In this document: piece by piece, positions 1 to 64,000 of the stretch | How the letters are laid out: the number at the start of each line of letters is the position of its first letter | Numbering within the stretch: position 1 is the first letter of the stretch | Virus record (IMG/VR): IMGVR_UViG_3300017780_003104 | Span: 1-64,000 of that record | Length of the DNA stretch: 64,000 bases | DNA from: a virus | Taxonomy: Duplodnaviria > Caudoviricetes | Reading direction: 5' to 3' (one strand) | Position numbers and translations under genes: made by a program | Notes under the pieces: model-generated | What the model saw: the letters and a program-made list of their open reading frames with translations, nothing else | Databases searched by the model: none | Told to the model about the DNA's origin: nothing

Positions 1-836
1 CGCATAACAACTTCACGGTCGATTTCGGCTTGAATTTCGTAAGACATTGCATTAGTAAGCTCGCCATCGATGTCGATGCCTTGCATATTTTTAATATCTT
101 GTTCAAGTTCGATACTCCAACGTGTAGCTAATCTACGAGTCCCAGCCTCAACAGAGGTTTTTTCGAATTTCATCTCGATTTGAGGAATGCGTCCAGTGGC
201 TTCATAAGCTTCAAGAAGTTGGGCTACGCCGCGATCTTGATTTGCAAAGGCCCACTCAGCGTGTCCAGACAATGCGGCAGATGAAACACCAGTGAAACGG
301 GTATCAAGTAATTGATAACCGAGTTCTTGTGCTTGTGGATTTTTACCACCATCTGTAGCGTTACCTGTATAACCTAATCCGGGATTAGTTCCGCCAGTAT
401 CAGCAGACTTGCCAACACCATCAGTATCACTAAGGAAATCTGATTGATATTGATAACGCAAGGCAAATGCCAATCCGACAGGTCCACCCATAGGTTGAAC
501 ACCGCAAATCTCGTTAGAGATTAATTCGGGGAAAGTACGTCTGATCATAGGAATGAGGATTTTTGGAAGTCTGGAATCACCAGCAGCATAATTGTCGCCA
601 TTGACCATTGAACCGGGGCCTGAACCCGCAGCAGTAGTCGCGCCAAAAATACCAGCAGATGTACCGGATTCTTCTAAACACCATCTCTCTTGATTTTCCA
701 AAAGAATAGCAGTTGTGCGATAAACGTGTTCGTTTTGGATTTCTGCAACATCTTTCGATGAGTAGTCCAAAATGTCTTTCCATTTAGCGACAATAGCATT
801 AACATTCTTTGGGTCAATATTTTGAGGAATTTTCAT
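1..836 (-). CDS. gp23: Major capsid protein (T4 gp23-like), 3' end truncated by window edge
   Basis: Manual translation from ATG 836: MKIPQNIDP...TAILLENQE...LIPMIRRTFPELISNEICGVQPMGGPVGLAFALRY...IEMKFEKTSVEAGTRRLATRWSIELEQDIKNMQGIDIDGELTNAMSYEIQAEIDREVV; classic gp23 motifs; follows gp22. Confidence 0.97.
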   Translation of the reverse strand, partial: MKIPQNIDPKNVNAIVAKWKDILDYSSKDVAEIQNEHVYRTTAILLENQERWCLEESGTSAGIFGATTAAGSGPGSMVNGDNYAAGDSRLPKILIPMIRRTFPELISNEICGVQPMGGPVGLAFALRYQYQSDFLSDTDGVGKSADTGGTNPGLGYTGNATDGGKNPQAQELGYQLLDTRFTGVSSAALSGHAEWAFANQDRGVAQLLEAYEATGRIPQIEMKFEKTSVEAGTRRLATRWSIELEQDIKNMQGIDIDGELTNAMSYEIQAEIDREVVM

Positions 837-897
837 ATGATAGTTTTCTTTCTATATATTAATTCAGGTCTTGCGACCTCATAGTTCTTGGTGAGTT

Positions 898-1782
898 TCA
901 CTTTTCGCCTTTCCCACGGGAAAGAGCGGTAAGATATTCTTTATTAAGACTGTTATTATTTACCTTTTCTTCTATAACTTTTTCAATTTTAGGAGTTGGG
1001 ATAAAATCTGGTTTGAATTCTCTCTTATTAAGAGCGTCTTCTTTGAGTGTTAGAAGCTTTGATTTTTCTTGTTTGTCGAAAAGACGAACAGTGTAATCGA
1101 AATTTTCTTCAATAAATTTTGAGGATTTATCGGAAAGTGCTTTACGAATGAAATTCTTTTTAGTTTCAGGGAACTTAGAAGTTTTAGATTCAAGTAATGA
1201 AACTACTTCAGTTCTTTGATTTTGTTCATAAAGAGCTTTAAATTGAGTTTTCAACTCTAAGTTTTCTCTCTCAAGTTTAGCGATTGTATCTGCACCATCG
1301 ATAACAGCCTCTTGCACGGACTCTTTTATCATTGCTGAATCAACTGCTAATACTTTTTGAAGGTTTTTAAGAACAATGAAAGCTGATTTATTTTTAACTG
1401 CTTGAGAAATATCTTCATGATTTACAGATTCTTTCAAGAATTCGTCAAGATATGCACTAACTGATTCGATTAAGCTTTTCTTAAAGTTTTTAGCATCAAT
1501 CTTTGAATCCCTCTCATACATCTTAACAATTTTAACAAGTTTAGATGCATTTGATTTATCAACAGCTTCGACAACTATTTTCAATTTCTTAGCTCTATTT
1601 TTATCTAAAGTTCCAAGCAGTGTTTCTAATTTAGATGCATAAATTTCATCTTGTTCTAGGAGAGCGGACTCTACAGTTAACTTAACTTTATCATTAAATG
1701 CACCCTCAATAGCATTGAGTGTTTCGTCTGTCAGAACGTTCTGAACGTCTTCCGTGAATAGATTCTTTAAATTTTTCTTCAT
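898..1782 (-). CDS. gp22: Prohead core scaffold protein (gp22-like)
   Basis: Coiled-coil acidic protein directly before gp23, with YLDEFLKE and VLAVD motifs; ATG 1782 preferred over 1818, which overlaps the upstream gene. Confidence 0.88.
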   Translation of the reverse strand: MKKNLKNLFTEDVQNVLTDETLNAIEGAFNDKVKLTVESALLEQDEIYASKLETLLGTLDKNRAKKLKIVVEAVDKSNASKLVKIVKMYERDSKIDAKNFKKSLIESVSAYLDEFLKESVNHEDISQAVKNKSAFIVLKNLQKVLAVDSAMIKESVQEAVIDGADTIAKLERENLELKTQFKALYEQNQRTEVVSLLESKTSKFPETKKNFIRKALSDKSSKFIEENFDYTVRLFDKQEKSKLLTLKEDALNKREFKPDFIPTPKIEKVIEEKVNNNSLNKEYLTALSRGKGEK

Positions 1783-1786
1783 ATTA

Positions 1787-2350
1787 TTAGAATAACGGGG
1801 TTGTAAGTTCTTGTTCAATTTTTAATTGAAGTTTAGACTCTACCGCTTGCTTAATATATTTATCAGCAGCTGCATAGTTTTTTGTTAAAATGGCATCAAT
1901 AAAGTTTACAATATTGACATTTTCATCAAATGTTTCCTTTCTATCATAAGAACCTTTACCCTTTTTTGGAGATTCAACCTTAGTAGCAGGAGCAAATTTC
2001 TTACGATCCTTGACATTTGGACCCTTGATGGTTGCTTTGCCAGTTTTTCTCATTTGTTTTCCGATTGATTGTTCGTCTTCTTCACCTCTGATAGTATCCC
2101 TTGAAGGTTTTTTTGATTTGTTTTGTTTTTTGAAATTGCTATCGATTTGTTTATCATCCCACGCATCACCAAGATTTCTAGGTTTACGTTTTCCTCTAAC
2201 CTGAACACCTTCATCTTCAGCTTTACCAAACTCTTTTTTTTCTTGTTGTGATTTTGGACTTCTCATCCAATGGGGTGGGACTTCCTTTTTGGAATTCGAT
2301 TCCACTATCGCACCATTTTCTCTTTTTCGGTTTTCTGTCTTAGCTGGCAT
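1787..2350 (-). CDS. Prohead core protein, gp67-like C-terminus with Lys-rich N-terminus containing an ArfA-like motif
   Basis: C-term NFIDAILTKNYAAADKYIKQAVESKLQLKIEQE resembles T4 gp67 (LIEAIKSNDLVAARKLFAEAM); lies between gp21 and gp22; internal KVESPKKGKGSYDRK. Confidence 0.6.
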   Translation of the reverse strand: MPAKTENRKRENGAIVESNSKKEVPPHWMRSPKSQQEKKEFGKAEDEGVQVRGKRKPRNLGDAWDDKQIDSNFKKQNKSKKPSRDTIRGEEDEQSIGKQMRKTGKATIKGPNVKDRKKFAPATKVESPKKGKGSYDRKETFDENVNIVNFIDAILTKNYAAADKYIKQAVESKLQLKIEQELTTPLF

Positions 2351-2355
2351 GGTAT

Positions 2356-2362
2356 TATTTAT
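2356..2362 (-). promoter_or_regulatory. Late promoter ATAAATA (gp67-like gene)
   Basis: 5 nt before ATG 2350. Confidence 0.7.
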
Positions 2363-3027
2363 CCTAAAGAATTTATAAACTTGATTACTTGTTCACGTAA
2401 AAATGAATCAGCATCTTTTTTTGGAAGTTTAGATATAACTTTTTCAAAATTATCATACATCTCTTCAAATCTTCCTTCATTATCAATCACAAAAGATTTA
2501 GATTCTAATATACCATTAACGAATGCTTTTGGATATGATGGATCTGCAACAGCATCGATAGCTACTAGATACATATTTTGAACTAAATTGTGATCATTTG
2601 CTTCTTTCAATGAACCTAATGCTCTAGTTGACACGCCTACTTTAACACCATCATTGATAAGCGATCTTAAAATCTGACCACATGGGGTTGACAACACTTT
2701 CGACTTACCATGAAACCCACCATCAGCTTCATATAGTTCAGTAACTAAGTGACACGCTCTTTCTAAATTGACATCAGCACTAGAAGGGTGATTAAGTTCA
2801 CCCATCGCTCTTCCGGGTTCAACCATCTCTTGTATATATCGTTGGACATCTTTACGAGTATCATCTAATCCATATAGTCTTTTATTCTTATTGACTATAC
2901 CACAACCAATGAATGGTCCTTTAATATATAATGTCGACTGTCCTTTTAAATTAGCTTGCTCTTCAAGATATTCAAAATTGTCAAATGCTTCTGGATTTTC
3001 AGCTATCAGCTTTAATTGTAATGCCAT
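2359..3027 (-). CDS. gp21: Prohead maturation protease (gp21-like)
   Basis: LYIKGPF, NKNKRLY, AMGELNHP, GVSTRALGSL, DAVADPSYPKAFV motifs. Confidence 0.96.
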   Translation of the reverse strand: MALQLKLIAENPEAFDNFEYLEEQANLKGQSTLYIKGPFIGCGIVNKNKRLYGLDDTRKDVQRYIQEMVEPGRAMGELNHPSSADVNLERACHLVTELYEADGGFHGKSKVLSTPCGQILRSLINDGVKVGVSTRALGSLKEANDHNLVQNMYLVAIDAVADPSYPKAFVNGILESKSFVIDNEGRFEEMYDNFEKVISKLPKKDADSFLREQVIKFINSLG

Positions 3028-3032
3028 GTATA

Positions 3033-3040
3033 TATTTATA
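3033..3040 (-). promoter_or_regulatory. T4-type late promoter TATAAATA (gp21)
   Basis: Exact T4 consensus, 5 nt before ATG 3027. Confidence 0.85.
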
Positions 3041-3059
3041 CAAAAATATAATAAATCTA

Positions 3060-3515
3060 TTAGTTTAACTCTTTTTCAGTTATAATAATGAACTCCATTC
3101 CATGTTTCTTGGCGAATTCTTTGGCATATTTCCACTTATCGGTATTATTTTGAAACATCACCTTTTCATATAGTAAGTTGGTTTTACTTTTACCTTTGGT
3201 TGATTTAGGCTCTAGTGTTTGTTTGTGTGGTTTTATTTCCACCAAATATTTTTTAACAACATCACCTTCAAGTATTTCAACAAAATTATCTACATAATAT
3301 TTCCTATTACATCTTTTAACACTATCAAAATATTCAACAATAATAGATTCGGATGACCACCTTAAAATATTATCAGTCTTATCACACCAACGCATGAACT
3401 TAAGTTCTAGTCCAGATCTATATATAATTGGACCTTTTCCTATATATTTTTCAGGATTTATAACTTTATAATATCCTTGATGGAATTTTGGATTTTTATT
3501 AAGACCCAATCCCAT
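3060..3515 (-). CDS. gp4: Head completion nuclease (gp4 / TnsA-like PD-(D/E)xK)
   Basis: NPEKYIG, IIYRSGLELKFMRWCD, WSSE, YYVDNF, LVEIKP, KWKYA..F motifs. Confidence 0.92.
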   Translation of the reverse strand: MGLGLNKNPKFHQGYYKVINPEKYIGKGPIIYRSGLELKFMRWCDKTDNILRWSSESIIVEYFDSVKRCNRKYYVDNFVEILEGDVVKKYLVEIKPHKQTLEPKSTKGKSKTNLLYEKVMFQNNTDKWKYAKEFAKKHGMEFIIITEKELN

Positions 3516-3518
3516 ATA

Positions 3519-3740
3519 TTATTTATTTATAGATTTTTGTGACCACAATTCAGATTTTAATGACTCCAATCTTTCTTCCAATCGAGCAATACGAGTTTCA
3601 ACTGTGATATCCCTAGTAACCCTAGTTTCAATTTGCTTCTCCATACGGTCCTTTAATGTGAACCACATACCAAAAGATCCAGCCATTATACCTATAATGG
3701 TTGCAAACGTTGCTAGGGTTTTTGGGTTCATATCCACCAT
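3519..3740 (-). CDS. Small single-TM coiled-coil protein (possible holin/XhlA-like)
   Basis: Hydrophobic LATFATIIGIMAGSFGMWF followed by heptad RIARLEERLESLK. Confidence 0.5.
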   Translation of the reverse strand: MVDMNPKTLATFATIIGIMAGSFGMWFTLKDRMEKQIETRVTRDITVETRIARLEERLESLKSELWSQKSINK

Positions 3741-3762
3741 ATGTTACTTAAATTCTCTAAGA

Positions 3763-4128
3763 TTATCCAACATATGGATCATTAGAAATTGTTACCGTGC
3801 TATCGGGATTAACCGTGAATGCATGTGTTGGTAACTTGATATCTGGTTGAATACCAGCAGCACTGGCAGCAGTCATGATCGCAACCGTTAATGCGCCATG
3901 TGCAGCAATCAGAACACCTCCATCTGTTCCAACTGCATCTGAAATTTCTTGGGGTGTTAAATATGGATTATACCACATTGCATCGATACCTTCTTTTTGC
4001 ATGCTGCATAATTGGGAATAATGTCGTTGACTCATATTAGCAATCTGGCGAGAAATTTCACTCTGTTTTTCTGCAAGAGTTGGTTCTGGAATAGGGGGTG
4101 GTTGGGTAATGTTTTGGAATATACTCAT
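3763..4128 (-). CDS. Hypothetical late protein
   Basis: ORF 121 aa with CTAAATA box 6 nt upstream. Confidence 0.6.
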   Translation of the reverse strand: MSIFQNITQPPPIPEPTLAEKQSEISRQIANMSQRHYSQLCSMQKEGIDAMWYNPYLTPQEISDAVGTDGGVLIAAHGALTVAIMTAASAAGIQPDIKLPTHAFTVNPDSTVTISNDPYVG

Positions 4129-4146
4129 ATTTTGTATTTAGCTTAA

Positions 4147-4935
4147 TTATAACCAAAATTCATAACCTTTAATATTATTACATATATCATGTCCCAAAAT
4201 TTCTATAGCTTTTGGTTTATTCGGAACCATTTTCGATTTTATAGTGTGTAGATTCACATAATTATAAACTGAATCGTCTTCTGGGGTTTGATTGATTATA
4301 TTGTTGAAGTCGTGTATTGCTGGCGGTAATCCTAAAAATTTCCAAATAACTTCCATAGTAATCTCTGGTTCATTGGTCAGGTAATTATAATCAACTAATA
4401 AAAAACGATCACCCAATCCTCGTTGAAATGCATCTTTAAGAACCGAATAGGCGATTCCAACTTCTCCACTTAGAGACGCCCAATGGTCAACTCTTCCGCT
4501 AGTAGATATACATTCTGGCATTGGACCGGGGGCGGGAAATTTATAACTACCCTTTCTATATAGAACTTCGAATGATGCTAATATCTCCGATATTTCACGA
4601 ACAGGTGCAATAATTTTAATCTTTCTTCCTAGAACCTTTTCCACCATTTCTATACTTTGCCCCCATCCTCTACATTTATCTATTACGTATGGTTTATCTG
4701 TGTTGTGATAATTCTTTAAAATAGATCCTAAGACTCTCACTAAATTTTCATCATTCCCGGCGTTTTTATCTGCTCTGTGTTCTATCACACTATTCCATAT
4801 ATTTTTATTCTCATATAAAATCTGGTGTAGTCCAGATGTTGGGGTACAAAAAACGTTTTTGTTTTGTGCTAATAAGTTCATTAAAACTGTTGATCCCGAT
4901 CTAGGGAGTCCACTTACAAAAAATATTTCTTCCAT
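4147..4935 (-). CDS. Sulfotransferase family protein
   Basis: 5'-PSB loop FFVSGLPRSGSTVL, IDKCRGW, IIAPVREISEILASF, VDYNYLTNEP...IWKFLGL. Confidence 0.9.
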   Translation of the reverse strand: MEEIFFVSGLPRSGSTVLMNLLAQNKNVFCTPTSGLHQILYENKNIWNSVIEHRADKNAGNDENLVRVLGSILKNYHNTDKPYVIDKCRGWGQSIEMVEKVLGRKIKIIAPVREISEILASFEVLYRKGSYKFPAPGPMPECISTSGRVDHWASLSGEVGIAYSVLKDAFQRGLGDRFLLVDYNYLTNEPEITMEVIWKFLGLPPAIHDFNNIINQTPEDDSVYNYVNLHTIKSKMVPNKPKAIEILGHDICNNIKGYEFWL

Positions 4936-4937
4936 AA

Positions 4938-5807
4938 TTATAAATCTTTAATAATTTCCTCAACATTGAATATGTCACTTGGATTAGAATACATACACTC
5001 TGATATTACACCGTTAAAGGAGTAATCGTAAATATAAGAGTTGATAGTTCCCTTTGGGTGTGATGTCTTCGGTATAACGTTTTTATGTATAGAATATCCA
5101 AATATTTCTGGTTGTGTTGCAACCCATACGACAGTTGACGGTAATCTCATTGCGGCTGCTGCGTGTTGTAGAGATGAATCAATTAAGAGTCTTTTGGTCG
5201 AATGGCTTAATATTGCGGACAATACTTTTTTGTTTTGAATACTATCATACCTAATCACTCCCTGTAAATGGGGATGGTGTGGGTAGCATATGTGTAAAAT
5301 GGTATATTTGTCCTGTAATCTTTGCACTATTTCCTGTGCAAAGATTGGATGGATGTCTCTTGTCCATGAGTAGGGAATATCCTGATTCAATGGTCCTCCG
5401 AATGGTTGAAAGACTAAAATAGGTTTATCACTTTGCGGAATTAATCTCGCCGCGAGTTCCAATTCACGAAAATTGAAATGTATATCTGGAAGTTCTTTAT
5501 CGGATTCAACCCCCAACATATTACACCAATTTTCAATTAAATGTTTCTTTTTAGTGATGTGGTCAGTTGTTTTATATGGATCATGTGCAAAGATCTCAAT
5601 ATCCTTATTAAGGATATAATCCTCGTAGAAATATGGGTGGTTTCCAAATTGGAAGGTTCTTTTGATATTGATATTGTTCGTGAAAATATCGGGGTATGCA
5701 GTCACCACTACGATATCCCTATCCATATTTTGTTTCTTATAAGAACGGATTACTGATGTAGCTGCAATGTTTTTACCAACCCCTCCTTCAATGTGAAATA
5801 AAGTCAT
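4938..5807 (-). CDS. Glycosyltransferase, GT9/heptosyltransferase-like (GT-B)
   Basis: N-term HIEGGVGKNIAAT and C-term LLIDSSLQHAAAAMRLPSTVVW match the GT9 pattern (GGxGD ... iDSg..HlAaA). Confidence 0.72.
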   Translation of the reverse strand: MTLFHIEGGVGKNIAATSVIRSYKKQNMDRDIVVVTAYPDIFTNNINIKRTFQFGNHPYFYEDYILNKDIEIFAHDPYKTTDHITKKKHLIENWCNMLGVESDKELPDIHFNFRELELAARLIPQSDKPILVFQPFGGPLNQDIPYSWTRDIHPIFAQEIVQRLQDKYTILHICYPHHPHLQGVIRYDSIQNKKVLSAILSHSTKRLLIDSSLQHAAAAMRLPSTVVWVATQPEIFGYSIHKNVIPKTSHPKGTINSYIYDYSFNGVISECMYSNPSDIFNVEEIIKDL

Positions 5808-5825
5808 ATGTATAATTACTCGACA

Positions 5826-7559
5826 TCATAGAGAATTCAAGGTGATTTTCTTTAAAACTCCATTAATATTTATAACCAGAGAACCCCCACCATCAACAGT
5901 CGATAGTGGATATGTTGCAGATCCTAGTACAAATTGATTATGTGAAGTAGGACTCGCGCATGATCCTAGAGCGATAACACCCGACAGAGATTTACCAATA
6001 CCAGCATGATAACCCAAGAAAATAGAATGACAAGCACCCGCAGCACTAAGACCAGCTTTATAACCCGAGAAATTAGAATTAGAAGCATTCGTAGCACTAC
6101 GACCAGCTTGATAACCCAAGAAATTAGACCTATCAGCAGCCGTAGCACAAAAACCAGCTTGAGAACCCAAGAAATTAGAATTAGAAGCACTCAAAGCATT
6201 AAAACCAGCATTATAACCCAAGAAATTAGACCTACAAGCATTCGTAGCATTACAACCAGCTTGATAACCCAAGAAATTAGAATTAGAAGCCCTCGTAGCA
6301 TTAACACCAGCTCGAACACCCAAGAAATTAGAATTAGAAGCACTCAAAGCAACAAGACCAGCACAAAAACCCAAGAAATTAGACCTACAAGCATTCGTAG
6401 CACCACAACCAGCTTGAGAACCCAAGAAATTAGAATAAGAAGCAAACGTAGCACCACTACCAGCTCGAAAACCCAAGAAATTAGACATACCAGCACTCGA
6501 AGCAGCACTACCAGCATTATAACCCAAGAAATTAGAACAAGAAGCACTCGAAGCAGCACTACCAGCATTATAACCCAAGAAATTAGAATGAGTAGCATTC
6601 GTAGCAGTAAAACCAGCTCGATAACCCAAGAAATTAGACCTAGAAGCATTCGTAGCACAAAAACCAGCTTGAGAACCCAAGAAATTAGAATTAGAAGCAC
6701 TCGTAGCACCACGACCAGCATTATAACCCAAGAAATTAGACCTACAAGCATTCGTAGCATTACAACCAGCATTATAACCCAAGAAATTAGAACAAGAAGT
6801 ACCCGTAGTAAGATAACCAGCTTGATAACCCAAGAAATTAGACCTAGAAGCATTCGTAGCACCACTACCAGCTCGATAACCCAAGAAATTAGAATTAGAA
6901 GCACTCGTAGCACCACGACCAGCTCGATAACCCAAGAAATTAGACCTAGAAGCATTCGTAGCACCACTACCAGCTTGAGAACCCAAGAAATTAGACCTAC
7001 AAGCATTCGTAGCATTACAACCAGCTCGATAACCCAAGAAATTAGAATTAGAAGCACTCGTAGCACCACGACCAGCATTATAACCCAAGAAATTAGACCT
7101 ACAAGCATTCGTAGCATTACAACCAGCTCGATAACCCAAGAAATTAGAATTAGAAGCACTCGTAGCACCACGACCAGCTTGATAACCCAAGAAATTAGAA
7201 TTAGAAGCACTCGTAGCACCACTACCAGCTTGAACACCTATAAATAGTCCATGATTACCTGTAGCACTCAACGGTATAGTTCCTAATGTTACCACCCCAG
7301 TAGTAAATGTTTGATCAGATGTGAAATTATTATCTACATTGGTCAATGTAAAATCTCCAGATAATGCATTGAAGGTAGTATACACAGAATCCCATGCGGG
7401 ACTATTGGAACCAGTAATAGAACCGCTTGCTGAAAGGTTTCCCAGTATTGTTTGATTTCCCGTCACCTCCAACGTTCCGATAGTAATAGGAGATGCTAAC
7501 TTCGCGCTTGTGACAGAAGCATCTTTGAGTGAATTTGTTGTGATTTGTGTTCGTGACAT
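5826..7559 (-). CDS. Fibre/adhesin-like virion protein with ~24 tandem 17-aa beta-solenoid repeats
   Basis: Repeat NFLGY[QRN]AGxxAT[SN]AxxS; N-term MSRTQITTNSLKDASVTSAKLA typical of phage fibres; late promoter upstream. Confidence 0.8.
   Translation of the reverse strand: MSRTQITTNSLKDASVTSAKLASPITIGTLEVTGNQTILGNLSASGSITGSNSPAWDSVYTTFNALSGDFTLTNVDNNFTSDQTFTTGVVTLGTIPLSATGNHGLFIGVQAGSGATSASNSNFLGYQAGRGATSASNSNFLGYRAGCNATNACRSNFLGYNAGRGATSASNSNFLGYRAGCNATNACRSNFLGSQAGSGATNASRSNFLGYRAGRGATSASNSNFLGYRAGSGATNASRSNFLGYQAGYLTTGTSCSNFLGYNAGCNATNACRSNFLGYNAGRGATSASNSNFLGSQAGFCATNASRSNFLGYRAGFTATNATHSNFLGYNAGSAASSASCSNFLGYNAGSAASSAGMSNFLGFRAGSGATFASYSNFLGSQAGCGATNACRSNFLGFCAGLVALSASNSNFLGVRAGVNATRASNSNFLGYQAGCNATNACRSNFLGYNAGFNALSASNSNFLGSQAGFCATAADRSNFLGYQAGRSATNASNSNFSGYKAGLSAAGACHSIFLGYHAGIGKSLSGVIALGSCASPTSHNQFVLGSATYPLSTVDGGGSLVININGVLKKITLNSL
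6001..7240. repeat. Intragenic tandem array of ~24 x 51-bp units with near-invariant core AACCCAAGAAATTAGA
   Basis: Core recurs every 51 nt; explains the open shadow frames 6006-7247(+) and 6344-7237(-). Confidence 0.95.
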
Positions 7560-7591
7560 ATATTAGTATATTTAACAACCAGCCGTCCAAC

Positions 7592-7657
7592 TTATATGAT
7601 AGTGGTAGTGTTATTACGAGTTGATATTTGGTTATTTGGATAGGGTTGATATGACAT
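7592..7657 (-). CDS. 21-aa mini-ORF MSYQPYPNNQISTRNNTTTII (possible gene stub)
   Basis: ATG 7657 to TAA 7592; own CTAAATA box at 7666-7672. Confidence 0.35.
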   Translation of the reverse strand: MSYQPYPNNQISTRNNTTTII

Positions 7658-7675
7658 GTCTATTATATTTAGGTA

Positions 7676-10534
7676 TTAGATGATGATCCAATTGGAATTT
7701 GTGGATTGGATTGTTATGGATTGGTATTGCATAGTCAAAAGTGCGGTGTTTCCCCCATCAATAGTTTCCGAATAATTACCACTCAGGGTTATGACCCCAG
7801 TTCCAGTATTTTTGATGTTATAAATTCTGCCTAATATTCCATTGGCGGATGGTAGCGTTACTGTATATGAACTCAATAAACAATTTATAGTATAATCTGA
7901 ATTGGTGATTGTATACCTATCGGAAATCTCCTTATAGGGTTTTGAGAGGTGAACTTCATTAGTTAGTGGTCCTCCATATGGGGCAATAACCACAGCTTTC
8001 GCACCACCAAGAACCGGGGAAGTAAACGTGATGACATCATTACTGATGGTGTAATCAACTGTAGGTTCTTGTATAGCACCATCAATAGATACTATTAAAG
8101 CATTTGGATTAGTTAAATTATCAGCCCCACTTATATTGAATACCGTAGTGACACCATTACCAGCAAGTGTTGTCTTCACTGGATCTGTTACTCTTGCCGT
8201 GAAGTCAAAATATCCCGCATCATTATCCCATACTGGAATTTGACCACTCGTTGTTAATGCGGTCCCATTAACATCTGAAAGTTCCTCAAGCGTTTTGTGG
8301 TGCTCTATGGAAATAAATATTGAACCAACACCCGGACCACCCAGTACCCCAACATGTCCAATCACATCGGAATCATGAGGTGCGGTAGGCTCGATGTTCG
8401 TGAGTTGTCCAGCAATAGTTTTTGAGACATATAAAGTATCACCCTCACTCCAAGTGGTCCCCCAATTTCCCGAACCAGAATAATTCGTTTTGATTTGGCG
8501 AACATATCCAAAGGTTGTGATGAATCCATCACTATTATCACTTATATCTTCAGTTGTTACACCGACCACAACCGAAGTCGCGTGATTGTTGGATTGCGCT
8601 TTATGTATTAGTGGGCGATTTCCAGCCCTACCATTAAAATATACGGGTATTCCGTTGAGTATCGCAGAGCCTGTGGTGTTCCGAACTCTGATAAATAGTT
8701 CTTGTCCCATTTGCTGGGTTGCTCCATCATGAACAAGGTTGACGGTTCCATCAGTAGAATTCCAATACATACCGCCAGTCGGCTCCGACCCAGTTGGAAT
8801 ATACGAAGTGTTGAATTGGACATGGGGGGTATAAATTGTGCTGTTGTAAACAGATAATGCTCCATACATCGTCCCACCAGATAAAGGGAGATATGCACCA
8901 CCGTTACTTCCCCAATAACCACTTTGAGATTGAACAGTAGTATAAGTAGAATCCCAATTACCACTTAATGCTTTTAAGTCTAAACCTTGATAATCCCAAT
9001 CACCACTTTGAGATTGAACGGTAGTGTAAGTAGAATCCCAATTAGCACTTGATGCTCTAACCTTTGTAGAAACAGCTACATCATCACCTCCACCGTTACC
9101 CGCAGGTAATCCTAGATATTGTGATGCTGAGATAGCACCAACAATAGTTAAATTTCCATTCATGGTTCCACCATCCGCAAATTGCATAGCTACGGAACCA
9201 CCACCAGAATATACTGAGATATATTTTCTTAAGCGTGTAACTTCACTATCTACACGATCTTTAATCTTCTTATCGTAATCCTTCTCAAAGGAATCGAAAT
9301 CTTTAACTTCTCTTTTACCTTTGGATTCGATTACATACTCTATCGGCTTCTCATTTTGAATTTTTCGAATCTCTAGTATTAGATTATTTTTAGATTCTGA
9401 AATAAGTTCCATCAATGATGTTCGGACATTTTCAGTAAGATCAAAAGTCTTACCTTCTAACATTTTTAATTTTTCAGAATAATAATTTTCAATAGTCTTT
9501 TCAGATTTGATTATTTTATTATCGACTTCTTCTGATAAGGCTATAGTCAATTCATCAACTTTAGTTGATATATTACCAACTCTTGAGAGAGCTTTATTCA
9601 CTCCTCTATTGATCTTGTCATTGAGTTCGATATTAACTAAAGCTATGGAATTCAATTCCCCTTCGACATTTTCAATTAAAACTTTATCGGCTTTATTTGA
9701 AAGCTTTTCCTCTAAATTCTTTTCAATTGAATCGACTTTCTCCACAATATCTGTGGCGATACTTTTCAATTCTTCGTCTATTTTTGGCTGTAAAGCAGTA
9801 TGAGATTCTTTTACAAGTTCTCTTATAGTCTTATCAAATACTTCGGATGATTTAGTGAAGTCTTCTTGTAAAGAATCCCATAAAGTATTACTAAGATCTG
9901 AAATCTTATTATCTATGGTTTCATTAATTTCACCGAATCTATTATCATTTTCAGATATAAGGTCACTCTTAATCTTATTCGAAATACTTACAAACTCATT
10001 TACTAAATTACATCTAGCATCATTTAAAGTTTTCTTGAGAGCCTTATCCTTCTTGGATGATTCTTCATGTAAGGTTTTTGAATTTTTTTCTTGTATCCTT
10101 TTTAATTCTCTTCTTGCCTGTTGTTTGGCCTTTTCAATTTGTTCAAGAATTTGAGTATTTTTATACTCAGGAATTGCTACAACATATTCCTCCACAATAT
10201 CTTGCGGGTATGTGATTTTTTCTTCAATTATCACTTCATCAAGTGATAAATGTTCTGAATTTAGATTGTCATCGGTATTTTTTTTATTAAACAATACCTC
10301 AAATTTCCCCTTCGATAAAACAAAGGGGTAGTAGCTCTTAACCCCCTCAACTACAACTGGAACAGACACCACTGGATTACCGTTTTGTTCGGAAATCTTT
10401 TCTACTGGATATTTGTTTTTGTTTATCTCTATCTCATAAACACCGAAAAAAATCTCTTCGAAATTTTCAACTTGTAAGATGTTAAGTGAAGAGTTAGTTG
10501 AGGTGAAATTCACCTTTTCGCTAAACAATCTCAT
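7676..10534 (-). CDS. Large virion structural/tail-fibre-like protein (N-terminal coiled coil, C-terminal fibre modules)
   Basis: ~440 aa acidic coiled coil, then SGGGSVAMQFADGGTMNGNLTI, WDSTYTTVQ repeats, GNGVTTVF..VSIDGAIQEP.VDYT module and C-terminal TVTLP..G..YNIKN..ETIDG module. Confidence 0.75.
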   Translation of the reverse strand: MRLFSEKVNFTSTNSSLNILQVENFEEIFFGVYEIEINKNKYPVEKISEQNGNPVVSVPVVVEGVKSYYPFVLSKGKFEVLFNKKNTDDNLNSEHLSLDEVIIEEKITYPQDIVEEYVVAIPEYKNTQILEQIEKAKQQARRELKRIQEKNSKTLHEESSKKDKALKKTLNDARCNLVNEFVSISNKIKSDLISENDNRFGEINETIDNKISDLSNTLWDSLQEDFTKSSEVFDKTIRELVKESHTALQPKIDEELKSIATDIVEKVDSIEKNLEEKLSNKADKVLIENVEGELNSIALVNIELNDKINRGVNKALSRVGNISTKVDELTIALSEEVDNKIIKSEKTIENYYSEKLKMLEGKTFDLTENVRTSLMELISESKNNLILEIRKIQNEKPIEYVIESKGKREVKDFDSFEKDYDKKIKDRVDSEVTRLRKYISVYSGGGSVAMQFADGGTMNGNLTIVGAISASQYLGLPAGNGGGDDVAVSTKVRASSANWDSTYTTVQSQSGDWDYQGLDLKALSGNWDSTYTTVQSQSGYWGSNGGAYLPLSGGTMYGALSVYNSTIYTPHVQFNTSYIPTGSEPTGGMYWNSTDGTVNLVHDGATQQMGQELFIRVRNTTGSAILNGIPVYFNGRAGNRPLIHKAQSNNHATSVVVGVTTEDISDNSDGFITTFGYVRQIKTNYSGSGNWGTTWSEGDTLYVSKTIAGQLTNIEPTAPHDSDVIGHVGVLGGPGVGSIFISIEHHKTLEELSDVNGTALTTSGQIPVWDNDAGYFDFTARVTDPVKTTLAGNGVTTVFNISGADNLTNPNALIVSIDGAIQEPTVDYTISNDVITFTSPVLGGAKAVVIAPYGGPLTNEVHLSKPYKEISDRYTITNSDYTINCLLSSYTVTLPSANGILGRIYNIKNTGTGVITLSGNYSETIDGGNTALLTMQYQSITIQSTNSNWIII
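8919..9044. repeat. 42-bp direct repeat (8919-8960 and 9003-9044) encoding NWDSTYTTVQSQSG twice
   Basis: Two copies 84 nt apart with 2 mismatches. Confidence 0.9.
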
Positions 10535-10541
10535 TCAATTA

Positions 10542-10548
10542 TATTTAG
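10542..10548 (-). promoter_or_regulatory. Late promoter CTAAATA (952-aa fibre gene)
   Basis: 7 nt before ATG 10534. Confidence 0.7.
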
Positions 10549-10551
10549 TGT

Positions 10552-11061
10552 TTAGGGTAATATTGTCAAAGTGAATTTTAGGCTATTATCAGTTTTAGAT
10601 GGATATTTAGTTCCGACTCTAACTCCAGAATAGTATAAATCACGTAATATGAAATCATTTTTATATAATATACTTTTAAAAATATTATCAATTTCATCTC
10701 TCGATATTGGAAAATGTTTTGTTTGGTGAAATTGTAATAGTGCATCATGGACTAATGATGCTAATCGGGTGTCTTCAAAATCTGGGGTACCCCACCATAC
10801 ACCCCACCATCTCTTTGGAGTACAACCATCCCAAGTATAATCTTTAGATATTATAATAGAATATTGAGTTATCTTCAACCAAACCTTACCATTTTTATCT
10901 GAAAAAATAATTAAACAATTTCTAGAAATGAATGGAGTTGTGAAAAATAGTTCTATATCCTGTAAGGTTTTAAACCTATATGTATACCCACCATCAAGTG
11001 GGACCAATTCTTTATATTGGACATTTTTATCAAATGTTGGTAATACGTCTAGATTGTTCAT
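10552..11061 (-). CDS. DUF1353-like protein
   Basis: YTWDGCTP...ASLVHDALLQ...EIDNIF motifs characteristic of DUF1353. Confidence 0.7.
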   Translation of the reverse strand: MNNLDVLPTFDKNVQYKELVPLDGGYTYRFKTLQDIELFFTTPFISRNCLIIFSDKNGKVWLKITQYSIIISKDYTWDGCTPKRWWGVWWGTPDFEDTRLASLVHDALLQFHQTKHFPISRDEIDNIFKSILYKNDFILRDLYYSGVRVGTKYPSKTDNSLKFTLTILP

Positions 11062-11062
11062 A

Positions 11063-12214
11063 TTATCTTACAAACATTTGAATAGGATCATAACTACCAA
11101 AACCACCAGATCCTTCCATGAGCATGGTTTCTAAGCGTTCTTTATCAGCATTACCTTCAGCTAATACTGCATCCCCATTGAGAGTTCCACCACCCAATAG
11201 GGTAGTTCCAGTTATTTTAGTAAGAATTCTACCCCACATTATCTTAGACAATGCTGTGGCATATTCCAATACCCATTTCTCCTTTATAATATCCCTCAGA
11301 GGTCTTTCAACATAACATTCTAAAACTCCAACAAAACTTGATGTCTCCTTGGGTTGTGGATAAAATCTTAAATATTGGGTTCTATTATCGAAATGTATAT
11401 CTCTCCTGATGGCTAATAATTTTTCACGGGTATCTTGCCAATCTTTAACAACATGCCAAGATAATAAATCAAACCCAAAGTTACCCATAGCATAACTATA
11501 AAATGTTTGTTGCGCCAATGTTTGCTCCATTGAAAATAAACTCGTTATACCACTACTAGATCCTTCTTCAAAGTCTACAACATCTATAACTTTTCTATAA
11601 TCCATAATATCATAATCGAACATGTTATTAATTTTATTAACATTTTCAACTTGCTCGCATTGCATAGTAAATGGTTTCATAGGGGAAATGCGAAACAATC
11701 CACTCAAAGATACATCAAATGCTGTTAATTGAGTAAAAGAGTTCTCATCTAAAATCTGCAATGTAGATATCCCATCCGATGGTATTGACGCAGATAATGC
11801 ACTTGAACTTAAAAAATAGTTATATGGTATATCTGACAACGATACGTATAAATTTTCTCTAAATTTTAGTTCAAAATCTGGATTTGGAACCGTTGAAGTA
11901 TTTAATTTTTGAGATAGTGTAAACCCTGTATGAGCGGCAGTATATAAATAATCTAATCTAATTCCTCTATCTCTTTCATATATATCAGATGAAAATATTA
12001 GATTCTCCTTTGTATATCCAGCATACTTGGTGAAAAATTCACATGACATGGATATGGCATCATATAATTGATCTGGGTGAATCTCAACATTAATCATAGG
12101 ATGACCCAACATCCTAAGAATTCTTTGTCCCAATTCTTGAAAGCATTCAATTTTGGAATTTAAATTAGTGGACATAAACGCCGATACTGGCGTTATTGTG
12201 CAAAGGTCTGACAT
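11063..12214 (-). CDS. gp13: Neck protein (gp13-like)
   Basis: ILRMLGHPMINVEI..DQLYDAI; WVLEYATALSKIMWGRILTK; TLLGGGTLNGD; ERLE. Confidence 0.92.
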   Translation of the reverse strand: MSDLCTITPVSAFMSTNLNSKIECFQELGQRILRMLGHPMINVEIHPDQLYDAISMSCEFFTKYAGYTKENLIFSSDIYERDRGIRLDYLYTAAHTGFTLSQKLNTSTVPNPDFELKFRENLYVSLSDIPYNYFLSSSALSASIPSDGISTLQILDENSFTQLTAFDVSLSGLFRISPMKPFTMQCEQVENVNKINNMFDYDIMDYRKVIDVVDFEEGSSSGITSLFSMEQTLAQQTFYSYAMGNFGFDLLSWHVVKDWQDTREKLLAIRRDIHFDNRTQYLRFYPQPKETSSFVGVLECYVERPLRDIIKEKWVLEYATALSKIMWGRILTKITGTTLLGGGTLNGDAVLAEGNADKERLETMLMEGSGGFGSYDPIQMFVR

Positions 12215-12219
12215 AATTA

Positions 12220-12237
12220 TATTTAGTTCATTAAATA
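12220..12237. promoter_or_regulatory. Back-to-back divergent late promoters CTAAATA(-) and TTAAATA(+)
   Basis: Each 5 nt before ATG 12214(-) and 12243(+). Confidence 0.8.
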
Positions 12238-12242
12238 ATAAT

Positions 12243-12638
12243 ATGCCATTTGAAAGTAATACTGGATCTATATATTATGAATTATCTTGTGGAATTCCAT
12301 CAGATGTGGGTGTTGATATAGATTCGAATGTGTTCACCGGATATTATCACCTATCCGCAAATGATTTTATACTATGGGGTCAAAGCACTCACTACGTTCA
12401 CATATCATCAAATAAAGGTAGCTCTCCATATTATTTGGAATGTGATGTCCCCAGTGATGCTGGATTAAACTTACAATCAAATGCTGGAACCCATTATTAT
12501 TACAATTCAGCCTTTAACTGTGTGAGCTTCTGTGACCCAGTATATAGAAACTTACAAGATGTTATGTATATACTGCTTCTAAATGGGGATGTCTTATATT
12601 ACGATGGAAATTTACTGACATGGACGCCAGTTGTATGA
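12243..12638 (+). CDS. Hypothetical late protein with internal duplication
   Basis: Start at ATG 12243, 5 nt after TTAAATA; SNTGSIYYELSCGIPSDVG vs SNKGSSPYYLECDVPSDAG duplication. Confidence 0.65.
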   Translation: MPFESNTGSIYYELSCGIPSDVGVDIDSNVFTGYYHLSANDFILWGQSTHYVHISSNKGSSPYYLECDVPSDAGLNLQSNAGTHYYYNSAFNCVSFCDPVYRNLQDVMYILLLNGDVLYYDGNLLTWTPVV

Positions 12639-12646
12639 ACGAATAA

Positions 12647-12653
12647 CTAAATA
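12647..12653 (+). promoter_or_regulatory. Late promoter CTAAATA (LRR gene)
   Basis: 5 nt before ATG 12659. Confidence 0.8.
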
Positions 12654-12658
12654 AACAT

Positions 12659-13762
12659 ATGGCAAACCTTGAAATTACAACATCATCTCAAACCGTAAAC
12701 AACCAGATTTTATCTAGCTTAATCGGACCTAATGGCGGAATCGAAACTATGTTAACTTCTACTGAGAGAAGAACACTATCATCATATAATGATGGTGTGG
12801 GGGTAGGGTTTACTAGAGTTATTCAAACAGATCTACCGGGAATTATATGGAATTTGGTTTCATCTGATGTAACATTAGATGCATCGTGGATAGGACTTCC
12901 ATACACTGTTGATCCAGATGGTGATGTTATTGTCAGTATGCAGCTTGCCGACTTTACAGGAACAGTTCCAGATGCGAATGTTCTCGGGGTCGCTAACGGA
13001 ACACTTAGACTTGGAGACGGCAGAACCGCCAATGGGAACAGCGTGGTTAGTCAGCCGCCATCGACGCTGACGCTTATCGCGGATGCTTCAAATGTGGTGA
13101 CGGGGTATCCTGATACCGCTATCGCTGCTAACTGGAGGCTAAATCAAACCACGCTCAAAGGGTTATCTCTTGGCTCGGGGGTGATTACGATAGGAGCTAA
13201 TGCGTTCTCGGGATGCACAGGACTTACTGGCGATTTGGTCATACCTGACAGCGTAACGACTATTGGAACTAATGCATTTTACCAATGCACAGGGATCACT
13301 GGACGCCTAATTCTAGGAAAATCAGTCACTACGATTGAATACGCTGCGTTCCAGTATAATAACTGGACTGGACCACTGATCTTACCAGACTCTTTGACAG
13401 TGATAAATGGGGCAGTATTCAATAACTGCGCTGGGTTCACTGGCGATCTTGTCATCCCCCCAAATTTCACTTCGTTTGGTGCAGGCAAGACGTTCCAAAA
13501 CTGCACTGGTTTTAATGGATCTCTCTACCTACCAGCCTCGCTGACCACCGCGCTAGTGGTAAAAGCCAATACCTTTGGTGGATGCACTGGATTTACTAGG
13601 ATCTATGCCGCTTGCAACGCGAGTGCAATAACCACTGGAGCATTCACAACCCTTACGGGCGTCTCAACGATCTACTATAAGGAAGGCACTACTGGTTGGG
13701 GAGCGTCCTTTGATGGTAAAACTACCGCTGTTTGGACAAGCTGGCCCGATCCAATGCCATGA
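12659..13762 (+). CDS. BspA-type leucine-rich repeat (LRR_5) protein
   Basis: Repeats of LVIPDSVTTIGTNAFYQCTGITG / SGVITIGANAFSGCTGLTG. Confidence 0.92.
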   Translation: MANLEITTSSQTVNNQILSSLIGPNGGIETMLTSTERRTLSSYNDGVGVGFTRVIQTDLPGIIWNLVSSDVTLDASWIGLPYTVDPDGDVIVSMQLADFTGTVPDANVLGVANGTLRLGDGRTANGNSVVSQPPSTLTLIADASNVVTGYPDTAIAANWRLNQTTLKGLSLGSGVITIGANAFSGCTGLTGDLVIPDSVTTIGTNAFYQCTGITGRLILGKSVTTIEYAAFQYNNWTGPLILPDSLTVINGAVFNNCAGFTGDLVIPPNFTSFGAGKTFQNCTGFNGSLYLPASLTTALVVKANTFGGCTGFTRIYAACNASAITTGAFTTLTGVSTIYYKEGTTGWGASFDGKTTAVWTSWPDPMP

Positions 13763-14304
13763 GTTTAATTTCTCTCAAGACTGACACAATCAAGCATTCC
13801 TGTGGGGAGTGTATATTGTGCTGCGTCTATCCTGAAATCAGTGATCCATTGATAGGGGGCAAACCTTTTGGAACTATGTGTAAAAATTGCACTGGAAATA
13901 GCTGTGCCATTTATACAACTCGCCCGCAGGTTTGCCGCAACTTTGAGTGCCTTTGGAGATTTGGGCTAGTCAAGACCTCACCACTTGAATCAAAAGTAGT
14001 TTGGGGTATGGATTGGGACGAAAAGAATCAAGAAGTGATAGTGTTTGCTCAATGCGAAGATGCTGGAGCATTTGTTTCTAGTATACCTCTATTAATGGAG
14101 TCGAATAGATTTTTGTCTTCTGATATTAACGGCAAAAGGGTAGGCTCAGTAGTCGTCAGATCGTCTTCCCTTGTCGCTGAATTACGCCGACTTGATGACT
14201 TCAAAGTTGGGCTTAGTTTATGTCAGGTTTTAAATGGAATACCCCAAACACAAGTTGTCAAGTCTGAGGTATTTATGCAACGTCAAACTAGTGAAAATTT
14301 ATGA
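13759..14304 (+). CDS. YkgJ-like CxxCxxCC cysteine-cluster (Zn/Fe-chelating) protein
   Basis: CGECILCC...CKNC...CAIYTTRPQVCRNFECLW; ATGA overlap with LRR stop. Confidence 0.85.
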   Translation: MSLISLKTDTIKHSCGECILCCVYPEISDPLIGGKPFGTMCKNCTGNSCAIYTTRPQVCRNFECLWRFGLVKTSPLESKVVWGMDWDEKNQEVIVFAQCEDAGAFVSSIPLLMESNRFLSSDINGKRVGSVVVRSSSLVAELRRLDDFKVGLSLCQVLNGIPQTQVVKSEVFMQRQTSENL

Positions 14305-15524
14305 GACTTAAAGGAGCAGGAAATTTAGTTGTTCGATCAATTCAGTTGAACGATACAGATACATCGCTAACTCATGCTATTGAGGTAGTCGTAGTCTCTG
14401 GTGGGGTGTCATCCTATGATACAATATCAGATGGTTATTATGAAATTTTCACGGGGACGACATACTATAACGGTGGTGACATTCTTGTGGAAGGAATGGG
14501 TAATTTTGAGATTTTAAATTTAACCCCAAACGTTGCGACGGTTTCCACAATCGGAGAAATTACACGACACACAAGCGGGATTTTAAATGTTGTAGTTAAA
14601 AATAATTTCATCAGTATTCCACTATCTATTAATTTAACCGACAAAAACGACGGATCATCTACCCCTAGAAGTTTAATATCTACAGTTGTTGGATCTCTAG
14701 CAGAACATTGCCAAGGACAAATTGACAGTAGGATAGACAATACTATGACTAAAGGAGTAAACGGTCTTGTCTATTCCACTCAAAATCACACCACCTCGAC
14801 ATACACTCGCAATTCCTCCCTTTGGTGTTCAGATGTGAACCTTACATGCATTAGCCCGTGGAACAGTAATGAAGCGAACAAAAAAGCAGGAACTCTAGTT
14901 ACCCCTCGTCATATCCTTGGTGCAGCACATTATGAGGTAAATGTTAATAATATTATCCGATTTGTGGAAACGGGAGGAACCGTTCATACCAGAACAATAG
15001 TTGGGAAGAGAACACACCCCAATTATACCCCATATTCTCCAGATTTAACTATTTACACTTTGGATTCTGACCTTCCTCCAGAGATAACTCCTTGTAAGGT
15101 TATGCCTTCTGATTGGGCTGATTATTTAGTGAATAACCCCGACACTCGCCCACCCGCATTAGGATTAGACCAAGAAGAAAAGGCATTGATAATGGACTTT
15201 TATGGGGTGGGGACCGGGGCCAATTTTCAATACCCAATAGATTCTGATCGTCTTATATTTTCAGAAGAGCTTGTGGGTGGAGATTCTGGAAACCCTGCAT
15301 TTTTTATAATAGGGGGAGAGTTAGTTCTGATAACCGTATGGACTTTTGGTGGAGAAGGGTCGGGAACATACGTTTCGCGCTTTTTAAATGATCTAAACCA
15401 AATGATAGTTGATTCTGATGCTCAGTATGGAATATCAACAATAGGCAATGTTACTTGGCCAAATGCTGGTGGTCACTATCAACTCAAGATTGCTGATCTT
15501 TCAACATTCCCTAATTATTCTTAA
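14301..15524 (+). CDS. Trypsin-like serine protease with N-terminal Ig-like domain
   Basis: Catalytic triad context GTLVTPRHILGAAH (His), PDL (Asp), GGDSGNP (Ser); NVATVSTIGEIT Big_2-like segment. Confidence 0.8.
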   Translation: MRLKGAGNLVVRSIQLNDTDTSLTHAIEVVVVSGGVSSYDTISDGYYEIFTGTTYYNGGDILVEGMGNFEILNLTPNVATVSTIGEITRHTSGILNVVVKNNFISIPLSINLTDKNDGSSTPRSLISTVVGSLAEHCQGQIDSRIDNTMTKGVNGLVYSTQNHTTSTYTRNSSLWCSDVNLTCISPWNSNEANKKAGTLVTPRHILGAAHYEVNVNNIIRFVETGGTVHTRTIVGKRTHPNYTPYSPDLTIYTLDSDLPPEITPCKVMPSDWADYLVNNPDTRPPALGLDQEEKALIMDFYGVGTGANFQYPIDSDRLIFSEELVGGDSGNPAFFIIGGELVLITVWTFGGEGSGTYVSRFLNDLNQMIVDSDAQYGISTIGNVTWPNAGGHYQLKIADLSTFPNYS

Positions 15525-15527
15525 TAA

Positions 15528-17342
15528 TTAAGCTGGAGGTTCTTCTGGGACCATAGGTGCTTCTGGCGCGACACCAGCATTAGGTGGGAGGGTTTCATCG
15601 CCACCAATTGCAGCTTCGCCACCTCCAAATGCTGGAGGCATTCCACCAGAACCACCCATTCCACCAGCACCACCTAAATCACCACCAGCTTCAGGCATAC
15701 CTTGAGCTTGTTGTAATAACTGTTCCTTCCAGTTTGGTCCAAGTGCCATGATCTGTTGAAGTTCCCATTCTAGTTCTGCATCTTTTCGTCTAAGTTCCCT
15801 ATCTGAAAGTATATCCTTATCTTTCCATCCTAAAACTTTCTTCTTAGCATATGTATCTGAAACCTTTTGAGTGGACATTAAATTGTTATAAGAATTGACC
15901 TTCAATTCCATTTTTTGATTATTACGTAAATCGTAGAAATTTGAAGGAGCATTGAATATAACATTGATGTGTTGTTCGGTTAAGTCATATTCTTCAAACA
16001 TTTTACGTAGTTTGAGATGTGTGATGAAACCTCTTTTTAGGCCGGATGCAAATTTCTTCTGCTGTCTCATGACCATAGTTGCAAATTTCAACTCCTCTCT
16101 AAGAATATCAGTCCCATCTCTAAATGAATCTTCTGGATCTAATCTTGAAGTTGGAACTTTAAGCGATCTATATAATTTTTTGATGAAGAACATTAAGTCA
16201 TTAAGCTCTCCAAGACCCGGAGTTCCACCAATTTCACTAACTGTAGTTGGCTCCTGTCCTTGTCTTTTAGCAAACCAATAAGAATCTAAAGTTGATTGTG
16301 GGCTATATTTTTTAACAATATCGCCTTGATCCGCATCAAAAGTCTTTGAAGACCAATATTGAGATTGTAATTTTCTAAGATATGCTTCTGCTTGAGGAAC
16401 AGGAAGTGTTCCAACATCAACATTAAATACAAATCTCAAAGGTGCGTGGACCATTCTATGAATAACAATTGCATCTTCAATCATTGATAACTGTCGATAT
16501 GCTCGTCTACAATTTTCAACAAATGGTATTATAAATTCTTTAGTCTCATTATATGATGCATTATTGATATAAACTACTTGATTTTGTTCCAGTGGAATTG
16601 GTTCATATCGTTCCACTTTTTTAGGATCATTTGGGTCAAAAATTGGTTTTTGATAAAGATACCCTTTAACCACCATATTTTGAATATTAGAAAATACTGG
16701 GTCTATTAAATCTGCTGGCATATTAACAATGCCCAATACACCTTCATTTGCATATTCTTCGTGGATGATTTGTTCGAAATATAATTCGCCTTCAATGAAA
16801 AATTGTCTAAAATATTGCCATCCATTATTGTGAAGATCATAATGTTCAATATACTTATACCATTCACTTTGGAGTTCATCCTTCTTATCTGACTCTAGAC
16901 TTGTATTCTTAAATTTTAAGATAACAATCTCATCATTTTCATCACAATTTATAGTCTCATCGCATATTTCATCCAGAGCGTCTGCAATTTCAGAAAATGC
17001 AGCCATAGTTCTATAATCTCTCAAGCGTCCCGGTTTATTCTCAGATGCACTTGCATACATTATATCCCCGAAAGATTTATCACGCTCAATGGCTGAAAAT
17101 GCAGTGTTGTTATATGGGTTATTAAGCGTTACGGAGTTCTTAGCAAGAGCTTCAGGTCTACGCATTCCAACCTTTTGGAAATATTTATACTTTGTATTTT
17201 TGGACTCATCTGTATCTAAAACACTATAATTATATGGGATACGATTTTTAAGATAGGTCTGCATGGACCTATCATACATTCCAGATTTACCATCTCTTGA
17301 TGTATTGCTCCGATTATTAGGATTATTCTGAATACCTGCCAT
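15528..17342 (-). CDS. gp20: Portal protein (gp20-like)
   Basis: YRTMAAFSEIADALDEI, QLSMIEDAIVIHRMVHAPLRFVFNVDVGTLP..AE.YL, YWFAKRQG..TTVSEIGG, FIKKLYRSLKVPTSRL. Confidence 0.97.
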   Translation of the reverse strand: MAGIQNNPNNRSNTSRDGKSGMYDRSMQTYLKNRIPYNYSVLDTDESKNTKYKYFQKVGMRRPEALAKNSVTLNNPYNNTAFSAIERDKSFGDIMYASASENKPGRLRDYRTMAAFSEIADALDEICDETINCDENDEIVILKFKNTSLESDKKDELQSEWYKYIEHYDLHNNGWQYFRQFFIEGELYFEQIIHEEYANEGVLGIVNMPADLIDPVFSNIQNMVVKGYLYQKPIFDPNDPKKVERYEPIPLEQNQVVYINNASYNETKEFIIPFVENCRRAYRQLSMIEDAIVIHRMVHAPLRFVFNVDVGTLPVPQAEAYLRKLQSQYWSSKTFDADQGDIVKKYSPQSTLDSYWFAKRQGQEPTTVSEIGGTPGLGELNDLMFFIKKLYRSLKVPTSRLDPEDSFRDGTDILREELKFATMVMRQQKKFASGLKRGFITHLKLRKMFEEYDLTEQHINVIFNAPSNFYDLRNNQKMELKVNSYNNLMSTQKVSDTYAKKKVLGWKDKDILSDRELRRKDAELEWELQQIMALGPNWKEQLLQQAQGMPEAGGDLGGAGGMGGSGGMPPAFGGGEAAIGGDETLPPNAGVAPEAPMVPEEPPA

Positions 17343-17347
17343 TTAAG

Positions 17348-17354
17348 TATTTAG
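17348..17354 (-). promoter_or_regulatory. Late promoter CTAAATA (portal)
   Basis: 5 nt before ATG 17342. Confidence 0.8.
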
Positions 17355-17363
17355 TATCAATTA

Positions 17364-18446
17364 CTAAATAACAACCACATCCGTATCAATTCTAGCCCAC
17401 CCTGCATCATTGGATGTGACGAAAGTGAAATTACCGGAAGATAACACGTTATAACTCATAGACACGTAAGATATATTATCATTAATATTTGTTATATATG
17501 TATCTGGAATTCTATAAGCTGATATTGTCGGAAATTTGATAGTGTCGATTTCTTCTAGAATAAATCCACCAGAATTGTGACCGCTCAGATACCATGTATT
17601 CCCAAAACCAAATCGCTTACCATAAAAAGTAAATGTATGTGACTGATCTGGAGATATATTTATATTATCGAATATAGGAATTCCATTATAGAAAGTATTG
17701 GTAAATTCTGGGTATGCTGATATTAATATAACATCTGTTGTATTATTAGATGATAATGAGTAATAATCATCATAACCGTTTAATGATGCACCACTAGAGA
17801 CAGTTGTAAAGTTTGTATTAACAACATAAATTGGTGCTTGTGGGGTTTCGTGTGCTGGAAATATCCAACCTTTAATCGTAAATGATGTATTTCCAACAAT
17901 TTTATATTTATCGGAATGATCAATATTCATTGGGTTTTCGAAATCGACATTCCCAGACCAAGTGACTTCAGTTCTCAATTCATCTATAAAATCTATTCCA
18001 AAATCTTCAGGTATCTTCCACGAAATTATGAAATATGGATTACACCATGGAATAAAATTAGATACAATCTGATCGATATCCTCTTTATAATTCGCAACGA
18101 TACTCACTGAAATATCCATTATAATTGGAACTGGAGATGGTATTTTGGAAACGTATCTATTATCCTCGATATTTGGTCGAGTCATCTTTTGATCTTTAAA
18201 TTGAATTCTAGATGAATCTCTTTTTATATTAGTCTGTTCAAAAGATATCACTGGAAGTGTGATATTTTTTGCCTGATTTACGATATCATAGAGAACTCTT
18301 TGTTTAGGGCCAAATATATATCTTACATTAATTTTCTCCTTTTGCTCGAAATCTTTGGTATATCTGTACACAAAAGAATCGTCAAACGCCGCCACAAATT
18401 GTGTAAGACAGTTCAACGATTCTCTATAATATGAATATTTGTTCAC
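17364..18446 (-). CDS. gp15: Tail sheath stabiliser/tail terminator (gp15-like) with C-terminal extension
   Basis: FVAAFDD..VYR, FGPKQRVL, LPVISFE....RD.SR, PVP..MDISVSI, DQIVSNFIPWCNPY; GTG start. Confidence 0.85.
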   Translation of the reverse strand: MNKYSYYRESLNCLTQFVAAFDDSFVYRYTKDFEQKEKINVRYIFGPKQRVLYDIVNQAKNITLPVISFEQTNIKRDSSRIQFKDQKMTRPNIEDNRYVSKIPSPVPIIMDISVSIVANYKEDIDQIVSNFIPWCNPYFIISWKIPEDFGIDFIDELRTEVTWSGNVDFENPMNIDHSDKYKIVGNTSFTIKGWIFPAHETPQAPIYVVNTNFTTVSSGASLNGYDDYYSLSSNNTTDVILISAYPEFTNTFYNGIPIFDNINISPDQSHTFTFYGKRFGFGNTWYLSGHNSGGFILEEIDTIKFPTISAYRIPDTYITNINDNISYVSMSYNVLSSGNFTFVTSNDAGWARIDTDVVVI

Positions 18447-18452
18447 TCCTTT

Positions 18453-18459
18453 TATTTAG
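18453..18459 (-). promoter_or_regulatory. Late promoter CTAAATA (gp15)
   Basis: 6 nt before GTG 18446. Confidence 0.75.
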
Positions 18460-18482
18460 TCATAGCGAGACATCCACTGACC

Positions 18483-18677
18483 CTACGCATCTAAATAATC
18501 ATCTTCAGAATCCATAATATCCCATTCAATTGCATCAGTATAGTCCTTTGGTAAGGTTACACTCTTCACATTTTCTTTAATCCATATAATATAAGATGGA
18601 TCTAATTCAGCGACTTTATCGTAAAGTTCGCCTTTATATTTCCCAAAGGTAATTATATCTTTATATGGATCGATCAT
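18483..18677 (-). CDS. Small FGKYKG-motif protein (exonuclease X C-terminal/DUF3820-like)
   Basis: ITFGKYKGE....V...DPSYIIW. Confidence 0.75.
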   Translation of the reverse strand: MIDPYKDIITFGKYKGELYDKVAELDPSYIIWIKENVKSVTLPKDYTDAIEWDIMDSEDDYLDA

Positions 18678-19816
18678 GTGGAGAATCCTATTTTTCTTTC
18701 CTCGAATGAATTTTCCATATGGTTGTCTTCAACATTGAAAAATTCAGCTAGTGTCATTGGTTCTTTGACATCACGTTTAAATCCAGTAAAATTAGATAAC
18801 TTATTACATTCATCGATAGATAAGCTATCAAATTTATATTCTAAGAACATTCTACCCTTTCTTAATAATGCTGGATCTACTTGTCCAATATTACAATTGA
18901 AGGTGGCAATGATTTTTAAATTCAAAGCATCCTTCAAAAATCCATCAGTGAGTCCGAGTAGATTGTTGGTGGCAGAGTTCCTATCCGCAGAAAGAACTTC
19001 TTCTGCGTCCTCAATTAACAGAATTGTGTCCTTATTCTCCATCATAAAGGTTACAAAACCCGGAGATGAAATAACACTAAGCATTGATGGGGGAATATAT
19101 ATAACCTTCTTTTTACAATTTGTAATGATATGTTTAATATAATTACTCTTGCCAGTTCCGGGATCACCATGCAATAGCATTAGATTCTCAGTCTCTTCCT
19201 CAATGAATCTTTTCATTTTATCATGAGGGAAATTCTCACCATAGAATATATCATATCTATCATCTTTAATTGGGATAGACTTGAATTTAGTTTTTTGTGT
19301 GAAAAGACCCCTTTGATTTTGTGCAATTAAATAGAATTTATCAATTTGTTTAGATACATCGATTAAATACGTATTTATTTTTTTAATAAGACTTTCTATG
19401 AATATTCTATTACTTATTGTTGGTAACATACTGATATACATAGACTCATCTGAAGATCCAGCAATAGAAGGATATTCATCCTCATCATCTTCATTATCTT
19501 CTCTTTCTTTACCTATACATGCTTCCCCGGTAATAATTATCTTATGGTTAAAATGAACATATTTAAATGATTCATACCCACGTTCTGCTACGTCAAATCC
19601 TTGAGATAATAAAAATTTTTCAAATTTCTTTAATTCAGAATGTGGTAATATCTTATCCTTAATCCTCAAGGATGTGGATGGTATAAGTCCAAAATATGTT
19701 TGGAATGTGGATGGATATTCCGGTGAAAGTTCTGGTGGTGGTGTTCTGGCTATTAAGCCTTCATTTGTTTCATCATACCAATGAAACTGATCTAAGTATT
19801 TTTTTAAGTGTGTCAT
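18674..19816 (-). CDS. AAA+ ATPase
   Basis: Walker A LLHGDPGTGKS, Walker B LLIEDAE, LLGLTDG, DPALLRKGR. Confidence 0.92.
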   Translation of the reverse strand: MTHLKKYLDQFHWYDETNEGLIARTPPPELSPEYPSTFQTYFGLIPSTSLRIKDKILPHSELKKFEKFLLSQGFDVAERGYESFKYVHFNHKIIITGEACIGKEREDNEDDEDEYPSIAGSSDESMYISMLPTISNRIFIESLIKKINTYLIDVSKQIDKFYLIAQNQRGLFTQKTKFKSIPIKDDRYDIFYGENFPHDKMKRFIEEETENLMLLHGDPGTGKSNYIKHIITNCKKKVIYIPPSMLSVISSPGFVTFMMENKDTILLIEDAEEVLSADRNSATNNLLGLTDGFLKDALNLKIIATFNCNIGQVDPALLRKGRMFLEYKFDSLSIDECNKLSNFTGFKRDVKEPMTLAEFFNVEDNHMENSFEERKIGFST

Positions 19817-19819
19817 ATG

Positions 19820-19863
19820 TATTCCTTTTCTATTCCTTTTCTATTCCTTTTCTATTCCTTTTC
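19820..19863. repeat. 4 perfect tandem copies of 11-mer TATTCCTTTTC
   Basis: Direct reading; ends 3 nt upstream of the AAA ATPase ATG on the minus strand. Confidence 0.95.
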
Positions 19864-19899
19864 TATTTCTTCTCTTTATATTGATGATTTTTCTATACA

Positions 19900-21513
19900 T
19901 TATACAAATCTATCTAAAAAGTATTTTGGTAATTTATCTCTATTCCTGAGTATAACATCAAAAATAGATCCATCAAGTATGTAAGTTACACACTCATCGT
20001 CCTTGGATCTAATTCCTCTACCACAAGCTTGAACCAATGTGCAGAGCATTTTATTTGAATACCATTGTTTGTCAAGCTTCATCATCTTTTCGACTCGTTT
20101 ATCCTTCGTTGGTAGCCAAGGAGCCTTAAGAACAATTTGAAATTTGGCTAAATCTCCCTTTAAATCAACACCATATGTCATACTAGGAGACACTAAAACT
20201 GTGGGTTCTGGTGAATCTTCATGCATTTCTAATATGTCTTCATTTTTGACTCCAGCTTCTCTACATAATAATCTATCACTCTTCACATTATCTCTAAGAT
20301 AATCTGCAATATATTGTGTATGAGTGTGAATGATACCCTTATCCTCCGAATGCTCCTGCAATATACCCTTAACCTGTTTAGCTAGTGTTGGGAGCATATC
20401 TTTTAAATTATTAAAATTTAATTTTTGTTTAACCATTACATGGATTGGACCCTTTAAATGATCAAATTCCGTATCAACTTCAACATATTCATATTTATCT
20501 ATACCTAAATTCTTACAAAAACTTTTATGATCAATGATGGTTGCAGACATAATAATAACATGTTTAGCATGACTGAATATATACTGAGATAATTTATCAA
20601 CCTTCAGTGGTGTAAACTTAATATTCTTATTTTCATGTTCAATGATATATTCACTATCGTAAAACGTTGATACGAGAATCTGTAAACTACCTTGAAGATT
20701 TAATAGTTTTGTGTATTCTCCAGATTTTTTATAAAAGTCAGCTGATCCTTTATTATCATTTAGGTATTGCTTGTAACTTTCTATGTTTTGGGCCAATGAA
20801 GCAATCAATTCATTTAACCATTTGAGAACCTTCACTGGAGTCTCTTGGGTTGGGAATGATGTTAAGGATGTTCCACTCCTAACTAGGAATGGAACATCCA
20901 CTACACACGAAAATTGACTCACTAATTGTTCTTCCAATTCTGAACCTTCGTCACATACTATTATATGCCTTTTCTTTAAATGTTCAGGTAAGCAGAAAAA
21001 CATACTATAGTTAAGAGATGAAAAACTACTCTTCAACATATTATTTCTTGCGTTATAATATGGACATTTATTCGCTTTCCAGCAATCATTTTTCAATCCT
21101 TTAATATAAATACATGGCGCGATGTCAACACTCATCGTGTCATCAATAGCACATTGATAGTTACTCTGACCCTTCAATACGCCTGTATCGTCAAATGTAT
21201 TTTTATACTGATCTTGAAGAGATTTAGTGATAGTTAAGGCATAAACACCAAACGCTTCGTCATCTTTTATAAGATCTGATCCACTATCTGAAAATATAGA
21301 ATAGTCATCTACACATTTTTTAAAATTATCAGATGCTCCATTAACTGCATTCGCTAATGTTTTAGGTAAGTGTCCTTTGCCCGATCCTGTTGGAGCATTT
21401 ATAATAATAAATTTCACATCATTATTGATGTGCTTTTCTATCTTTTTTAGAATTTCTACTTGTGGTCTAGATGGCGTATATCCTTCTGGAAAATTTAATA
21501 ATAGGTTGGTCAT
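19900..21513 (-). CDS. DinG/XPD/Rad3-family SF2 helicase with putative Fe-S cluster
   Basis: Q motif SRPQ, APTGSGKG, four Cys (YQC..APC..DC..KCPY), DEGSELE, IIMSATI, QIVLKAPWLP, VQACGRGIRSKDDEC..YILD. Confidence 0.9.
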   Translation of the reverse strand: MTNLLLNFPEGYTPSRPQVEILKKIEKHINNDVKFIIINAPTGSGKGHLPKTLANAVNGASDNFKKCVDDYSIFSDSGSDLIKDDEAFGVYALTITKSLQDQYKNTFDDTGVLKGQSNYQCAIDDTMSVDIAPCIYIKGLKNDCWKANKCPYYNARNNMLKSSFSSLNYSMFFCLPEHLKKRHIIVCDEGSELEEQLVSQFSCVVDVPFLVRSGTSLTSFPTQETPVKVLKWLNELIASLAQNIESYKQYLNDNKGSADFYKKSGEYTKLLNLQGSLQILVSTFYDSEYIIEHENKNIKFTPLKVDKLSQYIFSHAKHVIIMSATIIDHKSFCKNLGIDKYEYVEVDTEFDHLKGPIHVMVKQKLNFNNLKDMLPTLAKQVKGILQEHSEDKGIIHTHTQYIADYLRDNVKSDRLLCREAGVKNEDILEMHEDSPEPTVLVSPSMTYGVDLKGDLAKFQIVLKAPWLPTKDKRVEKMMKLDKQWYSNKMLCTLVQACGRGIRSKDDECVTYILDGSIFDVILRNRDKLPKYFLDRFV

Positions 21514-21519
21514 TACCCA

Positions 21520-21548
21520 ATTATAACCACAAAATGGATGGTTGTCAA
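21520..21548 (-). promoter_or_regulatory. Perfect sigma70 early promoter TTGACA-N17-TATAAT, 6 nt before the helicase ATG
   Basis: Minus strand TTGACAaccatccattttgtggtTATAATtgggtaATG. Confidence 0.85.
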
Positions 21549-21880
21549 GATGGTTCCGCGATAATATACAAATAATTATCGTGAAGTTTGGAAGATTCTG
21601 AGGTATTCATAGTTTTCATTTTCCAAAACGATTCTTCAGTTTTTGGTATAAATGCAGATAAACAGTAATCGAATAGAAATCCATTTATAAGTTTTTCGAC
21701 CCTATATGGGTAAGGTAATTCATATTCTCTAATGTCATTTGGAGTTTCTAATTTAAATTTTATAAAAAACTGTTTAGTGTTGAATACTTTAACTTTACCT
21801 TTTTTATAACTTTTCCCATTTAATTGAAACTCTATATTTTTCAACATCAACACTTTTAACTGTTCTTCTAATTCAATCAT
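21545..21880 (-). CDS. Hypothetical protein
   Basis: ORF 111 aa in operon orientation. Confidence 0.65.
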   Translation of the reverse strand: MIELEEQLKVLMLKNIEFQLNGKSYKKGKVKVFNTKQFFIKFKLETPNDIREYELPYPYRVEKLINGFLFDYCLSAFIPKTEESFWKMKTMNTSESSKLHDNYLYIIAEPS

Positions 21881-21909
21881 ATTAATAATTACATATTTTT
21901 ATATAATTA

Positions 21910-22479
21910 TCAACTAACTGAGTCCATAAAATTTAATTTCTGCTCTGGTGTCATTTTTAATAGTACATCGTTATAATATTTCCAAAATGTATCATCTGCT
22001 GGAATTGTCTGTCTTAGATAGCATGTAGAATTAGATGCACCTTTACCAGTAAATGGGGATTCGGGTGTTGATATGGAAATATTTCTATAATCCTTCATAA
22101 GTATATCCCAAGCTACCACCAAATCGTGTTTAGCCTCATCGACTCTTCTTCCGGTTCTAGGTAAGCGAAAATCTAAAGATATTTTAGCATTATATGAAGT
22201 TAATAATGAGTATGAGAGTGTGCATAGCATTCTCCTAATCTCCACTCTTGGGGGTACAGGTGCTCTCTCAGGTCTTCGCCTCACAAATACAACCTCACAT
22301 ACATTATTCTGCATAAGTGCCTTTAATTCGGCTCTAGAGATCAATCTATCGGACTTAGTGATATTGGATTTATAGTCTTCAATAACTTGGAAACCTTTAA
22401 CAAATCGATTCCAAGCATCTCTAAGGTTTCCCTTAGAGTCCATTGCTATTCTTTCGTATCGTTCCTTACCAGATGCCAC
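21910..22479 (-). CDS. WYL_2/DUF2693-like Sm/SH3-fold protein
   Basis: LMQNNVCEVVF.RR...RRMLCT...LVVAWDI..KDYRNI pattern. Confidence 0.55.
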   Translation of the reverse strand: MASGKERYERIAMDSKGNLRDAWNRFVKGFQVIEDYKSNITKSDRLISRAELKALMQNNVCEVVFVRRRPERAPVPPRVEIRRMLCTLSYSLLTSYNAKISLDFRLPRTGRRVDEAKHDLVVAWDILMKDYRNISISTPESPFTGKGASNSTCYLRQTIPADDTFWKYYNDVLLKMTPEQKLNFMDSVS

Positions 22480-22483
22480 TCAT

Positions 22484-22897
22484 TTATTTAACCTTGCAAA
22501 TACCGAACATTCGTTGTTCGTTCAAGAAAAGCCCTTTATCAATCTTACCGTGACCATCGACTTCAACATTGGTAACTTGGATTCCCATATTTGCAGGGAA
22601 TAATACAATCTCTCCAATTTCAGTATATCGAACATTTGGTCCTTTAAGGATAACTTTACCCTTTCTCCACATGTTATGGACTTGATTAGTTGGGATGGCG
22701 ATACCGCCACGCATAACGTATTCGACACCATCTTCACCACTCTGCAAGTCACAGAATTCGATCAGCATTACATCATCCATCAACTTTGACAATTTATAAT
22801 CCTCTAAACCGAAATCGGTAGGTAGATTCTTATCTGAAAGATCGATATGGGAATGGAGAGGTTTTAAAAGGTCGATTGATGCTGGTTGTTCACTCAT
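22484..22897 (-). CDS. groES: GroES-like co-chaperonin (gp31-like)
   Basis: LMDDVMLIE, RGGIAIP, GKVILKGPNV...IGEIVLF. Confidence 0.75.
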   Translation of the reverse strand: MSEQPASIDLLKPLHSHIDLSDKNLPTDFGLEDYKLSKLMDDVMLIEFCDLQSGEDGVEYVMRGGIAIPTNQVHNMWRKGKVILKGPNVRYTEIGEIVLFPANMGIQVTNVEVDGHGKIDKGLFLNEQRMFGICKVK

Positions 22898-23240
22898 GAA
22901 TGTATTTACGCATATCGTCCATCATGTCAATCTCTCGTTTAGAATAAAATTCAGGAATATGAATTTGATCTATCTTTTCAGCTTTAGGTTTTTTTATATA
23001 AGCTATTTTTTTATATTTTTGCTTCGGGATGATATGTTCAAAGTATTTAAATTGATCCTCTTTAGTTTTAAAGATATTATAACTATTTAAAAAATCATTA
23101 ATATAATCGACAAATTTTCCATTTTCATAAAACGAGAATGTTTTAGTGGTTAAAAATGGGTTAAAATTTTCGAGTAATTCATTATCCAATTCAGTCTTAT
23201 CCTGTTTGAATATAAGGTAGTCAGTTGTTTTAAAGCTCAT
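22890..23240 (-). CDS. gp62: Clamp loader small subunit (gp62-like)
   Basis: FNPFL..KTFS, QFKYF...IPKQKYKKIAYIKK resembles gp62 family. Confidence 0.6.
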   Translation of the reverse strand: MSFKTTDYLIFKQDKTELDNELLENFNPFLTTKTFSFYENGKFVDYINDFLNSYNIFKTKEDQFKYFEHIIPKQKYKKIAYIKKPKAEKIDQIHIPEFYSKREIDMMDDMRKYIHE

Positions 23241-23261
23241 ATTTTTATCATTAAAGGTCGC

Positions 23262-24026
23262 TTACAGCTTCGAACATAGTATTTTTCTCGTTTCCTCAAT
23301 TCCTTGTCCTAATCCTAAAAACATATAATCTAACTTCGGAGGTATTCCAATATAATTAGAGGTTGATGAATGGAGAATATTAATCCTTGGTTCCGGTAAA
23401 ATCATTTTAGCAATATCTGATAGTTTGTATTTCTCAGTATAACAGCAATCGACCCCCTTATCAAGAGGGTTATTTTCAATATAATGGACGACAATCTTTA
23501 AAAAATCGGTCATATATATAAAATCCATATACCTATCATTATCTATGATCAAATCTCCCCCCTCTAAAAATTTATGAATACAGGTTTTTATAAATCGTGT
23601 ATTCAACTCATTTTCATCAAACACACCATATATTTTCAAACTGTAAAAATTATCAATGTTTCCAATATACTCAGAAATTAATTTTTTACTTCTTCCATAA
23701 AAGTTTAATCCAGAAGTAATGTCTTCCGCACCGGACCCAAAAGTAATCAGTTTTGTAAAATGTTCTCTATTATTGTATAGGTTGAAGAACATTGACAAAT
23801 TATTGATCAATATATCACTATCATCCTCTTTCATTCTACTTCCACCAACAACAGCACTATGAATAATCACATCATATTTTTTACCTTCGAAAAATTTATC
23901 AACATCGGAAGAATCTAAAAGATTACATATCTCTCTAGTTACTAAGTCAACCTCATATAAATGTTTTATTTTTGAGTGTATGGCTTTTCCCACATAACCA
24001 TTAGCCCCAGTTATTAATATTTTCAT
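23262..24026 (-). CDS. NAD-dependent epimerase/reductase (extended SDR)
   Basis: ILITGANGYVG, YGRSK, RYMDFIY. Confidence 0.9.
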   Translation of the reverse strand: MKILITGANGYVGKAIHSKIKHLYEVDLVTREICNLLDSSDVDKFFEGKKYDVIIHSAVVGGSRMKEDDSDILINNLSMFFNLYNNREHFTKLITFGSGAEDITSGLNFYGRSKKLISEYIGNIDNFYSLKIYGVFDENELNTRFIKTCIHKFLEGGDLIIDNDRYMDFIYMTDFLKIVVHYIENNPLDKGVDCCYTEKYKLSDIAKMILPEPRINILHSSTSNYIGIPPKLDYMFLGLGQGIEETRKILCSKL

Positions 24027-24553
24027 TTATATATATCTGGAAATTCCACTAATATGGTGCTCTTATTATCGGTTCGATATAACGCTTTTTTATAACTCGG
24101 GAACACATCTTCTGGTGTTTTTAATTCTATGATATCGATGGTTTTACACATCGATCTAAAAGCATCTGTGAAATTTCCTTTGTGTTGATCTTGCGGATCA
24201 ACTGGAATTTCACTACCAACCGCTACTCGAATAATAGCCTTGGGATTACATCTACCATCTGACATTAATGTGAATTTATCTAAATGATTTACTATCTGAT
24301 CAGTTCCCATTAGTAGAAAATTCCATCTCGGAATTATAGAAATTGGAATAAATCCATTAATGGCTAGTCCATTCACGACCCCACATTGTAAATATTCGAC
24401 AACTGGAAATTCTATTTTTTTAGAATCTGGAACACCAAGTAGAGAATCATACATGCCAGTCCCGCCATATTTTACAGCCTGACCAATAAAAATTGTATCG
24501 GGATGATTTGCTAACATCATCATCGATCTTTCGATTTCTTCAAAATAATTCAT
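24023..24553 (-). CDS. TPP-dependent enzyme E1-beta-like subunit (pyrimidine-binding domain only)
   Basis: IFIGQAV, EFPVVE..Q.G...GLAING..PI, DQIVNH, PQDQH; 176 aa, no transketolase C-terminal domain. Confidence 0.85.
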   Translation of the reverse strand: MNYFEEIERSMMMLANHPDTIFIGQAVKYGGTGMYDSLLGVPDSKKIEFPVVEYLQCGVVNGLAINGFIPISIIPRWNFLLMGTDQIVNHLDKFTLMSDGRCNPKAIIRVAVGSEIPVDPQDQHKGNFTDAFRSMCKTIDIIELKTPEDVFPSYKKALYRTDNKSTILVEFPDIYK

Positions 24554-24555
24554 AC

Positions 24556-25206
24556 TTAAAATTGCACTCTTTTTCCGGCTCCCGCATGTGGGTATTTGGT
24601 GTTATCGTATTCATAATACCACAAGTTATCCTGTTTGTAAATCCCTTTTTCCGACATTGTTTTTAGAAACATATCGACATCATCTATAAAATAGGGGATT
24701 GTTCGATTCCATGTTTCGTCGGTGGGGGTCATAACGGATTTATTATTACATTCGACAATATAATTAATCGGCAAGTTATTATTTTTGGCGTATTTATATG
24801 CTTCGTGAAATGCTCCGGTTTCAGCAGACATATCTCCAACCCAACACCAAACTTTATTATTTGTTTGCTTGAGATTTTCACCTAGAGCTAATCCAGCCGC
24901 AATGGATGGTATTCCTCCAACAATAGAACTACATATGAATTTATATTCTGGTAGATTCATAACCATTGATTTACCTTTAAGTATTTCACTTTTCAATAAA
25001 TTTTCGGGAATTCCTTTCAATAAAGCTTGATAATGATTCCTCCAAGTGCAACAAACCCAATCATTGGCATTATTGATATCATTAAAAATTTCCATCATAT
25101 GTGATTCATTTCCATTATATAAATGAATAGGTGCTCTGATTTGTTTATCGTCAAATAAATCACCTATTTCATTTTCAAACTGAATCAATTTATCTAATGT
25201 TACCAT
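24556..25206 (-). CDS. TPP-dependent enzyme E1-alpha-like subunit (short)
   Basis: PIHLYNGNE, WRNHYQAL.KG, SSIVGG, TPP motif GDMSAETGAFHE...ECNN. Confidence 0.88.
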   Translation of the reverse strand: MVTLDKLIQFENEIGDLFDDKQIRAPIHLYNGNESHMMEIFNDINNANDWVCCTWRNHYQALLKGIPENLLKSEILKGKSMVMNLPEYKFICSSIVGGIPSIAAGLALGENLKQTNNKVWCWVGDMSAETGAFHEAYKYAKNNNLPINYIVECNNKSVMTPTDETWNRTIPYFIDDVDMFLKTMSEKGIYKQDNLWYYEYDNTKYPHAGAGKRVQF

Positions 25207-26183
25207 ATAAATTTATTTTTATAAAATTCAACAATACTTTCTATTTCAATATCAAAATTTTGTTTAGGGGACCATCCTAGATTTCTCAATTTAGAATCAT
25301 TTAATGCATATCTAACGTCTTGTCCGGGTCTATTGTAAGAAAAATCAACATGATTGGAGATATCGGTAATACCATAACACTTCAAAACCTTTTCAATAGT
25401 TTCAATGTTGCTTTGTTCATATCCACCACATATATTGTATACGCCATGGTTTATTCCTTGTTCTACAATTGTAACAATTGCGTCGGCAGTATCTTGAGCG
25501 TGTAACCAATTTCTTACAGAATTTCCCCCATTGTGGAGTGGTATTTTCTTACCAATATTCACATATTTACACGCCTTCGGTATAAGTTTTTCAACATATT
25601 GTCCATTCCCATAGTTATTAGTGGGTCGAATAATGACATATGGTATATCATATGTTCTATTCCAAGCCAATATCAACATATCAGCAGCAGCTTTAGTGGC
25701 AGAATAGGGATTACTAGGTTTTAAGATATCATCTTCTGAATGTTCACCCTCGATAATATCGCCATAAACTTCATCTGTGCTGAACTGTATAAGAACTGGT
25801 TTTTTAGATGATTCTTGTCTATAATTTTTAAGTAACTCTAAAATATTATGAATCCCATTTACATTAGAATGTATGAAATCTTCGCTATTTGCTATGGAAT
25901 TTCCGACATGTGTTTCAGCGGCAGTATTAATAATATAATCACAATCATATAAAAATTTCAAATCATTAATGTCACAATGAACAAATGAAAAATTCTCATA
26001 TTTATTAAATTCTTCCAATAATTCATCATTGGCTGCATATGTGATTTTGTCAACACCTTTAACAAACCAACCCTTTTCGAGAGCGGTTCTTGTCACATAC
26101 GAACCTATAAATCCCAAACATCCTGTTATATAGACTATTTTTTTCATATTTATCTTATTTACCAGATTGTTTATAGTAGTCAA
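25200..26183 (-). CDS. rmlB: NDP-glucose 4,6-dehydratase (RmlB-like)
   Basis: ITGCLGFIGS, DKITYA, AAETHV.NSI, FSTDEVYG, PSNPYSATKAAADML, RPTNNYG..QY.EKLIP. Confidence 0.92.
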   Translation of the reverse strand: MTTINNLVNKINMKKIVYITGCLGFIGSYVTRTALEKGWFVKGVDKITYAANDELLEEFNKYENFSFVHCDINDLKFLYDCDYIINTAAETHVGNSIANSEDFIHSNVNGIHNILELLKNYRQESSKKPVLIQFSTDEVYGDIIEGEHSEDDILKPSNPYSATKAAADMLILAWNRTYDIPYVIIRPTNNYGNGQYVEKLIPKACKYVNIGKKIPLHNGGNSVRNWLHAQDTADAIVTIVEQGINHGVYNICGGYEQSNIETIEKVLKCYGITDISNHVDFSYNRPGQDVRYALNDSKLRNLGWSPKQNFDIEIESIVEFYKNKFIW

Positions 26184-27084
26184 CGAGACGTTGTATCACG
26201 GAATTAACGTCGTGCTTTATTTCGAATCCGTAAGATTGTAGCTTTGTGGTATCCAAATAAGAATGTCTGACTTGCACTATGCTGTGAAATTTTGTTGGTT
26301 CGATATGATCGATTATAGAACTAGATTTAGAATAATCAATAGCTTTATTAATAATATCTATAAATCTATAAGGTGTGCCGCTCCCTATATTAATAATCTC
26401 GTTTGTTGGTGCCTTATCTAAACATATCTTTATAGCATCACATACATCATCCACATATATATAATCACGTAACACCTCACCGCCATAGTATAATGGTAGT
26501 GAGTTATTATTAACAGCTTCTCTAATCAAGAATTGTAGAGCATTCTTCTTATTCGAGATCTTATTATCCCCCTCACCTATCACGTTTGCCAATCTAAATA
26601 TTCTATACTTGATGTTAAAAGTCTGACAGAATGATACTAATAATTGTTCTGCACATAATTTTGTAATTGAGTAGAATCCAGTAGGATTACATTTGGACGT
26701 ATCTTCTTTAAAAGGTATTTCATTGTTTTGACCGTAAACAAACCATGAGCTAACAAAATTAAACACGAAATCGTTGGTATCTTTGTGTTGTTTAATATAT
26801 TCCAACACCTCGACAAGTTTTACGAGATTTGTATTAATATCCTTTTTCAGATCAGTATGGATATTATAATTGTCTACTGTGCTTATAAAATATAATATAT
26901 TATTACTTTTCGAAGCATTATCATCCCTATCTATTTTCACTACCACATCATCATATAGTTCGCAAAAACGACCACCTATAAATCCGGTCCCACCGTATAC
27001 TGATATTTTATTGATCATAATGTTTGGGATTGAAGGGTTGGGTTGATAGCCCTCGACAAATAGTTGACATTTGAATTTCCACAA
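26155..27084 (-). CDS. NAD-dependent epimerase/reductase (extended SDR)
   Basis: VYGGTGFIGG, SSWFVYG, YSITK, RLANVIG, RDYIYVDDV; real start probably an internal ATG near MINKISVYGG. Confidence 0.88.
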   Translation of the reverse strand: MWKFKCQLFVEGYQPNPSIPNIMINKISVYGGTGFIGGRFCELYDDVVVKIDRDDNASKSNNILYFISTVDNYNIHTDLKKDINTNLVKLVEVLEYIKQHKDTNDFVFNFVSSWFVYGQNNEIPFKEDTSKCNPTGFYSITKLCAEQLLVSFCQTFNIKYRIFRLANVIGEGDNKISNKKNALQFLIREAVNNNSLPLYYGGEVLRDYIYVDDVCDAIKICLDKAPTNEIINIGSGTPYRFIDIINKAIDYSKSSSIIDHIEPTKFHSIVQVRHSYLDTTKLQSYGFEIKHDVNSVIQRLVDYYKQSGK

Positions 27085-27794
27085 CAGAATAAAAAATCAG
27101 TCTTCGATAATAAAAATGATTCAATTATAACGTCCTCACCTATTTTATATTTCGAAACGTCGTTTCTGTAATGTAAAGGTCTATCGTTGTCGCTCTTAAT
27201 ACTCTCATATGTAACCACTTTATCACCGAATACCACTTTCAACATGTTATATCTACTATATTCGTCAGATGCACAATATATAATATCATGGGATGCTGCT
27301 TTGTCTTTTATGATTTGGAGATATTCAGTTATACCCTTTTTGTCTGGGTGGTCGGTTCCCCTAAAATGCACTCCAAGAACTCGTTTACCTATAAAGTTTT
27401 CATTCACGAACGTATCTATTTTTTCCTGTACATGTGGTTGAAGTCTAATAAAATTTGAGATAATATTGGAGAATTCAACTCTCCGAGAAGCGATAAGTTC
27501 TGGTGTCGGATTAACCATATATATATCCCTAAATTCACTGTCTGGAACGTCAATGATACTATCCACCACTTTCCCAATTTCTTTGGGCGAAGGATACGTA
27601 TTAGTGTGGGGTTGTTGGAAGTAATATTCCCAAACATTTAACGTGTTGGTTATATTAGAATCTTGATATTGACACCTCCCAACGAAATCGATATAATAAT
27701 TATCGAGTGGATTATGCCACATGGCACGTAGAACTTGCCATATATAACCACACATTCCGCAGCTACCATCATTTTTAATAATTGTGAATTTCAT
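27015..27794 (-). CDS. O-fucosyltransferase/NodZ-like glycosyltransferase (GT23/GT68-like)
   Basis: VLGVHFRGTD, IYCASDE, VIIESFLLSKTDFLFC..SNVNY. Confidence 0.75.
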   Translation of the reverse strand: MKFTIIKNDGSCGMCGYIWQVLRAMWHNPLDNYYIDFVGRCQYQDSNITNTLNVWEYYFQQPHTNTYPSPKEIGKVVDSIIDVPDSEFRDIYMVNPTPELIASRRVEFSNIISNFIRLQPHVQEKIDTFVNENFIGKRVLGVHFRGTDHPDKKGITEYLQIIKDKAASHDIIYCASDEYSRYNMLKVVFGDKVVTYESIKSDNDRPLHYRNDVSKYKIGEDVIIESFLLSKTDFLFCCGNSNVNYLSRAINPTLQSQTL

Positions 27795-27798
27795 AAAT

Positions 27799-29397
27799 TT
27801 AAATATTGTTTGTGTAATAATGTTCTATCTCTTGTTGAGATCTAGTCATTCCATACGCCATGTGGATGGCGAATCCATTTCTCACATAGAGTGGGGAGGA
27901 TTTCTCTAAATCCATTTTCAATGTCAATTGTCCCTCATCCCAACCATCGTTGAATAATCTAAACGATTCACGCCAAAAGTCTGTCTCACAAAAGAAAAGA
28001 TTATTACAAAAATAAGGAGCATTATATTCCTCCAATCTGTAATCATGTTTTCCAAAAAATTTTTCTTTATTTTCTATAATTTTATCAGCTATGAAAATAT
28101 TATAATCTCGGGAATATCTAGCTGGGTGTAAACCCCTAACCATATAGTAATACCATGGTAGATTTCTAGTATCCCACTCAGTATCGACTTTACTTACCAT
28201 ATCCCAATATTTTTGACCACTCCATTCTGTCATCATTGCAATATTATTGTTGATATTATTGCAATTTAGACCCCACTCCCCACCATTAATACCCCCTGCC
28301 AAGAAATGGCGGTGTGCTATCTTCCTGTCATCTTCAGATAGGAAATCATCTACAAACATATCAGTGGACGGTATACCATTGGTGAATATTGGGGAAATAA
28401 CCGGATGAGAATCGCTTATGCTGCTTAGATTGTCGAGTATAAATTCCCACACATTATGACTCATTAAAATATCATCATCCATTTTACATGAGTATTTGCA
28501 AGTAGTTTTATGAGCGTGATCCACCTTTAATGGATAATGTCCACTCTCAAATAATACTAGGTCCACTTTAAATGATGGTTTATTACTAGTGAAATATTCA
28601 CTCCATAAATTAATATTTGATTCTTCGCCATATATACAGAGTTTTATGTTAGATTTATCTTTTATCTTAAAGATTTCATCAACCATTTTTGTGGTGAAAC
28701 TGAAGCGACTAATTTTAGAACAAAAAAGATTTATCTGTAACGACCCTCGACCCATTTTATCAAGTAAAGCTATATTATCTTTGAATTGCTGCCCTTTATC
28801 CCCGAAGAGATATTGTACTTCTCCCCTACCATGAAATCCAAAACAATTATTCAAATCGTATTCATAACCCGGAACCATCCCCTCAAGAGAAAATTTTACC
28901 GCTAAATCGGTAGGTGCATATTTACACCCATTTGATTCAAAATATTCTTTATGGGTTACACAAACATGCCAATCATCGTGTTCGCCATTGTGTGGTATAT
29001 CTGAACATAACTCCATAAATTTTTTACTACGCAAAGTAAATCCCCCATTACCAACATAACCACTCTCCCATGGTGCTCCTATATAATCATAATCTAAAAA
29101 TTCGTTTCTCCATAAATGAGGATTTGTAATAAATCCGTCGTCATGTATAGACAAACAGAATTCCGTATCGATGTATTGGTTGAGTCTTTTAAGCATGAAA
29201 ACGCAAGATCCGTCGTGTGTCAATTTTTCAATTTCTATGTACTCAATATCTTCGGTTATATTTGAAGGTTTTTCGTGTGCAATTAATAAAACACGGGCAA
29301 ACTTTATTTTTCGCATACTGTATTTTAACGCCTTTACCCCTAAAGATGGATCGACGCAATTCAGACACACTAATGTTATAGTGGGTAGAGATTTCAT
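27799..29397 (-). CDS. Two-domain glycosyltransferase (DUF5672 plus GT-A-like domain)
   Basis: HDDGF..NP..W..EFLDYDYIGAPW...VGNGGFTLRSKKF; second domain with KMDDD. Confidence 0.75.
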   Translation of the reverse strand: MKSLPTITLVCLNCVDPSLGVKALKYSMRKIKFARVLLIAHEKPSNITEDIEYIEIEKLTHDGSCVFMLKRLNQYIDTEFCLSIHDDGFITNPHLWRNEFLDYDYIGAPWESGYVGNGGFTLRSKKFMELCSDIPHNGEHDDWHVCVTHKEYFESNGCKYAPTDLAVKFSLEGMVPGYEYDLNNCFGFHGRGEVQYLFGDKGQQFKDNIALLDKMGRGSLQINLFCSKISRFSFTTKMVDEIFKIKDKSNIKLCIYGEESNINLWSEYFTSNKPSFKVDLVLFESGHYPLKVDHAHKTTCKYSCKMDDDILMSHNVWEFILDNLSSISDSHPVISPIFTNGIPSTDMFVDDFLSEDDRKIAHRHFLAGGINGGEWGLNCNNINNNIAMMTEWSGQKYWDMVSKVDTEWDTRNLPWYYYMVRGLHPARYSRDYNIFIADKIIENKEKFFGKHDYRLEEYNAPYFCNNLFFCETDFWRESFRLFNDGWDEGQLTLKMDLEKSSPLYVRNGFAIHMAYGMTRSQQEIEHYYTNNI

Positions 29398-29405
29398 TGT
29401 AAATA

Positions 29406-30731
29406 TTATATTGTTGGTTGTGTGAAGAAGCTATCAACGATACTGTCGATATAATCTAATTGATCATCTGTAATTACGGGACTGGTCCCCAAGAAAAAGG
29501 TATCTGTTGTGACTTTCCTAGCATTTGGGTAATCTCGCATGATCGATTCGGTGTCCATTAATCCGTCATATGCTGGCTGTAACATAATATTACCCGCAAA
29601 ATATGGTCTGGTTTGAATTTTTTTACTTTCTAAGAAGTTGACAATATCCTTTCTCTTGAAAGATGTAACATCTTTAATAGTTAGTGCAAATGCGAACCAA
29701 CTAGGATCACTATTTTCAGTGGCTTTAGGGATAATGAAATATTCTTCGTATTTTGAAAAGATATCAACCAATCGTTTATGATTATGTTTTCTTTTTTCAG
29801 AAATTGTTGGTAATTTTTTGATCTGCTCTAATCCCATTGCGGCTTGAATCTCGATTGGTTTGAGATTGTAACCAATTTCATCGTAAACGTATTTATGGTC
29901 AAAAATTTCATCTGGTAGTGATGGCAACCAATTCGAAAATCTATTTCCACATGAACCATTCTTAAGTAGCCCTGCCTTCATTCCAACACAATAACATCCC
30001 CTGCCCCACTCCCTGAAGCTTCTTATAATATTCTCATCTTGGGGGGTATTACAAGCCACAAACCCACCCTCTCCCATAGTAATATGGTGGGCGGGATAGA
30101 ATGAACAACTAGCAAATGTTCCGAAAGAACCTAGTGGCTTTCCATCATACGTAGAACCTAACGCATCACAGCAATCTTCTAGTAAGATTAGATCATATTC
30201 TTCAACAATCTCCATCAGACGATTCATGTTAGGCGGATTTCCCAGAACATGTGCAAACGTAATCACCTTCGCCCCCAATTTAGCTTGTTCTTCAACTTGA
30301 TCCAAATTCAAGTTTAATGTATCTAAATCGATATCGACAAATGCTGGGATAAACCCTACTTGAAAAATTGGGTTAAGTGTCGTTGGAAACCCAGCAATAG
30401 GTGTTATCACCTTAGTTCCTTTTGGAAGATTGTGTAATCTCTTGGATGTTAATGCAGACATCATAATTAGATTCGAACTACTACCACTATTGGTCAGTAT
30501 TCCAAAACCCTTACCAAGTAATTTTGAAAATTGGTTCTCAAATTTTAGACCCTTTTGACCAAGGACTAGCCAACCATCTAAAAGGGTTTCCACGGATGCT
30601 AGATACTCATCCTCATCAAAGACTGGTCCAGCATATTGCACCCAATCTTTCCCCGGAATCCATTTTTTATCCCTCTCCTTTTCAGAAATATATTCTCTTA
30701 CGAGATCTGCTATCTTTTCTCTGGTAGTCAT
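29406..30731 (-). CDS. ddhC: NDP-4-keto-6-deoxyglucose 3-dehydrase (DdhC/RfbH, PMP and Fe-S dependent)
   Basis: NSGSSSNL, GFPTT.NPI.Q, HVLGNP, EDCCDALGS, SFYPAHHITMGEGG (His in place of the aminotransferase Lys), WGRGCYC...C..RF, YDHKY-like DHKYVY..IGYNLK. Confidence 0.92.
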   Translation of the reverse strand: MTTREKIADLVREYISEKERDKKWIPGKDWVQYAGPVFDEDEYLASVETLLDGWLVLGQKGLKFENQFSKLLGKGFGILTNSGSSSNLIMMSALTSKRLHNLPKGTKVITPIAGFPTTLNPIFQVGFIPAFVDIDLDTLNLNLDQVEEQAKLGAKVITFAHVLGNPPNMNRLMEIVEEYDLILLEDCCDALGSTYDGKPLGSFGTFASCSFYPAHHITMGEGGFVACNTPQDENIIRSFREWGRGCYCVGMKAGLLKNGSCGNRFSNWLPSLPDEIFDHKYVYDEIGYNLKPIEIQAAMGLEQIKKLPTISEKRKHNHKRLVDIFSKYEEYFIIPKATENSDPSWFAFALTIKDVTSFKRKDIVNFLESKKIQTRPYFAGNIMLQPAYDGLMDTESIMRDYPNARKVTTDTFFLGTSPVITDDQLDYIDSIVDSFFTQPTI

Positions 30732-30746
30732 TTCGAGTATTCTACA

Positions 30747-31610
30747 CTACCCCCATTGAGTTGTCAAGTGGCAGGAATCATGAATCCCCAATCCCCAATC
30801 CCCAAGATTTGGAATATTATATTTTTTAGTATTCTCTATCACATACTGGAGTTTATAATTTTCATCAATGTTCTGAATACTATAAATGTCTTCTCTTATT
30901 TTCATCGGTATATCCCAATTCGCGTAGCTCCAGTTAAAATTATTTACTGATATATCGTAATCTCCATAGTTAATGATCCCGACACCATGTTCTAGATTAT
31001 TAACATAATCCCAAACTTTCCAATAATATTGTTTTATACCAACCCATCTCTTATCTAACCATTGTAAGTGGGCAATAAATAAAACCTCTGGGTCTATCCT
31101 TATGGATTTTCCAGCTGGTGGCATATGTGCTGAATGACTAAATGTTTTATGAAACTTGGAATTATGTATATATGAACCAATTCTATCATGATAGACCTCA
31201 TTCCAAAACGAATCCGTTCTTCTTTGATTTTTTGACGTATATTGAATCCATTGACCAGTGAAAATAGTATCGGGATATTTTACGAGAAGATTCTGTAATT
31301 GGGATTTATCGATCATCCCGTCAATATATTCATCGGTATCCAAACATATGATATGTGGTGAATATTTATATACGGTATCGAATAATTGTTGACGCATCGA
31401 TGTTTCCCATTCTCCCATATCATCAGCAGTCTTAGCTTCTATGACTTCTAATATATTATATTTTTCTTTATTGGCTTTTAGAAATTCTACCGTGTCGTCT
31501 GTAGAATTATCACTAATAAATACAAACCCATCAGCATATTTTTGCCAAATTGGTAACATTTCTTTAATCAAGAATGATTCATTCTTGGTCATTGTCATTT
31601 GAACTATCAT
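30747..31610 (-). CDS. Glycosyltransferase family 2-like
   Basis: MTKNE, DGFV..SDNSTDDT, ICLDTDE. Confidence 0.82.
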   Translation of the reverse strand: MIVQMTMTKNESFLIKEMLPIWQKYADGFVFISDNSTDDTVEFLKANKEKYNILEVIEAKTADDMGEWETSMRQQLFDTVYKYSPHIICLDTDEYIDGMIDKSQLQNLLVKYPDTIFTGQWIQYTSKNQRRTDSFWNEVYHDRIGSYIHNSKFHKTFSHSAHMPPAGKSIRIDPEVLFIAHLQWLDKRWVGIKQYYWKVWDYVNNLEHGVGIINYGDYDISVNNFNWSYANWDIPMKIREDIYSIQNIDENYKLQYVIENTKKYNIPNLGDWGLGIHDSCHLTTQWG

Positions 31611-32353
31611 ATTGTGATATCTCTAGTATCCACTTTACTCCAATCTGGAAGAATTCCCATATGTTTAGATAATTTATTAGCATCCGATATTCTCTCATCC
31701 TTTAGTGAGAACCACAATTTATCACTAATTTTTCCAATATCCGCCACCTGCATTCTATCAACGGTTGAATCTCGTTGACTCTTACCCAATACCCAATGTC
31801 TATGTTCAATTAATATATCACCTCTATATGTCAATCTATTAAATGCTGAAAATAATTGATGCATCCATTGATCTACCCAATTTATTTTAAATTCCTCCCT
31901 CATAAATCCTCCAAGCACATTAGCATATTCTCTATGACAGAATAGGTTTACTGCCAATTTGGAACCATGATACCCATCATCACAATGAACAGCTTTGATG
32001 TTGTCCGGTGGTATGTTCTCAAATTCTTCTAAAATTTTAAGATCCCAATCCGGGGTTTTGAATACCATATCATCTCCAATCATAGATATAATATCCTCTG
32101 TGGAATTTTCAACTAAAATATTCCATAGTTTACCAAGCCCTAAAAACTCATTATTATTATCAATCTTTATAATATTTAAAGACGGAATCCCCTCTGATAT
32201 TTTTATAATTTGAGATAATGTTGGATCATCTGCATCTACTCCATAATAGATATTCACATTGTTAATATCATTAACCGTGGATAAAATGGACATTAAGAGA
32301 GTGATACTATTAGATAGTCGCTCTCTGGTCGGAACTAGGATTGCAATTTTCAT
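31607..32353 (-). CDS. Glycosyltransferase family 2-like
   Basis: IAILVPTRER, GVDADD, MIGDDMVF.T..WD, IEHRH. Confidence 0.82.
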   Translation of the reverse strand: MKIAILVPTRERLSNSITLLMSILSTVNDINNVNIYYGVDADDPTLSQIIKISEGIPSLNIIKIDNNNEFLGLGKLWNILVENSTEDIISMIGDDMVFKTPDWDLKILEEFENIPPDNIKAVHCDDGYHGSKLAVNLFCHREYANVLGGFMREEFKINWVDQWMHQLFSAFNRLTYRGDILIEHRHWVLGKSQRDSTVDRMQVADIGKISDKLWFSLKDERISDANKLSKHMGILPDWSKVDTRDITI

Positions 32354-33228
32354 GGTTTGAGTTGTTTAATAATTTTTAAGGCTTCTTCTTCACTGACAAA
32401 TGGTGGTTGATTAGGATAATGTCCGTGTTTATTTTTATAAATTTCTCTACCACCCATGACATTTTTGGTCCATTGTTCGGTATCTTCAGCTATAACGGAT
32501 TGTGTAATTGCGTTTTCTTGTTCCTCCACAAGATCAAGACTATTATGTAGGTCTGCAAAATACCAAAATGGTGGGTGCATACCAGCTTTTATAATTTCAT
32601 AAGTGTGATCAACATGTTCCCACGCATTGAGATAATTCTCGTCTATTAACCCAACAGTTTCTAAAGATTTCCTACTGTAATATGAAAACATGGCTACTGT
32701 GTGTTCGTATAGATCGATTTTAATATCACCATAATCGATAGTCAATCTCGGATTGGGTTCACTTTTTTGATCGAGTAGATGTCTATTATGTAGATCGAAT
32801 TGGATATCTTGTTTTCGATTGAATGGTGATCCGGGACCATAATTAAAATGTTGAATGCCTGATACTTTAGATGCTTCAATATATTTCTCAAATACCCGAT
32901 CATCCTTAATATACATATCATCCTCAATTAAGAAGATATGATCACAACCATCACTTAAAAGTTTCTCTAGGCAAATATTTTTACATTTTCCAACCCCATA
33001 ATTAATATTATTAACTGTTGCGTCTATGTCACCACTCCACTCTAGTAAATATTTCTTGATATAAGATCGAGTATTTATCCCCACATCCCCACAGTCAACT
33101 TTACTATCCTCTGTGATGTACAGCTTATCTATTATATCACACTTCTTCAGGGAAGAAAATAACTTACTGAATGAGTCTTCTCTTGAGCATGTGATAATCC
33201 CGACTCCTATTTTTTCACCATTAATCAT
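32350..33228 (-). CDS. Glycosyltransferase family 2-like
   Basis: IGVGIITC.R, GVGKCKN, IFLIEDD, VGLIDENY.NAWEHVD. Confidence 0.85.
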   Translation of the reverse strand: MINGEKIGVGIITCSREDSFSKLFSSLKKCDIIDKLYITEDSKVDCGDVGINTRSYIKKYLLEWSGDIDATVNNINYGVGKCKNICLEKLLSDGCDHIFLIEDDMYIKDDRVFEKYIEASKVSGIQHFNYGPGSPFNRKQDIQFDLHNRHLLDQKSEPNPRLTIDYGDIKIDLYEHTVAMFSYYSRKSLETVGLIDENYLNAWEHVDHTYEIIKAGMHPPFWYFADLHNSLDLVEEQENAITQSVIAEDTEQWTKNVMGGREIYKNKHGHYPNQPPFVSEEEALKIIKQLKP

Positions 33229-33953
33229 TTTTTAAATTCGCTAATAATTTTATTAATTCTATCCTCATTTACAGTCTCTCTTTCCTGATCTTTTACCATC
33301 TGTTCAAGAACTTCTAAATTATTCGGATCTAATAGGCTATCCCCTTCAATTAGATCACCTTTATGGTCTATAAACTCACTAATAAACATCAATCTATCAT
33401 CAATAGAGGCAAAATGTTCATCGATACAAACTATTGCAGGACAATCATCGGATGGAAAAAATACATCCTGTTCCAAATTTTCCATATATTGGTCAAATAG
33501 TCCTTGAAAAACCTCATCAACCTGCTTAATATATTGAAGATCGGTATCTCTCATATTATCATTTACTATCTTTATAGCTGGGTTATACTTCAACCAAAAT
33601 ATAATATCCAAATCTCTCATCGACTCCTTGACAAAGGAAATTGTTGCTGCGGCAGTTTCATTTCCTATCTTCCCAAGAGCATTACCATGTAATGTATATG
33701 CTAAATTGTCTAAGGGGCATCTGTCATAGACGACCTTCGAATCTTTAGGATATTTTAACTGCTCCTCCATCATCCAATTCAATATTAACAACTGTGTTTC
33801 GTCGGAGGTGTTAGAAGAATGGGCTAAATTATTTTCCGTAATTACATCTCGATATGTTTTTTTAGGTGTTACATACATTGGCCAACGATTTAAGAAGGCA
33901 TTTAGTAATGTTGATTTTCCTTGCCCTGCGGTTCCACTTATAGCTATTCTCAT
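33225..33953 (-). CDS. P-loop nucleotide kinase (AAA_28/dNMP-kinase-like)
   Basis: RIAISGTAGQGKST, VVYDRCPLDNLAY, DIIF. Confidence 0.8.
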   Translation of the reverse strand: MRIAISGTAGQGKSTLLNAFLNRWPMYVTPKKTYRDVITENNLAHSSNTSDETQLLILNWMMEEQLKYPKDSKVVYDRCPLDNLAYTLHGNALGKIGNETAAATISFVKESMRDLDIIFWLKYNPAIKIVNDNMRDTDLQYIKQVDEVFQGLFDQYMENLEQDVFFPSDDCPAIVCIDEHFASIDDRLMFISEFIDHKGDLIEGDSLLDPNNLEVLEQMVKDQERETVNEDRINKIISEFKK

Positions 33954-33962
33954 ATTAGTATC

Positions 33963-33990
33963 AATTTACCATCATTTATTAGAATGTCAA
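33963..33990 (-). promoter_or_regulatory. sigma70-like early promoter TTGACA-N16-TAAATT heading the glycosylation operon
   Basis: Minus strand reading; TGG precedes the -10 box; 9 nt to ATG 33953. Confidence 0.6.
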
Positions 33991-34020
33991 TCTCATATCG
34001 TTTCGACTCACACCACTTTC

Positions 34021-34527
34021 TTACATATTCTCTAATTTTTCAATATTCTTAATAAATCGTTTGGAGTAAATAAAATGCTTATACTCTGAATCTTCTTTAA
34101 TTTTAAAGAAGTATTTAACTTGATCATCAGATGGGCATTTTACCCACATCAGATCTACACTTGTGTCGTGTATCCTGTTTGACACGTAGTATTCTTTCAA
34201 AAAGTCGTTTAATTTAGATTCTATAACATCATCGGATAGTAATTGATCAAAATCTTTTCTCGTTCGTTTATATAAAATCTGAATTTGTGAGTATGAACTA
34301 TCTAACAAAAGATCAGCACTGGAAAAATCATTTGAGTATACCCAAATTGCACCATTACCCCTTTCTTTGTTTAAAGATCTTATAACAGACGCGAGACTAG
34401 ACGCTATCTCATCTCTAGTTCTTCTAGAGAATGGGGAGTTTAACCCTATATGTCCTCGAATTCTTAATGTGTATAAATCTGACCATTCTATTTTAGATAG
34501 TCTGTAGTATTCAGGTGAGTATCTCAT
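34021..34527 (-). CDS. Hypothetical protein
   Basis: ORF 168 aa. Confidence 0.6.
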   Translation of the reverse strand: MRYSPEYYRLSKIEWSDLYTLRIRGHIGLNSPFSRRTRDEIASSLASVIRSLNKERGNGAIWVYSNDFSSADLLLDSSYSQIQILYKRTRKDFDQLLSDDVIESKLNDFLKEYYVSNRIHDTSVDLMWVKCPSDDQVKYFFKIKEDSEYKHFIYSKRFIKNIEKLENM

Positions 34528-34575
34528 TATTTTATGAAGTCCTTAAAGATTTGATAGATCTTTAAGGACTTTTGG

Positions 34576-35337
34576 TTAGAATGGTGTATTCTTGATGAAG
34601 TTTGAAATATCGTCTAACTTTTCTTCCATATCTAATCTTTCGTCATATAAGAAGAATATGTCACCATTTAGATCCCTTAGAGATCTATAATTTGTAGTGA
34701 ATATATTTTGATTTATGGTGGATTTCGGATAAATGAATCTCCAATCTGAGATCGAATCTTTAGATATCCACAACTCTAACAACGTGTCTATAACATCTCT
34801 AAAATCTTTAAATGGGACTAAATGTGACATAGTATCCCAATCTTCATTTTCTGGATTTATTAAATCCTTTCGAAAGACATCAAATTCTTTTAGAGTTATA
34901 TCATACTTTAAATAAAACACATACACTTTATATTTCACACATATATGTGTTTTATCATATTTTGAATGGAAGAATGATCCATCTTCCGAATCCAAGACAT
35001 CTCTCATAGAAATTGGAGTAACATTAAAATACTCATTCCAAACTCTAACTTGTTTACTTAGATCATCTATAGAACGGTCTAGTGTTTCACCAACACCTGT
35101 AAATTGGGCAAATGTCCCACTCTTACAACGCATCAATGTTAGTTCACTAAACCAATCATCTCTATAACTATCGAAGCCTATTAATATTTGATCATATCCC
35201 ATATTATCGGGATCATTCGTGAACCTTTCCCATTCTAATACTGGGAAATCCACTAATACTTCTTTAGTTTGTGTGAGTGCATAGGCATCTCGTTCCATCG
35301 CTGTTTGTTTTTTAGTTTCAAACATACATAGATACAA
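34576..35337 (-). CDS. Hypothetical protein
   Basis: ORF 253 aa; TTGACA at 35356-35361 upstream suggests the start is the second Met (35325). Confidence 0.6.
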   Translation of the reverse strand: MYLCMFETKKQTAMERDAYALTQTKEVLVDFPVLEWERFTNDPDNMGYDQILIGFDSYRDDWFSELTLMRCKSGTFAQFTGVGETLDRSIDDLSKQVRVWNEYFNVTPISMRDVLDSEDGSFFHSKYDKTHICVKYKVYVFYLKYDITLKEFDVFRKDLINPENEDWDTMSHLVPFKDFRDVIDTLLELWISKDSISDWRFIYPKSTINQNIFTTNYRSLRDLNGDIFFLYDERLDMEEKLDDISNFIKNTPF

Positions 35338-35388
35338 TAACAGAAAAAATCGTCATGTCAACCATTTTATTTTTAATTTGTCAATTGA

Positions 35389-35395
35389 TTAAATA
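35389..35395 (+). promoter_or_regulatory. Late promoter TTAAATA (phoH)
   Basis: 7 nt before ATG 35403. Confidence 0.6.
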
Positions 35396-35402
35396 ATATC
35401 GA

Positions 35403-36140
35403 ATGACAGCAAAACGCGCACCTCGAAAGAGGAAAGAGTCGGATATCACGGATCAATTCAAAACTGAATATAAGAAAAACTTTGATTGTTCAAATATTAC
35501 AATAAAAAAACAATTACCCTTAACTGACAATCAGACAGCATTCTATTATCTATCTCAAGATGATAAAACTAATATGATATTTCTCGATGGACCTGCTGGA
35601 TCAGCAAAGTCATATATTGCAGTATACTCGGCGTTAGAATTATTAAAGGAGCGCAAAGTTGATAAAATCATCTACATTAGAACTGTTATTGAAAGTGCTT
35701 CACGTTCGATGGGATACCTTAAAGGTGATGAAAATGAAAAATTTGCAGCCTATGCAATGGTATTAAATGAAAAATGTTTAGAGACTATAGATAAGCAAAC
35801 ATATACTTCATTAACTGAGCAAGAATATATAAAAGCAATACCAGTTAATTTCGCAAGAGGTCTAACTTTCAATAATAGTTTAGTTATATTTGATGAAGCT
35901 CAAAATGCTACACGATCAGAATTAACTACTATATTAACTAGATTTGGAAGAAATACCAGATATCTAATTCTTGGAGATGCTAAACAAACAGATATCAAGG
36001 ATTCTGGATTTATGGATGTGTTAAACAAGTTCGACACAGAGTTCTCTAGGAAGAATAATATTCACTGTATACAATTCGACACCAGTGATATAGTTAGATC
36101 ACCGATATTGAAACATATCACTCAGGTTCTGGGCGTGTAA
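35403..36140 (+). CDS. phoH: PhoH-family ATPase
   Basis: FLDGPAGSAKS, IIYIR, GYLKG, FARGLTF, IFDEAQN, GDAKQTD, DIVRS. Confidence 0.95.
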   Translation: MTAKRAPRKRKESDITDQFKTEYKKNFDCSNITIKKQLPLTDNQTAFYYLSQDDKTNMIFLDGPAGSAKSYIAVYSALELLKERKVDKIIYIRTVIESASRSMGYLKGDENEKFAAYAMVLNEKCLETIDKQTYTSLTEQEYIKAIPVNFARGLTFNNSLVIFDEAQNATRSELTTILTRFGRNTRYLILGDAKQTDIKDSGFMDVLNKFDTEFSRKNNIHCIQFDTSDIVRSPILKHITQVLGV

Positions 36141-36142
36141 TC

Positions 36143-36421
36143 TTAGTTAAACCCTTGTTTCTTCCCATCCCATGAGGTTCCACCAAATGGGTCGAATGGA
36201 TGACCGTCTCTAGAATTGTCAAGAGGGGCGGCATTAGACGCAACATGAGTAGTTTCATTTGGGTTTTCACCGTTTTGTAAAGATTCAACACATTCTGTAG
36301 CTTTTTCCTCTGTATTCTTGATACAAATACGTTCGCCATCTGATGCTAGAAACTGTTCTCCAAATTTTACGGTATCGATTGTAAAATTTTCATCATTATT
36401 TGCTACTATTTCTATATTCAT
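36143..36421 (-). CDS. Hypothetical protein
   Basis: ORF 92 aa with upstream TTGACA at 36452-36457. Confidence 0.5.
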   Translation of the reverse strand: MNIEIVANNDENFTIDTVKFGEQFLASDGERICIKNTEEKATECVESLQNGENPNETTHVASNAAPLDNSRDGHPFDPFGGTSWDGKKQGFN

Positions 36422-36460
36422 AGAAACTCATAATCTCACAGAAATCATATATGTCAAGAG

Positions 36461-36949
36461 TTATTTCTTGACGGTTTTATATGGGATGGATCTAGTCCGA
36501 TTCATCCTAGTTGTCTCTTGGGCCGATGTGGTGATTATTTTGAAATTACCATTTTGATCGAAGAGAAAGCTTAATTTTTTAATGTCTGGTATTGGGTTCC
36601 CCTTTTTATCCTGACCAATTATTCGATAACCAACAGCGACTTTATTTTTACCGGAATCAATAATTCTAACATTAGGATCTATTAAATACCCAGAATCTAG
36701 TAAAATATCTCCATACTCCTTCATCAATCCTCCATACCCAACATCCCATCCTTTTCTAGCTGCTCCAGCTATGTCACGAATTCCAGCTTCAAAACTATGT
36801 AATGGTTGTGTGACCTCTGGCGCAACATAATCCAAGGCTCTTGCGGTTCCTTTAACCGCAGCACCAGCAATCCCACCAATGGCTTTAAACGGGGCTTTAA
36901 ATGCGCCCCAAAAACCTTCATCTAGTAATCTCTTTTGCGGGAATCTCAT
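36461..36949 (-). CDS. Hypothetical, putative head-packaged protein
   Basis: N-term MRFPQKRLLDE, Gly/Ala-rich helix. Confidence 0.55.
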   Translation of the reverse strand: MRFPQKRLLDEGFWGAFKAPFKAIGGIAGAAVKGTARALDYVAPEVTQPLHSFEAGIRDIAGAARKGWDVGYGGLMKEYGDILLDSGYLIDPNVRIIDSGKNKVAVGYRIIGQDKKGNPIPDIKKLSFLFDQNGNFKIITTSAQETTRMNRTRSIPYKTVKK

Positions 36950-37386
36950 ATATTTACCTCTATATTTTGTTTAGCTACATCAGAAAGACCCACATCAATC
37001 AAAGCGTCTAATTCGTTTTGAATGAAATTCTTACCAATTAATACTTTGTGTGAGTTTTCAGTTCTATTTCCGATAGAAAATGGAATCTGGCGAAATATTT
37101 TATCTCCCATTTTAACATTTAGAAGAACTACTGGTCGATCCTCTTTATTCCCAGCACCTAGATTGATCGTGATATGATCAGAAATAGGTCTTTCCAATAC
37201 AACACCATTCTCTGTAGTGAATCGAACCATATCACCATCTTGTTGTATATCAATTCCATGTAATACATTAAATGCGCCATTACCTGTATCTAATTTAGCA
37301 CGTATTTGACCGACTCCATCAATATAGATGGTTTCTTCCAACCCCAATACGGTTTTTTCTACGAAATATTGTTTGAAACTTCTCAT
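36946..37386 (-). CDS. Retropepsin-like aspartic protease (RimK-associated/PF05618-like)
   Basis: AKLDTG.GA..VLH, RPVV.L.V.MG, F.IGNR......VLIG.NF; N-term MRSFKQYFVE. Confidence 0.85.
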   Translation of the reverse strand: MRSFKQYFVEKTVLGLEETIYIDGVGQIRAKLDTGNGAFNVLHGIDIQQDGDMVRFTTENGVVLERPISDHITINLGAGNKEDRPVVLLNVKMGDKIFRQIPFSIGNRTENSHKVLIGKNFIQNELDALIDVGLSDVAKQNIEVNI

Positions 37387-37393
37387 TCATTTA

Positions 37394-37765
37394 TTACCAA
37401 CCATCGGGTTCATCATTATCTCGTCTAGCCTCTGCCCAATCAGACTTAATAATTTCTTCATCTGCAAGTCTAAGATTATCTGGATTAGGAGTTATTGCAG
37501 AATTGAGAGAAACATAGCGAGAGAAAATTCGATTTTTCAATCCCAATATAAATCTTAAAAATTTATCAGAATTTTGATGTATATCAACTTCAGTTAATCC
37601 TCTTTGGCCCATTTTACGAAGAAGTTCTGAATCAGTTGCCACGATTTCAGCTAATTCTTCATATGAGACAATATTATTTTCATCATTATAAGCATCCTCT
37701 GGTGAGGTATAACTTTCCCACATCAATTCATACTCCTCACTTTTTGTTAAAAATTTCTTACTCAT
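37394..37765 (-). CDS. Hypothetical acidic protein, putative head-packaged
   Basis: N-term ...YELMWESY shared with next gene. Confidence 0.6.
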   Translation of the reverse strand: MSKKFLTKSEEYELMWESYTSPEDAYNDENNIVSYEELAEIVATDSELLRKMGQRGLTEVDIHQNSDKFLRFILGLKNRIFSRYVSLNSAITPNPDNLRLADEEIIKSDWAEARRDNDEPDGW

Positions 37766-37767
37766 AA

Positions 37768-38169
37768 TTATAGATCGATGTTATCGGATTGTTCAAATCC
37801 AGTATTAGCAAAATCTGCTTCGGCATCGAGTCTGTGCCAAATATCAGAAACGTAATCAGATGCTTTAATGAGTTTTGCTTGCATCCATGGTTCCAATTCT
37901 TTTTCTTTTGCTAGTCCCAAAATCCTTTTAGAATATTCTGCAAGTTTCTTAATATCTGAATAAATTACTTCATTACAACACTCTTCAGTTTCAAGTTCAA
38001 CAGATGGTTGTAATTCCATAATTGATACGGATTCATCCTCATCACCAAAACCCAATGATGGGTCTTCTGTGGTTAGATCCATTTCTTGATCTTCTGATGT
38101 TTGTGTTGCGGTATACGGATCTACATAACGTTCCCACATTAATTGATTATCTCTGCTTTTAAATCTCAT
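37768..38169 (-). CDS. Hypothetical acidic protein, putative head-packaged
   Basis: MRFKSRDNQLMWERY; LEPWMQAKLIKASDYVS motif; late box upstream. Confidence 0.65.
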   Translation of the reverse strand: MRFKSRDNQLMWERYVDPYTATQTSEDQEMDLTTEDPSLGFGDEDESVSIMELQPSVELETEECCNEVIYSDIKKLAEYSKRILGLAKEKELEPWMQAKLIKASDYVSDIWHRLDAEADFANTGFEQSDNIDL

Positions 38170-38181
38170 AATAGTATTTAA

Positions 38182-38538
38182 TTAAATTTTATCTAAATCT
38201 GATTTAATATCACCAGCTTGGGTTTCAGGGCTTATTATCGATAATACCAATGGTAGAATTTCCTCTCTGGCATTGGTGTATCGTTTCATTTGAATTACAT
38301 TTTGCAGATTTAGCAATGTTCTAGCTTCCTCAACTGAGGGTTTAAATAGTGCTGCATCAACTAAGCTTGAAATGTATTCATCTTCACCCTGAGAAGTTAA
38401 GGGAGCTTCTTCCGGTGGTGCTTCTGGTTGTTGCATACTAGGATCGCTTATGTCTGGTTGTTGCATATTAGGATCTTCATCCTGTTCAGTTAAAATGCGA
38501 TTATATCTACTAATGAGTTGTAATGTTTTAGATTTCAT
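38182..38538 (-). CDS. Hypothetical acidic protein, putative head-packaged
   Basis: N-term ...RILTE then D/E/P/Q-rich linker. Confidence 0.6.
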   Translation of the reverse strand: MKSKTLQLISRYNRILTEQDEDPNMQQPDISDPSMQQPEAPPEEAPLTSQGEDEYISSLVDAALFKPSVEEARTLLNLQNVIQMKRYTNAREEILPLVLSIISPETQAGDIKSDLDKI

Positions 38539-38990
38539 TAATATGTTCTTCCCATGGTTGAGCTTTTGACTGCTTGTAATCCTTTTTCAATTCTCTGAGT
38601 TCCTTTATCGTAAGCATCCACGGCTTTTTTTGCAACATTTTGTCGTCTCGTTACAGCCTGTTTAGCTTTTTGTGCTGATGTTTTCCAAGGAGACATCTTA
38701 GCACCGAGTCCAACTAAACCTCTAGCAGCCTTATCTCCCAGTTTTTCAACTTCTTGATCTACTTCATATGTTCCGGTTCCAGCATTAATACTTTCAACAT
38801 CTTCATCTGTATTTGAAATGTTGACAGCAATTGTATCAGTTCCGGTGTCGATATATAACATATCAGTTCCACGAATCAATGATACATTAACTCCTTTAGA
38901 TTTAAGGAAATCAATCAATTTCCATTTAGGATCTTCGGTGTTTTGTGGATCGAATTGTTCTATAATATTTAGAAACTTACTCATATTCAT
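38538..38990 (-). CDS. Hypothetical late protein
   Basis: MSKFLNIIE; TTAAATA box 6 nt before second ATG (38984). Confidence 0.6.
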   Translation of the reverse strand: MNMSKFLNIIEQFDPQNTEDPKWKLIDFLKSKGVNVSLIRGTDMLYIDTGTDTIAVNISNTDEDVESINAGTGTYEVDQEVEKLGDKAARGLVGLGAKMSPWKTSAQKAKQAVTRRQNVAKKAVDAYDKGTQRIEKGLQAVKSSTMGRTY

Positions 38991-38993
38991 TAT

Positions 38994-39488
38994 TTAACAC
39001 ATAATAGCCATTTTATTCGCTATATCTTGGAAATATGAGTCTGATAAATTGGTAAATCCTTCCTTCATGAGATACTTCTTGATATGACGAAATGATTTCG
39101 GTTTATTTTCTTTATGGAGAAACAGCTCAAAATTGTCAATAATTGAAGAATCCCTATTTACCAACATTTTAAGAAATTGTTGTATGTTGGTGTATCCAAC
39201 CCAAATTTTAAATCCGAATATTCTTATTATTTTTTTGATAATGGATCTATGTAAATCACATAGGGTAAAATCATTTATATAAAAGATTAATTTATTACCA
39301 TATATTCCCACACGTTCACATAGTTTTTTAATAAAAAAATGTGTATATATAGTTTTTTGGTCTTTATTTGATAAATCAATTTCAAGTCCAAGAACTTTAC
39401 AATGATTGTAGAATTCCTCGTTGGTCGATCTAAACATTGGGTCTAAATCCTCAAAGATGTAATTATTATATTGGGATATCGAAATCAT
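38994..39488 (-). CDS. Hypothetical protein
   Basis: ORF 164 aa. Confidence 0.6.
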   Translation of the reverse strand: MISISQYNNYIFEDLDPMFRSTNEEFYNHCKVLGLEIDLSNKDQKTIYTHFFIKKLCERVGIYGNKLIFYINDFTLCDLHRSIIKKIIRIFGFKIWVGYTNIQQFLKMLVNRDSSIIDNFELFLHKENKPKSFRHIKKYLMKEGFTNLSDSYFQDIANKMAIMC

Positions 39489-39931
39489 AGATTCAGCATA
39501 TCAAGAGTTCTGGGCTTGTCAACGTATCCTTTGGGAACTATCGCAATCCTACAATTTAAAATCCCATTGTAAGACTTTTCATCCATTAAAGCATTGGATA
39601 GTATCTGCCAGCAAAGCTCTGAATATGTCATATGAAATTTAGAATCGCATAGCTCTATAACTTCTCGACTAAAATGGTCAATACCATATTTTTCAATGTC
39701 TGATAATAACTCTTTTGAAGACCCCCAATACTTCATAACATCATTATCTTTGAATTGTATCCTATTTCTGGTCTTACCTTTCAATGGTTTTTTCTTTACA
39801 CGTTTCTGGCATTGTTTTTTACCGATGTAATATTTTTTAATAGAATCTGGATGATTATTTTTGATGATGTAGACAAATCCAAAAATATCTCCGTAATCGT
39901 CTGGTAGGTTTTTCCAAGGTTTTTGTTCCAT
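39485..39931 (-). CDS. Stand-alone GIY-YIG endonuclease domain protein
   Basis: FGFVYII.N....KYYIGKK, YWGSS, F.REVIELC, E. Confidence 0.85.
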   Translation of the reverse strand: MEQKPWKNLPDDYGDIFGFVYIIKNNHPDSIKKYYIGKKQCQKRVKKKPLKGKTRNRIQFKDNDVMKYWGSSKELLSDIEKYGIDHFSREVIELCDSKFHMTYSELCWQILSNALMDEKSYNGILNCRIAIVPKGYVDKPRTLDMLNL

Positions 39932-39934
39932 TTT

Positions 39935-40379
39935 TCGCTATTGTTATTGTTAATTATAATTTACTATTACTTACTCTACTTATTTTTTTATTTTATTTTC
40001 AATTTACCTATTGACTTCCATATATGTCATGTATAATTAAGGGGTGGTGGGCGGGCTAGGTAATATTATATTAGTATAGTAATTATATTAGTATAGTAAT
40101 TATATTAGTATAGTAATTATAGTAATTATAGTAATTATAGTAATTATAGTAATTATAGTAATTATAGTAATTATAGTAATTGATAAAAACAATAGACGCT
40201 CGCTTCGCTCGGTCCAAAACTGCGTTTTGATTTTTTGTTATTTAAATTTGTTATTGTTATTATATAATAATTATAATTAATACTAATAATTAAATATTAA
40301 TGTACAATAAAGAATAAAGAAATTGTTTTAGTTAACAATAACAATTCTATTAGGTTTTTATAACAAGTTATTATAACAA
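39935..40379. other. Candidate replication origin (non-coding, very AT-rich, iteron-like repeats, near the coding-strand switch)
   Basis: Longest non-coding stretch in the window; promoter-like TTGACT-N15-TATAAT at 40011-40037, G-rich tract 40041-40060, repeats, GCGAAGC on minus strand at 40202-40208. Confidence 0.55.
40064..40176. repeat. Tandem array: ~3 x 17-mer TAATTATATTAGTATAG followed by 7 x 9-mer TAATTATAG
   Basis: Perfect 17-mers at 40080-40096 and 40097-40113 plus a degenerate first copy; 9-mers 40114-40176. Confidence 0.95.
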
Positions 40380-40628
40380 TTAAGGGCGCACATTCTGTGC
40401 CAACTTTACTTTTTTCTTACCTTTTTTCTTCGCCAAACCTCTACGAGTCTGAACTCCCCCTAAAATTTTAGGGATTCTGGTGTCCCCAGCCGCAAAACCA
40501 TCAACATTATCAAGACTACCACCAGAAGTTGGAGCACCACCCATGATACCCGCCACATCCATTTCAACTAGAACCTTTTCCTCATAAAGTTTTGAAAGTT
40601 TTTCCTGCTCTTCTATTGACAATCTCAT
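40380..40628 (-). CDS. Small late protein carrying a gp23-like AAGDxRxPKIL motif and basic tail
   Basis: Start ATG 40628, 5 nt after exact TATAAATA; NVDGFAAGDTRIPKIL. Confidence 0.65.
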   Translation of the reverse strand: MRLSIEEQEKLSKLYEEKVLVEMDVAGIMGGAPTSGGSLDNVDGFAAGDTRIPKILGGVQTRRGLAKKKGKKKVKLAQNVRP

Positions 40629-40633
40629 ATTCT

Positions 40634-40641
40634 TATTTATA
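40634..40641 (-). promoter_or_regulatory. Late promoter TATAAATA
   Basis: Exact T4 consensus, 5 nt before ATG 40628. Confidence 0.8.
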
Positions 40642-40652
40642 CTATCATTATA

Positions 40653-41003
40653 ATGAATAGAGAAATAAAGTTTAAGTTCTGGGATCATGCAGAAAAGAGA
40701 TTTATTAATTTGTGTCGTGTAGATGAGAATGGGAAAGTTCGGGAGGGGAATGATTATTACGATGATGTCATCATTCTACAATACACTGGAACAAAGGATA
40801 AAAATGGTAAAGAAATTTACGAGGGAGATATATTAAAAATACATTGGAGGATTGAATCACTAAACCTAGATCATTATTTCGAAGCAGTTAAATGGGATAG
40901 TTTTGGGAATTGTTGGGGACCAATAGGGACATTGACAATTGATTCGATTGAAAACGAAGTAGTTGGAAATATTTTCGAAAATCCCGAAATACAATTATTA
41001 TGA
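40653..41003 (+). CDS. YopX-family protein
   Basis: MNREIKFKFWD, ILQYTG.KDKNGKEIYEGDIL, EVVGNIFENPE. Confidence 0.92.
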   Translation: MNREIKFKFWDHAEKRFINLCRVDENGKVREGNDYYDDVIILQYTGTKDKNGKEIYEGDILKIHWRIESLNLDHYFEAVKWDSFGNCWGPIGTLTIDSIENEVVGNIFENPEIQLL

Positions 41004-41389
41004 GTTTATACGACGATTATAGAAAGCAATACACCCAATTCACCAGTATCAATGATATGAATCTGGAGGAACGCATTATGCGTGTTCCCGCAGAGAAGCA
41101 TTTCTGGGTGGAACGACTTATTGAAGCAAAAAGACTTAAATTTAAGCTACTGAAGGAACGAAAGGTTCAAAAAGATGCCAATATTAAGAAAGCTATACAA
41201 GAAGGTGTGGTGAATTTAACCAAACAAACACTTGATAAGCTGGACAATACAGAAGAAATCGAAATCATTGATGAAAAAATTCAAGATAACGATTTATTAG
41301 TCGAATACTTGGAGCATGTAGTGAAACATATTACCTATATTGCTCAGGATATCAAGAATATCCTAACTATTAAAGAAATGCAGATGTAA
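41000..41389 (+). CDS. uvsY: Recombination mediator (UvsY-like)
   Basis: INDMNL...IMRVPA.K.FW; VEYLE..VK.I....DIKN; adjacent to uvsW. Confidence 0.7.
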   Translation: MSLYDDYRKQYTQFTSINDMNLEERIMRVPAEKHFWVERLIEAKRLKFKLLKERKVQKDANIKKAIQEGVVNLTKQTLDKLDNTEEIEIIDEKIQDNDLLVEYLEHVVKHITYIAQDIKNILTIKEMQM

Positions 41390-42828
41390 TGGTGACATTT
41401 GATTACAATAAATCCTATAGAAAGGGAAAATTGATTTGTGATGAATCCATTTTATCGTTTATTCGTAATCATTTTTCTGTTAAGAATCTCAATGCATCAT
41501 TTATTCAAAGAAAACTAAAACTAAAAGGTTCAAATGCTAAAGTTCCCGAGCGGGAATATGCGATTCAAGAATCTGGAATGTTTGATTTAGGATTAGCGAA
41601 TGAGATAATATCATTTTTGCGTTCCGAACAACTTAATGATATTGCAGTTACTCCTGAATTTAAGGAAATTAGAAAATGTGGTTTGGACGTTCAGGAAGTC
41701 GTAGATACACTTAAGCATCCATTACGAGACTACCAGACCGAAACAGTTCTAAACGCTCTACAAAACGGTTGTGGAACGATTGTGGTGGCAACTGGTGGTG
41801 GTAAGAGTTTAATTCAAGCATCTATTCTTGAGAATTGGAAATTATCTAAAGGATCTCTCAAATGTTTATTGATTGTTCCCGGTGTTGGTCTTGTCAATCA
41901 ACTTTTAAAAGACTTTGAAGAATACGGTGTGAAATTCACACATTCTGGATGGACTGGAGAACTTGATACTAAGGGTAACTATACGATGCCCAAACGGGAC
42001 ACTGAAGTTGTTATAGTCAATACAGAATTATTATGTTCTCAATTCGGGAACTTTAAAGATCTAATTGATGTCGATCTCGTTTTACGGGATGAGTGTCATG
42101 GTTCAAAGCAAGGTAATCAGATTACAAAGGTTGTTTCGAAAATACGAACCCATAATAAGTTTGGATTCACTGGAACTCTTCCAAAAGAGAAGATCGATGA
42201 GTGGAAAATCATTGGAACCTTTGGTCCCGTAATTTACGAGAAAAATTCAAAGGAACTTAGAGATGAGGAATACCTCACAAATGTTCTAATACGAATTCTG
42301 AAGTTGAAACATAAACACGTTGTAAGAGGATATAAGAAAGAATTACAGATTATTCAGGATAGTGAAGAGAGACATTCCATTATCCGAAAACTTACAACAA
42401 AAATGAATAATAATGTTCTTATCATGGTCAATCGTTTGGATCATGGTAATAATTTATTAAATGCTTTACAGATTGTAGGTAAAGAAACATTTTTTGTTCA
42501 TGGCGAAATTCCAGTTTCCGAAAGAGCGGAGATAATAGCCAAGATGGAAGCACAAGATAATATTGTGTGTATTGCCATGTCATCCATTTTCTCAACAGGT
42601 ATCAACATTAAGAATTTGCATTATATTATTTTTACCGCTGGTGGTAAATCATTCATTCGAATAATTCAATCGATTGGTCGTGGATTAAGATTACATGATT
42701 CAAAAGAAAAACTTGTAATATTCGATTTATATGATAACTTTATATTCTCTACAAATCATGTGGAGGAAAGAAAGAAATTTTATGATGAGGAGAAGATTCC
42801 TTGGCGGGAGATATCGATAAACATATGA
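41389..42828 (+). CDS. uvsW: UvsW DNA helicase
   Basis: LRDYQ, VATGGGKSLI, DECHG, GFTGTL, FSTGINIKNLH, IQSIGRGLR. Confidence 0.95.
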   Translation: MVTFDYNKSYRKGKLICDESILSFIRNHFSVKNLNASFIQRKLKLKGSNAKVPEREYAIQESGMFDLGLANEIISFLRSEQLNDIAVTPEFKEIRKCGLDVQEVVDTLKHPLRDYQTETVLNALQNGCGTIVVATGGGKSLIQASILENWKLSKGSLKCLLIVPGVGLVNQLLKDFEEYGVKFTHSGWTGELDTKGNYTMPKRDTEVVIVNTELLCSQFGNFKDLIDVDLVLRDECHGSKQGNQITKVVSKIRTHNKFGFTGTLPKEKIDEWKIIGTFGPVIYEKNSKELRDEEYLTNVLIRILKLKHKHVVRGYKKELQIIQDSEERHSIIRKLTTKMNNNVLIMVNRLDHGNNLLNALQIVGKETFFVHGEIPVSERAEIIAKMEAQDNIVCIAMSSIFSTGINIKNLHYIIFTAGGKSFIRIIQSIGRGLRLHDSKEKLVIFDLYDNFIFSTNHVEERKKFYDEEKIPWREISINI

Positions 42829-43040
42829 AAAAAAATAACACGGGAAGAATACTCTCAGATGAACATAGGGAGAAACTACGTCAGGCCAAATTAGGTAAGC
42901 ATCTTACGGAGGAACATAAAGAAAGATTGAAGGAAGCCAAATCCAAATCATCTTACAAACATTCCGAGGAAACCAAGATAAAGATAGGGCTTGCTAGTAT
43001 AGGTAGAACTAAAAATAGAAAGAATATAAATGAAAACTAA
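42825..43040 (+). CDS. NUMOD3-repeat small DNA-binding protein (no nuclease domain)
   Basis: LSDEHREKLRQAKLGKHLTEEHKERL...HSEETKIKIG. Confidence 0.7.
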   Translation: MKKNNTGRILSDEHREKLRQAKLGKHLTEEHKERLKEAKSKSSYKHSEETKIKIGLASIGRTKNRKNINEN

Positions 43041-43482
43041 CAAAGAGGTGAAGGAACTTTTTTACGTGTCATCTAAAGTGTTCCGTGAACAACTGGAAAA
43101 ATACTACAATGATGATAAGATGACAAATGAATTAGCCACCAACGTAATAAAGATCGCTGAAGGTCTTAGTTATAATTGGAGATTCATTAATTATACCAAA
43201 TCATGGAAAGATGAGATGGTGGGAGATGCAATTGTTAAAATGTATTCTGCGTTGGAAGATAAGAAATTCCGAATTGAGTCAACATTCAATCCATTTTCAT
43301 ATTTCAACCGAATAGCATGGAATGCTTTTTCCAATCGTATTAAGAAGGAGAAGAAACAACACGAAGGACTTGAAGAATACAAACAAATGGTATATGAGGA
43401 TGAAATGAATGATTCTTCTCATGGTTCTGTTTATGTAAGACCAATGTTGGAACACGATTCAGAGGATGGTGGATACGAATGA
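43030..43482 (+). CDS. gp55: Late-transcription sigma factor (gp55-like)
   Basis: YVSSK.F, IKIAEGLS...FINYT..WKDEMVGDAI, NPFSYFNRIAWNAF..RIKKEKKQ. Confidence 0.93.
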   Translation: MKTNKEVKELFYVSSKVFREQLEKYYNDDKMTNELATNVIKIAEGLSYNWRFINYTKSWKDEMVGDAIVKMYSALEDKKFRIESTFNPFSYFNRIAWNAFSNRIKKEKKQHEGLEEYKQMVYEDEMNDSSHGSVYVRPMLEHDSEDGGYE

Positions 43483-43628
43483 CATTTGAAAACATAGTAA
43501 TTGGGATTTCATCTTTTCTCTATTTCGCGGTTGCAATTAGTTTCGCAATTAAGGGAAATTGGGCTTGGTTTTTTATTTGGTTGTGCTATAGTGGCGCAAA
43601 CGTTGGATTAATAATTGTAAAGAAATGA
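43479..43628 (+). CDS. Small membrane protein (49 aa)
   Basis: Manual translation MTFENIVIGISSFLYFAVAISFAIKGNWAWFFIWLCYSGANVGLIIVKK; ATGA overlap with gp55 stop. Confidence 0.6.
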   Translation: MTFENIVIGISSFLYFAVAISFAIKGNWAWFFIWLCYSGANVGLIIVKK

Positions 43629-43631
43629 AAT

Positions 43632-44654
43632 ATGTTAAAGAAATCTAAAGTATCAATATTCTCTGATCTTCATTTGGGAATTTATGGTAATTCTGAATCA
43701 TGGCACAAAGTAGCATTACAGTGGGCCGAATGGATTGCAAAGGAATTGGATAAAAAGAAAATCAAGGATGTATTTTTCCTTGGTGATTTCTTTCATAATA
43801 GATCCGAAATCAGTGTTCAAACAATTCATGTGGCTTCTCAGATACTGGATAAGTTGTCAGATTTCAACATAATCATGATCGTGGGAAACCATGATGCATA
43901 TTACAAGAACAGATCGGATATTCATAGTCTTGCTCTTTTAAATGGTCACAAAAATTTAACGATTGTTGACAAAAACTTAACGATTTCTGAATTTGATAAA
44001 GAGTTGTTGTTTATTCCTTGGAACTCCGAGTTATCTGATGGTAAATTCGACTATATATTCGGTCATTTTGAGATTCAGAACTTTAAGATGAATAATTTCA
44101 AAGTTTGTGACCATGGATTGACTGCTATCGACTTCTTAGGTGGTAAAACAGACACGGTATTCTCTGGTCATTTTCATCATAGAAATTCGAGAAAATATAA
44201 CGAAGGGAATATTCACTATATTGGAAATACTTTCCCTATGGATTTCGCAGACGCTGAAAATATCAAAGGTTATCATATTCTAGATCTGGAAGATGGTGAT
44301 TTAGAGTTTTATGAAAATACAGTATCCCCAAAATTCAAGAAGATTACCTTCTCAAAAATAAAAGATTATACAAAGGATGATTTCCAAAACAATGTGGTCA
44401 AGTTGATCGTAGATATTGATGCTTCTGAAAAACAAGTTGAAAAGGTTCAGACTTATATCTCCAAATTCAAACCATTCCAGTTTAATACGGAATATAATAC
44501 CACATCTAAAACTGTGGAGGATGTTGAAACAATTGATTCCATTGATTTGGTTGAATCGATGGAAGAGTTCTTAACCCAATTGAAATTTGAAGCAGATAAA
44601 CAAGCGAGGATCGATAAAATAGTAAAGGATTTATATGAAAAAAATAAAATTTAA
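43632..44654 (+). CDS. gp47: Recombination nuclease (gp47, Mre11/SbcD-like)
   Basis: SDLHLG, LGDFFHNR, VGNHD, FGHFE, SGHFH. Confidence 0.95.
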   Translation: MLKKSKVSIFSDLHLGIYGNSESWHKVALQWAEWIAKELDKKKIKDVFFLGDFFHNRSEISVQTIHVASQILDKLSDFNIIMIVGNHDAYYKNRSDIHSLALLNGHKNLTIVDKNLTISEFDKELLFIPWNSELSDGKFDYIFGHFEIQNFKMNNFKVCDHGLTAIDFLGGKTDTVFSGHFHHRNSRKYNEGNIHYIGNTFPMDFADAENIKGYHILDLEDGDLEFYENTVSPKFKKITFSKIKDYTKDDFQNNVVKLIVDIDASEKQVEKVQTYISKFKPFQFNTEYNTTSKTVEDVETIDSIDLVESMEEFLTQLKFEADKQARIDKIVKDLYEKNKI

Positions 44655-46428
44655 AACATTATCTATTCAGAATTTTCTCAGCATCGGGAACGATACTGTA
44701 GTAATCGATTTCCAAAATGGTCTTAATCTGATTACTGGAACCAACCTCGATAATCCAGAAAGAAGAAATGGAACAGGCAAATCCGCAATCATTGAGGGGT
44801 TCTATTATGCCTTGTTTGGAACCACCATTCGTGACATCAAAAAGGAGTTTGTGATTAATAATTGCACCAAAGGTAAAGGCTCAATTGATCTATCGTTCGA
44901 TATTCAAACAGATACAGGCACAAACTCGTATAGAATTGTAAGACAACTCAAACCTTCAACTGTTGAGTTATATAAAGTCGGTGAAACTGATCCAATCACG
45001 AAAGATTCGATAGCAAACACCAATAGATATATTTGCGACCTAATTGGATCAAATCCGGTCATTTGTAAATCGTGTGATATTCTATCCCTTAGTGATAACA
45101 CACCATTTATGGGTAAAAAACCTGAAGATAAGCGTAAGTTTATCGAGGATATTTTCGCTTTAGAGATTTTCGGTAAAATGTTGAAGGAGTTGAAGGAGTT
45201 GATCAAGGATAATAAGGCTGAAGTTTCGGTGGTCAATGCTACTCTAATTGAGATTTCTAATTCTCTCGATAATTTAATAAAATTATCAGATGAGCAGAAA
45301 GAAGAGATCGCAGAAAGAGACGAATTACTTAAAAAAAGAAAAGAAGAGTTACAAACCAAAATAGATACCCTTCAAGCACAATATGATGATTTGAAATCAA
45401 TTTCTATTGATCACATTCAAGACGAAAATATTAAGCTGGATAACGCATGGGTTAATATTGATGGAAAACTTTCTAAATTAGTTTTTAAGATATCAGAGGA
45501 AACTGCTTTATTGAAGGTTAAAAATTCCGAATTGAGTAAAGCTGATGGTGTTGATGGTGCATCTTGTGATAAATGCTTACAGAGCATTCCTGAATCCCAT
45601 ATTGAACATATTAAACGTATCAAAGATGATCTTGGGATTGAAATTGCTAGAATAAAAGAAGTGATATTATCACTGAACATTGATAAAGATGAATGGAATG
45701 TTAAGAAATCTAGAATTCAGTCTAAATTGGGTTCAAACTCAGATATATTAAAGGCTGCTAAAAAAATTGAAGACGAAAAAGAAACAATTTTAGCTGCAAT
45801 TGATCTTCAGAAAAATATATTAGAAAATATCGATTTCAAACAACCGGATATGAAGTCTTTTGAAGGTATAATCAACGAAACCGTCGAAAGGCAGACACTA
45901 CAATCGGATGTTCTAAAAAATCTAAAGCAAAATTCTGAAGATTTAGAGGTATGTAAATTTATTTTTGGAGAAGAGGGTATTAAATCATTCATCATTAAGA
46001 GATTGTTGGATATGTTGAACTCCAGTATTCAGAAATATATCACGGATCTTGGGATGACCATGCGATGTAAATTTGATGAGTATTTTGATGAAAAAATAAC
46101 CAATGATAAGGGTGTAGATATCTCATATTGGAACTTTTCCGGTGGTGAACGTAGGACAGTTGATCTTGCTTGTGCATGGGCATTTAAGGATATCAAGAAA
46201 AAGATTTCCGGGGTATCATCCAATGTAGAATTTCTTGATGAGATGTTTGACTTAGCATTCGATGAACGTGGAGTAGATTTACTAATAGAAGTTTTAAAAA
46301 ATAGGATCGAGAAAAACAATCTCTCATGCTATGCGATTTCCCATAGAAAAGAAACATTGAAACATGTTGATGGTGAAATTGTCAATATCCAAAAAGAAAA
46401 TGGTATAACTACTAGAATAATTGATTGA
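44635..46428 (+). CDS. gp46: Recombination ATPase (gp46, Rad50/SbcC-like)
   Basis: NFLSIG, NGTGKS, zinc hook CDKC, FSGGE, FLDEMFD, ISH. Confidence 0.95.
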   Translation: MKKIKFKTLSIQNFLSIGNDTVVIDFQNGLNLITGTNLDNPERRNGTGKSAIIEGFYYALFGTTIRDIKKEFVINNCTKGKGSIDLSFDIQTDTGTNSYRIVRQLKPSTVELYKVGETDPITKDSIANTNRYICDLIGSNPVICKSCDILSLSDNTPFMGKKPEDKRKFIEDIFALEIFGKMLKELKELIKDNKAEVSVVNATLIEISNSLDNLIKLSDEQKEEIAERDELLKKRKEELQTKIDTLQAQYDDLKSISIDHIQDENIKLDNAWVNIDGKLSKLVFKISEETALLKVKNSELSKADGVDGASCDKCLQSIPESHIEHIKRIKDDLGIEIARIKEVILSLNIDKDEWNVKKSRIQSKLGSNSDILKAAKKIEDEKETILAAIDLQKNILENIDFKQPDMKSFEGIINETVERQTLQSDVLKNLKQNSEDLEVCKFIFGEEGIKSFIIKRLLDMLNSSIQKYITDLGMTMRCKFDEYFDEKITNDKGVDISYWNFSGGERRTVDLACAWAFKDIKKKISGVSSNVEFLDEMFDLAFDERGVDLLIEVLKNRIEKNNLSCYAISHRKETLKHVDGEIVNIQKENGITTRIID

Positions 46429-47659
46429 CAGTGGGAGTGGACATACTAATTATAGTATGTTTAATAAACATCCATTTACCAATCCATTCCCAGAGTCACC
46501 TTTTCATAATTCACCAATTCCTAAAAAGGAACCAGAAGCTAAAGAGGGTGGTAATAGATATATAAATTTCAATGCTGGAAATGATGGGTGTATGGCATAT
46601 CGTAGAGGATTTGTATCCAATCATATTAAACTTTCAGGATATGGTGATGTTACCGACTTAACTAAGATGATAGGTGATAAGAATTTTTATTCAGATATCA
46701 AGTCCATATCACTTCAAAGACAAGCAGCAGCACACCAAAAGCAGTTTATGCAATTCTTAAAATCCATTCAACCAGAATTTGGATTTAAATTGATCTATGA
46801 AGTGGATGATGTTGTATTTAGAGAAGAAATACCAAATCATAACGCTTCTAAACATGGATTTGATTCCGATGAAATTCGACAAAATTGTGTCGATATGATC
46901 AATATGGTTGATGAAGTTACTGTGACTTGTCAATATATGAAAGACTTATATATCGAAAAGACCGGACAAGAAAGAATCACCGTAGTTCCAAACTTTATGC
47001 CTCACTGGTGGATTGGTCATCAATATGATTATCGGGCAATTTGTGATAATCTCGACAAAAATAAGAAAAAACCAAGAATTGTATATGCTGGTTCGGGAGC
47101 ACATTTCGATGTGAAGGGAAATGCGGGTGGTCAAGATGACTTTTCACATATATTGAAGTTTATCATCGATAATAGACATAAATATCAATTTGTTTTTATT
47201 GGTGCGTATCCTCCAGCATTGCATAATTATATTCAATCGAAGGAGATTGAATTTCATGTGTGGAAATCTATATTAGAGTATCCAAATTTCTTAGCATCGT
47301 TGAATGCTCAATTATTCATTGCACCATTAATGGATATACCATTCAATAGAAGTAAGTCAGATATTAAATTTATGGAAGCTGCACAATTGGGAATTCCATG
47401 TATTTGTCAGGATATGGTCACTTATAGTTCTGCGCCTGATCTCTTGAAGTTTACAACTGCCGAAGAATTGGCAGATAAGATTGAAATCTTAACTAATTGG
47501 AAAAATAGATCAAAATATTACAAATTGGTTCCTGAATTGAGAAAACTTGGAGAGACTAGGTTCTTAGAACACCCACAAAATATTGGATGCTTCTTGGAAG
47601 CGTTAGATACTCCATGGGGATCGAACCAAAGACACTATTTGAAGAAGTGGAATCCTTGA
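46421..47659 (+). CDS. Glycosyltransferase (GT-B, GT4-like)
   Basis: GCMAYRR, YEVDD, VTVT..YM, VVPNF, APL.DIPFNRSKSDIKFMEAAQLGIPCI; probable start at Met 46457. Confidence 0.8.
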   Translation: MIDSGSGHTNYSMFNKHPFTNPFPESPFHNSPIPKKEPEAKEGGNRYINFNAGNDGCMAYRRGFVSNHIKLSGYGDVTDLTKMIGDKNFYSDIKSISLQRQAAAHQKQFMQFLKSIQPEFGFKLIYEVDDVVFREEIPNHNASKHGFDSDEIRQNCVDMINMVDEVTVTCQYMKDLYIEKTGQERITVVPNFMPHWWIGHQYDYRAICDNLDKNKKKPRIVYAGSGAHFDVKGNAGGQDDFSHILKFIIDNRHKYQFVFIGAYPPALHNYIQSKEIEFHVWKSILEYPNFLASLNAQLFIAPLMDIPFNRSKSDIKFMEAAQLGIPCICQDMVTYSSAPDLLKFTTAEELADKIEILTNWKNRSKYYKLVPELRKLGETRFLEHPQNIGCFLEALDTPWGSNQRHYLKKWNP

Positions 47660-47683
47660 CATTTCTCAGATTTGGGGTATATT
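47656..47683 (+). promoter_or_regulatory. sigma70-like promoter TTGACA-N16-TATATT upstream of DNA polymerase
   Basis: Direct reading; 9 nt to ATG 47693. Confidence 0.65.
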
Positions 47684-47692
47684 TGAATCGAT

Positions 47693-50263
47693 ATGTATCG
47701 GAACTGTGTTTACAACAATAAAACCAAATCAATCCATCTTTGGACTTGGGATGCCAATGGTAATAGGGTATTCCAAGAATTGGATTATAGTCCATATTTA
47801 TATCTTGAAAGTAAATCGGGTGATTCTAAATCGATTTATGGAACTCTCCTCAAAAAGAAAGAGTTCCAAACACTATGGGATCGAAATAAATTCGTAAAGG
47901 AGAGTGGGATTAAAAGAATATTCGAAGATCTCCCACCATACCAACATTTTTTAATTGATAATTATTATCATCTCAATGAAGATGATGACTTTGCGAAGAA
48001 TCCATTGAAGATAATGTATTTCGATATTGAGTGTCCCGGCACTGGCGACTTCCCAGAGCCTGAGTTTGCGAAAAATGTAATAAATTTATTAACATGTTAT
48101 GATTCTTTATCTAAAAAGTATACAGTATTTGGTTTAAAAAATTATATACCGAAAGATGAGTCAGTTAAATACCATCACTGTAAATCTGAAGAAGACTTAC
48201 TCAAGAAATTTATAGGTCATTTTTCTTCAGACTATCCAGATTGTTTAGTTGGATGGAATAGTGGTGGGTTTGACATCCCATATCTGATCAATAGAATCAC
48301 CTTCCAATTGGGAAAGGAATGGGCAGATGAGTTATCACCACTTGGTAGAATTTACGAAAAAATTAATGCTACTGGTAAGTTCGGGCAACCCTCAAAGGAA
48401 TATGTCATCGAAGGAATTTCATGTGTTGACTACCTAATTTTATATAAAAAGTTTGCTATGAATCCACAGGAGTCGTATAAATTGGATTATATAGGAGAGA
48501 TTGAATTAAATGACCAGAAAATATCATATGAGGGATCGTTATGGGATTTATCTGTGAATGATTGGGAGAAATATGTAGATTATAATATTCAAGACGTTAA
48601 ACTTGTCATCGATTTAGATGACGAATTAAAATATCTAGATTTATTGAGATTTATAGCATATCTTGGATTATGTAATTTAGAAAATGCCATTAAAACTGTT
48701 CCAGTTATTAATGGTGCAGTCGCTATTCGTGCAAGGCATAGGGGAGAGAAAATACCAACCTTCATTAGACCAAGAAATGATGATAAGATCCCCGGAGGAT
48801 ATGTGGCTAAACCGAAATTGGGGTTCTCACAGAACGTTGTAAGCTTCGATGCGAACTCTCTTTACCCAAGTGTGATGATATCGTTGAATATGTCACCAGA
48901 AACTAAACTTGGATCACTTGAGAAGATTGATGATATTTACAGAATAAAACATGTATCCGGTAAGACTTTTGATTTATCTGGTCCAAATTTTGTGGAATTT
49001 ATAAAGAGTGAAAAGGCATCTTTATCTAAATCTAATATATTATTTTCTCAGAAGAAGATTGGGATTATGCCAGAATTCTTAGATTTCTTATATACTAAGA
49101 GAAAAGAAATGAAGTCTAAAATGTTTAAAGTTAAACGACAATTAGATGAATCAAAACTCTCCAAAAAGGAAATAATAGAATTAAAAACACAAATTAAGAA
49201 ATTTGACACATTCCAAAATGCTTATAAGATTACCTTAAATTCTACATATGGGTATTGTGCTAATAAGTTTGCACCATTGGGGGATGACGAGATTGGAAGT
49301 TCGGTTACACTGACTGGTCAAGCGGTTATTAAAAAAAGTAACGAATTATTTGAAAGATTTATCTCAGAATTCTACCCAGATTTATCTGGTAAATGTGATA
49401 ATGCACTTATATATAATGATACTGATTCTATATATATTTCGATGAAGTTATTCGAAGATGTGGGAATTAATTTAAAAAAAGATGGTAAGATATCTGATGA
49501 GTTTTTTCAGTTATGTGATAGATTTGAGAACTATCTTAATGATGGAATGAATTCTTGGTCTGAAAAATCTCTATTAAGTAAGGATTCTAGATTTGTATTT
49601 AAGAGGGAGTGTATATGCGATAATGTTACATTTGTCAGTGGTAAAAATTATGTTTTACATATTTTAGATGATGAGGGAATGGAAGTTGATAAATTTAAAT
49701 ATAAAGGTGTATCTGTAGTTAAAACTACAATGCCTAAAGTCCTCAAGCCTTATGTGAAAAAGATTATTGAAACCATGGTTATGAGTCAATCCATGTCTGA
49801 GACTAATAAAGCTTTCATAGATGCATATGATATATTTAAAAGTCTAGATGTCGATTCCATATATCAAAATTGCACAATGAATAAGTATGAGAGTCATAAG
49901 CCTAGAATGGATCGGTACACTTTAACTAAAGGAAAACCATCAATTCCAAATCATGTCGGTGCTGCTCATTTCCACGATACTTTAATTGATGAATTGGGAA
50001 TCTCTAATAAATATGAAAAGTTTAAATCTGGGGATAAAGTTAAAAAGGTTTATCTTAAAAACCCTAATCGGTATGGTATTAGTGTTATAGGATTTAAAGG
50101 TAAGTATCCACCTGAATTTAGTGAAATATTTGAGATTGATTATGAGAAAATGTTTGGTAAATTACTATACAATGCAATTGAGGTGTTCTATAAATCTGTT
50201 AATTGGAAGCTTCGAAAGCCAAATGAAAATATCAAAATAGAGTTGGAGGATTTTTTTAATTAA
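47693..50263 (+). CDS. gp43: DNA polymerase family B (gp43)
   Basis: Exo DIEC, WNSGGFDIPY, YNIQDV; Pol SFDANSLYPS, KITLNSTYG, YNDTDS, KNYVL; no intein seen. Confidence 0.98.
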   Translation: MYRNCVYNNKTKSIHLWTWDANGNRVFQELDYSPYLYLESKSGDSKSIYGTLLKKKEFQTLWDRNKFVKESGIKRIFEDLPPYQHFLIDNYYHLNEDDDFAKNPLKIMYFDIECPGTGDFPEPEFAKNVINLLTCYDSLSKKYTVFGLKNYIPKDESVKYHHCKSEEDLLKKFIGHFSSDYPDCLVGWNSGGFDIPYLINRITFQLGKEWADELSPLGRIYEKINATGKFGQPSKEYVIEGISCVDYLILYKKFAMNPQESYKLDYIGEIELNDQKISYEGSLWDLSVNDWEKYVDYNIQDVKLVIDLDDELKYLDLLRFIAYLGLCNLENAIKTVPVINGAVAIRARHRGEKIPTFIRPRNDDKIPGGYVAKPKLGFSQNVVSFDANSLYPSVMISLNMSPETKLGSLEKIDDIYRIKHVSGKTFDLSGPNFVEFIKSEKASLSKSNILFSQKKIGIMPEFLDFLYTKRKEMKSKMFKVKRQLDESKLSKKEIIELKTQIKKFDTFQNAYKITLNSTYGYCANKFAPLGDDEIGSSVTLTGQAVIKKSNELFERFISEFYPDLSGKCDNALIYNDTDSIYISMKLFEDVGINLKKDGKISDEFFQLCDRFENYLNDGMNSWSEKSLLSKDSRFVFKRECICDNVTFVSGKNYVLHILDDEGMEVDKFKYKGVSVVKTTMPKVLKPYVKKIIETMVMSQSMSETNKAFIDAYDIFKSLDVDSIYQNCTMNKYESHKPRMDRYTLTKGKPSIPNHVGAAHFHDTLIDELGISNKYEKFKSGDKVKKVYLKNPNRYGISVIGFKGKYPPEFSEIFEIDYEKMFGKLLYNAIEVFYKSVNWKLRKPNENIKIELEDFFN

Positions 50264-50293
50264 TTATGAACGATTTAAATTGGAGAGAGTATA

Positions 50294-50662
50294 ATGACGA
50301 TACAAGAAGCATATAATAAGGGACTTGATGTTGCTGAAAATGAAGTATTTGAGAACTTATCAAGTGCTATAGACGGTAATGATATGGGTTCATTTTCTAG
50401 TCCCAAGATGGAAGAATTACGGCAAAAAATATTAAATTTAAAACCTGAATTATTACCCACAAATTATGTATTGGGAACCTTGTTGGGAGACTCTACCACA
50501 TTCCAAGATCTTACAGATTTAGATAAGAAAGTAATCGAGATATTGAAATATATTCGATCACTAGTTGGACCTAAACCTAGAAGCAGGATATCAGTTAAGA
50601 TAAAACAATTACTTACTGAACTTGAGGTTGACATTATACGAAATCATGATAAATTAAATTAA
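50294..50662 (+). CDS. Hypothetical protein
   Basis: ORF 122 aa. Confidence 0.6.
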   Translation: MTIQEAYNKGLDVAENEVFENLSSAIDGNDMGSFSSPKMEELRQKILNLKPELLPTNYVLGTLLGDSTTFQDLTDLDKKVIEILKYIRSLVGPKPRSRISVKIKQLLTELEVDIIRNHDKLN

Positions 50663-50664
50663 CT

Positions 50665-51006
50665 ATGAAAGAAAAACATACAGTAATAATAGATCAGATC
50701 GGTAGAACCATTCTGGGAGTCGAAACACATCGAAGTGAAACAGAAATTGGATTGTATAATCCAATTATTCTACATTTCCAACCATCACAAAACGGGCAAC
50801 TAGAACTTCAGGTGTTCCCGTTATTCTTCTTTGAACTTCTCGATAAGGATAAGAGAAATACCAATACTTGGGTCTTTAATAGAAATTCAATCGCTATAAG
50901 TGATGTTGAACTGAATGCAGATATCTTATCTCGTTATGCTCAAATCAATACACCACCAGCACCTGTTACCAATAATCCAAAGGTTATTTCGATAGACGAT
51001 TTATGA
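50665..51006 (+). CDS. Hypothetical protein (beta-rich, possibly Sm-like)
   Basis: ORF 113 aa. Confidence 0.65.
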   Translation: MKEKHTVIIDQIGRTILGVETHRSETEIGLYNPIILHFQPSQNGQLELQVFPLFFFELLDKDKRNTNTWVFNRNSIAISDVELNADILSRYAQINTPPAPVTNNPKVISIDDL

Positions 51007-51311
51007 AAGACACCCAAGATCGGGAATACCCCATAAAAGAGAAATGTCCGGTAGAGACAACTTCTAGTGGTGAGATTATAACCTATTTAGAACGCATCGA
51101 GAAAGAACTTGAGGTTCAGTATCAAGGATTATCACAATTAGAGTCTGAAATTGGACCAATTATTCGTGAACAATATCCATCATGTGATGAAGTTTGTGTT
51201 ACTGGTGATATGCCAGAAACAAAAGTTGGTGTAATATTATCAAAGATTTTATCAAAAATATCAGATAGGAACCATTATATAGACAATTTAATTAACAGAG
51301 TAAGATTATGA
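51003..51311 (+). CDS. Hypothetical coiled-coil protein
   Basis: ORF 102 aa with ATGA overlaps on both sides. Confidence 0.6.
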   Translation: MKDTQDREYPIKEKCPVETTSSGEIITYLERIEKELEVQYQGLSQLESEIGPIIREQYPSCDEVCVTGDMPETKVGVILSKILSKISDRNHYIDNLINRVRL

Positions 51312-52537
51312 GTAAGGAAGATAAAGAATTTTTTAAATTAATGGATAGCATCGATGATGTCAATCCATACGCCACATATCTAAGCGAGTCCACATTTTCT
51401 AATGTGGACGAGTGGATTGACACTGGATCTTTAGCTTTAAATGCTATTATTTCTGGTTCAATGTATAAAGGTATTCCAGTGGGACGAGTTGTTCAATTTG
51501 CTGGTCCTTCAATGACAGGTAAAACATTCTTCATTCAGAAGATCATAGCCAATGCCCAAAAGATGGGTAAGTATGTTGTGGTATTTGACAGTGAGAATGC
51601 TATTGATGCAGAAGGTGCCATGGGATTTGGTATCGATCCTACTAAGGTGAAATACGTCCCAACTACTACAATCGAAAATACCCGAAACGCCATCAAGCAG
51701 TTCTTGGAGAAGGTCGCTGCTGCTGGTGCTCAAGGTAAGTTTGTTATCATTGTGGATTCTTTGGCTCAGATGGAATCTGAATTGGGGGAAAAGAGAATGT
51801 CGGAAGATAATAATGCTGCTGACATGGGAACATTCGCTAAGTCTATCAAGTCTTTCTTGAAGACCTGTATTAATTGGGGTAAAATTAGTAAAACTACTAT
51901 TGTTTTCACTAACGAAGTCTATGATAATCCTGCCCAAATGTATCCATCATTGGAGAAAAATATGCCGGGAGGTCGTGCAGCAGTTTATAAACCATCTGTA
52001 ACTGTTCAACTAGCCAGAACACCAACTAAAGTTGATGATGCAACTATTGATAATTCAAAATTAGCTGCTGGACAGAAGAATTTCGGTGGAGTATTCTTGA
52101 GTTGCTTAACTGTTAAAAATCGTTTTGTTAAACAGTTCTTAGAAGTTAAACTTTATCTATCATTCGCTACTGGATTAGACAAATATTATGGTCTTCTCGA
52201 TGTAATGAGAGGTCTTGGTGTTGTTGTCCTTGAAGGTAAGACTTATAAGGATTGGACAGGTGAATCTCTTGGATTTGCTAAAGTTTGGAGAAAGAAAAAG
52301 GATGTTTGGGGTAAACTATTACCTGAATTGGAAAGTAGAATTCAAACAGAATGGAAATACTCAAACGAAGAAGCTCCATTTGAAGATGACGAAGACGATA
52401 CCGAAGAAGAAACTGAGGAAGTCGAAGAAACACCTTTAGAGAAACTTAAGAACACTAAGAAAAAGGTAACTGCTAAACTCGACAAGATCGAAGAAATTGA
52501 AGGTTGTATTGGATTATCTGGAGATGATAATTGCTGA
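51308..52537 (+). CDS. uvsX: RecA-like recombinase (UvsX)
   Basis: IDTGSLALNAIISG, AGPSMTGKT, FDSENA, IVDSL, MPGG, KNRF, GLDKYYGL. Confidence 0.96.
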   Translation: MSKEDKEFFKLMDSIDDVNPYATYLSESTFSNVDEWIDTGSLALNAIISGSMYKGIPVGRVVQFAGPSMTGKTFFIQKIIANAQKMGKYVVVFDSENAIDAEGAMGFGIDPTKVKYVPTTTIENTRNAIKQFLEKVAAAGAQGKFVIIVDSLAQMESELGEKRMSEDNNAADMGTFAKSIKSFLKTCINWGKISKTTIVFTNEVYDNPAQMYPSLEKNMPGGRAAVYKPSVTVQLARTPTKVDDATIDNSKLAAGQKNFGGVFLSCLTVKNRFVKQFLEVKLYLSFATGLDKYYGLLDVMRGLGVVVLEGKTYKDWTGESLGFAKVWRKKKDVWGKLLPELESRIQTEWKYSNEEAPFEDDEDDTEEETEEVEETPLEKLKNTKKKVTAKLDKIEEIEGCIGLSGDDNC

Positions 52538-52555
52538 TTTTCAATTTGAATAATT

Positions 52556-52594
52556 AAAAAAGCCCGAAGGACTTATTCCTTCGGGCTTTTTTTT
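52556..52594. terminator. Bidirectional intrinsic terminator between convergent genes
   Basis: A6-AGCCCGAAGGA-cttat-TCCTTCGGGCT-T7 hairpin. Confidence 0.92.
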
Positions 52595-54197
52595 ATTTAA
52601 TATTTCTACCTTCCCAATAGTTATTGGGTTTTTTAAATCCACGATCTTTGAAATCACCTTTTGGTTTATTTAAATTATCCTTGTGAACTTGCTCCATCAT
52701 ATATTTCATAGTATATGATTCTTTTAATTTTTTAGATTTTGCAGCAATATAGTCGTCTCCGATATCTTCTGGAGATAGATTAAATTTTTTCAGAACATCG
52801 TCATCGTCATTAACTCTTAGACTAGCGGCATAATTTTTCTGTTTATCTTTATTAATCTTACCCCATTTAGCTGTAAATTCTGCGAAATTTCTTCTCAATT
52901 CTGGTAGCATACCCTGATATTCCGAGTAACCGCTTTTCATATATTCCAATTCTTCCTTAGATTTTTCTAATTTATCTTGTAGATTGTTGATGTACCATTG
53001 ATAATATCTATCAAATGAATTCTTTTCCTCTGGTGTTGTTATATATTGTTTCAATATCCCCGAATCATATCCCGGATATTCATCAGTCCCACTTTCGTTG
53101 CTGTTAACACTATTCAATATTAAATTTAATACTGGATGGATTTCATTTGGAGTGTATGACATAACATCATTGATTTCACTTTGGAATTCTTCCATGGGTA
53201 TGCCACTATCTTTCAAATCTGAGAACTGTTCAATTAAATCTTCTATGATTGTATTTCCAGTTTTATCCCTCGGTAGAATTGCTAAAGATGCTATTTCTGC
53301 TTCAGATAATGGTCGCTCAAGCATTTGATTAAATTGTAATGCTTTTAGGAAAATTCCTCGTTGATCCTCATCCTCATTACCCATATCAACGTTAGATTGA
53401 GTTATTCGATCTAAAATCTTTTTAAATATAGATAATTCGTCTAAGGAATTTAAAATATTTTGAATATTTTCAGTGAAATCATTTACAATACCCGAAGGCT
53501 CACTGACTGCTTGACCTTTAGTAGTATCTTTACGTCTTTTATAACCCATTGCTTTATGGATTTTGGTTATAATGTCCTTGATATCCATCTGGGAGGAGTG
53601 AACATCCTCAATAGGAGCACCATATTTTTCTTCTTGCTCCTTCGCCTTATTTATGGAATAACTGGTTTGTCCTGTTCTCCCCGCCCTCATATAATCTGCA
53701 ATTGTTTGGGTATCTAATACTTTGGCTCTAAATTCTGGAGACTTGACATAATCTGGTTGAGTTTCAATGGACTTCATTATGGCTGCACTAAACAATGCAC
53801 CGGGATTCATATATCCATAATTCTTAGATTGATCGTCTAGTGGTATCCCTAATACCTTTTTAGCTAAGTTGGTCAATCCATCCTTACTTCTAACTTTAGA
53901 AAATCCCGATTCTGATTCTACATCGTCATCTATATTTTCCCCCAAATGTTCATTTAACGTATATAGGAAGTATCTTAATACTCTATTTTTATGGACATTT
54001 AATGGTAATCCGGGAACTGTGTTACCTTCCGAATCCTCAATATTTCCATCTCTCATTATTTTACCGACTTGATCAAATAACTGTTTTCCAATAACCCCAT
54101 GTTCACCCAATTTAGTTAATGGGCTAGGTCGAGCCATCTCATTTAATAGTTCTGCTCGTTTGATGAAATAATTGAATCCATATTTAGACATACTCAT
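52593..54197 (-). CDS. Large acidic late protein, putative head-internal/ejection protein
   Basis: ATAAATA box 5 nt upstream; N-term ...RAELLNEMARP resembles a gp21-processed propeptide. Confidence 0.65.
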   Translation of the reverse strand: MSMSKYGFNYFIKRAELLNEMARPSPLTKLGEHGVIGKQLFDQVGKIMRDGNIEDSEGNTVPGLPLNVHKNRVLRYFLYTLNEHLGENIDDDVESESGFSKVRSKDGLTNLAKKVLGIPLDDQSKNYGYMNPGALFSAAIMKSIETQPDYVKSPEFRAKVLDTQTIADYMRAGRTGQTSYSINKAKEQEEKYGAPIEDVHSSQMDIKDIITKIHKAMGYKRRKDTTKGQAVSEPSGIVNDFTENIQNILNSLDELSIFKKILDRITQSNVDMGNEDEDQRGIFLKALQFNQMLERPLSEAEIASLAILPRDKTGNTIIEDLIEQFSDLKDSGIPMEEFQSEINDVMSYTPNEIHPVLNLILNSVNSNESGTDEYPGYDSGILKQYITTPEEKNSFDRYYQWYINNLQDKLEKSKEELEYMKSGYSEYQGMLPELRRNFAEFTAKWGKINKDKQKNYAASLRVNDDDDVLKKFNLSPEDIGDDYIAAKSKKLKESYTMKYMMEQVHKDNLNKPKGDFKDRGFKKPNNYWEGRNIK

Positions 54198-54202
54198 ATG
54201 TT

Positions 54203-54209
54203 TATTTAT
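54203..54209 (-). promoter_or_regulatory. Late promoter ATAAATA (534-aa gene)
   Basis: 5 nt before ATG 54197. Confidence 0.75.
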
Positions 54210-54212
54210 CGT

Positions 54213-54240
54213 TTGACAAAAACTTTCGGCATGGTAAGCT
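54213..54240 (+). promoter_or_regulatory. sigma70-like promoter TTGACA-N16-TAAGCT, 5 nt before ATG 54246
   Basis: Direct reading; TGG precedes the -10 box. Confidence 0.65.
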
Positions 54241-54245
54241 GAGAA

Positions 54246-54953
54246 ATGGAAATCGAAAACTTCAAATATTGCATCGTTTCGGCGGATTCAAAACCATTAA
54301 TAGGGGAATCTTTGAAAAAATACGATCTTTGGGATAAAGCGGTTCAATATCTTAATAATAACTTGGCGTTATGTCAAATTTATAATTATGAGATAGAGAA
54401 AGCATTAGAAAATGATCTGGATTGTCTAATATTAGTCCACGGTGATGTTATTCTTGAGGAAAACCCTATACCCAAACTTGAAAAGTTATTTGATGATTAT
54501 GATTTGGTTGGAGTTGCTGGGACATCTAAGATCGAGTTGAAGAGTCCCGCATTGTGGCATTTGATGGGTGGTGGGTTCTATGATGGAACTAAACCTAGTA
54601 ATTTACACGGCGCAGTCCAACATATAGTAACGAAATCACCACAATCTGGTGTGGGTATGGTGTATCGAGAAAAGCAATTAACTAATTTTGGATTTTATCC
54701 TCATCGGGCAGTGATGATTGATGGAGTTTTCATGGCACTGAATCGTAAAGCGATGGAGAATATCCAATTTGATAGGTATAATCCTTGTCGTTATCATTTT
54801 TATGACTTGATGGCAAGTCTTGACTTCCATTTATCTGGTGGTAGAGTTGGGGTTGGTGACATTCTAATCACACATGCGTCTCCGGGATTACGAGAATACA
54901 CCGAAGATTGGAAGCGCGGCGAAAAATACTTTTTGAACAAATATGAAAACTAG
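54246..54953 (+). CDS. Glycosyltransferase-like protein (GT-A, Glyco_tranf_2_5-like)
   Basis: LCQIYN, ILVHGDV, YDLVGVAG, IDGVFMA, HFYDL..SL. Confidence 0.75.
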   Translation: MEIENFKYCIVSADSKPLIGESLKKYDLWDKAVQYLNNNLALCQIYNYEIEKALENDLDCLILVHGDVILEENPIPKLEKLFDDYDLVGVAGTSKIELKSPALWHLMGGGFYDGTKPSNLHGAVQHIVTKSPQSGVGMVYREKQLTNFGFYPHRAVMIDGVFMALNRKAMENIQFDRYNPCRYHFYDLMASLDFHLSGGRVGVGDILITHASPGLREYTEDWKRGEKYFLNKYEN

Positions 54954-55146
54954 AGTCAGACAATATAAAAATTGGAGAGGTGATGATGAATTTGAGCCTC
55001 AGTGGAAACTTTTATGGTGGCATCCGTATCGATGTAGTTATGATTGTCCAATAAATTTTAAAAGTTTGAAAGAAGCTGAAGAATTTGCGGATAAAGCCGA
55101 AGAATCCCCTAGTGATGCTGATATAATTCATGATAGATTTAACTGA
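54943..55146 (+). CDS. Hypothetical protein
   Basis: ORF 67 aa, FEPQWK.LWW motif common in small phage genes. Confidence 0.55.
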   Translation: MKTRVRQYKNWRGDDEFEPQWKLLWWHPYRCSYDCPINFKSLKEAEEFADKAEESPSDADIIHDRFN

Positions 55147-56440
55147 ATACGAAAAAATAATATGCTATAAGTCGATGACCGACAGCACATACTTGGCATC
55201 TATTGCTGATTATGTGAAGTCTGAATACTTTGAACAGCCAAATATTGCTAATTATTTTCAAATTGTTAAGGACTTTTACGATAAACGTCAAAAGTTACCA
55301 ACGATAACTGAGATTAAGCCCTATTTGACCACTGAAGGTCAGAGAGTTGAATTTAAAAAACTTGTTGAGTCGTTTAAAACGATGGACAAGCTCTACGACC
55401 ACGATGAATTGTATGAAAATACCGAAAGATTTCTAAAAGAACGTGCTACATGGTGTAATATCTTAGATATTGCAGAAAATTCCGAGAAAAAGGTTAAGAA
55501 TCCATCAGAAGTTCTCGAAGCATTTGAAGATATATGTAAAATATGTCTAGATACTGAACGTGGTATTGAACTATTTGAAGATGTCGATAAGCTTATTGAT
55601 GATATTCTAAATGAAGATATATACATATCATCTGGTTGGCAATGGGTCGATGAACATTTGGGGGGCGGTTATAGAGAGGATGGCAAGGCACTTTATGTCT
55701 TTGCTGGACAGGCTAACATCGGTAAGAGCATCTTCCTTGGTAATGTGGCAGCAAACATCGCAGAACAGGGTAAGAACGTTCTTGTGGTGTCTCTGGAGAT
55801 GTCTGAGATGCTTTATGCAAAGCGTATTGCCTCCAATGTGACCAAAATACCTCTAAAAAACTTCAAACAGGATGCCCACACCCTTCGATATGCCTTAAAA
55901 GAAGAAGGTAAAACCAGTGGAAAGCTTTTTATTAAGGAATTTCCCCCTTCTACTATCACACCAAAGAAATTATCAGCATTTATTAAAAAATTAATCGATA
56001 CTGGTGTCCATTTGGATGCCGTGGTGATCGATTATGTATCCTTATTGCATACGGAGAGGGGAGCTAACTCATATGAACGTATTATGTATATATGTGAGCA
56101 AGTTAGAGCAATGTCTTACATCTTTCATTGTCCATTTATAACAGCGATCCAGTTAAATCGAGGAGAATTTGGAAAAGAAAATCCCGGAATGGAGGGAATT
56201 GCTGGCAGTATCGGTGTTGCGGCAACTGCTGATGTAATATGGTCTATTTTTCAATCAGATGAAGATATGGAAATGGGATTAATTAAACTTGGAGTTATGA
56301 AAAACCGATTCGGTCCCCGTGGTATGGTCCAAGCTATGAAAATTCTATACGACACACTTACTATTATACAGTCGGATGAAGAAGAGGAAAGTTTTGCGGA
56401 TGATGATCTATCATTCTTGGAAAAGCTTGCAAAACAATAA
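55130..56440 (+). CDS. gp41: Replicative DNA helicase (gp41/DnaB-like)
   Basis: FAGQANIGKS, VSLEMSE, IKEFP, VVIDYV, TAIQLNR, GVMKNRFG. Confidence 0.96.
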   Translation: MIDLTEYEKIICYKSMTDSTYLASIADYVKSEYFEQPNIANYFQIVKDFYDKRQKLPTITEIKPYLTTEGQRVEFKKLVESFKTMDKLYDHDELYENTERFLKERATWCNILDIAENSEKKVKNPSEVLEAFEDICKICLDTERGIELFEDVDKLIDDILNEDIYISSGWQWVDEHLGGGYREDGKALYVFAGQANIGKSIFLGNVAANIAEQGKNVLVVSLEMSEMLYAKRIASNVTKIPLKNFKQDAHTLRYALKEEGKTSGKLFIKEFPPSTITPKKLSAFIKKLIDTGVHLDAVVIDYVSLLHTERGANSYERIMYICEQVRAMSYIFHCPFITAIQLNRGEFGKENPGMEGIAGSIGVAATADVIWSIFQSDEDMEMGLIKLGVMKNRFGPRGMVQAMKILYDTLTIIQSDEEEESFADDDLSFLEKLAKQ

Positions 56441-56457
56441 TAAAAAGTAATTATAAA

Positions 56458-57309
56458 GTGAGTAAAATTTTTTGCTGGGCTAATTCTGATTTAGATGGAG
56501 CATGTTCTACCATCTTATTAGGGAATATGTTTCCCACGATGGAGTATAAGTCCGTGTTCTTTGGTGATTTCTTGAGCCAATACACTGATTGGGAGTCCGA
56601 TTTAGAGAATTATGACAAGGTTTTCGTCATTGGTATGGTATTAGATCAGTCAATAATCAATAAAATCGATGACCCCCGTGTTGTTTTCGTCTCTGATCGT
56701 GGAGAAAAGCTTAATATCTTTGATTCAACCATGATTTCAGAGGAATATTCTTCATGTTGCAAGCTTTTATATAAAAAGTTTAAGGATAAGTTCGAAATTC
56801 CTACAGATTTAAAGAAATTAATATTATATGTGGATGATTATAACTTTTATTCTCTAAAATATAAGGAATCCGAGTATCTGAACGCAATTTATAGAAATAC
56901 ACGTTATAATCGTTTTAAAGTATTCGTTAATAGGTTCTGGTATGGTTATGACGGTCTTACCGATAAGGAAATGGAGTCTGCTGAAGCATTTTTCAATGCT
57001 ATTGACAACGAATACGCTAATTTGGATCTATATGAGGGAACATTCAAGGATTGGTCGGTGATTGCCACTTTCTCCAAGTTCTCCGTGAACGAAATAGCGA
57101 AGAAACTGATTGACAATCACAAGAAAGATGTCATGATAGTGATCAATCCCGACACACAGTTCGTCTCCTTCCGAAAACCAGAAGGGTCCAAGGCCGATAT
57201 AGCATTTATTGCTGAAAATCTCTGTAGTGGTGGGGGCGGTGAAAGGGCTAGTGGTGGAAAGATCACTCAAAAGTTCTTAGATTTTACAACAAAATTAATA
57301 CAATTATGA
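56458..57309 (+). CDS. DHH/DHHA1-family protein with degenerate active site
   Basis: Motif I SDLDG present; DHH replaced by DRG; DHHA1 GGGH replaced by GGGE; VSFR motif; GTG start. Confidence 0.7.
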   Translation: MSKIFCWANSDLDGACSTILLGNMFPTMEYKSVFFGDFLSQYTDWESDLENYDKVFVIGMVLDQSIINKIDDPRVVFVSDRGEKLNIFDSTMISEEYSSCCKLLYKKFKDKFEIPTDLKKLILYVDDYNFYSLKYKESEYLNAIYRNTRYNRFKVFVNRFWYGYDGLTDKEMESAEAFFNAIDNEYANLDLYEGTFKDWSVIATFSKFSVNEIAKKLIDNHKKDVMIVINPDTQFVSFRKPEGSKADIAFIAENLCSGGGGERASGGKITQKFLDFTTKLIQL

Positions 57310-57536
57310 AGGACGCACATTTTAATAGAAATTTTATACGTTTTAACCTTCTCAGGCTTAAAACTAATCAACCATATTCATATGAACAATTTCCGGGTGA
57401 GGTAATCCTAAATCTAGATAACATTATGCATATATCGAAAAATAGTGGGGATGATATTTATTGCGTTCATATGGGTAGTTCCTCATCTTATCTTATTGAT
57501 GCGGAACAATATGATAAACTTTGTGAAATGTTATGA
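57306..57536 (+). CDS. Hypothetical protein
   Basis: ORF 76 aa with ATGA overlaps. Confidence 0.55.
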   Translation: MKDAHFNRNFIRFNLLRLKTNQPYSYEQFPGEVILNLDNIMHISKNSGDDIYCVHMGSSSSYLIDAEQYDKLCEML

Positions 57537-57805
57537 ACTACGACCCATCAGCGAATCTTATAGACGAGGAATCCACACATTTATTTTTATGTTTCTGCAC
57601 ATTTGTAATGAACGTGAAAGGTAAAAAGCTTTCAATTCAAAATGTGTTCATCCAAACACTTTCCAGTGATAAGTTGAAAACCATTATAAAAGAAATTTTA
57701 AACCTTGACACTGACTATGAACTTGTTAAGGTGTTTTTGGATTTCGATCCGATGATTGCTAAATCGAAATACGTGACCAAATACCTTAATAGTAAGAATA
57801 AATGA
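57533..57805 (+). CDS. Hypothetical protein
   Basis: ORF 90 aa. Confidence 0.6.
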   Translation: MNYDPSANLIDEESTHLFLCFCTFVMNVKGKKLSIQNVFIQTLSSDKLKTIIKEILNLDTDYELVKVFLDFDPMIAKSKYVTKYLNSKNK

Positions 57806-57969
57806 GAATTATTAGAAAAACTATTCATAAATTTATACTGTGGTATACTAGATCCTATTCAGGTGGGGATTTCCACACAAATCCATATGGAGTCGATGGA
57901 AGATATATTGTATGTATGAACGAAACACAATATCACGAATATATGAAGATTCATTATGATTTTAAGTGA
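57802..57969 (+). CDS. Hypothetical protein (55 aa)
   Basis: Manual translation MRIIRKTIHKFILWYTRSYSGGDFH...; ATGA overlap; fills the gap. Confidence 0.45.
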   Translation: MRIIRKTIHKFILWYTRSYSGGDFHTNPYGVDGRYIVCMNETQYHEYMKIHYDFK

Positions 57970-58594
57970 ATTCGAAAAACAAATTTATAATAACCACTTG
58001 GTATCATCTCGAAAGGCCAAGGGAGAAGCTTTTAAACTTAAAAAAGATTTCTCTAATTTAGAAGAGGATAAAGTAGTTTTTTTACAGAAACTTTCAAGAT
58101 TGTTTAATACCTATCCTAATTTAATACAAGAAGATTTTTTCATGGCTCCTCATACACTATATCCTGATGAGTCATACTATCCTTTAGAATTTTATACCAA
58201 ACCGAAGGCGATCAAGTGTTATACACAGTATGTAAAACAATTAGAGATTCAAGATCCAGATTCTGCCGATAGTCTTAGGAGACTAGCTGAAAGTCTCAAA
58301 TTTGTGGTGAAATATTGTATAGAAAATAACTTGCAATTATCGGAATATGAGGTAAATATTGAGAAGTCGATGCCGTGTTTTGTGCAACATTTAAAAGATC
58401 ACAAGATCAATTATTACACACTTCACAGCTTGACTTTCAAAAAACCTCAGATAGAATCACGAATATTGGATTTCATCTTTCCTGATTTTTATGAGGTTTT
58501 TCAGAAATCGAAAAACAAATTCTATTCATCTAAAAAGATGAAGGAATTTGCAAAACAAGCAAGAATAAAACTAGAAAATAAAATAAAACAATGA
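57956..58594 (+). CDS. Putative helicase loader (gp59-like)
   Basis: Similar size and position (before gp32); FLQKLS, YTQYVK, HLKDHKINYYT loosely match T4 gp59 segments. Confidence 0.45.
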   Translation: MILSEFEKQIYNNHLVSSRKAKGEAFKLKKDFSNLEEDKVVFLQKLSRLFNTYPNLIQEDFFMAPHTLYPDESYYPLEFYTKPKAIKCYTQYVKQLEIQDPDSADSLRRLAESLKFVVKYCIENNLQLSEYEVNIEKSMPCFVQHLKDHKINYYTLHSLTFKKPQIESRILDFIFPDFYEVFQKSKNKFYSSKKMKEFAKQARIKLENKIKQ

Positions 58595-58821
58595 GTAATA
58601 AAAATGTAACTGTGTCCCAATCTGGCGGGATAGGATTTTGTGGTATATTGGCTATAATATTCATCCTACTTAAATTATTCGGATTAACTGCTGTGGCAAC
58701 TTGGAGTTGGCTGTGGGTATTATCCCCTCTGTGGCTCCCAATCACAATCGTATTATCAATCTTTTTAATTGGATTGGTTATCGGTTTACTTGGATTATTG
58801 ATTGCGACTAAAATAAAATAA
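58591..58821 (+). CDS. Small two-TM membrane protein
   Basis: SGGIGFCGILAIIFILLKL...WSWLWVLSPLWLP, a widespread phage TM family. Confidence 0.8.
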   Translation: MSNKNVTVSQSGGIGFCGILAIIFILLKLFGLTAVATWSWLWVLSPLWLPITIVLSIFLIGLVIGLLGLLIATKIK

Positions 58822-58840
58822 AATAAAATAAACTAAAAAT
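58809..58840 (+). repeat. (TAAAA)n pentamer run immediately upstream of gp32
   Basis: TAAAA x4, TAAAC, TAAAA, AT, then ATG 58841. Confidence 0.8.
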
Positions 58841-59728
58841 ATGACTAAAAAATACAATGCGAGTATGTTTGACAAGATTAAAGATGCTCTTAAGAAGACA
58901 GAAAGAACAACCAGTGGTACATTCACTAATATTATTAAATTCCCAGCAGGGCATACATATACAATTAGATTGATTCCAAATACGGATAATGTAGATGACA
59001 CATTCTTTCATCACTATCTCAATCAGTGGTCTTCTAAGAAGGATGGATCATTCGTATCTGCAATTTCTCTCAAGACATTCGAGGAACGTGATCCAATTAA
59101 TGAAGTTCGTTGGAAGCTTTATAAGGAATGGAAGAGTAGCGAACCTGCAAAGGATGCAAAGTTTGAAAATCCAATCCGTGAGAAGGAAGCATGGTTCGTC
59201 AACGTATATATTGTTGAAGATCCTGCTAATCCAGAAAATAATGGAAAGGTTAAGATCCTTAATATGGGTCCACAACTTAAAGCCATTGTTGATGATGCAA
59301 TGACTGGTGATAGTTCCGATGAATTCGGTGCTGCTATCTTCGATCTGAGTAAAGATGGTGCTGATTTCAAAATCAAGGCTGAAGAACAAGGGGTATTTAC
59401 CACTTACATCAAGTCTCGTTTTTCGAATAAGACTTCATTGGATCTTAGTGATGATGAAATTGATGCTATCTATGAAAATGTTCATGATTTGAAACAAGTT
59501 CATGTAACTAAAACATTTGATGAGCTTCAATCATTATTGGATGAACATTTTTCAGTTGATGAACCAGTGGTTAAACGAGAAGATCGCAAACCACTCCAAC
59601 AGAAGGTGACTAAACCTATTGTTAAACCTGTAGACGAAGATTTGGATGATGAAATCCCAATGTTCCATGGAAAAGATGAACAAGATCCAGATGTAGATGA
59701 ACTTCTAAAAGAATTAGATCTAGATTAA
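58841..59728 (+). CDS. gp32: Single-stranded DNA-binding protein (gp32-like)
   Basis: IRLIPN, FFHHY, WFVNVYIVEDPANPENNGKVKI, IFDL..DGADFKIK, Y..S.F, acidic tail. Confidence 0.93.
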   Translation: MTKKYNASMFDKIKDALKKTERTTSGTFTNIIKFPAGHTYTIRLIPNTDNVDDTFFHHYLNQWSSKKDGSFVSAISLKTFEERDPINEVRWKLYKEWKSSEPAKDAKFENPIREKEAWFVNVYIVEDPANPENNGKVKILNMGPQLKAIVDDAMTGDSSDEFGAAIFDLSKDGADFKIKAEEQGVFTTYIKSRFSNKTSLDLSDDEIDAIYENVHDLKQVHVTKTFDELQSLLDEHFSVDEPVVKREDRKPLQQKVTKPIVKPVDEDLDDEIPMFHGKDEQDPDVDELLKELDLD

Positions 59729-59729
59729 T

Positions 59730-60209
59730 ATGGATAACGGATTTGTACCACCTATGACTCCAGATGATTTTGCGGCATTAGCTGCATTCGCTGGACCTAT
59801 GTATCAAGAGTCTAGGACTATTGAATCATTTACTTCAAATAATCCTATACCGAATGCCCATGACAATTATGGTAGTATGAATATCAAGCAAGGGCTTGAG
59901 CAAGCACAAAGGCTTGCTCAAGCCTCAGTTGCTCGTCAACAGCCCATATATGTTCCACCTGCTGTTCCTCTAGAACCGCCCGATAATGTTACTGAAATAT
60001 ATACTCCATATATTGCTACCATTACAACTGCGGTCCCTCAACCGGAACCATCTAATCAGTTAGAGTTTTCGTTTAATATTAATGAACAGAAGATATCTAA
60101 CGATTTATTAAAAGAAATTTCTAAGAAATTATCTAAACTTATTACATTATTGGAGAAGGAGGATAAGATCCCAAAGTCGAAACCGAATGTCAAACAAAAT
60201 CAAGTTTAA
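59730..60209 (+). CDS. Hypothetical Pro/Gln-rich protein
   Basis: ORF 159 aa. Confidence 0.6.
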   Translation: MDNGFVPPMTPDDFAALAAFAGPMYQESRTIESFTSNNPIPNAHDNYGSMNIKQGLEQAQRLAQASVARQQPIYVPPAVPLEPPDNVTEIYTPYIATITTAVPQPEPSNQLEFSFNINEQKISNDLLKEISKKLSKLITLLEKEDKIPKSKPNVKQNQV

Positions 60210-60903
60210 TAAAGAGGATTTTAAGAATTTTCTCGAAGGATTATCAAAAGTAAGTGATACATCAATTCTTAATATTGAAACCGATAAGATATTTGCTATC
60301 TCTTCTTCTGAAGATAGAAGTATGTTTTTATGGTCTACATTGGAAAGTGATTACGAATCACCCCAAGTTTTAAATTTACCATCAATCAAGAAATTATCAA
60401 AATCTCTTGATTTGATTAGTGGATCAGATGTAGAATTCATTTTAAATTCTAATAATTTGGAATATAAAGGATCTAAGGTTAAATTTAAGTATCACTTATA
60501 TTCTGATGGTATATTAGTTGCTCCTAAATTGACGTTATCTAAAATAACATCTCTCAAATATGAATATGAGTTCGATGTGTCGAAAGCATTTTTAGATTCT
60601 ATCGTAAAACAATCATCCGTATTTAAAGATACTAATAAGTTATACATCTTCACAGAAGATGGTAAATTGTATTGGTCATTAGGTGATAGGACTATGATGA
60701 ATACTGATGTATTAACTGTTGAAGGTGAAGATGTAGATTTTGAGATGGATGAATTCATTCTAAATCTAGATAATATTAGATTGTTATCGTTTGGCGATTC
60801 GAAAGTATTCACATTTAAAATTAATAAGATGGGAATTGGAAATATTATCTTGAAAAATGGTAATGTTGAACTAAATTATATATTATCAAGCCTAACTAAA
60901 TGA
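60187..60903 (+). CDS. gp45: Sliding clamp (gp45-like)
   Basis: ~238 aa, repeated beta/alpha pattern, KFKY...D..LV..P; replication context. Confidence 0.7.
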   Translation: MSNKIKFNKEDFKNFLEGLSKVSDTSILNIETDKIFAISSSEDRSMFLWSTLESDYESPQVLNLPSIKKLSKSLDLISGSDVEFILNSNNLEYKGSKVKFKYHLYSDGILVAPKLTLSKITSLKYEYEFDVSKAFLDSIVKQSSVFKDTNKLYIFTEDGKLYWSLGDRTMMNTDVLTVEGEDVDFEMDEFILNLDNIRLLSFGDSKVFTFKINKMGIGNIILKNGNVELNYILSSLTK

Positions 60904-61415
60904 GTGTTCATGACGAAACATGGGACAAATGTTCTAAATGTAATCAAACCATAAAAACCTTTCATGGTGATTATCATGATTCGGGTGCATGTTCTCTGTA
61001 TAAGACATGGTATGAGTGGAATGACACATTTAAACCTATAGGTGAGGTAGACTTATCACCAATATTCAAAAATATGAAAGCAAAAAGTAAAAACAATATT
61101 ACAACGGGAGGCTATTTTTTAAATAGATTGAGGGATAGTGGATTTATTGCTATTCGACTGTTTAAGGATTATCCGATTCATGATCCTCGTAAGTGGACTA
61201 TTATGGTAGATCCAAGTGGTCATTCCCTTATGATCACTTGTTATGTAAACAAAGAAGGTCCGGGGGATGTGTATTTCGAATTTAATGATGGTGGAAATAA
61301 GTTTTTAAATAATTATAAGTTAAAAACTCAATCCATGGAGATTATTATAACAACTTTAATCGAAAAGGGTGTTCCACAAAAACAAGATAATAGTAATTAC
61401 ACTAAGAGTGATTAA
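60900..61415 (+). CDS. Hypothetical protein
   Basis: ORF 171 aa; N-terminal CxxC; conserved-looking core from Met 61074. Confidence 0.6.
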   Translation: MSVHDETWDKCSKCNQTIKTFHGDYHDSGACSLYKTWYEWNDTFKPIGEVDLSPIFKNMKAKSKNNITTGGYFLNRLRDSGFIAIRLFKDYPIHDPRKWTIMVDPSGHSLMITCYVNKEGPGDVYFEFNDGGNKFLNNYKLKTQSMEIIITTLIEKGVPQKQDNSNYTKSD

Positions 61416-61423
61416 ATATATTA

Positions 61424-61726
61424 ATGGATGATGATAAGGAGACACCAAACTTCCAAGAATTTAGTGATGATGATGTTAAGAATCTCTTAAAAGAAGCACT
61501 CTCATTACAATTAAAGGAAAAGAGAAAAGTTCCAAAGAGAAATGAATTAAATAATGCATTAATTGGAACTCTAGGTGAGTTTTTAACATGTTTCAAACTT
61601 ATTGGTTATGATTTAGATGGAAATCCAATTAACATGACAGTATATAAAGAGAAGATTGAAAAATCTGCATTGGATAATGCATTCATGGAAGAGATTGGAC
61701 GATTTATGAGCAGTAGAATTGGATAA
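61424..61726 (+). CDS. Hypothetical protein with late promoter
   Basis: TTAAATA 5 nt before ATG. Confidence 0.65.
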   Translation: MDDDKETPNFQEFSDDDVKNLLKEALSLQLKEKRKVPKRNELNNALIGTLGEFLTCFKLIGYDLDGNPINMTVYKEKIEKSALDNAFMEEIGRFMSSRIG

Positions 61727-61986
61727 TGTTTTTTAAAAGGATTAAACTTGGTGATATGTATGCATGTCGAGTTGGTGATTATGCTGGTAAGATGTTAATA
61801 TACATTGATAAAAATAAGCATGAGTATGGATTCTTGGCTTCACCAACCATGGAAAATATATGGGTGCCTATCGATAAATTTGATTTTGGTATTAAAGGTG
61901 GTATAATAAATTATGTCGAAAGAGTTCCTAAAGAGGTTAGAACGGTTGCCAAAGTTAAATTCTGGGACAACAAAAAAGTTATTTGA
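61726..61986 (+). CDS. Hypothetical protein (SH3-like beta pattern)
   Basis: ORF 86 aa. Confidence 0.6.
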   Translation: MFFKRIKLGDMYACRVGDYAGKMLIYIDKNKHEYGFLASPTMENIWVPIDKFDFGIKGGIINYVERVPKEVRTVAKVKFWDNKKVI

Positions 61987-62998
61987 CCTTCCCACTGATT
62001 ATAGTATAGCTAAATTTTATGAATTAGGCTATAAAGTATCGTATAATAATTATAATAATACTTATAATTCTTGTTGTCCTATATGTAAAGAGGGTAAGAG
62101 TTGGGGTAGAAAGAAACGTTGTTTCTATATTCCAGAGAATGATAATATTTTTTGTCATAATTGTGGTTCAAGTTTAAAACCATATAATTGGATACGACAA
62201 GTATCTGGTATGAGTGATTTAGATATCCGCAATGATATAGGTAACAACCAAGTATCAGTAGAATTGAACTTTGATGTCTTTAATATACCGAAGAAATTAC
62301 CATCATTGCCTGATGATAGCATTAATTTGAGTGATTCTACACAATTATCTTATTATAAGGATAATCATATAGTCCAAACGGCACTAGCTTACTTAAAGGG
62401 ACGCAGATTGAACACTGCAATCAATAAATGTAACTTTTACATCTCCCTAAAGGATTATACACATAAAAATAGGTTAGTTATACCATTTTTAGATACTTCT
62501 GGTAATTTTATTCACTATCAGACTAGACGATTGTTTGAATGGGACGAAAAACCCAATTACCTTACTAAATTCAACTCCGATAAATCGATTTTTGGGATAG
62601 ATAGAGTTGATCCGACACTAGATGACGTTTTTATCTTTGAAGGACCACTAGACGCCTGTTTTATGCGAAATGGAGTGGCTGTGGCAGGTATCAATGAAGG
62701 TCATCACAAGTTTACACCAATTCAATTAGAACAATTAGAAGAATTGAAACTCTATACTAAGGTTTGGGTGCTCGATAATCAGTGGATTGATAAGGCAGCA
62801 CGTTTAAAGACTAAAGTTTTACTCGAAATGGGAGAGTGTGTCTTTATTTGGCCTGAGAAGTTCAAAAAGTTCAAGGACTTTAATGAGTTGTGCGTTCATT
62901 GTGGACTTGATGAGATAAAACATTCCTTTATAAAGAAAAACAGCACCTGTGGGAAAGGTGCTGTTGTCAAGTTTAAGGTTTTGTTTGGGAAGTTATAA
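61913..62998 (+). CDS. gp61: DNA primase (gp61-like); start uncertain
   Basis: Zinc finger CPIC...FCHNCG, RLVIPF, FIFEGPLDACF, VWVLDN, KDFNE. Confidence 0.93.
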   Translation: MSKEFLKRLERLPKLNSGTTKKLFDLPTDYSIAKFYELGYKVSYNNYNNTYNSCCPICKEGKSWGRKKRCFYIPENDNIFCHNCGSSLKPYNWIRQVSGMSDLDIRNDIGNNQVSVELNFDVFNIPKKLPSLPDDSINLSDSTQLSYYKDNHIVQTALAYLKGRRLNTAINKCNFYISLKDYTHKNRLVIPFLDTSGNFIHYQTRRLFEWDEKPNYLTKFNSDKSIFGIDRVDPTLDDVFIFEGPLDACFMRNGVAVAGINEGHHKFTPIQLEQLEELKLYTKVWVLDNQWIDKAARLKTKVLLEMGECVFIWPEKFKKFKDFNELCVHCGLDEIKHSFIKKNSTCGKGAVVKFKVLFGKL

Positions 62999-63163
62999 AT
63001 AATTATCTTTAAAATTTTCTTCCCCTTGTTTGAGAGATACTTCAAACATTTTTATTACATGTTTTAGACTTTCAATTGTTTCATCTAAATCAAAACTTTC
63101 CATTTGCTCTAATGTTTGTTTTAATAAACCTTTATTCTTACTAGGTTTGATGAAAAAAGTCAT
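62993..63163 (-). CDS. Hypothetical protein (56 aa)
   Basis: Manual translation MTFFIKPSKNKGLLKQTLEQME...; downstream of the 63625 gene. Confidence 0.4.
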   Translation of the reverse strand: MTFFIKPSKNKGLLKQTLEQMESFDLDETIESLKHVIKMFEVSLKQGEENFKDNYL

Positions 63164-63184
63164 AACTCGTTGATTATCAACAAC

Positions 63185-63625
63185 TCAAACATACTTGAAT
63201 CTTGCGTTGGATGTTTGCGCCATAAACCCTAAGAAGTTCTGGTGAAGGGAAGCTAAGTCGGATGCAACACGACTAATTTTAGTTTGTTGTGATTGTTTCA
63301 TCTTATCCATAACGGTATCTGGTTCAGCAGCAGCCAAACGAGATTGCACACTGTTAGGATCTTCACTATTTAAGAAGTTTAAAAATGTTTCAACTTGATC
63401 AATCCAACCCTGAAGTTCATTAATGATCTGTTGGTTACGTTTTGACATAGCATCGGCAACTTCATCAGTGACTTGCATTTCTTCTGGACTCATTTCGAGA
63501 TTTGTATCAAATTCTGATGGATCAACACCATCATCCAATGACGATTCCATTGCTTTTCTCTCAAGATCACGATCAAGATCTTGTTCTCTTAATACTTTTA
63601 CGAAATTTCGGGCAAATTTGCTCAT
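63185..63625 (-). CDS. Hypothetical acidic late protein, putative head-packaged
   Basis: ATG 63625 5 nt after CTAAATA; MSKFARNFVKVLRE propeptide-like start. Confidence 0.7.
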   Translation of the reverse strand: MSKFARNFVKVLREQDLDRDLERKAMESSLDDGVDPSEFDTNLEMSPEEMQVTDEVADAMSKRNQQIINELQGWIDQVETFLNFLNSEDPNSVQSRLAAAEPDTVMDKMKQSQQTKISRVASDLASLHQNFLGFMAQTSNARFKYV

Positions 63626-63630
63626 ACAGT

Positions 63631-63654
63631 TATTTAGTGTTTTAATACTAAATA
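63631..63654. promoter_or_regulatory. Back-to-back divergent late promoters CTAAATA(-) 63631-63637 and CTAAATA(+) 63648-63654
   Basis: Each 5 nt before ATG 63625(-) and 63660(+). Confidence 0.8.
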
Positions 63655-63659
63655 TATAC

Positions 63660-64000
63660 ATGGCCGAGTCCCCATATTCAACAAAATTCGCATCCGGTGA
63701 GATTGATCACGATCACGATCCAAGAACTCAGATGAGAAATTGGAAAAAAGAAGAGAAAGAAACGCATTATGCACCTAATGTTTTACCATATGAAATGGCA
63801 AATTTGCCTGAATATTATGGAAATATGGTTGATAATGGTATTCAAGCGTGTAAAACCCTTGAAATTGCTTTAAAGAGTAAGGAATTTAAGAATAAAAAAC
63901 AACTTTTAAAACTTAAAGATAATACCGAGAAGATGGTTGTATATCTTTTACAAAATGTAGACTCTGTGTTGGAAAAACATACGATTGGATCGAGACATCT
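63660..64000 (+). CDS. Hypothetical late protein, truncated by window edge
   Basis: CTAAATA 5 nt before ATG 63660; open to end (MAESPYSTKFASGEID...). Confidence 0.65.
   Translation, partial: MAESPYSTKFASGEIDHDHDPRTQMRNWKKEEKETHYAPNVLPYEMANLPEYYGNMVDNGIQACKTLEIALKSKEFKNKKQLLKLKDNTEKMVVYLLQNVDSVLEKHTIGSRH

Follow-up and report, generated by a model that had tools for sequence, protein, structure and literature searches.

Fixed spacing of promoter boxes before start codons points to leaderless mRNAs in a freshwater clade of T4-like phages

Late promoters and leaderless transcription in described phages

Among described systems, the Thermus phages YS40 and Lalka27a come closest: their transcription is leaderless, and most transcripts have the first base (A or G) of the initiator codon at their 5' end. 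The late promoters of these phages carry a phage-specific -10 element, and in Deinococcus-Thermus the -10 element lies adjacent to ORFs. The phage described here likewise has a -10-type element a few bases before the ORF. It is, however, unrelated to YS40 and Lalka27a, which infect thermophile hosts known for leaderless mRNAs and whose 5' ends have been mapped, whereas those of our phage are inferred from its sequence. In the literature we found no description of a leaderless or promoter-fused layout for T4-like phages, and in papers on cyanophages and methylophages the word 'leaderless' occurs solely within the title of a cited gene-finder paper.

T4 is the textbook example of phage gene control, and its late mRNAs are leadered and carry ribosome-binding sites. 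Its late promoters, TATAAATA at -13 to -6, are read by gp55 together with gp33 and the gp45 clamp, and lie 13-34 nt (mode 28) before the ATG, which makes the mRNAs leadered; in our phage the distance is 5 nt. Cyanomyoviruses, which are aquatic T4-like phages without MotA-type middle control, have a relaxed late box (NATAAATA in S-PM2, with the same motif before Syn9 late genes) and in this resemble our phage. They differ from it in that the box-to-ATG distance in S-PM2, Syn9 and P-SSM4 is spread over about 19-40 nt with no peak at N5, where Nn denotes n nucleotides between promoter element and start codon. RM378 and phiM9 have zero TAAATA-N5-ATG sites. A published late-promoter prediction in pelagimyophages failed.

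The window, the 64-kb stretch of DNA analysed here, is the first 64 kb of the complete 211.7-kb genome of an uncultured, deep-branching freshwater T4-like phage. Its portal protein has at most 29% identity to that of any cultured relative (tblastn, phage collection), a near-identity search of the phage collection with a 5-kb stretch gave no match, and scanning the contigs of GTDB genomes with the portal for a hint of the host also found nothing. The clade to which the phage belongs is large and widespread, having been found in metagenomes of 10 studies from freshwater, river, runoff and soil.

Position of the late box relative to start codons

A first-pass annotation of the window had reported a TAAATA box exactly 5 nt before the start codons of 12 genes, 6 nt before three and 7 nt before two more, along with two sigma70-type promoters of the same geometry. 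All 19 start contexts read as described. The late boxes of the window are:

2348..2361, minus strand: TAAATA-N5-ATG of gene 1787-2350 (187 aa, no known function, adjoining the prohead protease gene)
3025..3038, minus strand: box-N5-ATG of the prohead protease gene (gp21-like, 2359-3027); the orthologue in relative G001 keeps N5
4126..4140, minus strand: box-N6-ATG of gene 3763-4128
10532..10547, minus strand: box-N7-ATG of the gene for a 952-aa virion protein (7676-10534), with TTGACA 16 nt upstream of the box; N7 in G001, N6 in G002
12212..12245, both strands: two back-to-back boxes in a 28-nt divergent region, N5-ATG 12214 (minus, head-tail adaptor-like) and N5-ATG 12243 (plus)
12648..12661, plus strand: box-N5-ATG of gene 12659-13762
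17340..17353, minus strand: CTAAATA-N5-ATG of the portal gene (gp20-like, 15528-17342)
18444..18458, minus strand: box-N6-GTG of the gp15-like tail sheath stabiliser gene (17364-18446), spacer AAAGGA; the G001 orthologue has box-N5-GTG without the AAAGGA spacer
22895..22908, minus strand: box-N5-ATG of gene 22484-22897, absent from the first-pass list, with TTGACA about 16 nt upstream of the box
35390..35405, plus strand: box-N7-ATG of the PhoH-like gene 35403-36140
38167..38180, minus strand: box-N5-ATG of gene 37768-38169
38982..38996, minus strand: box-N6-ATG of gene 38538-38984
40626..40639, minus strand: box-N5-ATG of gene 40380-40628
54195..54248, both strands: 48-nt divergent region with late box-N5-ATG 54197 (minus) and TTGACA-N16-TAAGCT-N5-ATG 54246 (plus)
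61413..61426, plus strand: box-N5-ATG of gene 61424-61726
63623..63662, both strands: back-to-back boxes in a 34-nt divergent region, N5-ATG 63625 (minus) and N5-ATG 63660 (plus)

With the TAAATA core as search word, the window contains 14 TAAATA-N5-ATG sites as compared to 2.81±1.51 in 100 dinucleotide shuffles, none of which reached 14. Thirteen of them are gene starts, namely all 12 that had been listed and the head of 22484-22897; the remaining site, at 20484-20497 within the helicase gene, looks fortuitous. The contexts reported at 6 and 7 nt hold up as individual sites, which are kept at orthologous gene starts in relatives, but not as enrichments, since three N6 sites stand against 3.06 expected and two N7 sites against 2.92. 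Across the whole genome, where spacers were counted independently of gene calls, an ATG stands at spacer 5 after 43 of the 336 TAAATA words (shuffles, 10.1±3.2), and at 40 of these 43 sites an ORF of 50 aa or more begins. Every other spacer has about 7 sites, 0-3 of them ORF-opening, and the N6 and N7 classes are not enriched here either. The spacing histogram that the first-pass annotation had proposed as a check against shuffles and T4 thus has a sharp N5 peak, compared with the T4 mode of 28. Chance and mis-called starts are ruled out as sources of this peak by the gene-call-free counts and by the starts of orthologues.

The start codons at N5 are ATG in 40 cases, GTG in 5 and TTG in none; in three genomes, this one included, the counts of ATG/GTG/TTG are 40/5/0, 42/8/0 and 45/5/0. 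Position -1 is a pyrimidine at 37 of the 45 N5 sites and G at none, which together with the ATG and GTG starts fits transcription beginning on a purine (+1) behind a pyrimidine (-1).

The consensus over the 45 sites is A(C/T)TAAATA, whose core matches TATAAATA; positions -13/-12 are A(C/T) where T4 has TA. As in T4, TAAATA occupies -11 to -6 and is followed by an A/T-rich segment, here the spacer before the start codon; nothing is conserved upstream of -14 at these sites and there is no -35 element. The boxes precede virion genes on both strands, as they do in T4, heading those for the protease, the portal, the gp15-like protein, the adaptor and the virion protein, while replication genes have TTGACA-type promoters in their place. 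A gp55 had been assigned to the gene starting at 43030, and both a profile and a pairwise comparison bear this out:

43030-43482, plus strand: gp55-like late sigma factor gene (PHROG 234, E 3.9e-26; phmmer against T4 gp55, E 5e-14)

The presence of gp55, the TATAAATA-like core, the lack of a -35 element, the A/T-rich spacer and the virion genes downstream support the assignment of the box as a T4-family late promoter. Different from T4, where gp33 and gp45 are known, our phage gave no phmmer match with Syn9 gp33 or T4 gp45 as queries, in searches that are weak; both proteins diverge fast. A Pfam DNA_PPF search was silent too, as were its controls. A review of late transcription in T4 numbers the box from -13 at its first T, so that its last A falls at -6. 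The claim that with a 5-nt spacer the predicted +1 coincides with the start codon's first base therefore agrees with T4 numbering and is supported, with the start distance of the divergent gp55 assumed from T4.

The spacing is a property of the clade. In 41 relatives a box lies 5-6 nt before the portal ATG while the letters of the spacer vary, and the single-base peak is kept among relatives whose portal identity to our phage goes down to about 61%. In two relatives of about 207 kb, G001 and G002, the N5 peaks reach 44 and 45, and the loci of 31 non-redundant relatives contain 73 N5 and 26 N6 sites, compared with 0-2 for the majority of other spacers. The cultured Pelagibacter phage HTVC008M is like our phage in having 12 ORF-opening TAAATA-N5-ATG sites (baseline 0-3 at other spacers), and these coincide with annotated late-gene starts (tape measure, DNA end protector, head closure, baseplate tail tube cap). 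Yet it is no closer to our phage than are T4 and the cyanophages (23 shared proteins, about 31% identity).

Host-type promoters and operon context

The late box is not the only element at a set distance from the ATG. Host-type -10 hexamers peak one base further out, as TAnAAT-N6-ATG, with 81 sites against 34.9±5.9 in shuffles, and they carry upstream elements of their own, TTGACA or AAAACCGAA. In the ATTAAAACCGAA-TAnAAT class N6 is found at 50 of 73 sites. TTGACA-type promoters lie 5-9 nt from the ATG with no single fixed distance. HTVC008M, unlike our phage, lacks a TAnAAT-N6 peak for early genes. Sigma70 -10 hexamers occupy -12 to -7, so that a shared +1 on the A of the ATG predicts the spacers observed, N5 after the late box and N6 after TAnAAT. 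Both sigma70-type examples that had been put forward, at 21513 and 54246, contain a full TTGACA element. The host-type sites of the window, apart from the one in the divergent region above, are:

21511..21548, minus strand: TTGACA-N17-TATAAT-N6-ATG of the helicase gene 19900-21513
39486..39523, minus strand: TTGACA-N16-TATGCT-N6-ATG of gene 38994-39488
similar host-type promoters 7-9 nt before the ATGs at 30731, 33953, 40653, 47693 (DNA polymerase) and 50665

A T7-type RNA polymerase was considered as reader of the 21-bp ATTAAAACCGAA-TAnAAT motif; the search gave no match and its controls were silent as well, and the TA...T pattern of the motif fits a sigma70-type -10 better. The AAAACC-class site at 58591 of the window is a regex false positive.

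How many transcription units begin in this way? In divergent gene pairs, which are 24-87 nt apart, 26 of 40 genes have an abutting box. The proposal that most first-in-operon mRNAs are leaderless is thus roughly right for box placement, but the arrangement does not hold throughout: no box adjoins the major capsid gene (ATG at 836). Seven metatranscriptomes contain 5-6% of the words, and the four that were compared further yielded contigs only on the capsid gene of relatives, one of which extends 32 nt beyond the capsid ATG. The capsid gene therefore appears to have a leader, and not all late genes obey the rule. Moreover, a gene on the same strand immediately precedes 19 of 29 N5 genes, and read-through, leadered transcripts therefore probably carry these N5 start codons as well. 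About 183 of the 301 called genes (about 60%) have no promoter next to them and must rely on internal initiation or coupling.

The box-bearing spacers do lack a Shine-Dalgarno sequence, as had been noted, but so do about 250 other called genes, in which G makes up only 9-17% at -13 to -5. Since the lack is genome-wide it is no specific evidence for the box-bearing genes.

Probable leaderless expression and competing explanations

The best reading of these data is, in our opinion, that both late and early mRNAs are leaderless, and we hold this to be probable; where the transcripts begin and how ribosomes load onto them is inferred rather than observed. Host RNA polymerase with the phage gp55-like sigma factor would read the A(C/T)TAAATA boxes, and with the last A of the box at -6 the first base of the start codon would become +1, such that a late mRNA would begin with AUG, sometimes GUG, and have no leader. 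A host-type -10 hexamer ending at -7, six bases before the ATG, would follow the same design. The first gene of each transcription unit would then be served by ribosomes recognising a 5'-terminal start codon. For downstream genes we envisage coupling through overlapping or abutting stop and start codons together with Shine-Dalgarno-independent internal initiation, because the genome has no Shine-Dalgarno signal. The case for leaderless mRNAs is strengthened by the presence of three classes of promoter, by conservation throughout the clade and by the contrast with T4 and the cyanophages.

But could the box act mainly on the RNA? UAAAUA at -11 to -6 might stand in for the Shine-Dalgarno sequence, as an A/U-rich signal for ribosome loading on leadered or polycistronic transcripts in a host poor in Shine-Dalgarno sequences, with the ribosome selecting the spacing. 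The box does sit at the usual Shine-Dalgarno position in a genome devoid of that signal, and read-through RNA should contain the motif, as many genes with a box follow another gene of the same strand at a distance of 4-30 nt. We nevertheless think this improbable. The motif is the core of T4-family late promoters in a phage that encodes gp55, TTG starts are absent at N5, and unrelated sigma70-type hexamers are also held at a fixed distance, one base longer, as a common +1 would have it. Moreover, back-to-back boxes fill divergent regions of 28-44 nt, which leaves no room for an upstream promoter unless it is inside the opposite gene. A different view accepts the boxes as promoters but takes their position for a by-product of compaction, with transcription starting a few bases off or most protein made from longer read-through RNA, so that leaderless translation is not the working mode. 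Intergenic regions are indeed very short (median gap about 12 nt), N6, N7 and N9 variants occur, and the TTGACA-type promoters vary in distance. Compaction would, however, yield a minimum distance and not a single-base peak kept across relatives, and the one-base offset between promoter classes requires a common reference point; we thus regard this view as unlikely.

The first-pass annotation went further and suggested that leaderless mRNAs could be a means for the phage either to evade a block on canonical 30S initiation or to impose one itself. In its favour are the geometry itself and the change that host initiation factors reportedly undergo during infection by YS40. Then again, homologues of bS21, IF3 and IF1 were not found in the phage by searches with working positive controls, the roughly 60% of genes without an adjacent promoter need internal initiation or coupling, and the capsid gene appears to be leadered. 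The suggestion is therefore unsupported, and we consider it very improbable.

Returning to leaderless expression, every temporal class of genes in the clade seems to have its promoters fused to the start codons. More broadly, the chances appear to us evenly balanced that aquatic T4-like lineages, the freshwater clade and independently HTVC008M, express all temporal classes without Shine-Dalgarno sequences and largely leaderless, with a 5'-terminal AUG or GUG serving about 40% of genes and coupling most of the others. If so, their abundant hosts would either be efficient translators of leaderless mRNA or have their initiation retuned by the phage to its advantage. Should RNA mapping confirm the layout, gp55-type promoters would be shown capable of driving leaderless expression, and both the gene-start calls and the prediction of promoters for aquatic T4-like phages would be corrected. 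The result would also point to Shine-Dalgarno-independent, leaderless-competent translation in abundant uncultured hosts. HTVC008M and Pelagibacter HTCC1062, a cultured pair, make the question testable.

As to terminators, a hairpin directly before the box is found at none of the 45 N5 sites of our phage; two such sites each occur in G001 and HTVC008M, an observation that is only anecdotal.

Spacing between the late box and the start codon

All 19 start contexts in which the first-pass annotation had placed a promoter box close to the start codon were as described when the sequence was read again. The core of the late box, TAAATA, is identical to that of the T4 late box. Counted against shuffled sequence, the fixed spacing is confirmed for sites with 5 nt between box and start codon (N5), but the same claim does not extend by count to spacers of 6 and 7 nt (N6, N7), which occur at chance level; yet the N6 and N7 sites do mark true starts of genes, and relatives have the box at the corresponding orthologues.

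Counts of TAAATA at three distances from ATG, observed against shuffles
N5: window 14 against 2.81±1.51 (maximum 7); genome 43 against 10.1±3.2
N6: window 3 against 3.06; genome 14 against 9.8±3.6
N7: window 2 against 2.92; genome 10 against 10.1±3.2

The 14 N5 sites of the window comprise 12 that had been listed before, one that heads the gene at 22484-22897 and one inside the helicase gene. Over the whole genome the test was made independently of gene calls, with spacers of 0-30 nt and an ORF threshold of at least 50 aa. At spacer 5 an ATG follows 43 of 336 TAAATA boxes and opens an ORF in 40 of the 43 cases, as against about 7 ATG sites, 0-9 of them opening ORFs, at each of the other spacers. 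The distribution of spacers thus has a sharp peak at N5. In T4, TATAAATA and ATG are 13-34 nt apart, most often 28. In S-PM2, Syn9 and P-SSM4 the box-to-ATG distance spreads over about 19-40 nt and the N5 peak is absent, and TAAATA-N5-ATG occurs at 0 sites in RM378 and phiM9.

The geometry is conserved among relatives of the phage. CTAAATA or TTAAATA stands 5-6 nt ahead of the portal gene ATG in 41 of them, with freely varying spacer letters, and 31 non-redundant portal-region loci (205 kb) contain 73 N5 and 26 N6 sites, most other spacers having 0-2. G001 and G002, complete relatives of about 207 kb each (portal identity 90% and 61%), likewise peak at N5, where 44 and 45 sites open ORFs. Orthologues of most listed genes in G001 have the same ATG or GTG start behind a box, including starts for which a longer ORF is possible (12243, 38984, 40628, 63625 and 63660). 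Unexpectedly, the cultured Pelagibacter phage HTVC008M (NC_020484) has 12 ORF-opening N5 sites against 0-3 at other spacers. They lie at annotated starts, among them those of the tape measure, DNA end protector, head closure and baseplate tail tube cap genes:

HTVC008M, late gene starts with N5 geometry: 6280, 7562, 11972, 16007, 18916, 18943, 19456 and others

The leaderless model could be put to the test in the laboratory with this phage; its box frequently takes the form TAAATAGTAnnATG. The late promoters of the T4 family are well described, leaderless transcription programmes have been mapped in the Thermus phages YS40 and Lalka27a, and a -10 element adjoining the ORF is common in Deinococcus-Thermus. 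A published attempt to predict late promoters in pelagimyophages was unsuccessful, and our literature search found no description of start-codon-fused late promoters in T4-like phages.

Promoter geometry and the predicted transcription start

Published T4 numbering, from a review of late transcription, assigns -13 to the first T of TATAAATA and hence -6 to its last A, so that with a 5-nt spacer the A of ATG falls at +1. The start codons at N5 (ATG/GTG/TTG) number 40/5/0 in this genome and 42/8/0 and 45/5/0 in two relatives. At -1, 37 of the 45 N5 sites have a pyrimidine and none has G, as expected of the common pyrimidine(-1)/purine(+1) start, although T at -1 is favoured in other genes too. 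Divergent genes, whose start codons lie 24-87 nt apart, leave little room for leaders: a box abuts the start in 26 of 40 such genes, and five pairs, including 12214/12243 and 63625/63660, carry back-to-back N5 boxes within 28-41 nt. The TAAATA boxes are very likely promoters. The window encodes a late sigma factor; gp33 and gp45 gave no match in this genome in searches that were weak.

43030-43482: gene for a gp55-like late sigma factor

Promoter and start codon are fused in the same way, one base further out, where the promoter has a host-type -10 hexamer. TAnAAT-N6-ATG occurs at 81 sites in the genome against 34.9±5.9 in shuffles, and the 21-bp consensus TTAATTAAAACCGAAnTAtAAT (the AAAACC class) stands exactly 6 nt ahead of an ATG at 50 of its 73 sites, all 50 opening ORFs. 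This N6 peak is found in G001 and G002 as well (32 and 34 sites). Promoters of the form TTGACA-N16-18-TAnnnT serve replication genes and other early genes, with 5-9 nt between promoter and ATG:

TTGACA-type promoters in the window, by ATG: 21513, 30731, 33953, 39488, 40653, 47693, 50665, 54246

The sigma70 -10 hexamer ends at -7, so that both spacings, N6 after the hexamer and N5 after the late box, indicate a common +1. A ribosome-binding role of the box would leave this one-base offset without a reason.

About 50 copies of TTAATTAAAACCGAAnTAtAAT lie outside the window, at 112-177 kb (+) and 195.4-195.7 kb (-) of the genome, with an ATG exactly 6 nt on that opens small ORFs (median about 110 aa), and the class is conserved in G001 and G002. 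The copies seem to form a phage-specific early or middle promoter class, a sigma70-type -10 with an upstream element that may be read by a further factor. Two late boxes have TTGACA 16 nt upstream:

10548-10569 (-): TTGACA upstream of the TAAATA box of gene 10534
22909-22930 (-): TTGACA upstream of the TAAATA box of gene 22897

These are possibly dual early-plus-late promoters, such as have been proposed for middle-type genes of RB49 and S-PM2.

Reach of the predicted leaderless expression

Leaderless expression is the best-supported mechanism, and from the sequence we predict it as fairly probable. By crude gene calls (n=301) a box abuts the start of about 118 genes, 61 with the late box, 52 of the AAAACC class and 5 of the strict TTGACA type. 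Among the other 183, 168 have a same-strand upstream neighbour, separated by at most 15 nt or overlapping in 105 cases; most genes must therefore depend on coupling and on internal initiation without a Shine-Dalgarno (SD) site. No support emerged for the suggestion that the phage escapes or imposes a block on 30S initiation: most genes would still require internal initiation, and a search of the phage for bS21, IF3 and IF1 homologues, with positive controls, found none.

The missing Shine-Dalgarno (SD) sequences had been counted as a feature of box-bearing starts. They are indeed missing there, but the SD signal is absent before every gene class of the genome (G 9-17% at -13 to -5) and hence is not specific to these genes. 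Given also the preference for T at -1 and A at -3 throughout the genome, the host would seem to initiate translation independently of SD. SD-like AAGGA occurs in few places, one of them a tandem repeat:

19817-19860 (-): AATAGAAAAGG, three times, directly before ATG 19816

The most expressed late gene, that of the capsid protein, may be leadered, since no late box adjoins it; the closest TAAATA, at 957-962, is about 120 nt upstream of its ATG and falls within the preceding gene.

3-836 (-): major head protein gene, ATG 836

A small GC-rich hairpin lies within the 61-nt gap upstream of this gene. Small parts of window 1-3100 recur in seven metatranscriptomes, whose contigs cover the capsid gene of relatives only; one such contig runs 32 nt past the capsid ATG.

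The phage and its setting

The window covers positions 1-64000 of a single contig of 211,724 bp (G+C 34.2%), classed in IMG/VR as a complete virus with direct terminal repeats. By gene content it is a T4-like myovirus:

Virion: major head protein, prohead protease, head closure, portal, gp15-like sheath stabiliser, adaptor
Replication/recombination: gp46/47-like nuclease, family B DNA polymerase, DnaB-like helicase, UvsX-like recombinase, gp32-like SSB

Judged by its portal (at most 29% identical to any cultured-phage record) it is distant from all cultured phages; comparison with T4, S-PM2, Syn9, P-SSM4 and HTVC008M gives only 23-25 shared proteins in each case, at about 31% identity. IMG/VR holds at least 79 related loci, the best portal segments being 61-91% identical, and near-identical DNA is present in metagenomes of 10 studies (freshwater, river, runoff, soil). 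A scan of prokaryote genome contigs for a hint of the host gave no match. One stretch of the window is a long array of tightly coupled same-strand genes with many ATGA overlaps:

23262-34527 (-): gene array, with TTGACA-type promoters at its head (30731, 33953)
29406-30731: aminotransferase gene inside the array

The array may be a sugar-modification cluster with early expression.

What the first reader, a model, noticed from the sequence alone, without database searches (positions are those of the whole stretch)
1937..1998. ArfA-like ribosome-rescue motif embedded in the gp67-like prohead core protein
Seen: ORF 1787-2350 contains FAPATKVESPKKGKGSYDRK inside a Lys-rich region, followed by a gp67-like C-terminal helix pair. 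The gene sits between gp21 and gp22 under a late promoter. Known: E. coli ArfA reads [18 protein letters not shown]; 11 of 14 positions of VExxKKGKGSYxRK are identical. In ArfA the KKGKGSY segment occupies the empty mRNA channel and the preceding RVE strand contacts RF2. T4 gp67 is a head-core protein cut by gp21 after Glu. Inference: gp21 could release (candidate sites AIVE, TFDE) a basic ArfA-mimic peptide that is packaged and injected. It could rescue or clear stalled ribosomes, or plug the mRNA channel, and so free 70S particles. That would fit the leaderless mRNA programme. The alternative is that it is only a basic DNA-condensing peptide.
Basis: partly seen in the sequence, partly recalled or inferred. 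Interest (0 to 1): 0.8.

Follow-up and report, generated by a model that had tools for sequence, protein, structure and literature searches.

The report
ArfA-tail module in phage head protein
A T4-like freshwater phage has a head-assembly protein that carries a conserved 16-residue copy of the segment that the bacterial rescue factor ArfA threads into the ribosome's empty mRNA channel. It lacks the part of ArfA that activates release factor RF2, so it is an ArfA-tail module riding on a capsid-core protein, not a complete rescue factor.

Summary
ORF 1787-2350 (-), 187 aa, contains FAPATKVESPKKGKGSYDRK (aa 119-138). It passes Pfam ArfA's own cut-off (27.2 vs 25.5 bits) and beats 20,000 shuffles (25.4 vs at most 14.1 bits). 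A profile-profile comparison matches ArfA residues 27-44 (probability 97%). About 80-95% of 86 homologues keep the motif.

Only the tail is ArfA-like. The N-terminal minidomain that activates RF2 is absent, and the residues after RK are acidic.

The invariant part of the family is a C-terminal helical hairpin. In about 80 viral contigs the gene always lies between gp21 protease and gp22 scaffold. Sometimes it is the hairpin alone and sometimes it carries other cargo modules. A gp21-type site (hydrophobic-x-Glu) precedes the hairpin. The gp67 link is weak.

New context: the same module also occurs as free-standing 38-77 aa phage proteins. More than 100 viral contigs encode small, nearly full-length ArfA homologues. 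Two cultured phages carry such a gene that is annotated but untested.

Best reading (0.45): a protease-releasable core cargo that binds the vacant 30S mRNA channel. Main rival: a DNA-binding core peptide.

This scan found the same thing before on other DNA (e1-5320269, e1-5390763).

The parts
1787..2350 (-). Whole gene: 187-aa modular, basic (pI 9.8) head-core protein P0001
   Evidence: The identical protein was seen on 23 metagenome contigs.
2300..2350 (-). aa 1-17, MPAKTENRKRENGAIVE: possible propeptide ending in I-V-E
   Evidence: Homologues read I-L-E, I-K-E or I-S-E before SNSKK, or start at MSNSKK. Cleavage is inference.
2087..2299 (-). aa 18-88: first basic cargo module (SNSKK...HW.R.PKSQ...KKPSRDTIR). 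In many relatives it is replaced by a DUF3008-like module.
   Evidence: The DUF3008 hit in a relative is weak (E 0.035).
2069..2086 (-). aa 89-94: acidic linker GEEDEQ, conserved as EEDEQ(S) upstream of the ArfA-like module
1937..2068 (-). aa 95-138: module B, SxxKQMKKxGKATxKGPxVKERKKFAPATKVExPKKGKGSYxRK. Mean column identity is 77% in 62 homologues.
   Evidence: Alignment A2. A profile search of 1.84 billion representatives finds only 62 hits, including free-standing 38-77 aa proteins.
1937..1981 (-). aa 124-138, KVESPKKGKGSYDRK: the ArfA-like core, equivalent to E. coli ArfA R28-K42
   Evidence: Pfam hit; hhalign probability 97.3%, E 2e-11 over 18 columns; PDB ArfA chains aligned
1922..1933 (-). 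aa 140-143, TFDE: predicted prohead-protease site (hydrophobic-x-Glu | Asn/Ser) in front of the hairpin
   Evidence: E143 is invariant in A1. P3 is hydrophobic in 89/108 and P1' is N/S in 92/108. Cleavage itself is not shown.
1790..1921 (-). aa 144-187: C-terminal helical hairpin ending ...TPLF, the invariant domain of the family
   Evidence: AF2 helices 145-155 and 159-183 with pLDDT >90. Present in all 86 homologues. Occurs alone as 48-60 aa proteins at the same locus.
2359..3027 (-). gp21-type prohead protease; its stop lies 8 nt upstream of the ORF
   Evidence: Peptidase_S77 4e-30; phrog_207 6e-53
898..1782 (-). gp22-sized scaffold gene (294 aa from the ATG at 1782), starting 4 nt after the ORF's stop
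   Evidence: Synteny is kept in about 80 viral loci.
3033..3040 (-). TATAAATA late-promoter-like box 5 nt upstream of the gp21 ATG (operon promoter candidate)
   Evidence: This is a consensus match only, and the box is not enriched in the window as a whole.

Best explanation
The gene encodes a modular prohead-core ('internal') protein of a deep-branching T4-like phage.

Its constant part is a 44-aa C-terminal helical hairpin. I infer that this hairpin docks the protein in the gp22/gp21 scaffolding core.

Its variable N-terminal part is a string of short basic cargo modules joined by acidic linkers. A conserved hydrophobic-x-Glu site in front of the hairpin is what a gp21-type protease cuts.

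One cargo module (aa 95-138) belongs to a phage family of ArfA-tail peptides. Its last 15 residues reproduce the most conserved segment of ArfA, which in solved ribosome complexes lies at the A site and in the vacant mRNA entry channel of the 30S subunit.

My reading is that the released basic peptide of about 45-50 aa binds ribosomes whose mRNA channel is empty. Most likely it does so after being ejected with the DNA. It lacks ArfA's RF2-activating minidomain, so it is more likely a channel binder or sensor than a classical ArfA. It could compete with or modulate host rescue factors, or act with an unknown partner through its own conserved KGPxVKERKKFAP half.

Shown here: the motif, its conservation, the domain architecture, the synteny, and the existence of free-standing versions. 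Inferred: cleavage, packaging, ejection and ribosome binding.
For: (1) The motif is significant and specific: Pfam ArfA above the cut-off; the only hit in the genome; shuffle control; hhalign against 29 bacterial ArfAs gives probability 97.3%, E 2e-11, covering ArfA Q27-K44 including the (K/R)VE that precedes the tail.

(2) Conservation is by position, not by charge alone. P111, K114, R116, A120, P121, G133 and R137 are invariant, and F, T, K, K, G, K, S, Y are at least 90% conserved in 62 sequences. 68 of 86 homologues keep G[KRG]G[ST][YF]xR, about 13 more keep a degraded form, and 5 lack the module.

(3) The module works outside heads. The module profile finds free-standing 38-77 aa proteins. 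P0263 lies among small genes of a 50-kb phage contig, P0269 on a 46-kb phage contig, and P0256 in a marine replication module.

(4) Phages commonly carry ArfA relatives. At least 116 IMG/VR stretches encode KKGKGSYxRK. Most are 34-80 aa proteins that align to the bacterial ArfA model over columns about 5-45, with up to 72 bits. hhalign of these against ArfA gives 98.7% over 42 columns, and of module B against these gives 98% over 34 columns.

(5) In ArfA, residues 21-30 lie in the A site and 31-48 in the mRNA tunnel (PMC5378476).

(6) Head-core placement: gp21, this gene, gp22 and gp23 are in that order in nearly all 80 viral loci. Hairpin-only and other-cargo versions occupy the same slot. 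The Glu site is conserved. The N-terminal 140 aa are predicted disordered and the hairpin is confident.
Against: ArfA's N-terminal minidomain has no counterpart: the Pfam and hhalign alignments start at ArfA position about 25-27. ArfA truncated after M40 loses ribosome binding (PMC5378476); here only R-K follow, then an acidic linker. Some family members have eroded the motif (KSKKAYDRK, PSGKNYKRK, KKGAGSY) or lost the module, yet keep the gene. That tolerance fits a less demanding role such as charge neutralisation. A Lys/Gly-rich peptide could bind DNA or the acidic scaffold. The phage has no RF-1-domain gene and no tmRNA. There are no proteomic, binding or expression data, and the host is unknown. 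15-18 aligned residues cannot separate common descent from convergence.
Confidence: 0.45

Rival explanations
1. It is a structural or DNA-condensing core peptide. The basic modules neutralise DNA or bind the acidic scaffold inside the prohead, like other basic internal head proteins. On this view the ArfA-like signature was borrowed or converged because it is a good nucleic-acid-backbone binder, and there is no ribosome role.
For: The gene lies in the gp21-gp22 operon in about 80 loci. The protein is pI 9.8, and the module has 15 K/R of 44 aa. The cargo is interchangeable with unrelated basic or Gly-rich modules, or is missing altogether. Eroded motifs are tolerated. The region is predicted disordered.
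Against: Invariant Gly, Pro, Ala and Tyr positions are not expected for charge-only function. The same module exists as free-standing small proteins in phages outside any head operon. The signature, including (K/R)VE, is the hallmark of a family whose only known target is the ribosome.
Confidence: 0.33
2. It is a complete functional analogue of ArfA. The released peptide recruits RF2 (or RF1) and releases peptidyl-tRNA from non-stop complexes. The KGPxVKERKKFAP half would replace ArfA's minidomain.
For: The upstream half is as conserved as the tail and is kept in the free-standing versions. ArfT and BrfA show that different N-terminal parts can recruit release factors (PMC6299226; PMC6881298, listed). 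The module's size (44-49 aa) is close to that of mature ArfA.
Against: No similarity to ArfA residues 1-24, which hold A18 and the L19/L24/F25 patch that contacts RF2 W319. The short basic tail is followed by acidic residues. No supporting experiment exists.
Confidence: 0.1
3. It is a chance resemblance in a low-complexity Lys-rich stretch, with no shared function or descent.
For: The matched stretch is only 15-18 residues and is rich in K and G.
Against: Shuffle control: 25.4 against at most 14.1 bits in 20,000 shuffles. Pfam cut-off passed with bias correction. The motif is conserved across homologues of 45-80% identity. hhalign E is 2e-11.
Confidence: 0.02

Closest known systems
ArfA (alternative ribosome-rescue factor A, YhdL; Pfam PF03889; e.g. 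PDB 5U4I, 5MDV, 5MGP)
   Same: The signature (K/R)VExxKKGKGSYxRK matches E. coli ArfA R28-K42, the family's most conserved segment, which occupies the A site and mRNA tunnel (PMC5378476).
   Different: It is an internal module of a 187-aa head protein. There is no N-terminal RF2-activating minidomain. An acidic linker replaces ArfA's K44-R48. No RNase III/non-stop regulation is possible for an internal module. The gene is encoded in a phage head operon.
Free-standing phage ArfA-like small proteins (e.g. Pelagibacter phage HTVC027P gp30; Citromicrobium phage RXM g10; over 100 IMG/VR contigs)
   Same: They share the PKKG(K/R)GS(Y/F)xR tail and are collinear with module B over 34 profile columns. 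A second free-standing group (P0255-P0272) shares the whole module, including PKVKERKxxAPP.
   Different: The common 'type 1' proteins keep an ArfA-like N-terminal NP(I/V)AKxL...F(K/R)x(K/R)V part and align with almost all of ArfA. The module here has KGPxVKERKKFAPATK instead and is fused to a capsid-core domain. The function of the phage genes has only been annotated, not tested (PMC12753301, PMC8953757).
T4 prohead core proteins gp67/gp68 and internal proteins IPI-III (processed by the gp21 protease)
   Same: It is a small protein in the gp20-gp23 morphogenesis block with a helical hairpin plus charged, disordered regions and predicted hydrophobic-x-Glu processing sites. Some homologues of P0001 (e.g. 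P0028, P0056, P0085; not P0001 itself) carry a CWKGY...NCV module, and a similar motif (CQPGYKW...RACVK) occurs in the Acidovorax phage ACP17 protein (P0092) that also shares T4 gp68's C-terminal KALGL ending.
   Different: No Pfam GP67 hit. hhalign E is 0.011 and probability 3.8%. The hairpin is C-terminal, not N-terminal. The gene lies between gp21 and gp22, not between gp20 and gp21. The cargo is basic, not acidic.
ArfT (Francisella) and BrfA (Bacillus)
   Same: They are small rescue factors with a basic tail placed in the mRNA channel. ArfT has a KKGGSTNKK stretch likened to KGKGS (PMC6299226).
   Different: They are considered independent inventions with low sequence similarity. The module here matches ArfA's own signature far more closely. 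Neither is virion-associated.

Membership tests
ArfA (PF03889) | Scores above the family's curated Pfam cut-off | tested here: met
   27.2 bits against 25.5, E 2.6e-6, but only profile positions 25-41 of 44. Whole-genome scan gives 27.7 bits.
ArfA (PF03889) | Conserved KGKGS(Y) tail motif with flanking (R/K)VE and RK, which binds the mRNA tunnel | tested here: met
   KVESPKKGKGSYDRK against [15 protein letters not shown]. Profile-profile probability is 97.3%.
ArfA (PF03889) | N-terminal minidomain with A18 and the L19/L24/F25 hydrophobic patch that activates RF2 | tested here: not met
   No alignment upstream of ArfA position about 25-27. The region is KGPNVKDRKKFAPAT, which is basic and predicted unstructured. 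The features are defined in PMC5378476.
ArfA (PF03889) | Run of basic residues after M40 (to about N47) needed for ribosome affinity | tested here: not met
   Only R137 and K138 follow, then ETFDE. Homologues likewise continue with acidic linkers. The requirement is from PMC5378476.
ArfA (PF03889) | Small free-standing protein (about 55-72 aa) whose mRNA is truncated at a hairpin and controlled by trans-translation | tested here: not met
   It is an internal module of a 187-aa ORF with a normal stop, inside an operon.
ArfA (PF03889) | RF2-dependent peptidyl-tRNA hydrolysis on non-stop ribosomes | not testable with these tools
   Needs biochemistry or genetics.
T4 gp67 (PF17634, prohead core protein) | Sequence similarity to the gp67 family | tested here: inconclusive
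   No Pfam GP67 hit at E up to 10 for P0001 or for hairpin-only relatives. hhalign aligns FIDAILTKNYAAADKYIKQAV with LIEAIKSNDLVAARKLFAEAM at E 0.011, probability 3.8%. Foldseek against BFVD gives nothing significant.
T4 gp67 (PF17634, prohead core protein) | Gene in the head-morphogenesis block next to gp21 | tested here: met
   It lies between gp21 and gp22 in the window and in about 80 viral loci. In T4, gp67 lies between gp20 and gp68.
T4 gp67 (PF17634, prohead core protein) | Processed by the prohead protease after Glu in a hydrophobic-x-Glu context | not testable with these tools
   A conserved candidate site, TFDE|N, was found. Cleavage itself is untested.
Phage ArfA-tail module family (defined here: ...KGPxVKERKxFAPxTKxxxPKKGKGSYxRK) | Matches the module profile along its whole length | tested here: met
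   P0001 scores 89.5 bits, E 8e-21, against profile A2 in a library of 1.84 billion representatives, but P0001:95-140 is itself the first sequence of A2, so this score is partly circular. The profile finds 62 members in all, some of them free-standing.

The most novel reading that the evidence does not exclude
T4-like phages of small freshwater bacteria load hundreds of copies of an ArfA-tail peptide into the capsid on a core-targeting hairpin. They release it with the head protease and eject it with the DNA, so that it engages host ribosomes with empty mRNA channels before any phage gene is expressed. This would be a virion-delivered translation effector. It may be a new class of rescue or anti-rescue factor whose KGPxVKERKKFAP half replaces ArfA's RF2-binding minidomain.
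Probability: 0.22. Interest if true: 0.85.

Novelty: new variant of a known kind. Interest (0 to 1): 0.6.

Why it matters
Ribosome rescue has been treated as a cellular housekeeping system. Phage genes with an ArfA domain have been mentioned only as annotations. This analysis shows three things. ArfA-type tails are a widespread mobile module in phages. Nearly full-length ArfA homologues are common in viral contigs, including two cultured phages. One T4-like lineage has fused the tail to a capsid-core targeting domain behind a protease site. If the peptide binds ribosomes, it would be the first translation-directed cargo of a phage head, and a natural minimal probe for the vacant mRNA channel. 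If it does not, it shows that the KKGKGSYxRK signature is a general nucleic-acid-binding device, and Pfam-based 'ArfA' annotations in phages would need revising. Both outcomes can be tested with peptides and E. coli ribosomes.

Tried and rejected
A co-fold of aa 95-145 with E. coli RF2 (complex prediction) gave no verdict (score 0.10, mark 0.34). It counts neither for nor against binding.

Foldseek of the AF2 model against BFVD gave no match at E <= 0.001. A 'prohead core protein' of Pseudomonas phage PspYZU05 appears at E 3.1, which is not evidence.

tblastn of P0001, of the module, and of free-standing members against 50,697 phage records gave nothing useful, probably because of the low-complexity filter.

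phmmer of the full protein against PDB did not reach ArfA. The 39-aa piece finds ArfA chains only at E about 0.9.

PHROGs and NCBIfam gave no informative family.

The gp67 membership could not be established. The 120 gp67 homologues retrieved were too alike to make a useful profile.

I considered that ArfA's ...AIEALLHDPLF might be circularly permuted to the C-terminal ...KIEQELTTPLF. HMMER reports a second weak stretch there in two relatives. I rejected this because the ...PLF hairpin exists on its own in many phages without any ArfA module.

I considered the SPKK minor-groove motif. The Ser is not conserved (T, K, N, D, V in homologues), so I did not pursue it.

Full report
**1. The observation**

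The minus-strand ORF 1787-2350 encodes a 187-aa protein, P0001. FAPATKVESPKKGKGSYDRK is aa 119-138, which is window 1937-1996. The protein is 17.6% Lys. aa 95-138 carry 15 K/R against 3 D/E.

I fetched E. coli K-12 arfA from the genome record. It reads ...[24 protein letters not shown]..., so the claimed 11 of 14 identities in VExxKKGKGSYxRK are correct.

Upstream lies a Peptidase_S77 (gp21) gene at 2359-3027, with its stop 8 nt before the ORF's ATG. Downstream, 4 nt after the ORF's stop, a 294-aa scaffold-sized gene starts at 1782, followed by the gp23 capsid gene.

A perfect TATAAATA box lies 5 nt before the gp21 ATG. The ORF itself has only GATAAATA at the same spacing.

The window is the first 64 kb of a complete 211,724-bp virus record with terminal repeats. 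Its capsid protein is only about 32% identical to those of cyanomyoviruses and Acidovorax phage ACP17. The contigs that carry the gene come from metagenomes whose sample codes look like lake surveys (LIAN20, KRAE22); the habitat is my reading of those codes, not stated.

**2. Is it more than chance?**

- Pfam ArfA (PF03889) matches aa 123-139 to profile positions 25-41 of 44 at 27.2 bits. The curated cut-off is 25.5 and E is 2.6e-6.
- It is the only ArfA match in the six-frame genome.
- I collected 29 distinct bacterial ArfAs from whole-genome searches and built an HMM. The real protein scores 25.4 bits. The best of 20,000 composition-preserving shuffles scores 14.1. The next best of 1,771 genomic ORFs scores 5.0.
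- A profile of the phage module against the ArfA profile gives hhalign probability 97.3% and E 2e-11 over 18 columns. TKVExPKKGKGSYxRKxx aligns with xRVEKxKKGKGSYQRKxK, which is ArfA Q27-K44.

**3. Conservation**

The search for homologous proteins returned 86 homologues. About half already carry a precomputed PF03889 hit, and three are named 'ArfA' by JGI.

- 68 of 86 keep G[KRG]G[ST][YF]xR.
- About 13 have eroded versions (KKGAGSY, KKGKGAY, KSKKAYDRK, PSGKNYKRK).
- 5 lack the module.
- All 86 end in the ...PLF helical domain.

In a 62-sequence alignment of the module, P111, K114, R116, A120, P121, G133 and R137 are invariant. F119, T123, K124, K129, K130, G131, K132, S134 and Y135 are at least 90% conserved. 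Mean column identity is 77%, against 28% for the whole protein. The KGPxVKERKKFAP half upstream is as conserved as the ArfA-like tail.

**4. Architecture and locus**

AlphaFold2 with the family alignment predicts aa 1-140 as disordered (pLDDT 50-70). It predicts a confident helical hairpin at 145-155 and 159-183 with pLDDT >90.

In 80 IMG/VR loci found with the family alignment, tblastn places gp21, then the family gene, then gp22, then gp23 in nearly every case. The distant relative P0085 shows the same order.

At this slot the gene takes several forms:
- the hairpin alone (48-60 aa);
- the hairpin with a DUF3008-like N-terminus;
- the hairpin with long Gly-rich regions;
- the hairpin with a CWKGY...NCV module;
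- the hairpin with the ArfA-like module.

The hairpin is thus the constant core-associated domain, and the N-terminal modules are exchangeable cargo joined by acidic EEDEQ-type linkers.

Immediately before the hairpin a Glu is invariant (E143). P3 is hydrophobic in 89/108 sequences and P1' is Asn or Ser in 92/108. From established knowledge of T4 gp21, this is the (L/I/V/F)-x-Glu context that it cuts. AIVE(17)|S at the N-terminus fits too. Cleavage itself is inferred.

**5. The gp67 claim**

T4 gp67 was fetched. It aligns to the hairpin (LIEAIKSNDLVAARKLFAEAM against FIDAILTKNYAAADKYIKQAV) only at hhalign E 0.011 and probability 3.8%. Pfam GP67 hits neither P0001 nor hairpin-only relatives. 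Foldseek against BFVD gives nothing significant. In T4, gp67 lies between gp20 and gp68. 'Prohead-core protein' is well supported by context. 'gp67 homologue' is not established.

**6. What part of ArfA is present?**

According to PMC5378476:
- ArfA residues 21-30 lie in the A site.
- The backbone of residues 25-29 pairs with RF2 213-217.
- L19, L24 and F25 of the N-terminal minidomain bind RF2 W319.
- A18T abolishes release.
- Residues 31-48 fill the mRNA tunnel.
- Truncation after M40 abolishes ribosome binding.

The phage module matches residues 27-44 only. It has no counterpart of the minidomain. After R137-K138 it continues with acidic residues. It therefore fails three defining features of ArfA while meeting the motif and score criteria. 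It works, at most, like the tail of an ArfA.

**7. New context found here**

The module profile (A2) was searched against 1.84 billion representative proteins and found only 62 hits. Besides head-core proteins, these include free-standing proteins of 38-77 aa that keep the whole module (...PKVKERKxxAPPxxxHKKKKGKGSYxRK). Their contexts:
- P0263 lies among small genes of a 50-kb phage contig.
- P0269 lies on a 46-kb phage contig near a GpA terminase.
- P0256 lies in a marine replication or mobile-element module.
- P0270 lies in bacterial-looking DNA.

Of the 114 analysed, most are 34-80 aa proteins of the form NP(I/V)AKxL...(F/Y)(K/R)x(K/R)VVxPKKGKGSYxRK. These align to the bacterial ArfA model over columns about 5-45, with up to 72 bits. 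hhalign against ArfA gives probability 98.7% and E 3.7e-16 over 42 columns. Module B is collinear with them over 34 columns (98%, E 1.8e-13).

Two cultured phages carry such genes. Both sequences were fetched and are of this type.
- Pelagibacter phage HTVC027P gp30 is reported as an ArfA-domain gene expressed early and late (PMC12753301).
- Citromicrobium phage RXM g10 is annotated as ArfA (PMC8953757).

I found no paper that tests any phage ArfA-like gene, and none that describes the motif in a head protein.

This scan had already noted the same combination on other DNA. e1-5320269 is a 340-kb marine phage, with a follow-up that reached a similar reading. e1-5390763 is the other note.

**8. 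Interpretation**

The module exists on its own in phages outside head operons. Its signature is the hallmark of a family whose only known target is the ribosomal A site and mRNA tunnel. I therefore favour ribosome binding over mere DNA condensation, but only moderately (0.45 against 0.33). The erosion of the motif in some members, the exchangeability of cargo, and the missing distal basic residues all fit a less demanding nucleic-acid-binding role.

A full RF2-recruiting rescue factor (0.10) is unlikely from sequence, though ArfT and BrfA show that other N-terminal solutions exist (PMC6299226). The phage encodes no RF-1-domain protein and no tmRNA. Packaging, cleavage and ejection are inferences from the T4 paradigm.

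**9. Verdict**

- Observation: confirmed.
- Interpretation: partly supported.
- Novelty: a new variant, namely an ArfA-tail module fused to a capsid-core targeting domain, within a little-noticed and apparently large set of phage ArfA-like genes.

It is directly testable with peptides and E. coli ribosomes.

Noticed in passing
IMG/VR loci L216-L329 (e.g. L325:12633-12785, L301:317-466, L235:9836-9949): At least 116 viral contigs encode KKGKGSYxRK. Most are 34-80 aa free-standing proteins that align with nearly the whole functional part of bacterial ArfA (up to 72 bits). Phage-borne ArfA homologues look common and unstudied.
   Followed up: partly
L263:9254-9610, L279:4659-5015, L287:1469-1828, L292:1617-2033 (IMG/VR): A recurrent protein of about 118-140 aa fuses an ArfA-like N-terminal half to a C-terminal ...AGNYTKPxMRKxLFxRIKAGGKGGxPGQWSARKAQMLAxxYKKAGGGY domain. 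This is another multi-module basic phage protein carrying the same tail.
   Followed up: no
G000:C1:196159-196232 (outside the window, same genome): Among the phage's 22 tRNA genes, ARAGORN calls one with anticodon CUA (labelled tRNA-Pyl). This is a potential amber suppressor. No tmRNA was found.
   Followed up: no
window 3028-3040 (-) and 2351-2366 (-): TATAAATA ends exactly 5 nt before the gp21 ATG, and GATAAATA ends 5 nt before the ATG of the ORF studied. If late transcripts start about 6 nt downstream, as in T4, these mRNAs would be leaderless or nearly so. The box is not enriched in the window overall (13 found, 13.0 expected).
   Followed up: partly
window 3060-3515 (-): A 151-aa protein with a TnsA-like endonuclease N-terminal domain (Pfam on the identical gene in L001) lies directly upstream of gp21, in this phage and in the distant relative L005. 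It is possibly a homing-type endonuclease fixed in the head operon.
   Followed up: no
P0028, P0056, P0085 and others; L008:3690-4430 (Acidovorax phage ACP17): A Cys-flanked module, CWKGYxKxGxKKKxGKxVxNCVKE, recurs as cargo in the family. A similar motif (CQPGYKW...RACVK) occurs in the ACP17 protein that also shares T4 gp68's C-terminal KALGL ending, which suggests that modules are shared among prohead-core proteins.
   Followed up: no
L331:15768-15944 (-) (Pelagibacter phage HTVC027P gp30): The ArfA-like gene of this cultured SAR11 phage lies just upstream of the small terminase gene, overlapping it by a few codons, and is deposited as 'hypothetical protein'. The ArfA call exists only in a 2025 transcriptome paper.
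   Followed up: partly

Follow-up and report, generated by a model that had tools for sequence, protein, structure and literature searches.

Twelve coupled genes in the genome of an uncultured, T4-like phage appear to form a nucleotide-sugar factory. Its core probably makes a C4 two-carbon-branched 3,6-dideoxyhexose, which the neighbouring soluble glycosyltransferases would use as a donor; we put the probability of this reading at roughly 60%. The enzymes keep their catalytic motifs, their genes are tightly coupled, and they occur together again in relatives. A phage route to a branched sugar had been suggested in an earlier note on this DNA, and the support it gains here comes from comparative genomics.

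A coupled set of sugar-nucleotide genes

The operon lies on the minus strand of the window (the 64,000-nt stretch analysed). The record to which the window belongs is complete at 211,724 bp; it has terminal repeats, and its core genes are T4-like. The operon runs from 33953 to 23262, with intergenic spacing of -7 to +15 nt throughout, and encodes a thymidylate-kinase-like protein, glycosyltransferases, an RfbH/E1-type 3-dehydrase, an RmlB-type 4,6-dehydratase, a split thiamine enzyme and two SDRs (Table 1). All genes named in the earlier note, which dealt with 23262-30731, were found there on this strand; we extended the operon to 33953 because better-supported glycosyltransferases sit just upstream, at 30747-33228. 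The kinase gene also matches PHROG phrog_2107 'thymidylate kinase' (8.8e-15) and is preceded by a sigma-70-like site at 33990-33963; its product may supply dTDP/dTTP to the sugar route. A candidate promoter directly before the 3-dehydrase gene is suggestive only, the scan having returned 98 sites against 86.8 expected from shuffles, that is, not above shuffles.

Table 1. Genes of the operon and a candidate promoter, all on the minus strand, in order of transcription
Position	Feature	Length (aa)	Supporting matches
33225..33953	Thymidylate-kinase-like P-loop kinase, first gene of co-directional run	242	Pfam AAA_28 2.6e-11, dNK 9e-5
32350..33228	Glycosyltransferase	292	PHROG phrog_2456 3.4e-21, phrog_1579 1.9e-17
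31607..32353	GT2-type glycosyltransferase	248	PHROG phrog_14945 6.9e-28; Pfam Glycos_transf_2 4e-4, below cut-off
30747..31610	Probable GT2-like glycosyltransferase, weakly supported	287	Pfam Glyco_tranf_2_4 27.0 bits (cut-off 27.5)
30739..30767	Sigma-70-like promoter candidate		TTGACA-N17-TAGAAT, 11/12 matches, ends 8 nt before ATG at 30731
29406..30731	RfbH/DdhC/E1-type PMP- and [2Fe-2S]-dependent NDP-4-keto-6-deoxyhexose 3-dehydrase	441	NCBIfam NF011936 equivalog 479.7 bits (cut-off 423)
27799..29397	DUF5672 protein, two-domain, probable glycosyltransferase	532	PF18922 3e-13, above cut-off, residues 73-189
27015..27794	NodZ/FUT8/O-FucT-like protein	259	Pfam NodZ 1.4e-3, FUT8_N_cat 1.6e-3, both below cut-offs
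26155..27018	Extended SDR, epimerase or 4-ketoreductase, accessory to core module	287	GGTGFIGG, YSITK
25200..26147	RmlB-type NDP-glucose 4,6-dehydratase	315	TIGR01181 5.3e-89, 298.5 bits, below cut-off 365
24556..25206	E1-alpha-like thiamine-diphosphate (PP) domain subunit, minimal	216	PF00676 2.4e-14, TIGR03182 6.8e-23
24023..24553	E1-beta-like pyrimidine-binding (PYR) domain subunit, minimal	176	PF02779 2.7e-6, NF006667 1.9e-10
23262..24026	Short RmlD/GDP-fucose-synthase-like SDR reductase	254	PF01370 2.2e-15, RmlD_sub_bind 7.3e-12

The RmlB-type dehydratase recognized earlier is indeed present, with its GxxGxxG motif and its T-D-E and YSATK catalytic residues kept, and it prefers the dTDP-glucose model (TIGR01181, 298.5 bits) to those for CDP-glucose (75 bits) and GDP-mannose (60 bits). 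The dTDP-glucose score nevertheless does not reach the NCBIfam equivalog cut-off, which leaves some doubt about the nucleotide carrier. The ATG start gives a 315-aa product matching relatives, and an alternative 327-aa reading from TTG is probably too long. An RmlA-like nucleotidyltransferase gene lies elsewhere in the genome, at about 84 kb, and DdhD/E3 was absent genome-wide; this agrees with the earlier note, which suggested that these missing functions might be encoded elsewhere or supplied by the host. Owing to the RmlA-like gene, the route is probably dTDP-based; where dTDP- or CDP-glucose had been offered as the starting point, this gene and the RmlB-type dehydratase favour dTDP, and CDP is disfavoured.

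Both SDRs noted before were recovered. The short one, whose gene overlaps the E1-beta-like gene by 4 nt, carries GxxGxxG and YGRSK and has GDP-fucose synthase and RmlD as its nearest PDB entries. The longer one lacks the Asp-Glu pair of dehydratases and best matches UDP-glucose 4-epimerase (4ZRM, 5.5e-18); its length is counted from the Met preceding GGTGFIGG, a 309-aa TTG reading overlapping the upstream gene.

The 3-dehydrase passed its equivalog cut-off, matched PF01041 at 4e-76 and aligned over residues 4-436 with the Yersinia E1 structure (PDB 3BCX, 1.9e-110). The defining features on which its assignment as DdhC/RfbH had been based are in place, namely a PAHH motif with His216 and four Fe-S cysteines (Cys188-X57-Cys246-X-Cys248-X12-Cys261). 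Ferredoxin or flavodoxin systems are normal in host cells. We found no E3, ferredoxin, flavodoxin or FNR domain across the whole phage genome, nor any ferredoxin (Fer2) match in five complete relatives; reduction must therefore come from the host, as for SpnQ, whose partners are general ferredoxin or flavodoxin reductases and which shows aminotransferase activity in vitro when the reductase is left out (PMC8987622).

The several glycosyltransferases claimed earlier exist in the wider operon (30747-33228), but 23262-30731 itself holds only the DUF5672 protein and the weakly matching NodZ/FUT8-like protein. The 292-aa glycosyltransferase gave no Pfam match and has no predicted membrane segment. 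The 287-aa GT2-like protein, with a second Pfam score to Glycos_transf_2 (20.3 bits) and no match in the PHROG search, has orthologues in 14 of 80 related loci (49-74% identity). Atlas neighbours of the 532-aa protein are DUF5672 domains fused to GT2 or GT9 domains, and those of the 259-aa protein fall in fucosyltransferase-like clusters (scores 0.95-0.97); as a lead only, the latter is a candidate deoxy-sugar transferase.

The minimal thiamine enzyme and its conservation

The thiamine pair lies between the RmlB and short reductase genes, and adjacent genes overlap, or are separated, by 2-7 nt. Its reported sizes and domains were borne out, including the shortened beta subunit. The alpha subunit covers only profile positions 5-172 of 300 of PF00676 and aligns with residues 49-209 of human PDH E1-alpha, GD...NN cofactor motif included, after which comes a family-specific, conserved C-terminal tail containing His207. 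The beta subunit has PF02779 as its sole Pfam family match, with no Transketolase_C domain; its Glu53 lines up with the Glu that activates the cofactor in E1-beta and, like His90 and His124, is at least 95% conserved among 120 family members. In E1-beta it is the C-terminal domain that anchors E1 to the E2 core, and since this domain is missing here, a role in a dehydrogenase complex is unlikely. The pair is distant from every solved E1 (E about 4e-4).

We compared 63 non-redundant IMG/VR relatives with an alpha subunit 59-70% identical to that of the phage. The beta subunit was present in all 63, the pair always intact; 59 had an RmlB orthologue, in most cases immediately upstream of the pair, and 58 a short RmlD-like reductase homologue, in most cases immediately downstream. 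A 3-dehydrase was encoded near the pair in 51 relatives. In 40 of them it was of the Fe-S type, with all four cluster cysteines kept; in the other 11 it was a substitute dehydratase without Fe-S cysteines, His still replacing Lys. C3 deoxygenation thus appears to be kept though the enzyme type is swapped. The remaining 12 had no 3-dehydrase in the fetched flanks, about half of these loci being truncated. The conserved module of 4,6-dehydratase, pair and short reductase, with a 3-dehydrase nearby, lends independent support to a functional link between them. This unusually small two-part thiamine enzyme recurs in dozens of related phages.

The pair is found in phages and in small-genome aquatic bacteria, and a 1.3-Mb Pelagibacter contig likewise carries a 4,6-dehydratase directly upstream of it. 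In other settings, namely cellular genomes and cyanophages P-TIM68 and S-SM2, no RfbH or RmlB orthologues accompany the pair or its fused form; it is found there next to heptose genes, aminotransferases or B12-radical-SAM genes, the latter two together in Verrucomicrobia. The acceptor of the family is thus probably not always a 3,6-dideoxy sugar.

Proposed route and alternatives

Much of the route is inferred: which substrates are used and in what order the steps occur, that pyruvate is the donor and C4 the branch point, and also the stereochemistry, the product and the glycosylated target. The RmlA-like enzyme would make dTDP-glucose, which in most relatives the host would have to supply, and the RmlB-type enzyme would convert it by oxidation and dehydration to dTDP-4-keto-6-deoxyglucose. 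The RfbH/E1-type enzyme would then strip the C3 hydroxyl via PMP and [2Fe-2S], with a ferredoxin or flavodoxin system of the host as electron source, in the manner of SpnQ. The PP and PYR subunits, acting as one thiamine enzyme, would decarboxylate pyruvate and attach the acetyl equivalent so formed at the C4 ketone. In the last step the 254-aa reductase would turn the acetyl branch into a 1-hydroxyethyl group, and the product would be a yersiniose-like sugar linked to dTDP. Consistent with this, no YerE-type domain or gene, the alternative brancher, was found in the phage genome.

It is possible, though unlikely, that the pair modifies the NDP-keto sugar by other chemistry or with another donor, such as hydroxyacetyl transfer from a ketose phosphate, as by transketolase, or a longer 2-keto acid, so that the product would be some other deoxy sugar, branched or extended in its chain, rather than an acetyl- or hydroxyethyl-branched one. 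PP plus PYR is the transketolase core too, and there are weak secondary Pfam matches to DXP_synthase_N and TPP_enzyme_C. Moreover, transketolases are proposed to add the hydroxyacetyl branches in miharamycin and amipurimycin biosynthesis, YerE relatives take C4-C8 keto acids (PMC12247030, PMC9306805), and the family sits in the varied sugar contexts described above. The best family matches, however, are to E1 alpha and beta rather than transketolase, the operon has no aldolase or other gene for a longer keto acid, and E1-type sugar-branching enzymes seem specialised for pyruvate-derived C2 units (review, PMC12247030).

We consider it improbable that the operon combines two unrelated functions, in which RmlB, RfbH and an SDR make an unbranched dTDP 3,6-dideoxyhexose of the abequose, paratose or tyvelose type and the pair serves other metabolism. 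The cultured cyanophage S-H68 has RmlB and RmlC, homologues of the 287-aa SDR (43% identical, after RmlB-RmlC), RfbH and the DUF5672 protein (35% identical, directly 3' of the RfbH gene) and no thiamine enzyme, so a plain deoxy-sugar route does exist in phages. The 287-aa SDR could serve as 4-ketoreductase. Yet the pair is wedged between RmlB and the short reductase, in an arrangement kept in nearly all 63 relatives, whereas only about 9 of the 80 related loci encode an orthologue of the 287-aa SDR with at least 60% identity, and the missing E1-beta domain speaks against a dehydrogenase-complex role. Nor are the two routes exclusive; both could run in the phage. Very improbable, in our view, is that the RfbH-type enzyme is mainly a C4 aminotransferase producing a 4-amino-4,6-dideoxy sugar, the pair acting on another intermediate. 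The lack of a phage-encoded E3 or other electron carrier and the reductase-free activity of SpnQ would fit, but His in place of Lys with all four cluster cysteines kept in 40 relatives is a dehydrase signature, the His-type substitute in 11 others points to selection for deoxygenation, and hosts normally possess the required electron carriers.

Comparison with known systems

Among known enzymes, compared by description rather than sequence, the phage pair comes closest to the full-length E1 alpha/beta enzymes that branch sugars for actinomycete antibiotics. They too are two-gene thiamine enzymes in deoxysugar clusters that start with a dTDP-glucose-type 4,6-dehydratase and include a following ketoreductase able to reduce an acetyl branch. 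Enzymes of this type take a C2 unit from pyruvate and attach it to sugars with a keto group at C3 or C4, as shown in vitro on sugar analogues for KbDH (PMC12247030) and proposed for Pau11/12 and AviB1/B2 (PMC4425429, PMC4753412). The analogy to AviB1/AviB2 drawn earlier therefore holds for E1 alpha/beta C2 branching, but the phage pair falls far short of AviB1/AviB2 in size. Pau11 and Pau12, as described, have 325 and 345 aa against 216 and 176 aa in the phage, where alpha ends soon after the cofactor motif with its family-specific tail and beta lacks Transketolase_C. The phage pair also differs in being coupled to a C3-deoxygenating RfbH and in occurring in phages and small-genome aquatic bacteria, not antibiotic clusters.

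The order of chemistry resembles the yersiniose A pathway of Yersinia pseudotuberculosis (DdhA-D, YerE, YerF) and the erwiniose and caryophyllose routes: 4,6-dehydratase, E1/RfbH 3-dehydrase, thiamine-dependent addition at the C4 ketone, and NAD(P)H reduction of the branch. YerE acts on a 4-keto-3,6-dideoxy sugar, and YerF then reduces the branch (PMC9306805). The phage RfbH matches the Yersinia E1 structure and keeps its His and Fe-S cysteines, although the last Cys spacer is 12 residues rather than 7. In contrast, YerE is an acetolactate-synthase-like flavoprotein, whereas the phage brancher is E1-like, from another thiamine superfamily; Yersinia uses DdhB and DdhA (CDP) instead of RmlB and RmlA types (dTDP), and has an E3/DdhD.

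SpnQ, of the spinosyn forosamine pathway, shares with the phage enzyme a dTDP-type context and no dedicated E3, so that both would depend on general cellular reductases (PMC8987622), and the substitute enzyme of 11 relatives resembles ColD of the colitose pathway in keeping His without Fe-S cysteines. The substrates differ (2,6-dideoxy for SpnQ, GDP-mannose-derived for ColD), and neither pathway has a thiamine-dependent branching step. The fused 'transketolase central region-containing protein' of cyanophages P-TIM68 and S-SM2, a name from annotation only, is a single chain of 381-402 aa, with zinc alcohol dehydrogenase, carbohydrate kinase and heptose-pathway genes as neighbours and no RfbH orthologue within 9 kb. 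It is 37% identical to the alpha and 29-37% to the beta subunit; both it and the phage pair are members of one minimal PP-plus-PYR family and lie in sugar gene clusters of phages.

The sugar operon and the phage that carries it

An earlier note proposed that one operon here encodes an RmlB-type dehydratase, an RfbH-type 3-dehydrase, a two-subunit thiamine enzyme, two SDR reductases and several glycosyltransferases. These genes are present as described, within twelve consecutive minus-strand genes with identifying family matches and spacing of -7 to +15 nt. The genes assigned to 23262-30731 indeed lie there; that boundary was too narrow, as the upstream glycosyltransferase genes fall outside it. 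Two candidate promoters are listed with the operon in the table. The sigma-70 scan as a whole, however, did not rise above shuffled sequence, and the late-promoter box TATAAATA was seen at 13 sites versus 13 expected.

The window makes up the opening 64 kb of a 211,724-bp record that has direct terminal repeats and is rated complete. The record encodes a T4-type portal (phrog_213, 1.9e-88), a gp43-type DNA polymerase (6.9e-185) and further T4-type core proteins: a tail-sheath stabiliser, a UvsX-like recombinase, a gp46-like nuclease and a DnaB-like helicase. Compared with the portals of cultured phages, this one reaches an identity of only 25-29%. A cyanophage identity was dropped, because psbA is absent from the phage genome. 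Judged by its T4-type core genes, remote portal and absent psbA, the source element is a distant, uncultured T4-like myovirus, which justifies the term phage-encoded. When the 7.5-kb region was used as a DNA query against 50,697 phage records, a single 104-bp match was obtained, by which measure it has no close cultured relative.

Elsewhere in the window, a 577-aa repeat protein probably serves as a fibre or spike with a beta-helical fold; open reading frames that overlap its gene in other frames, one with 11 apparent membrane segments, were discarded as repeat artefacts.

Features of the phage genome and of related loci (positions in the phage record unless a locus is named)
Feature	Position	Strand	Remarks
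Operon	33953-23262	-	twelve genes, in the order of the next eight rows
Thymidylate-kinase-like P-loop protein		-	gene 1
Two glycosyltransferases and one GT2-like protein		-	good PHROG support for the two; GT2-like match weak
RfbH	29406-30731	-	441 aa
DUF5672 protein, then NodZ/FUT8-like protein		-	NodZ/FUT8-like match weak
Extended SDR	26155-27018	-	287 aa; corrected start 27018 most likely, immediately ahead of GGTGFIGG motif
RmlB-type dehydratase	start 26147	-	corrected start (ATG) most likely; 315 aa, same as relatives
Thiamine enzyme, alpha then beta	24556-25206; 24023-24553	-	216 and 176 aa
Short RmlD-like SDR	23262-24026	-	254 aa
Sigma-70-like near-consensus promoters	30739-30767; 33963-33990	-	before RfbH and kinase genes, each ending 8-9 nt ahead of the start codon
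Repeat protein	5826-7559	-	577 aa; ~25 tandem copies of a ~19-residue unit ending SNFLGY
Glycosyltransferase	46421-47659	+	412 aa; phrog_7162, 8.5e-23; between gp46-like nuclease and DNA polymerase genes, distant from sugar operon
Mucin-like poly-threonine ORFs	65620-66483; 69392-70591; 70595-71773		just past the window; within region 64741-71773, which also has an adjoining 288-aa putative transferase ORF
RmlD-like SDR	~83109-84751 (L001:590-2232) for this and the adjacent RmlA-like gene together		303 aa; outside window; with RmlA-like gene directly precedes clamp-loader (RFC-like) gene, far from sugar operon
RmlA-like thymidylyltransferase	~84.0-84.7 kb		244 aa; outside window; TIGR01207 2.6e-74, below cut-off
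Fe-S-less dehydratase in place of RfbH	IMG/VR loci L011, L019, L020, L025, L028, L037, L049, L050, L056, L057, L062, L067		~380-394 aa
Pelagibacter sp. HIMB1412 glycan locus	L117 (1.3-Mb contig), 6993-13388		contains minimal pair
Verrucomicrobiia bin island	L088, 2659-14416		contains minimal pair

The minimal thiamine pair and the 3-dehydrase

The alpha subunit corresponds to no more than the diphosphate-binding N-terminal half of E1-alpha (PF00676 positions 5-172 of 300; 6.8e-23 against TIGR03182). It aligns with residues 49-209 of human E1-alpha, where the cofactor motif GDG...ENN corresponds to GDM...ECNN of the phage, and ends in a family-specific, well conserved tail of ~50 residues (Tyr198, Tyr200, His207 and Gly209). 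The beta subunit is a bare pyrimidine-binding (PYR) domain that is missing PF02780 (Transketolase_C), as had been noticed from the sequence. Its Glu53 occupies the position of the Glu that activates the cofactor in E1-beta, and Glu53, His90 and His124 each show conservation of 95% or more across 120 members of the family. One PP and one PYR domain are sufficient for thiamine catalysis; the split sulfopyruvate decarboxylase is an example. The C-terminal domain of E1-beta is the part that docks E1 onto the E2 core; since it is missing from the phage beta subunit, the pair is more likely a stand-alone lyase or ligase than a component of a dehydrogenase complex. We could not detect a YerE-type enzyme, as PF02776 was unmatched genome-wide and the operon proteins match E1_dh and Transket_pyr instead. 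A limited literature search found no publication on a minimal phage form of the thiamine pair.

The 3-dehydrase has the DegT/aminotransferase fold (PF01041, 4e-76), exceeds the cut-off of the NCBI RfbH equivalog NF011936 (479.7 versus 423 bits) and matches the structure of Yersinia E1 along its whole length (PDB 3BCX; 1.9e-110, residues 4-436). It contains a PAHH motif, and its His216 takes the position of the aminotransferase Schiff-base Lys, aligned with His220 of Yersinia E1. The [2Fe-2S] cysteines of Yersinia E1 follow the pattern C-X57-C-X-C-X7-C; those of the phage enzyme, Cys188-X57-Cys246-X-Cys248-X12-Cys261, are identical in spacing apart from the last loop, which has five additional residues. 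His in place of Lys, together with the cluster cysteines, sets E1 and SpnQ apart from aminotransferases and from the dehydratase ColD (PMC8987622). The DdhC/RfbH assignment of the earlier note, made on the PAHH His and the Fe-S cysteines, is thus borne out by His216, the four cysteines and the equivalog score.

The note had also reported the DdhD-type E3 partner to be absent from the window and suggested that the host or the rest of the genome may supply it. A search of the complete 211.7-kb genome gave no match to Fer2, Flavodoxin_1 or NAD_binding_1 (FNR-type), and Fer2/ferredoxin is also missing from five complete relatives. This genome-wide absence points to a lack of E3 and to a route that looks E3-independent, resembling SpnQ, which operates with general ferredoxin or flavodoxin reductases and for which a dedicated partner is not obligatory (PMC8987622).

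Relatives in viral and cellular genomes

Our IMG/VR scan found 156 loci with a relative of the alpha subunit, and the best 80 of the 156 (59-70% identity) formed 63 clusters at 95% identity. The beta gene directly follows alpha in 63 of 63. An RmlB orthologue (54-73% identity) was found in 59, usually immediately upstream of the pair, and the short reductase has a homologue in 58, in most cases as the next gene downstream. Forty of the 63 also encode, no more than 10 kb away, an Fe-S-type RfbH of 55-81% identity that shares the His and Cys-x-Cys motifs of the phage enzyme. In 11 clusters, RfbH is replaced by a DegT-family protein (~30% identity) that keeps the His but no longer has the cysteine cluster; among known structures, those of E1 (8e-57) and ColD (4e-40) match its sequence best. 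The 40 and the 11 clusters suggest that C3 deoxygenation remains linked to the pair despite the change of enzyme type, and the Fe-S-less dehydratase of the sister phages may be a way round dependence on a host reductase. The 3-dehydrase was not seen in the other 12 of the 63, about half of which are truncated loci. The glycosyltransferases and the 287-aa SDR differ between phages. A nucleotidyltransferase is missing from four of five complete relatives, which suggests that the core module usually starts from host NDP-glucose.

A protein search with the alpha subunit matched only eight phage records, and the Atlas groups the minimal alpha subunit into predominantly viral clusters, each of 100-160 members. 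In the cyanophages P-TIM68 and S-SM2 the pair occurs as a fused form beside a zinc dehydrogenase and heptose genes, and no RfbH orthologue was found near the pair in either of them or in the 735-kb record LR756501. Cyanophage S-H68 encodes homologues of RmlB, RmlC, the 287-aa SDR, RfbH and the DUF5672 protein; the thiamine enzyme is absent.

The pair was also found, at 37-50% identity, at 57 loci in cellular genomes, among them Pelagibacteraceae, SAR116, Verrucomicrobia, Chloroflexota and Omnitrophota, and at none of the 57 was an RfbH or RmlB orthologue found nearby. At the Pelagibacter locus, a GDP-mannose-dehydratase-like gene is immediately 5' of the pair, and three thiamine enzymes are encoded consecutively: the minimal pair, then an acetolactate-synthase/YerE-like enzyme and a split transketolase. 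In the Verrucomicrobiia bin, the pair lies inside an apparent flagellin glycosylation island, together with genes for flagellin, an SDR, a nucleotidyltransferase, a GHMP kinase, a DegT aminotransferase, a B12-radical-SAM protein and a PEP-utilising enzyme. Taken together, the varied cellular and cyanophage neighbourhoods indicate that the minimal family is a general sugar-tailoring enzyme, and that only in the present phage clade is it tied to a 3,6-dideoxy acceptor.

A proposed route, its target and known sugar-branching systems

The RmlB-type dehydratase has all the expected motifs of an extended SDR (GxxGxxG, Thr-Asp-Glu triad and YxxxK). It scores 298.5 bits against TIGR01181, short of the cut-off of 365, versus 75 and 60 bits against the CDP-type and GDP-type models. 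A whole-genome search located an RmlA-like gene at ~84 kb, in keeping with the suggestion that a nucleotidyltransferase may be encoded elsewhere. Because TIGR01181 is by far the best model for the dehydratase and an RmlA-like gene is present, the route looks dTDP-based in its nucleotide specificity. We found no match to RmlC in the phage genome, and an L-rhamnose route of the phage's own was dropped for this reason.

The enzyme identities, motifs and synteny are shown by the sequence data, whereas the substrates, step order and stereochemistry of the proposed route are inferred. The phage RmlA-like enzyme would provide dTDP-glucose, which the RmlB-type enzyme would convert to the 4-keto-6-deoxy sugar. 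RfbH would then remove the C3 oxygen using electrons from the host, the heteromeric thiamine enzyme would use pyruvate to place an acetyl equivalent on the C4 ketone, and the coupled RmlD-like reductase would reduce the branch; about five soluble glycosyltransferases would afterwards assemble an oligosaccharide. The same intermediates may also feed plain deoxy sugars, through diversion by the 287-aa SDR and by the RmlD-like SDR at 83 kb. The original reading, that the phage makes its own donor of a branched dideoxy sugar, is supported to the limit of sequence analysis. Branched 3,6-dideoxy sugars belong, to our knowledge, to the rare antigenic determinants, found so far in a few bacterial O-antigens and in antibiotics.

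The leading candidates for glycosylation are virion or other phage proteins, at a little under an even chance. Host envelope glycans, modified via host machinery, are a less probable target; some other acceptor is improbable, and DNA still more so. Known pyrimidine sugar hypermodifications begin with a thymidylate-synthase homologue (bioRxiv 10.1101/2025.06.16.659550), and PF00303 was unmatched in the phage genome; DNA is an unlikely target because this homologue, needed for a hydroxylated pyrimidine, is missing. A simple hydropathy scan predicted every operon protein to be soluble and revealed no multi-pass membrane protein of Wzx, Wzy or WecA type in the genome, so phage-encoded assembly of the O-antigen type was dropped. 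A tie between the module and the poly-threonine proteins was dropped as well, because a run of ten Thr codons was found in none of the five complete relatives carrying the sugar module.

A bolder reading, to which we give a probability of roughly 0.4, is that the pair represents a stripped-down PP plus PYR class of sugar-branching enzyme that occurs widely, both among aquatic T4-like phages and across the glycan islands of SAR11, SAR116 and Verrucomicrobia. The carrier phages would make a yersiniose-like sugar, taking only electrons from the host, and the soluble glycosyltransferases would decorate virion proteins or recoat the cell. If true, this would offer a specific, experimentally accessible example of a virus that produces a complex sugar donor on its own, with a bearing on how phages conceal virions or alter the host surface. 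With at least 63 distinct phage lineages sharing the module, environmental phages would then be a large unexplored reservoir of rare sugars. A thiamine enzyme of two small domains that forms tertiary alcohols would give biocatalysis a compact new carboligase, and the swap between Fe-S and Fe-S-less 3-dehydratases in sister phages may reveal how dependence on a host redox partner is handled.

Two types of thiamine enzyme are reported to branch keto sugars, the YerE family and the E1 alpha/beta type (PMC9306805, PMC12247030, PMC4425429, PMC4753412). YerE enzymes act on CDP-4-keto-3,6-dideoxyglucose, after which YerF reduces the branch (PMC9306805). Enzymes of the E1 alpha/beta type, known from the aldgamycin, kibdelomycin, avilamycin, paulomycin and related pathways and predicted in ~120 clusters, add a C2 unit from pyruvate onto C3 or C4, as was shown in vitro for KbDH on sugar analogues (PMC12247030, PMC4425429, PMC4753412). 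The phage pair is not of the YerE type, which is an acetolactate-synthase-like single chain of ~560-580 aa with TPP_enzyme_N, M and C domains. It shares with AviB1/B2, Pau11/12 and KbDH the E1-type cofactor motif G-D-x...N-N and the activating Glu. Those enzymes are encoded with NDP-4-keto-sugar enzymes and a branch reductase, and the phage gene order RmlB, alpha, beta, SDR is alike. They are, however, full-length E1 enzymes with an alpha subunit of ~325 aa and a beta subunit of ~345 aa carrying Transketolase_C (lengths reported for Pau11/12, PMC4425429), in contrast to the 216 and 176 aa of the phage. The phage RfbH, like SpnQ, has no dedicated E3. As far as sequence analysis goes, and likened by published descriptions, the system would be a minimal, phage-borne form of E1-type sugar branching, joined to an E3-less 3-dehydrase, probably with dTDP as the carrier.
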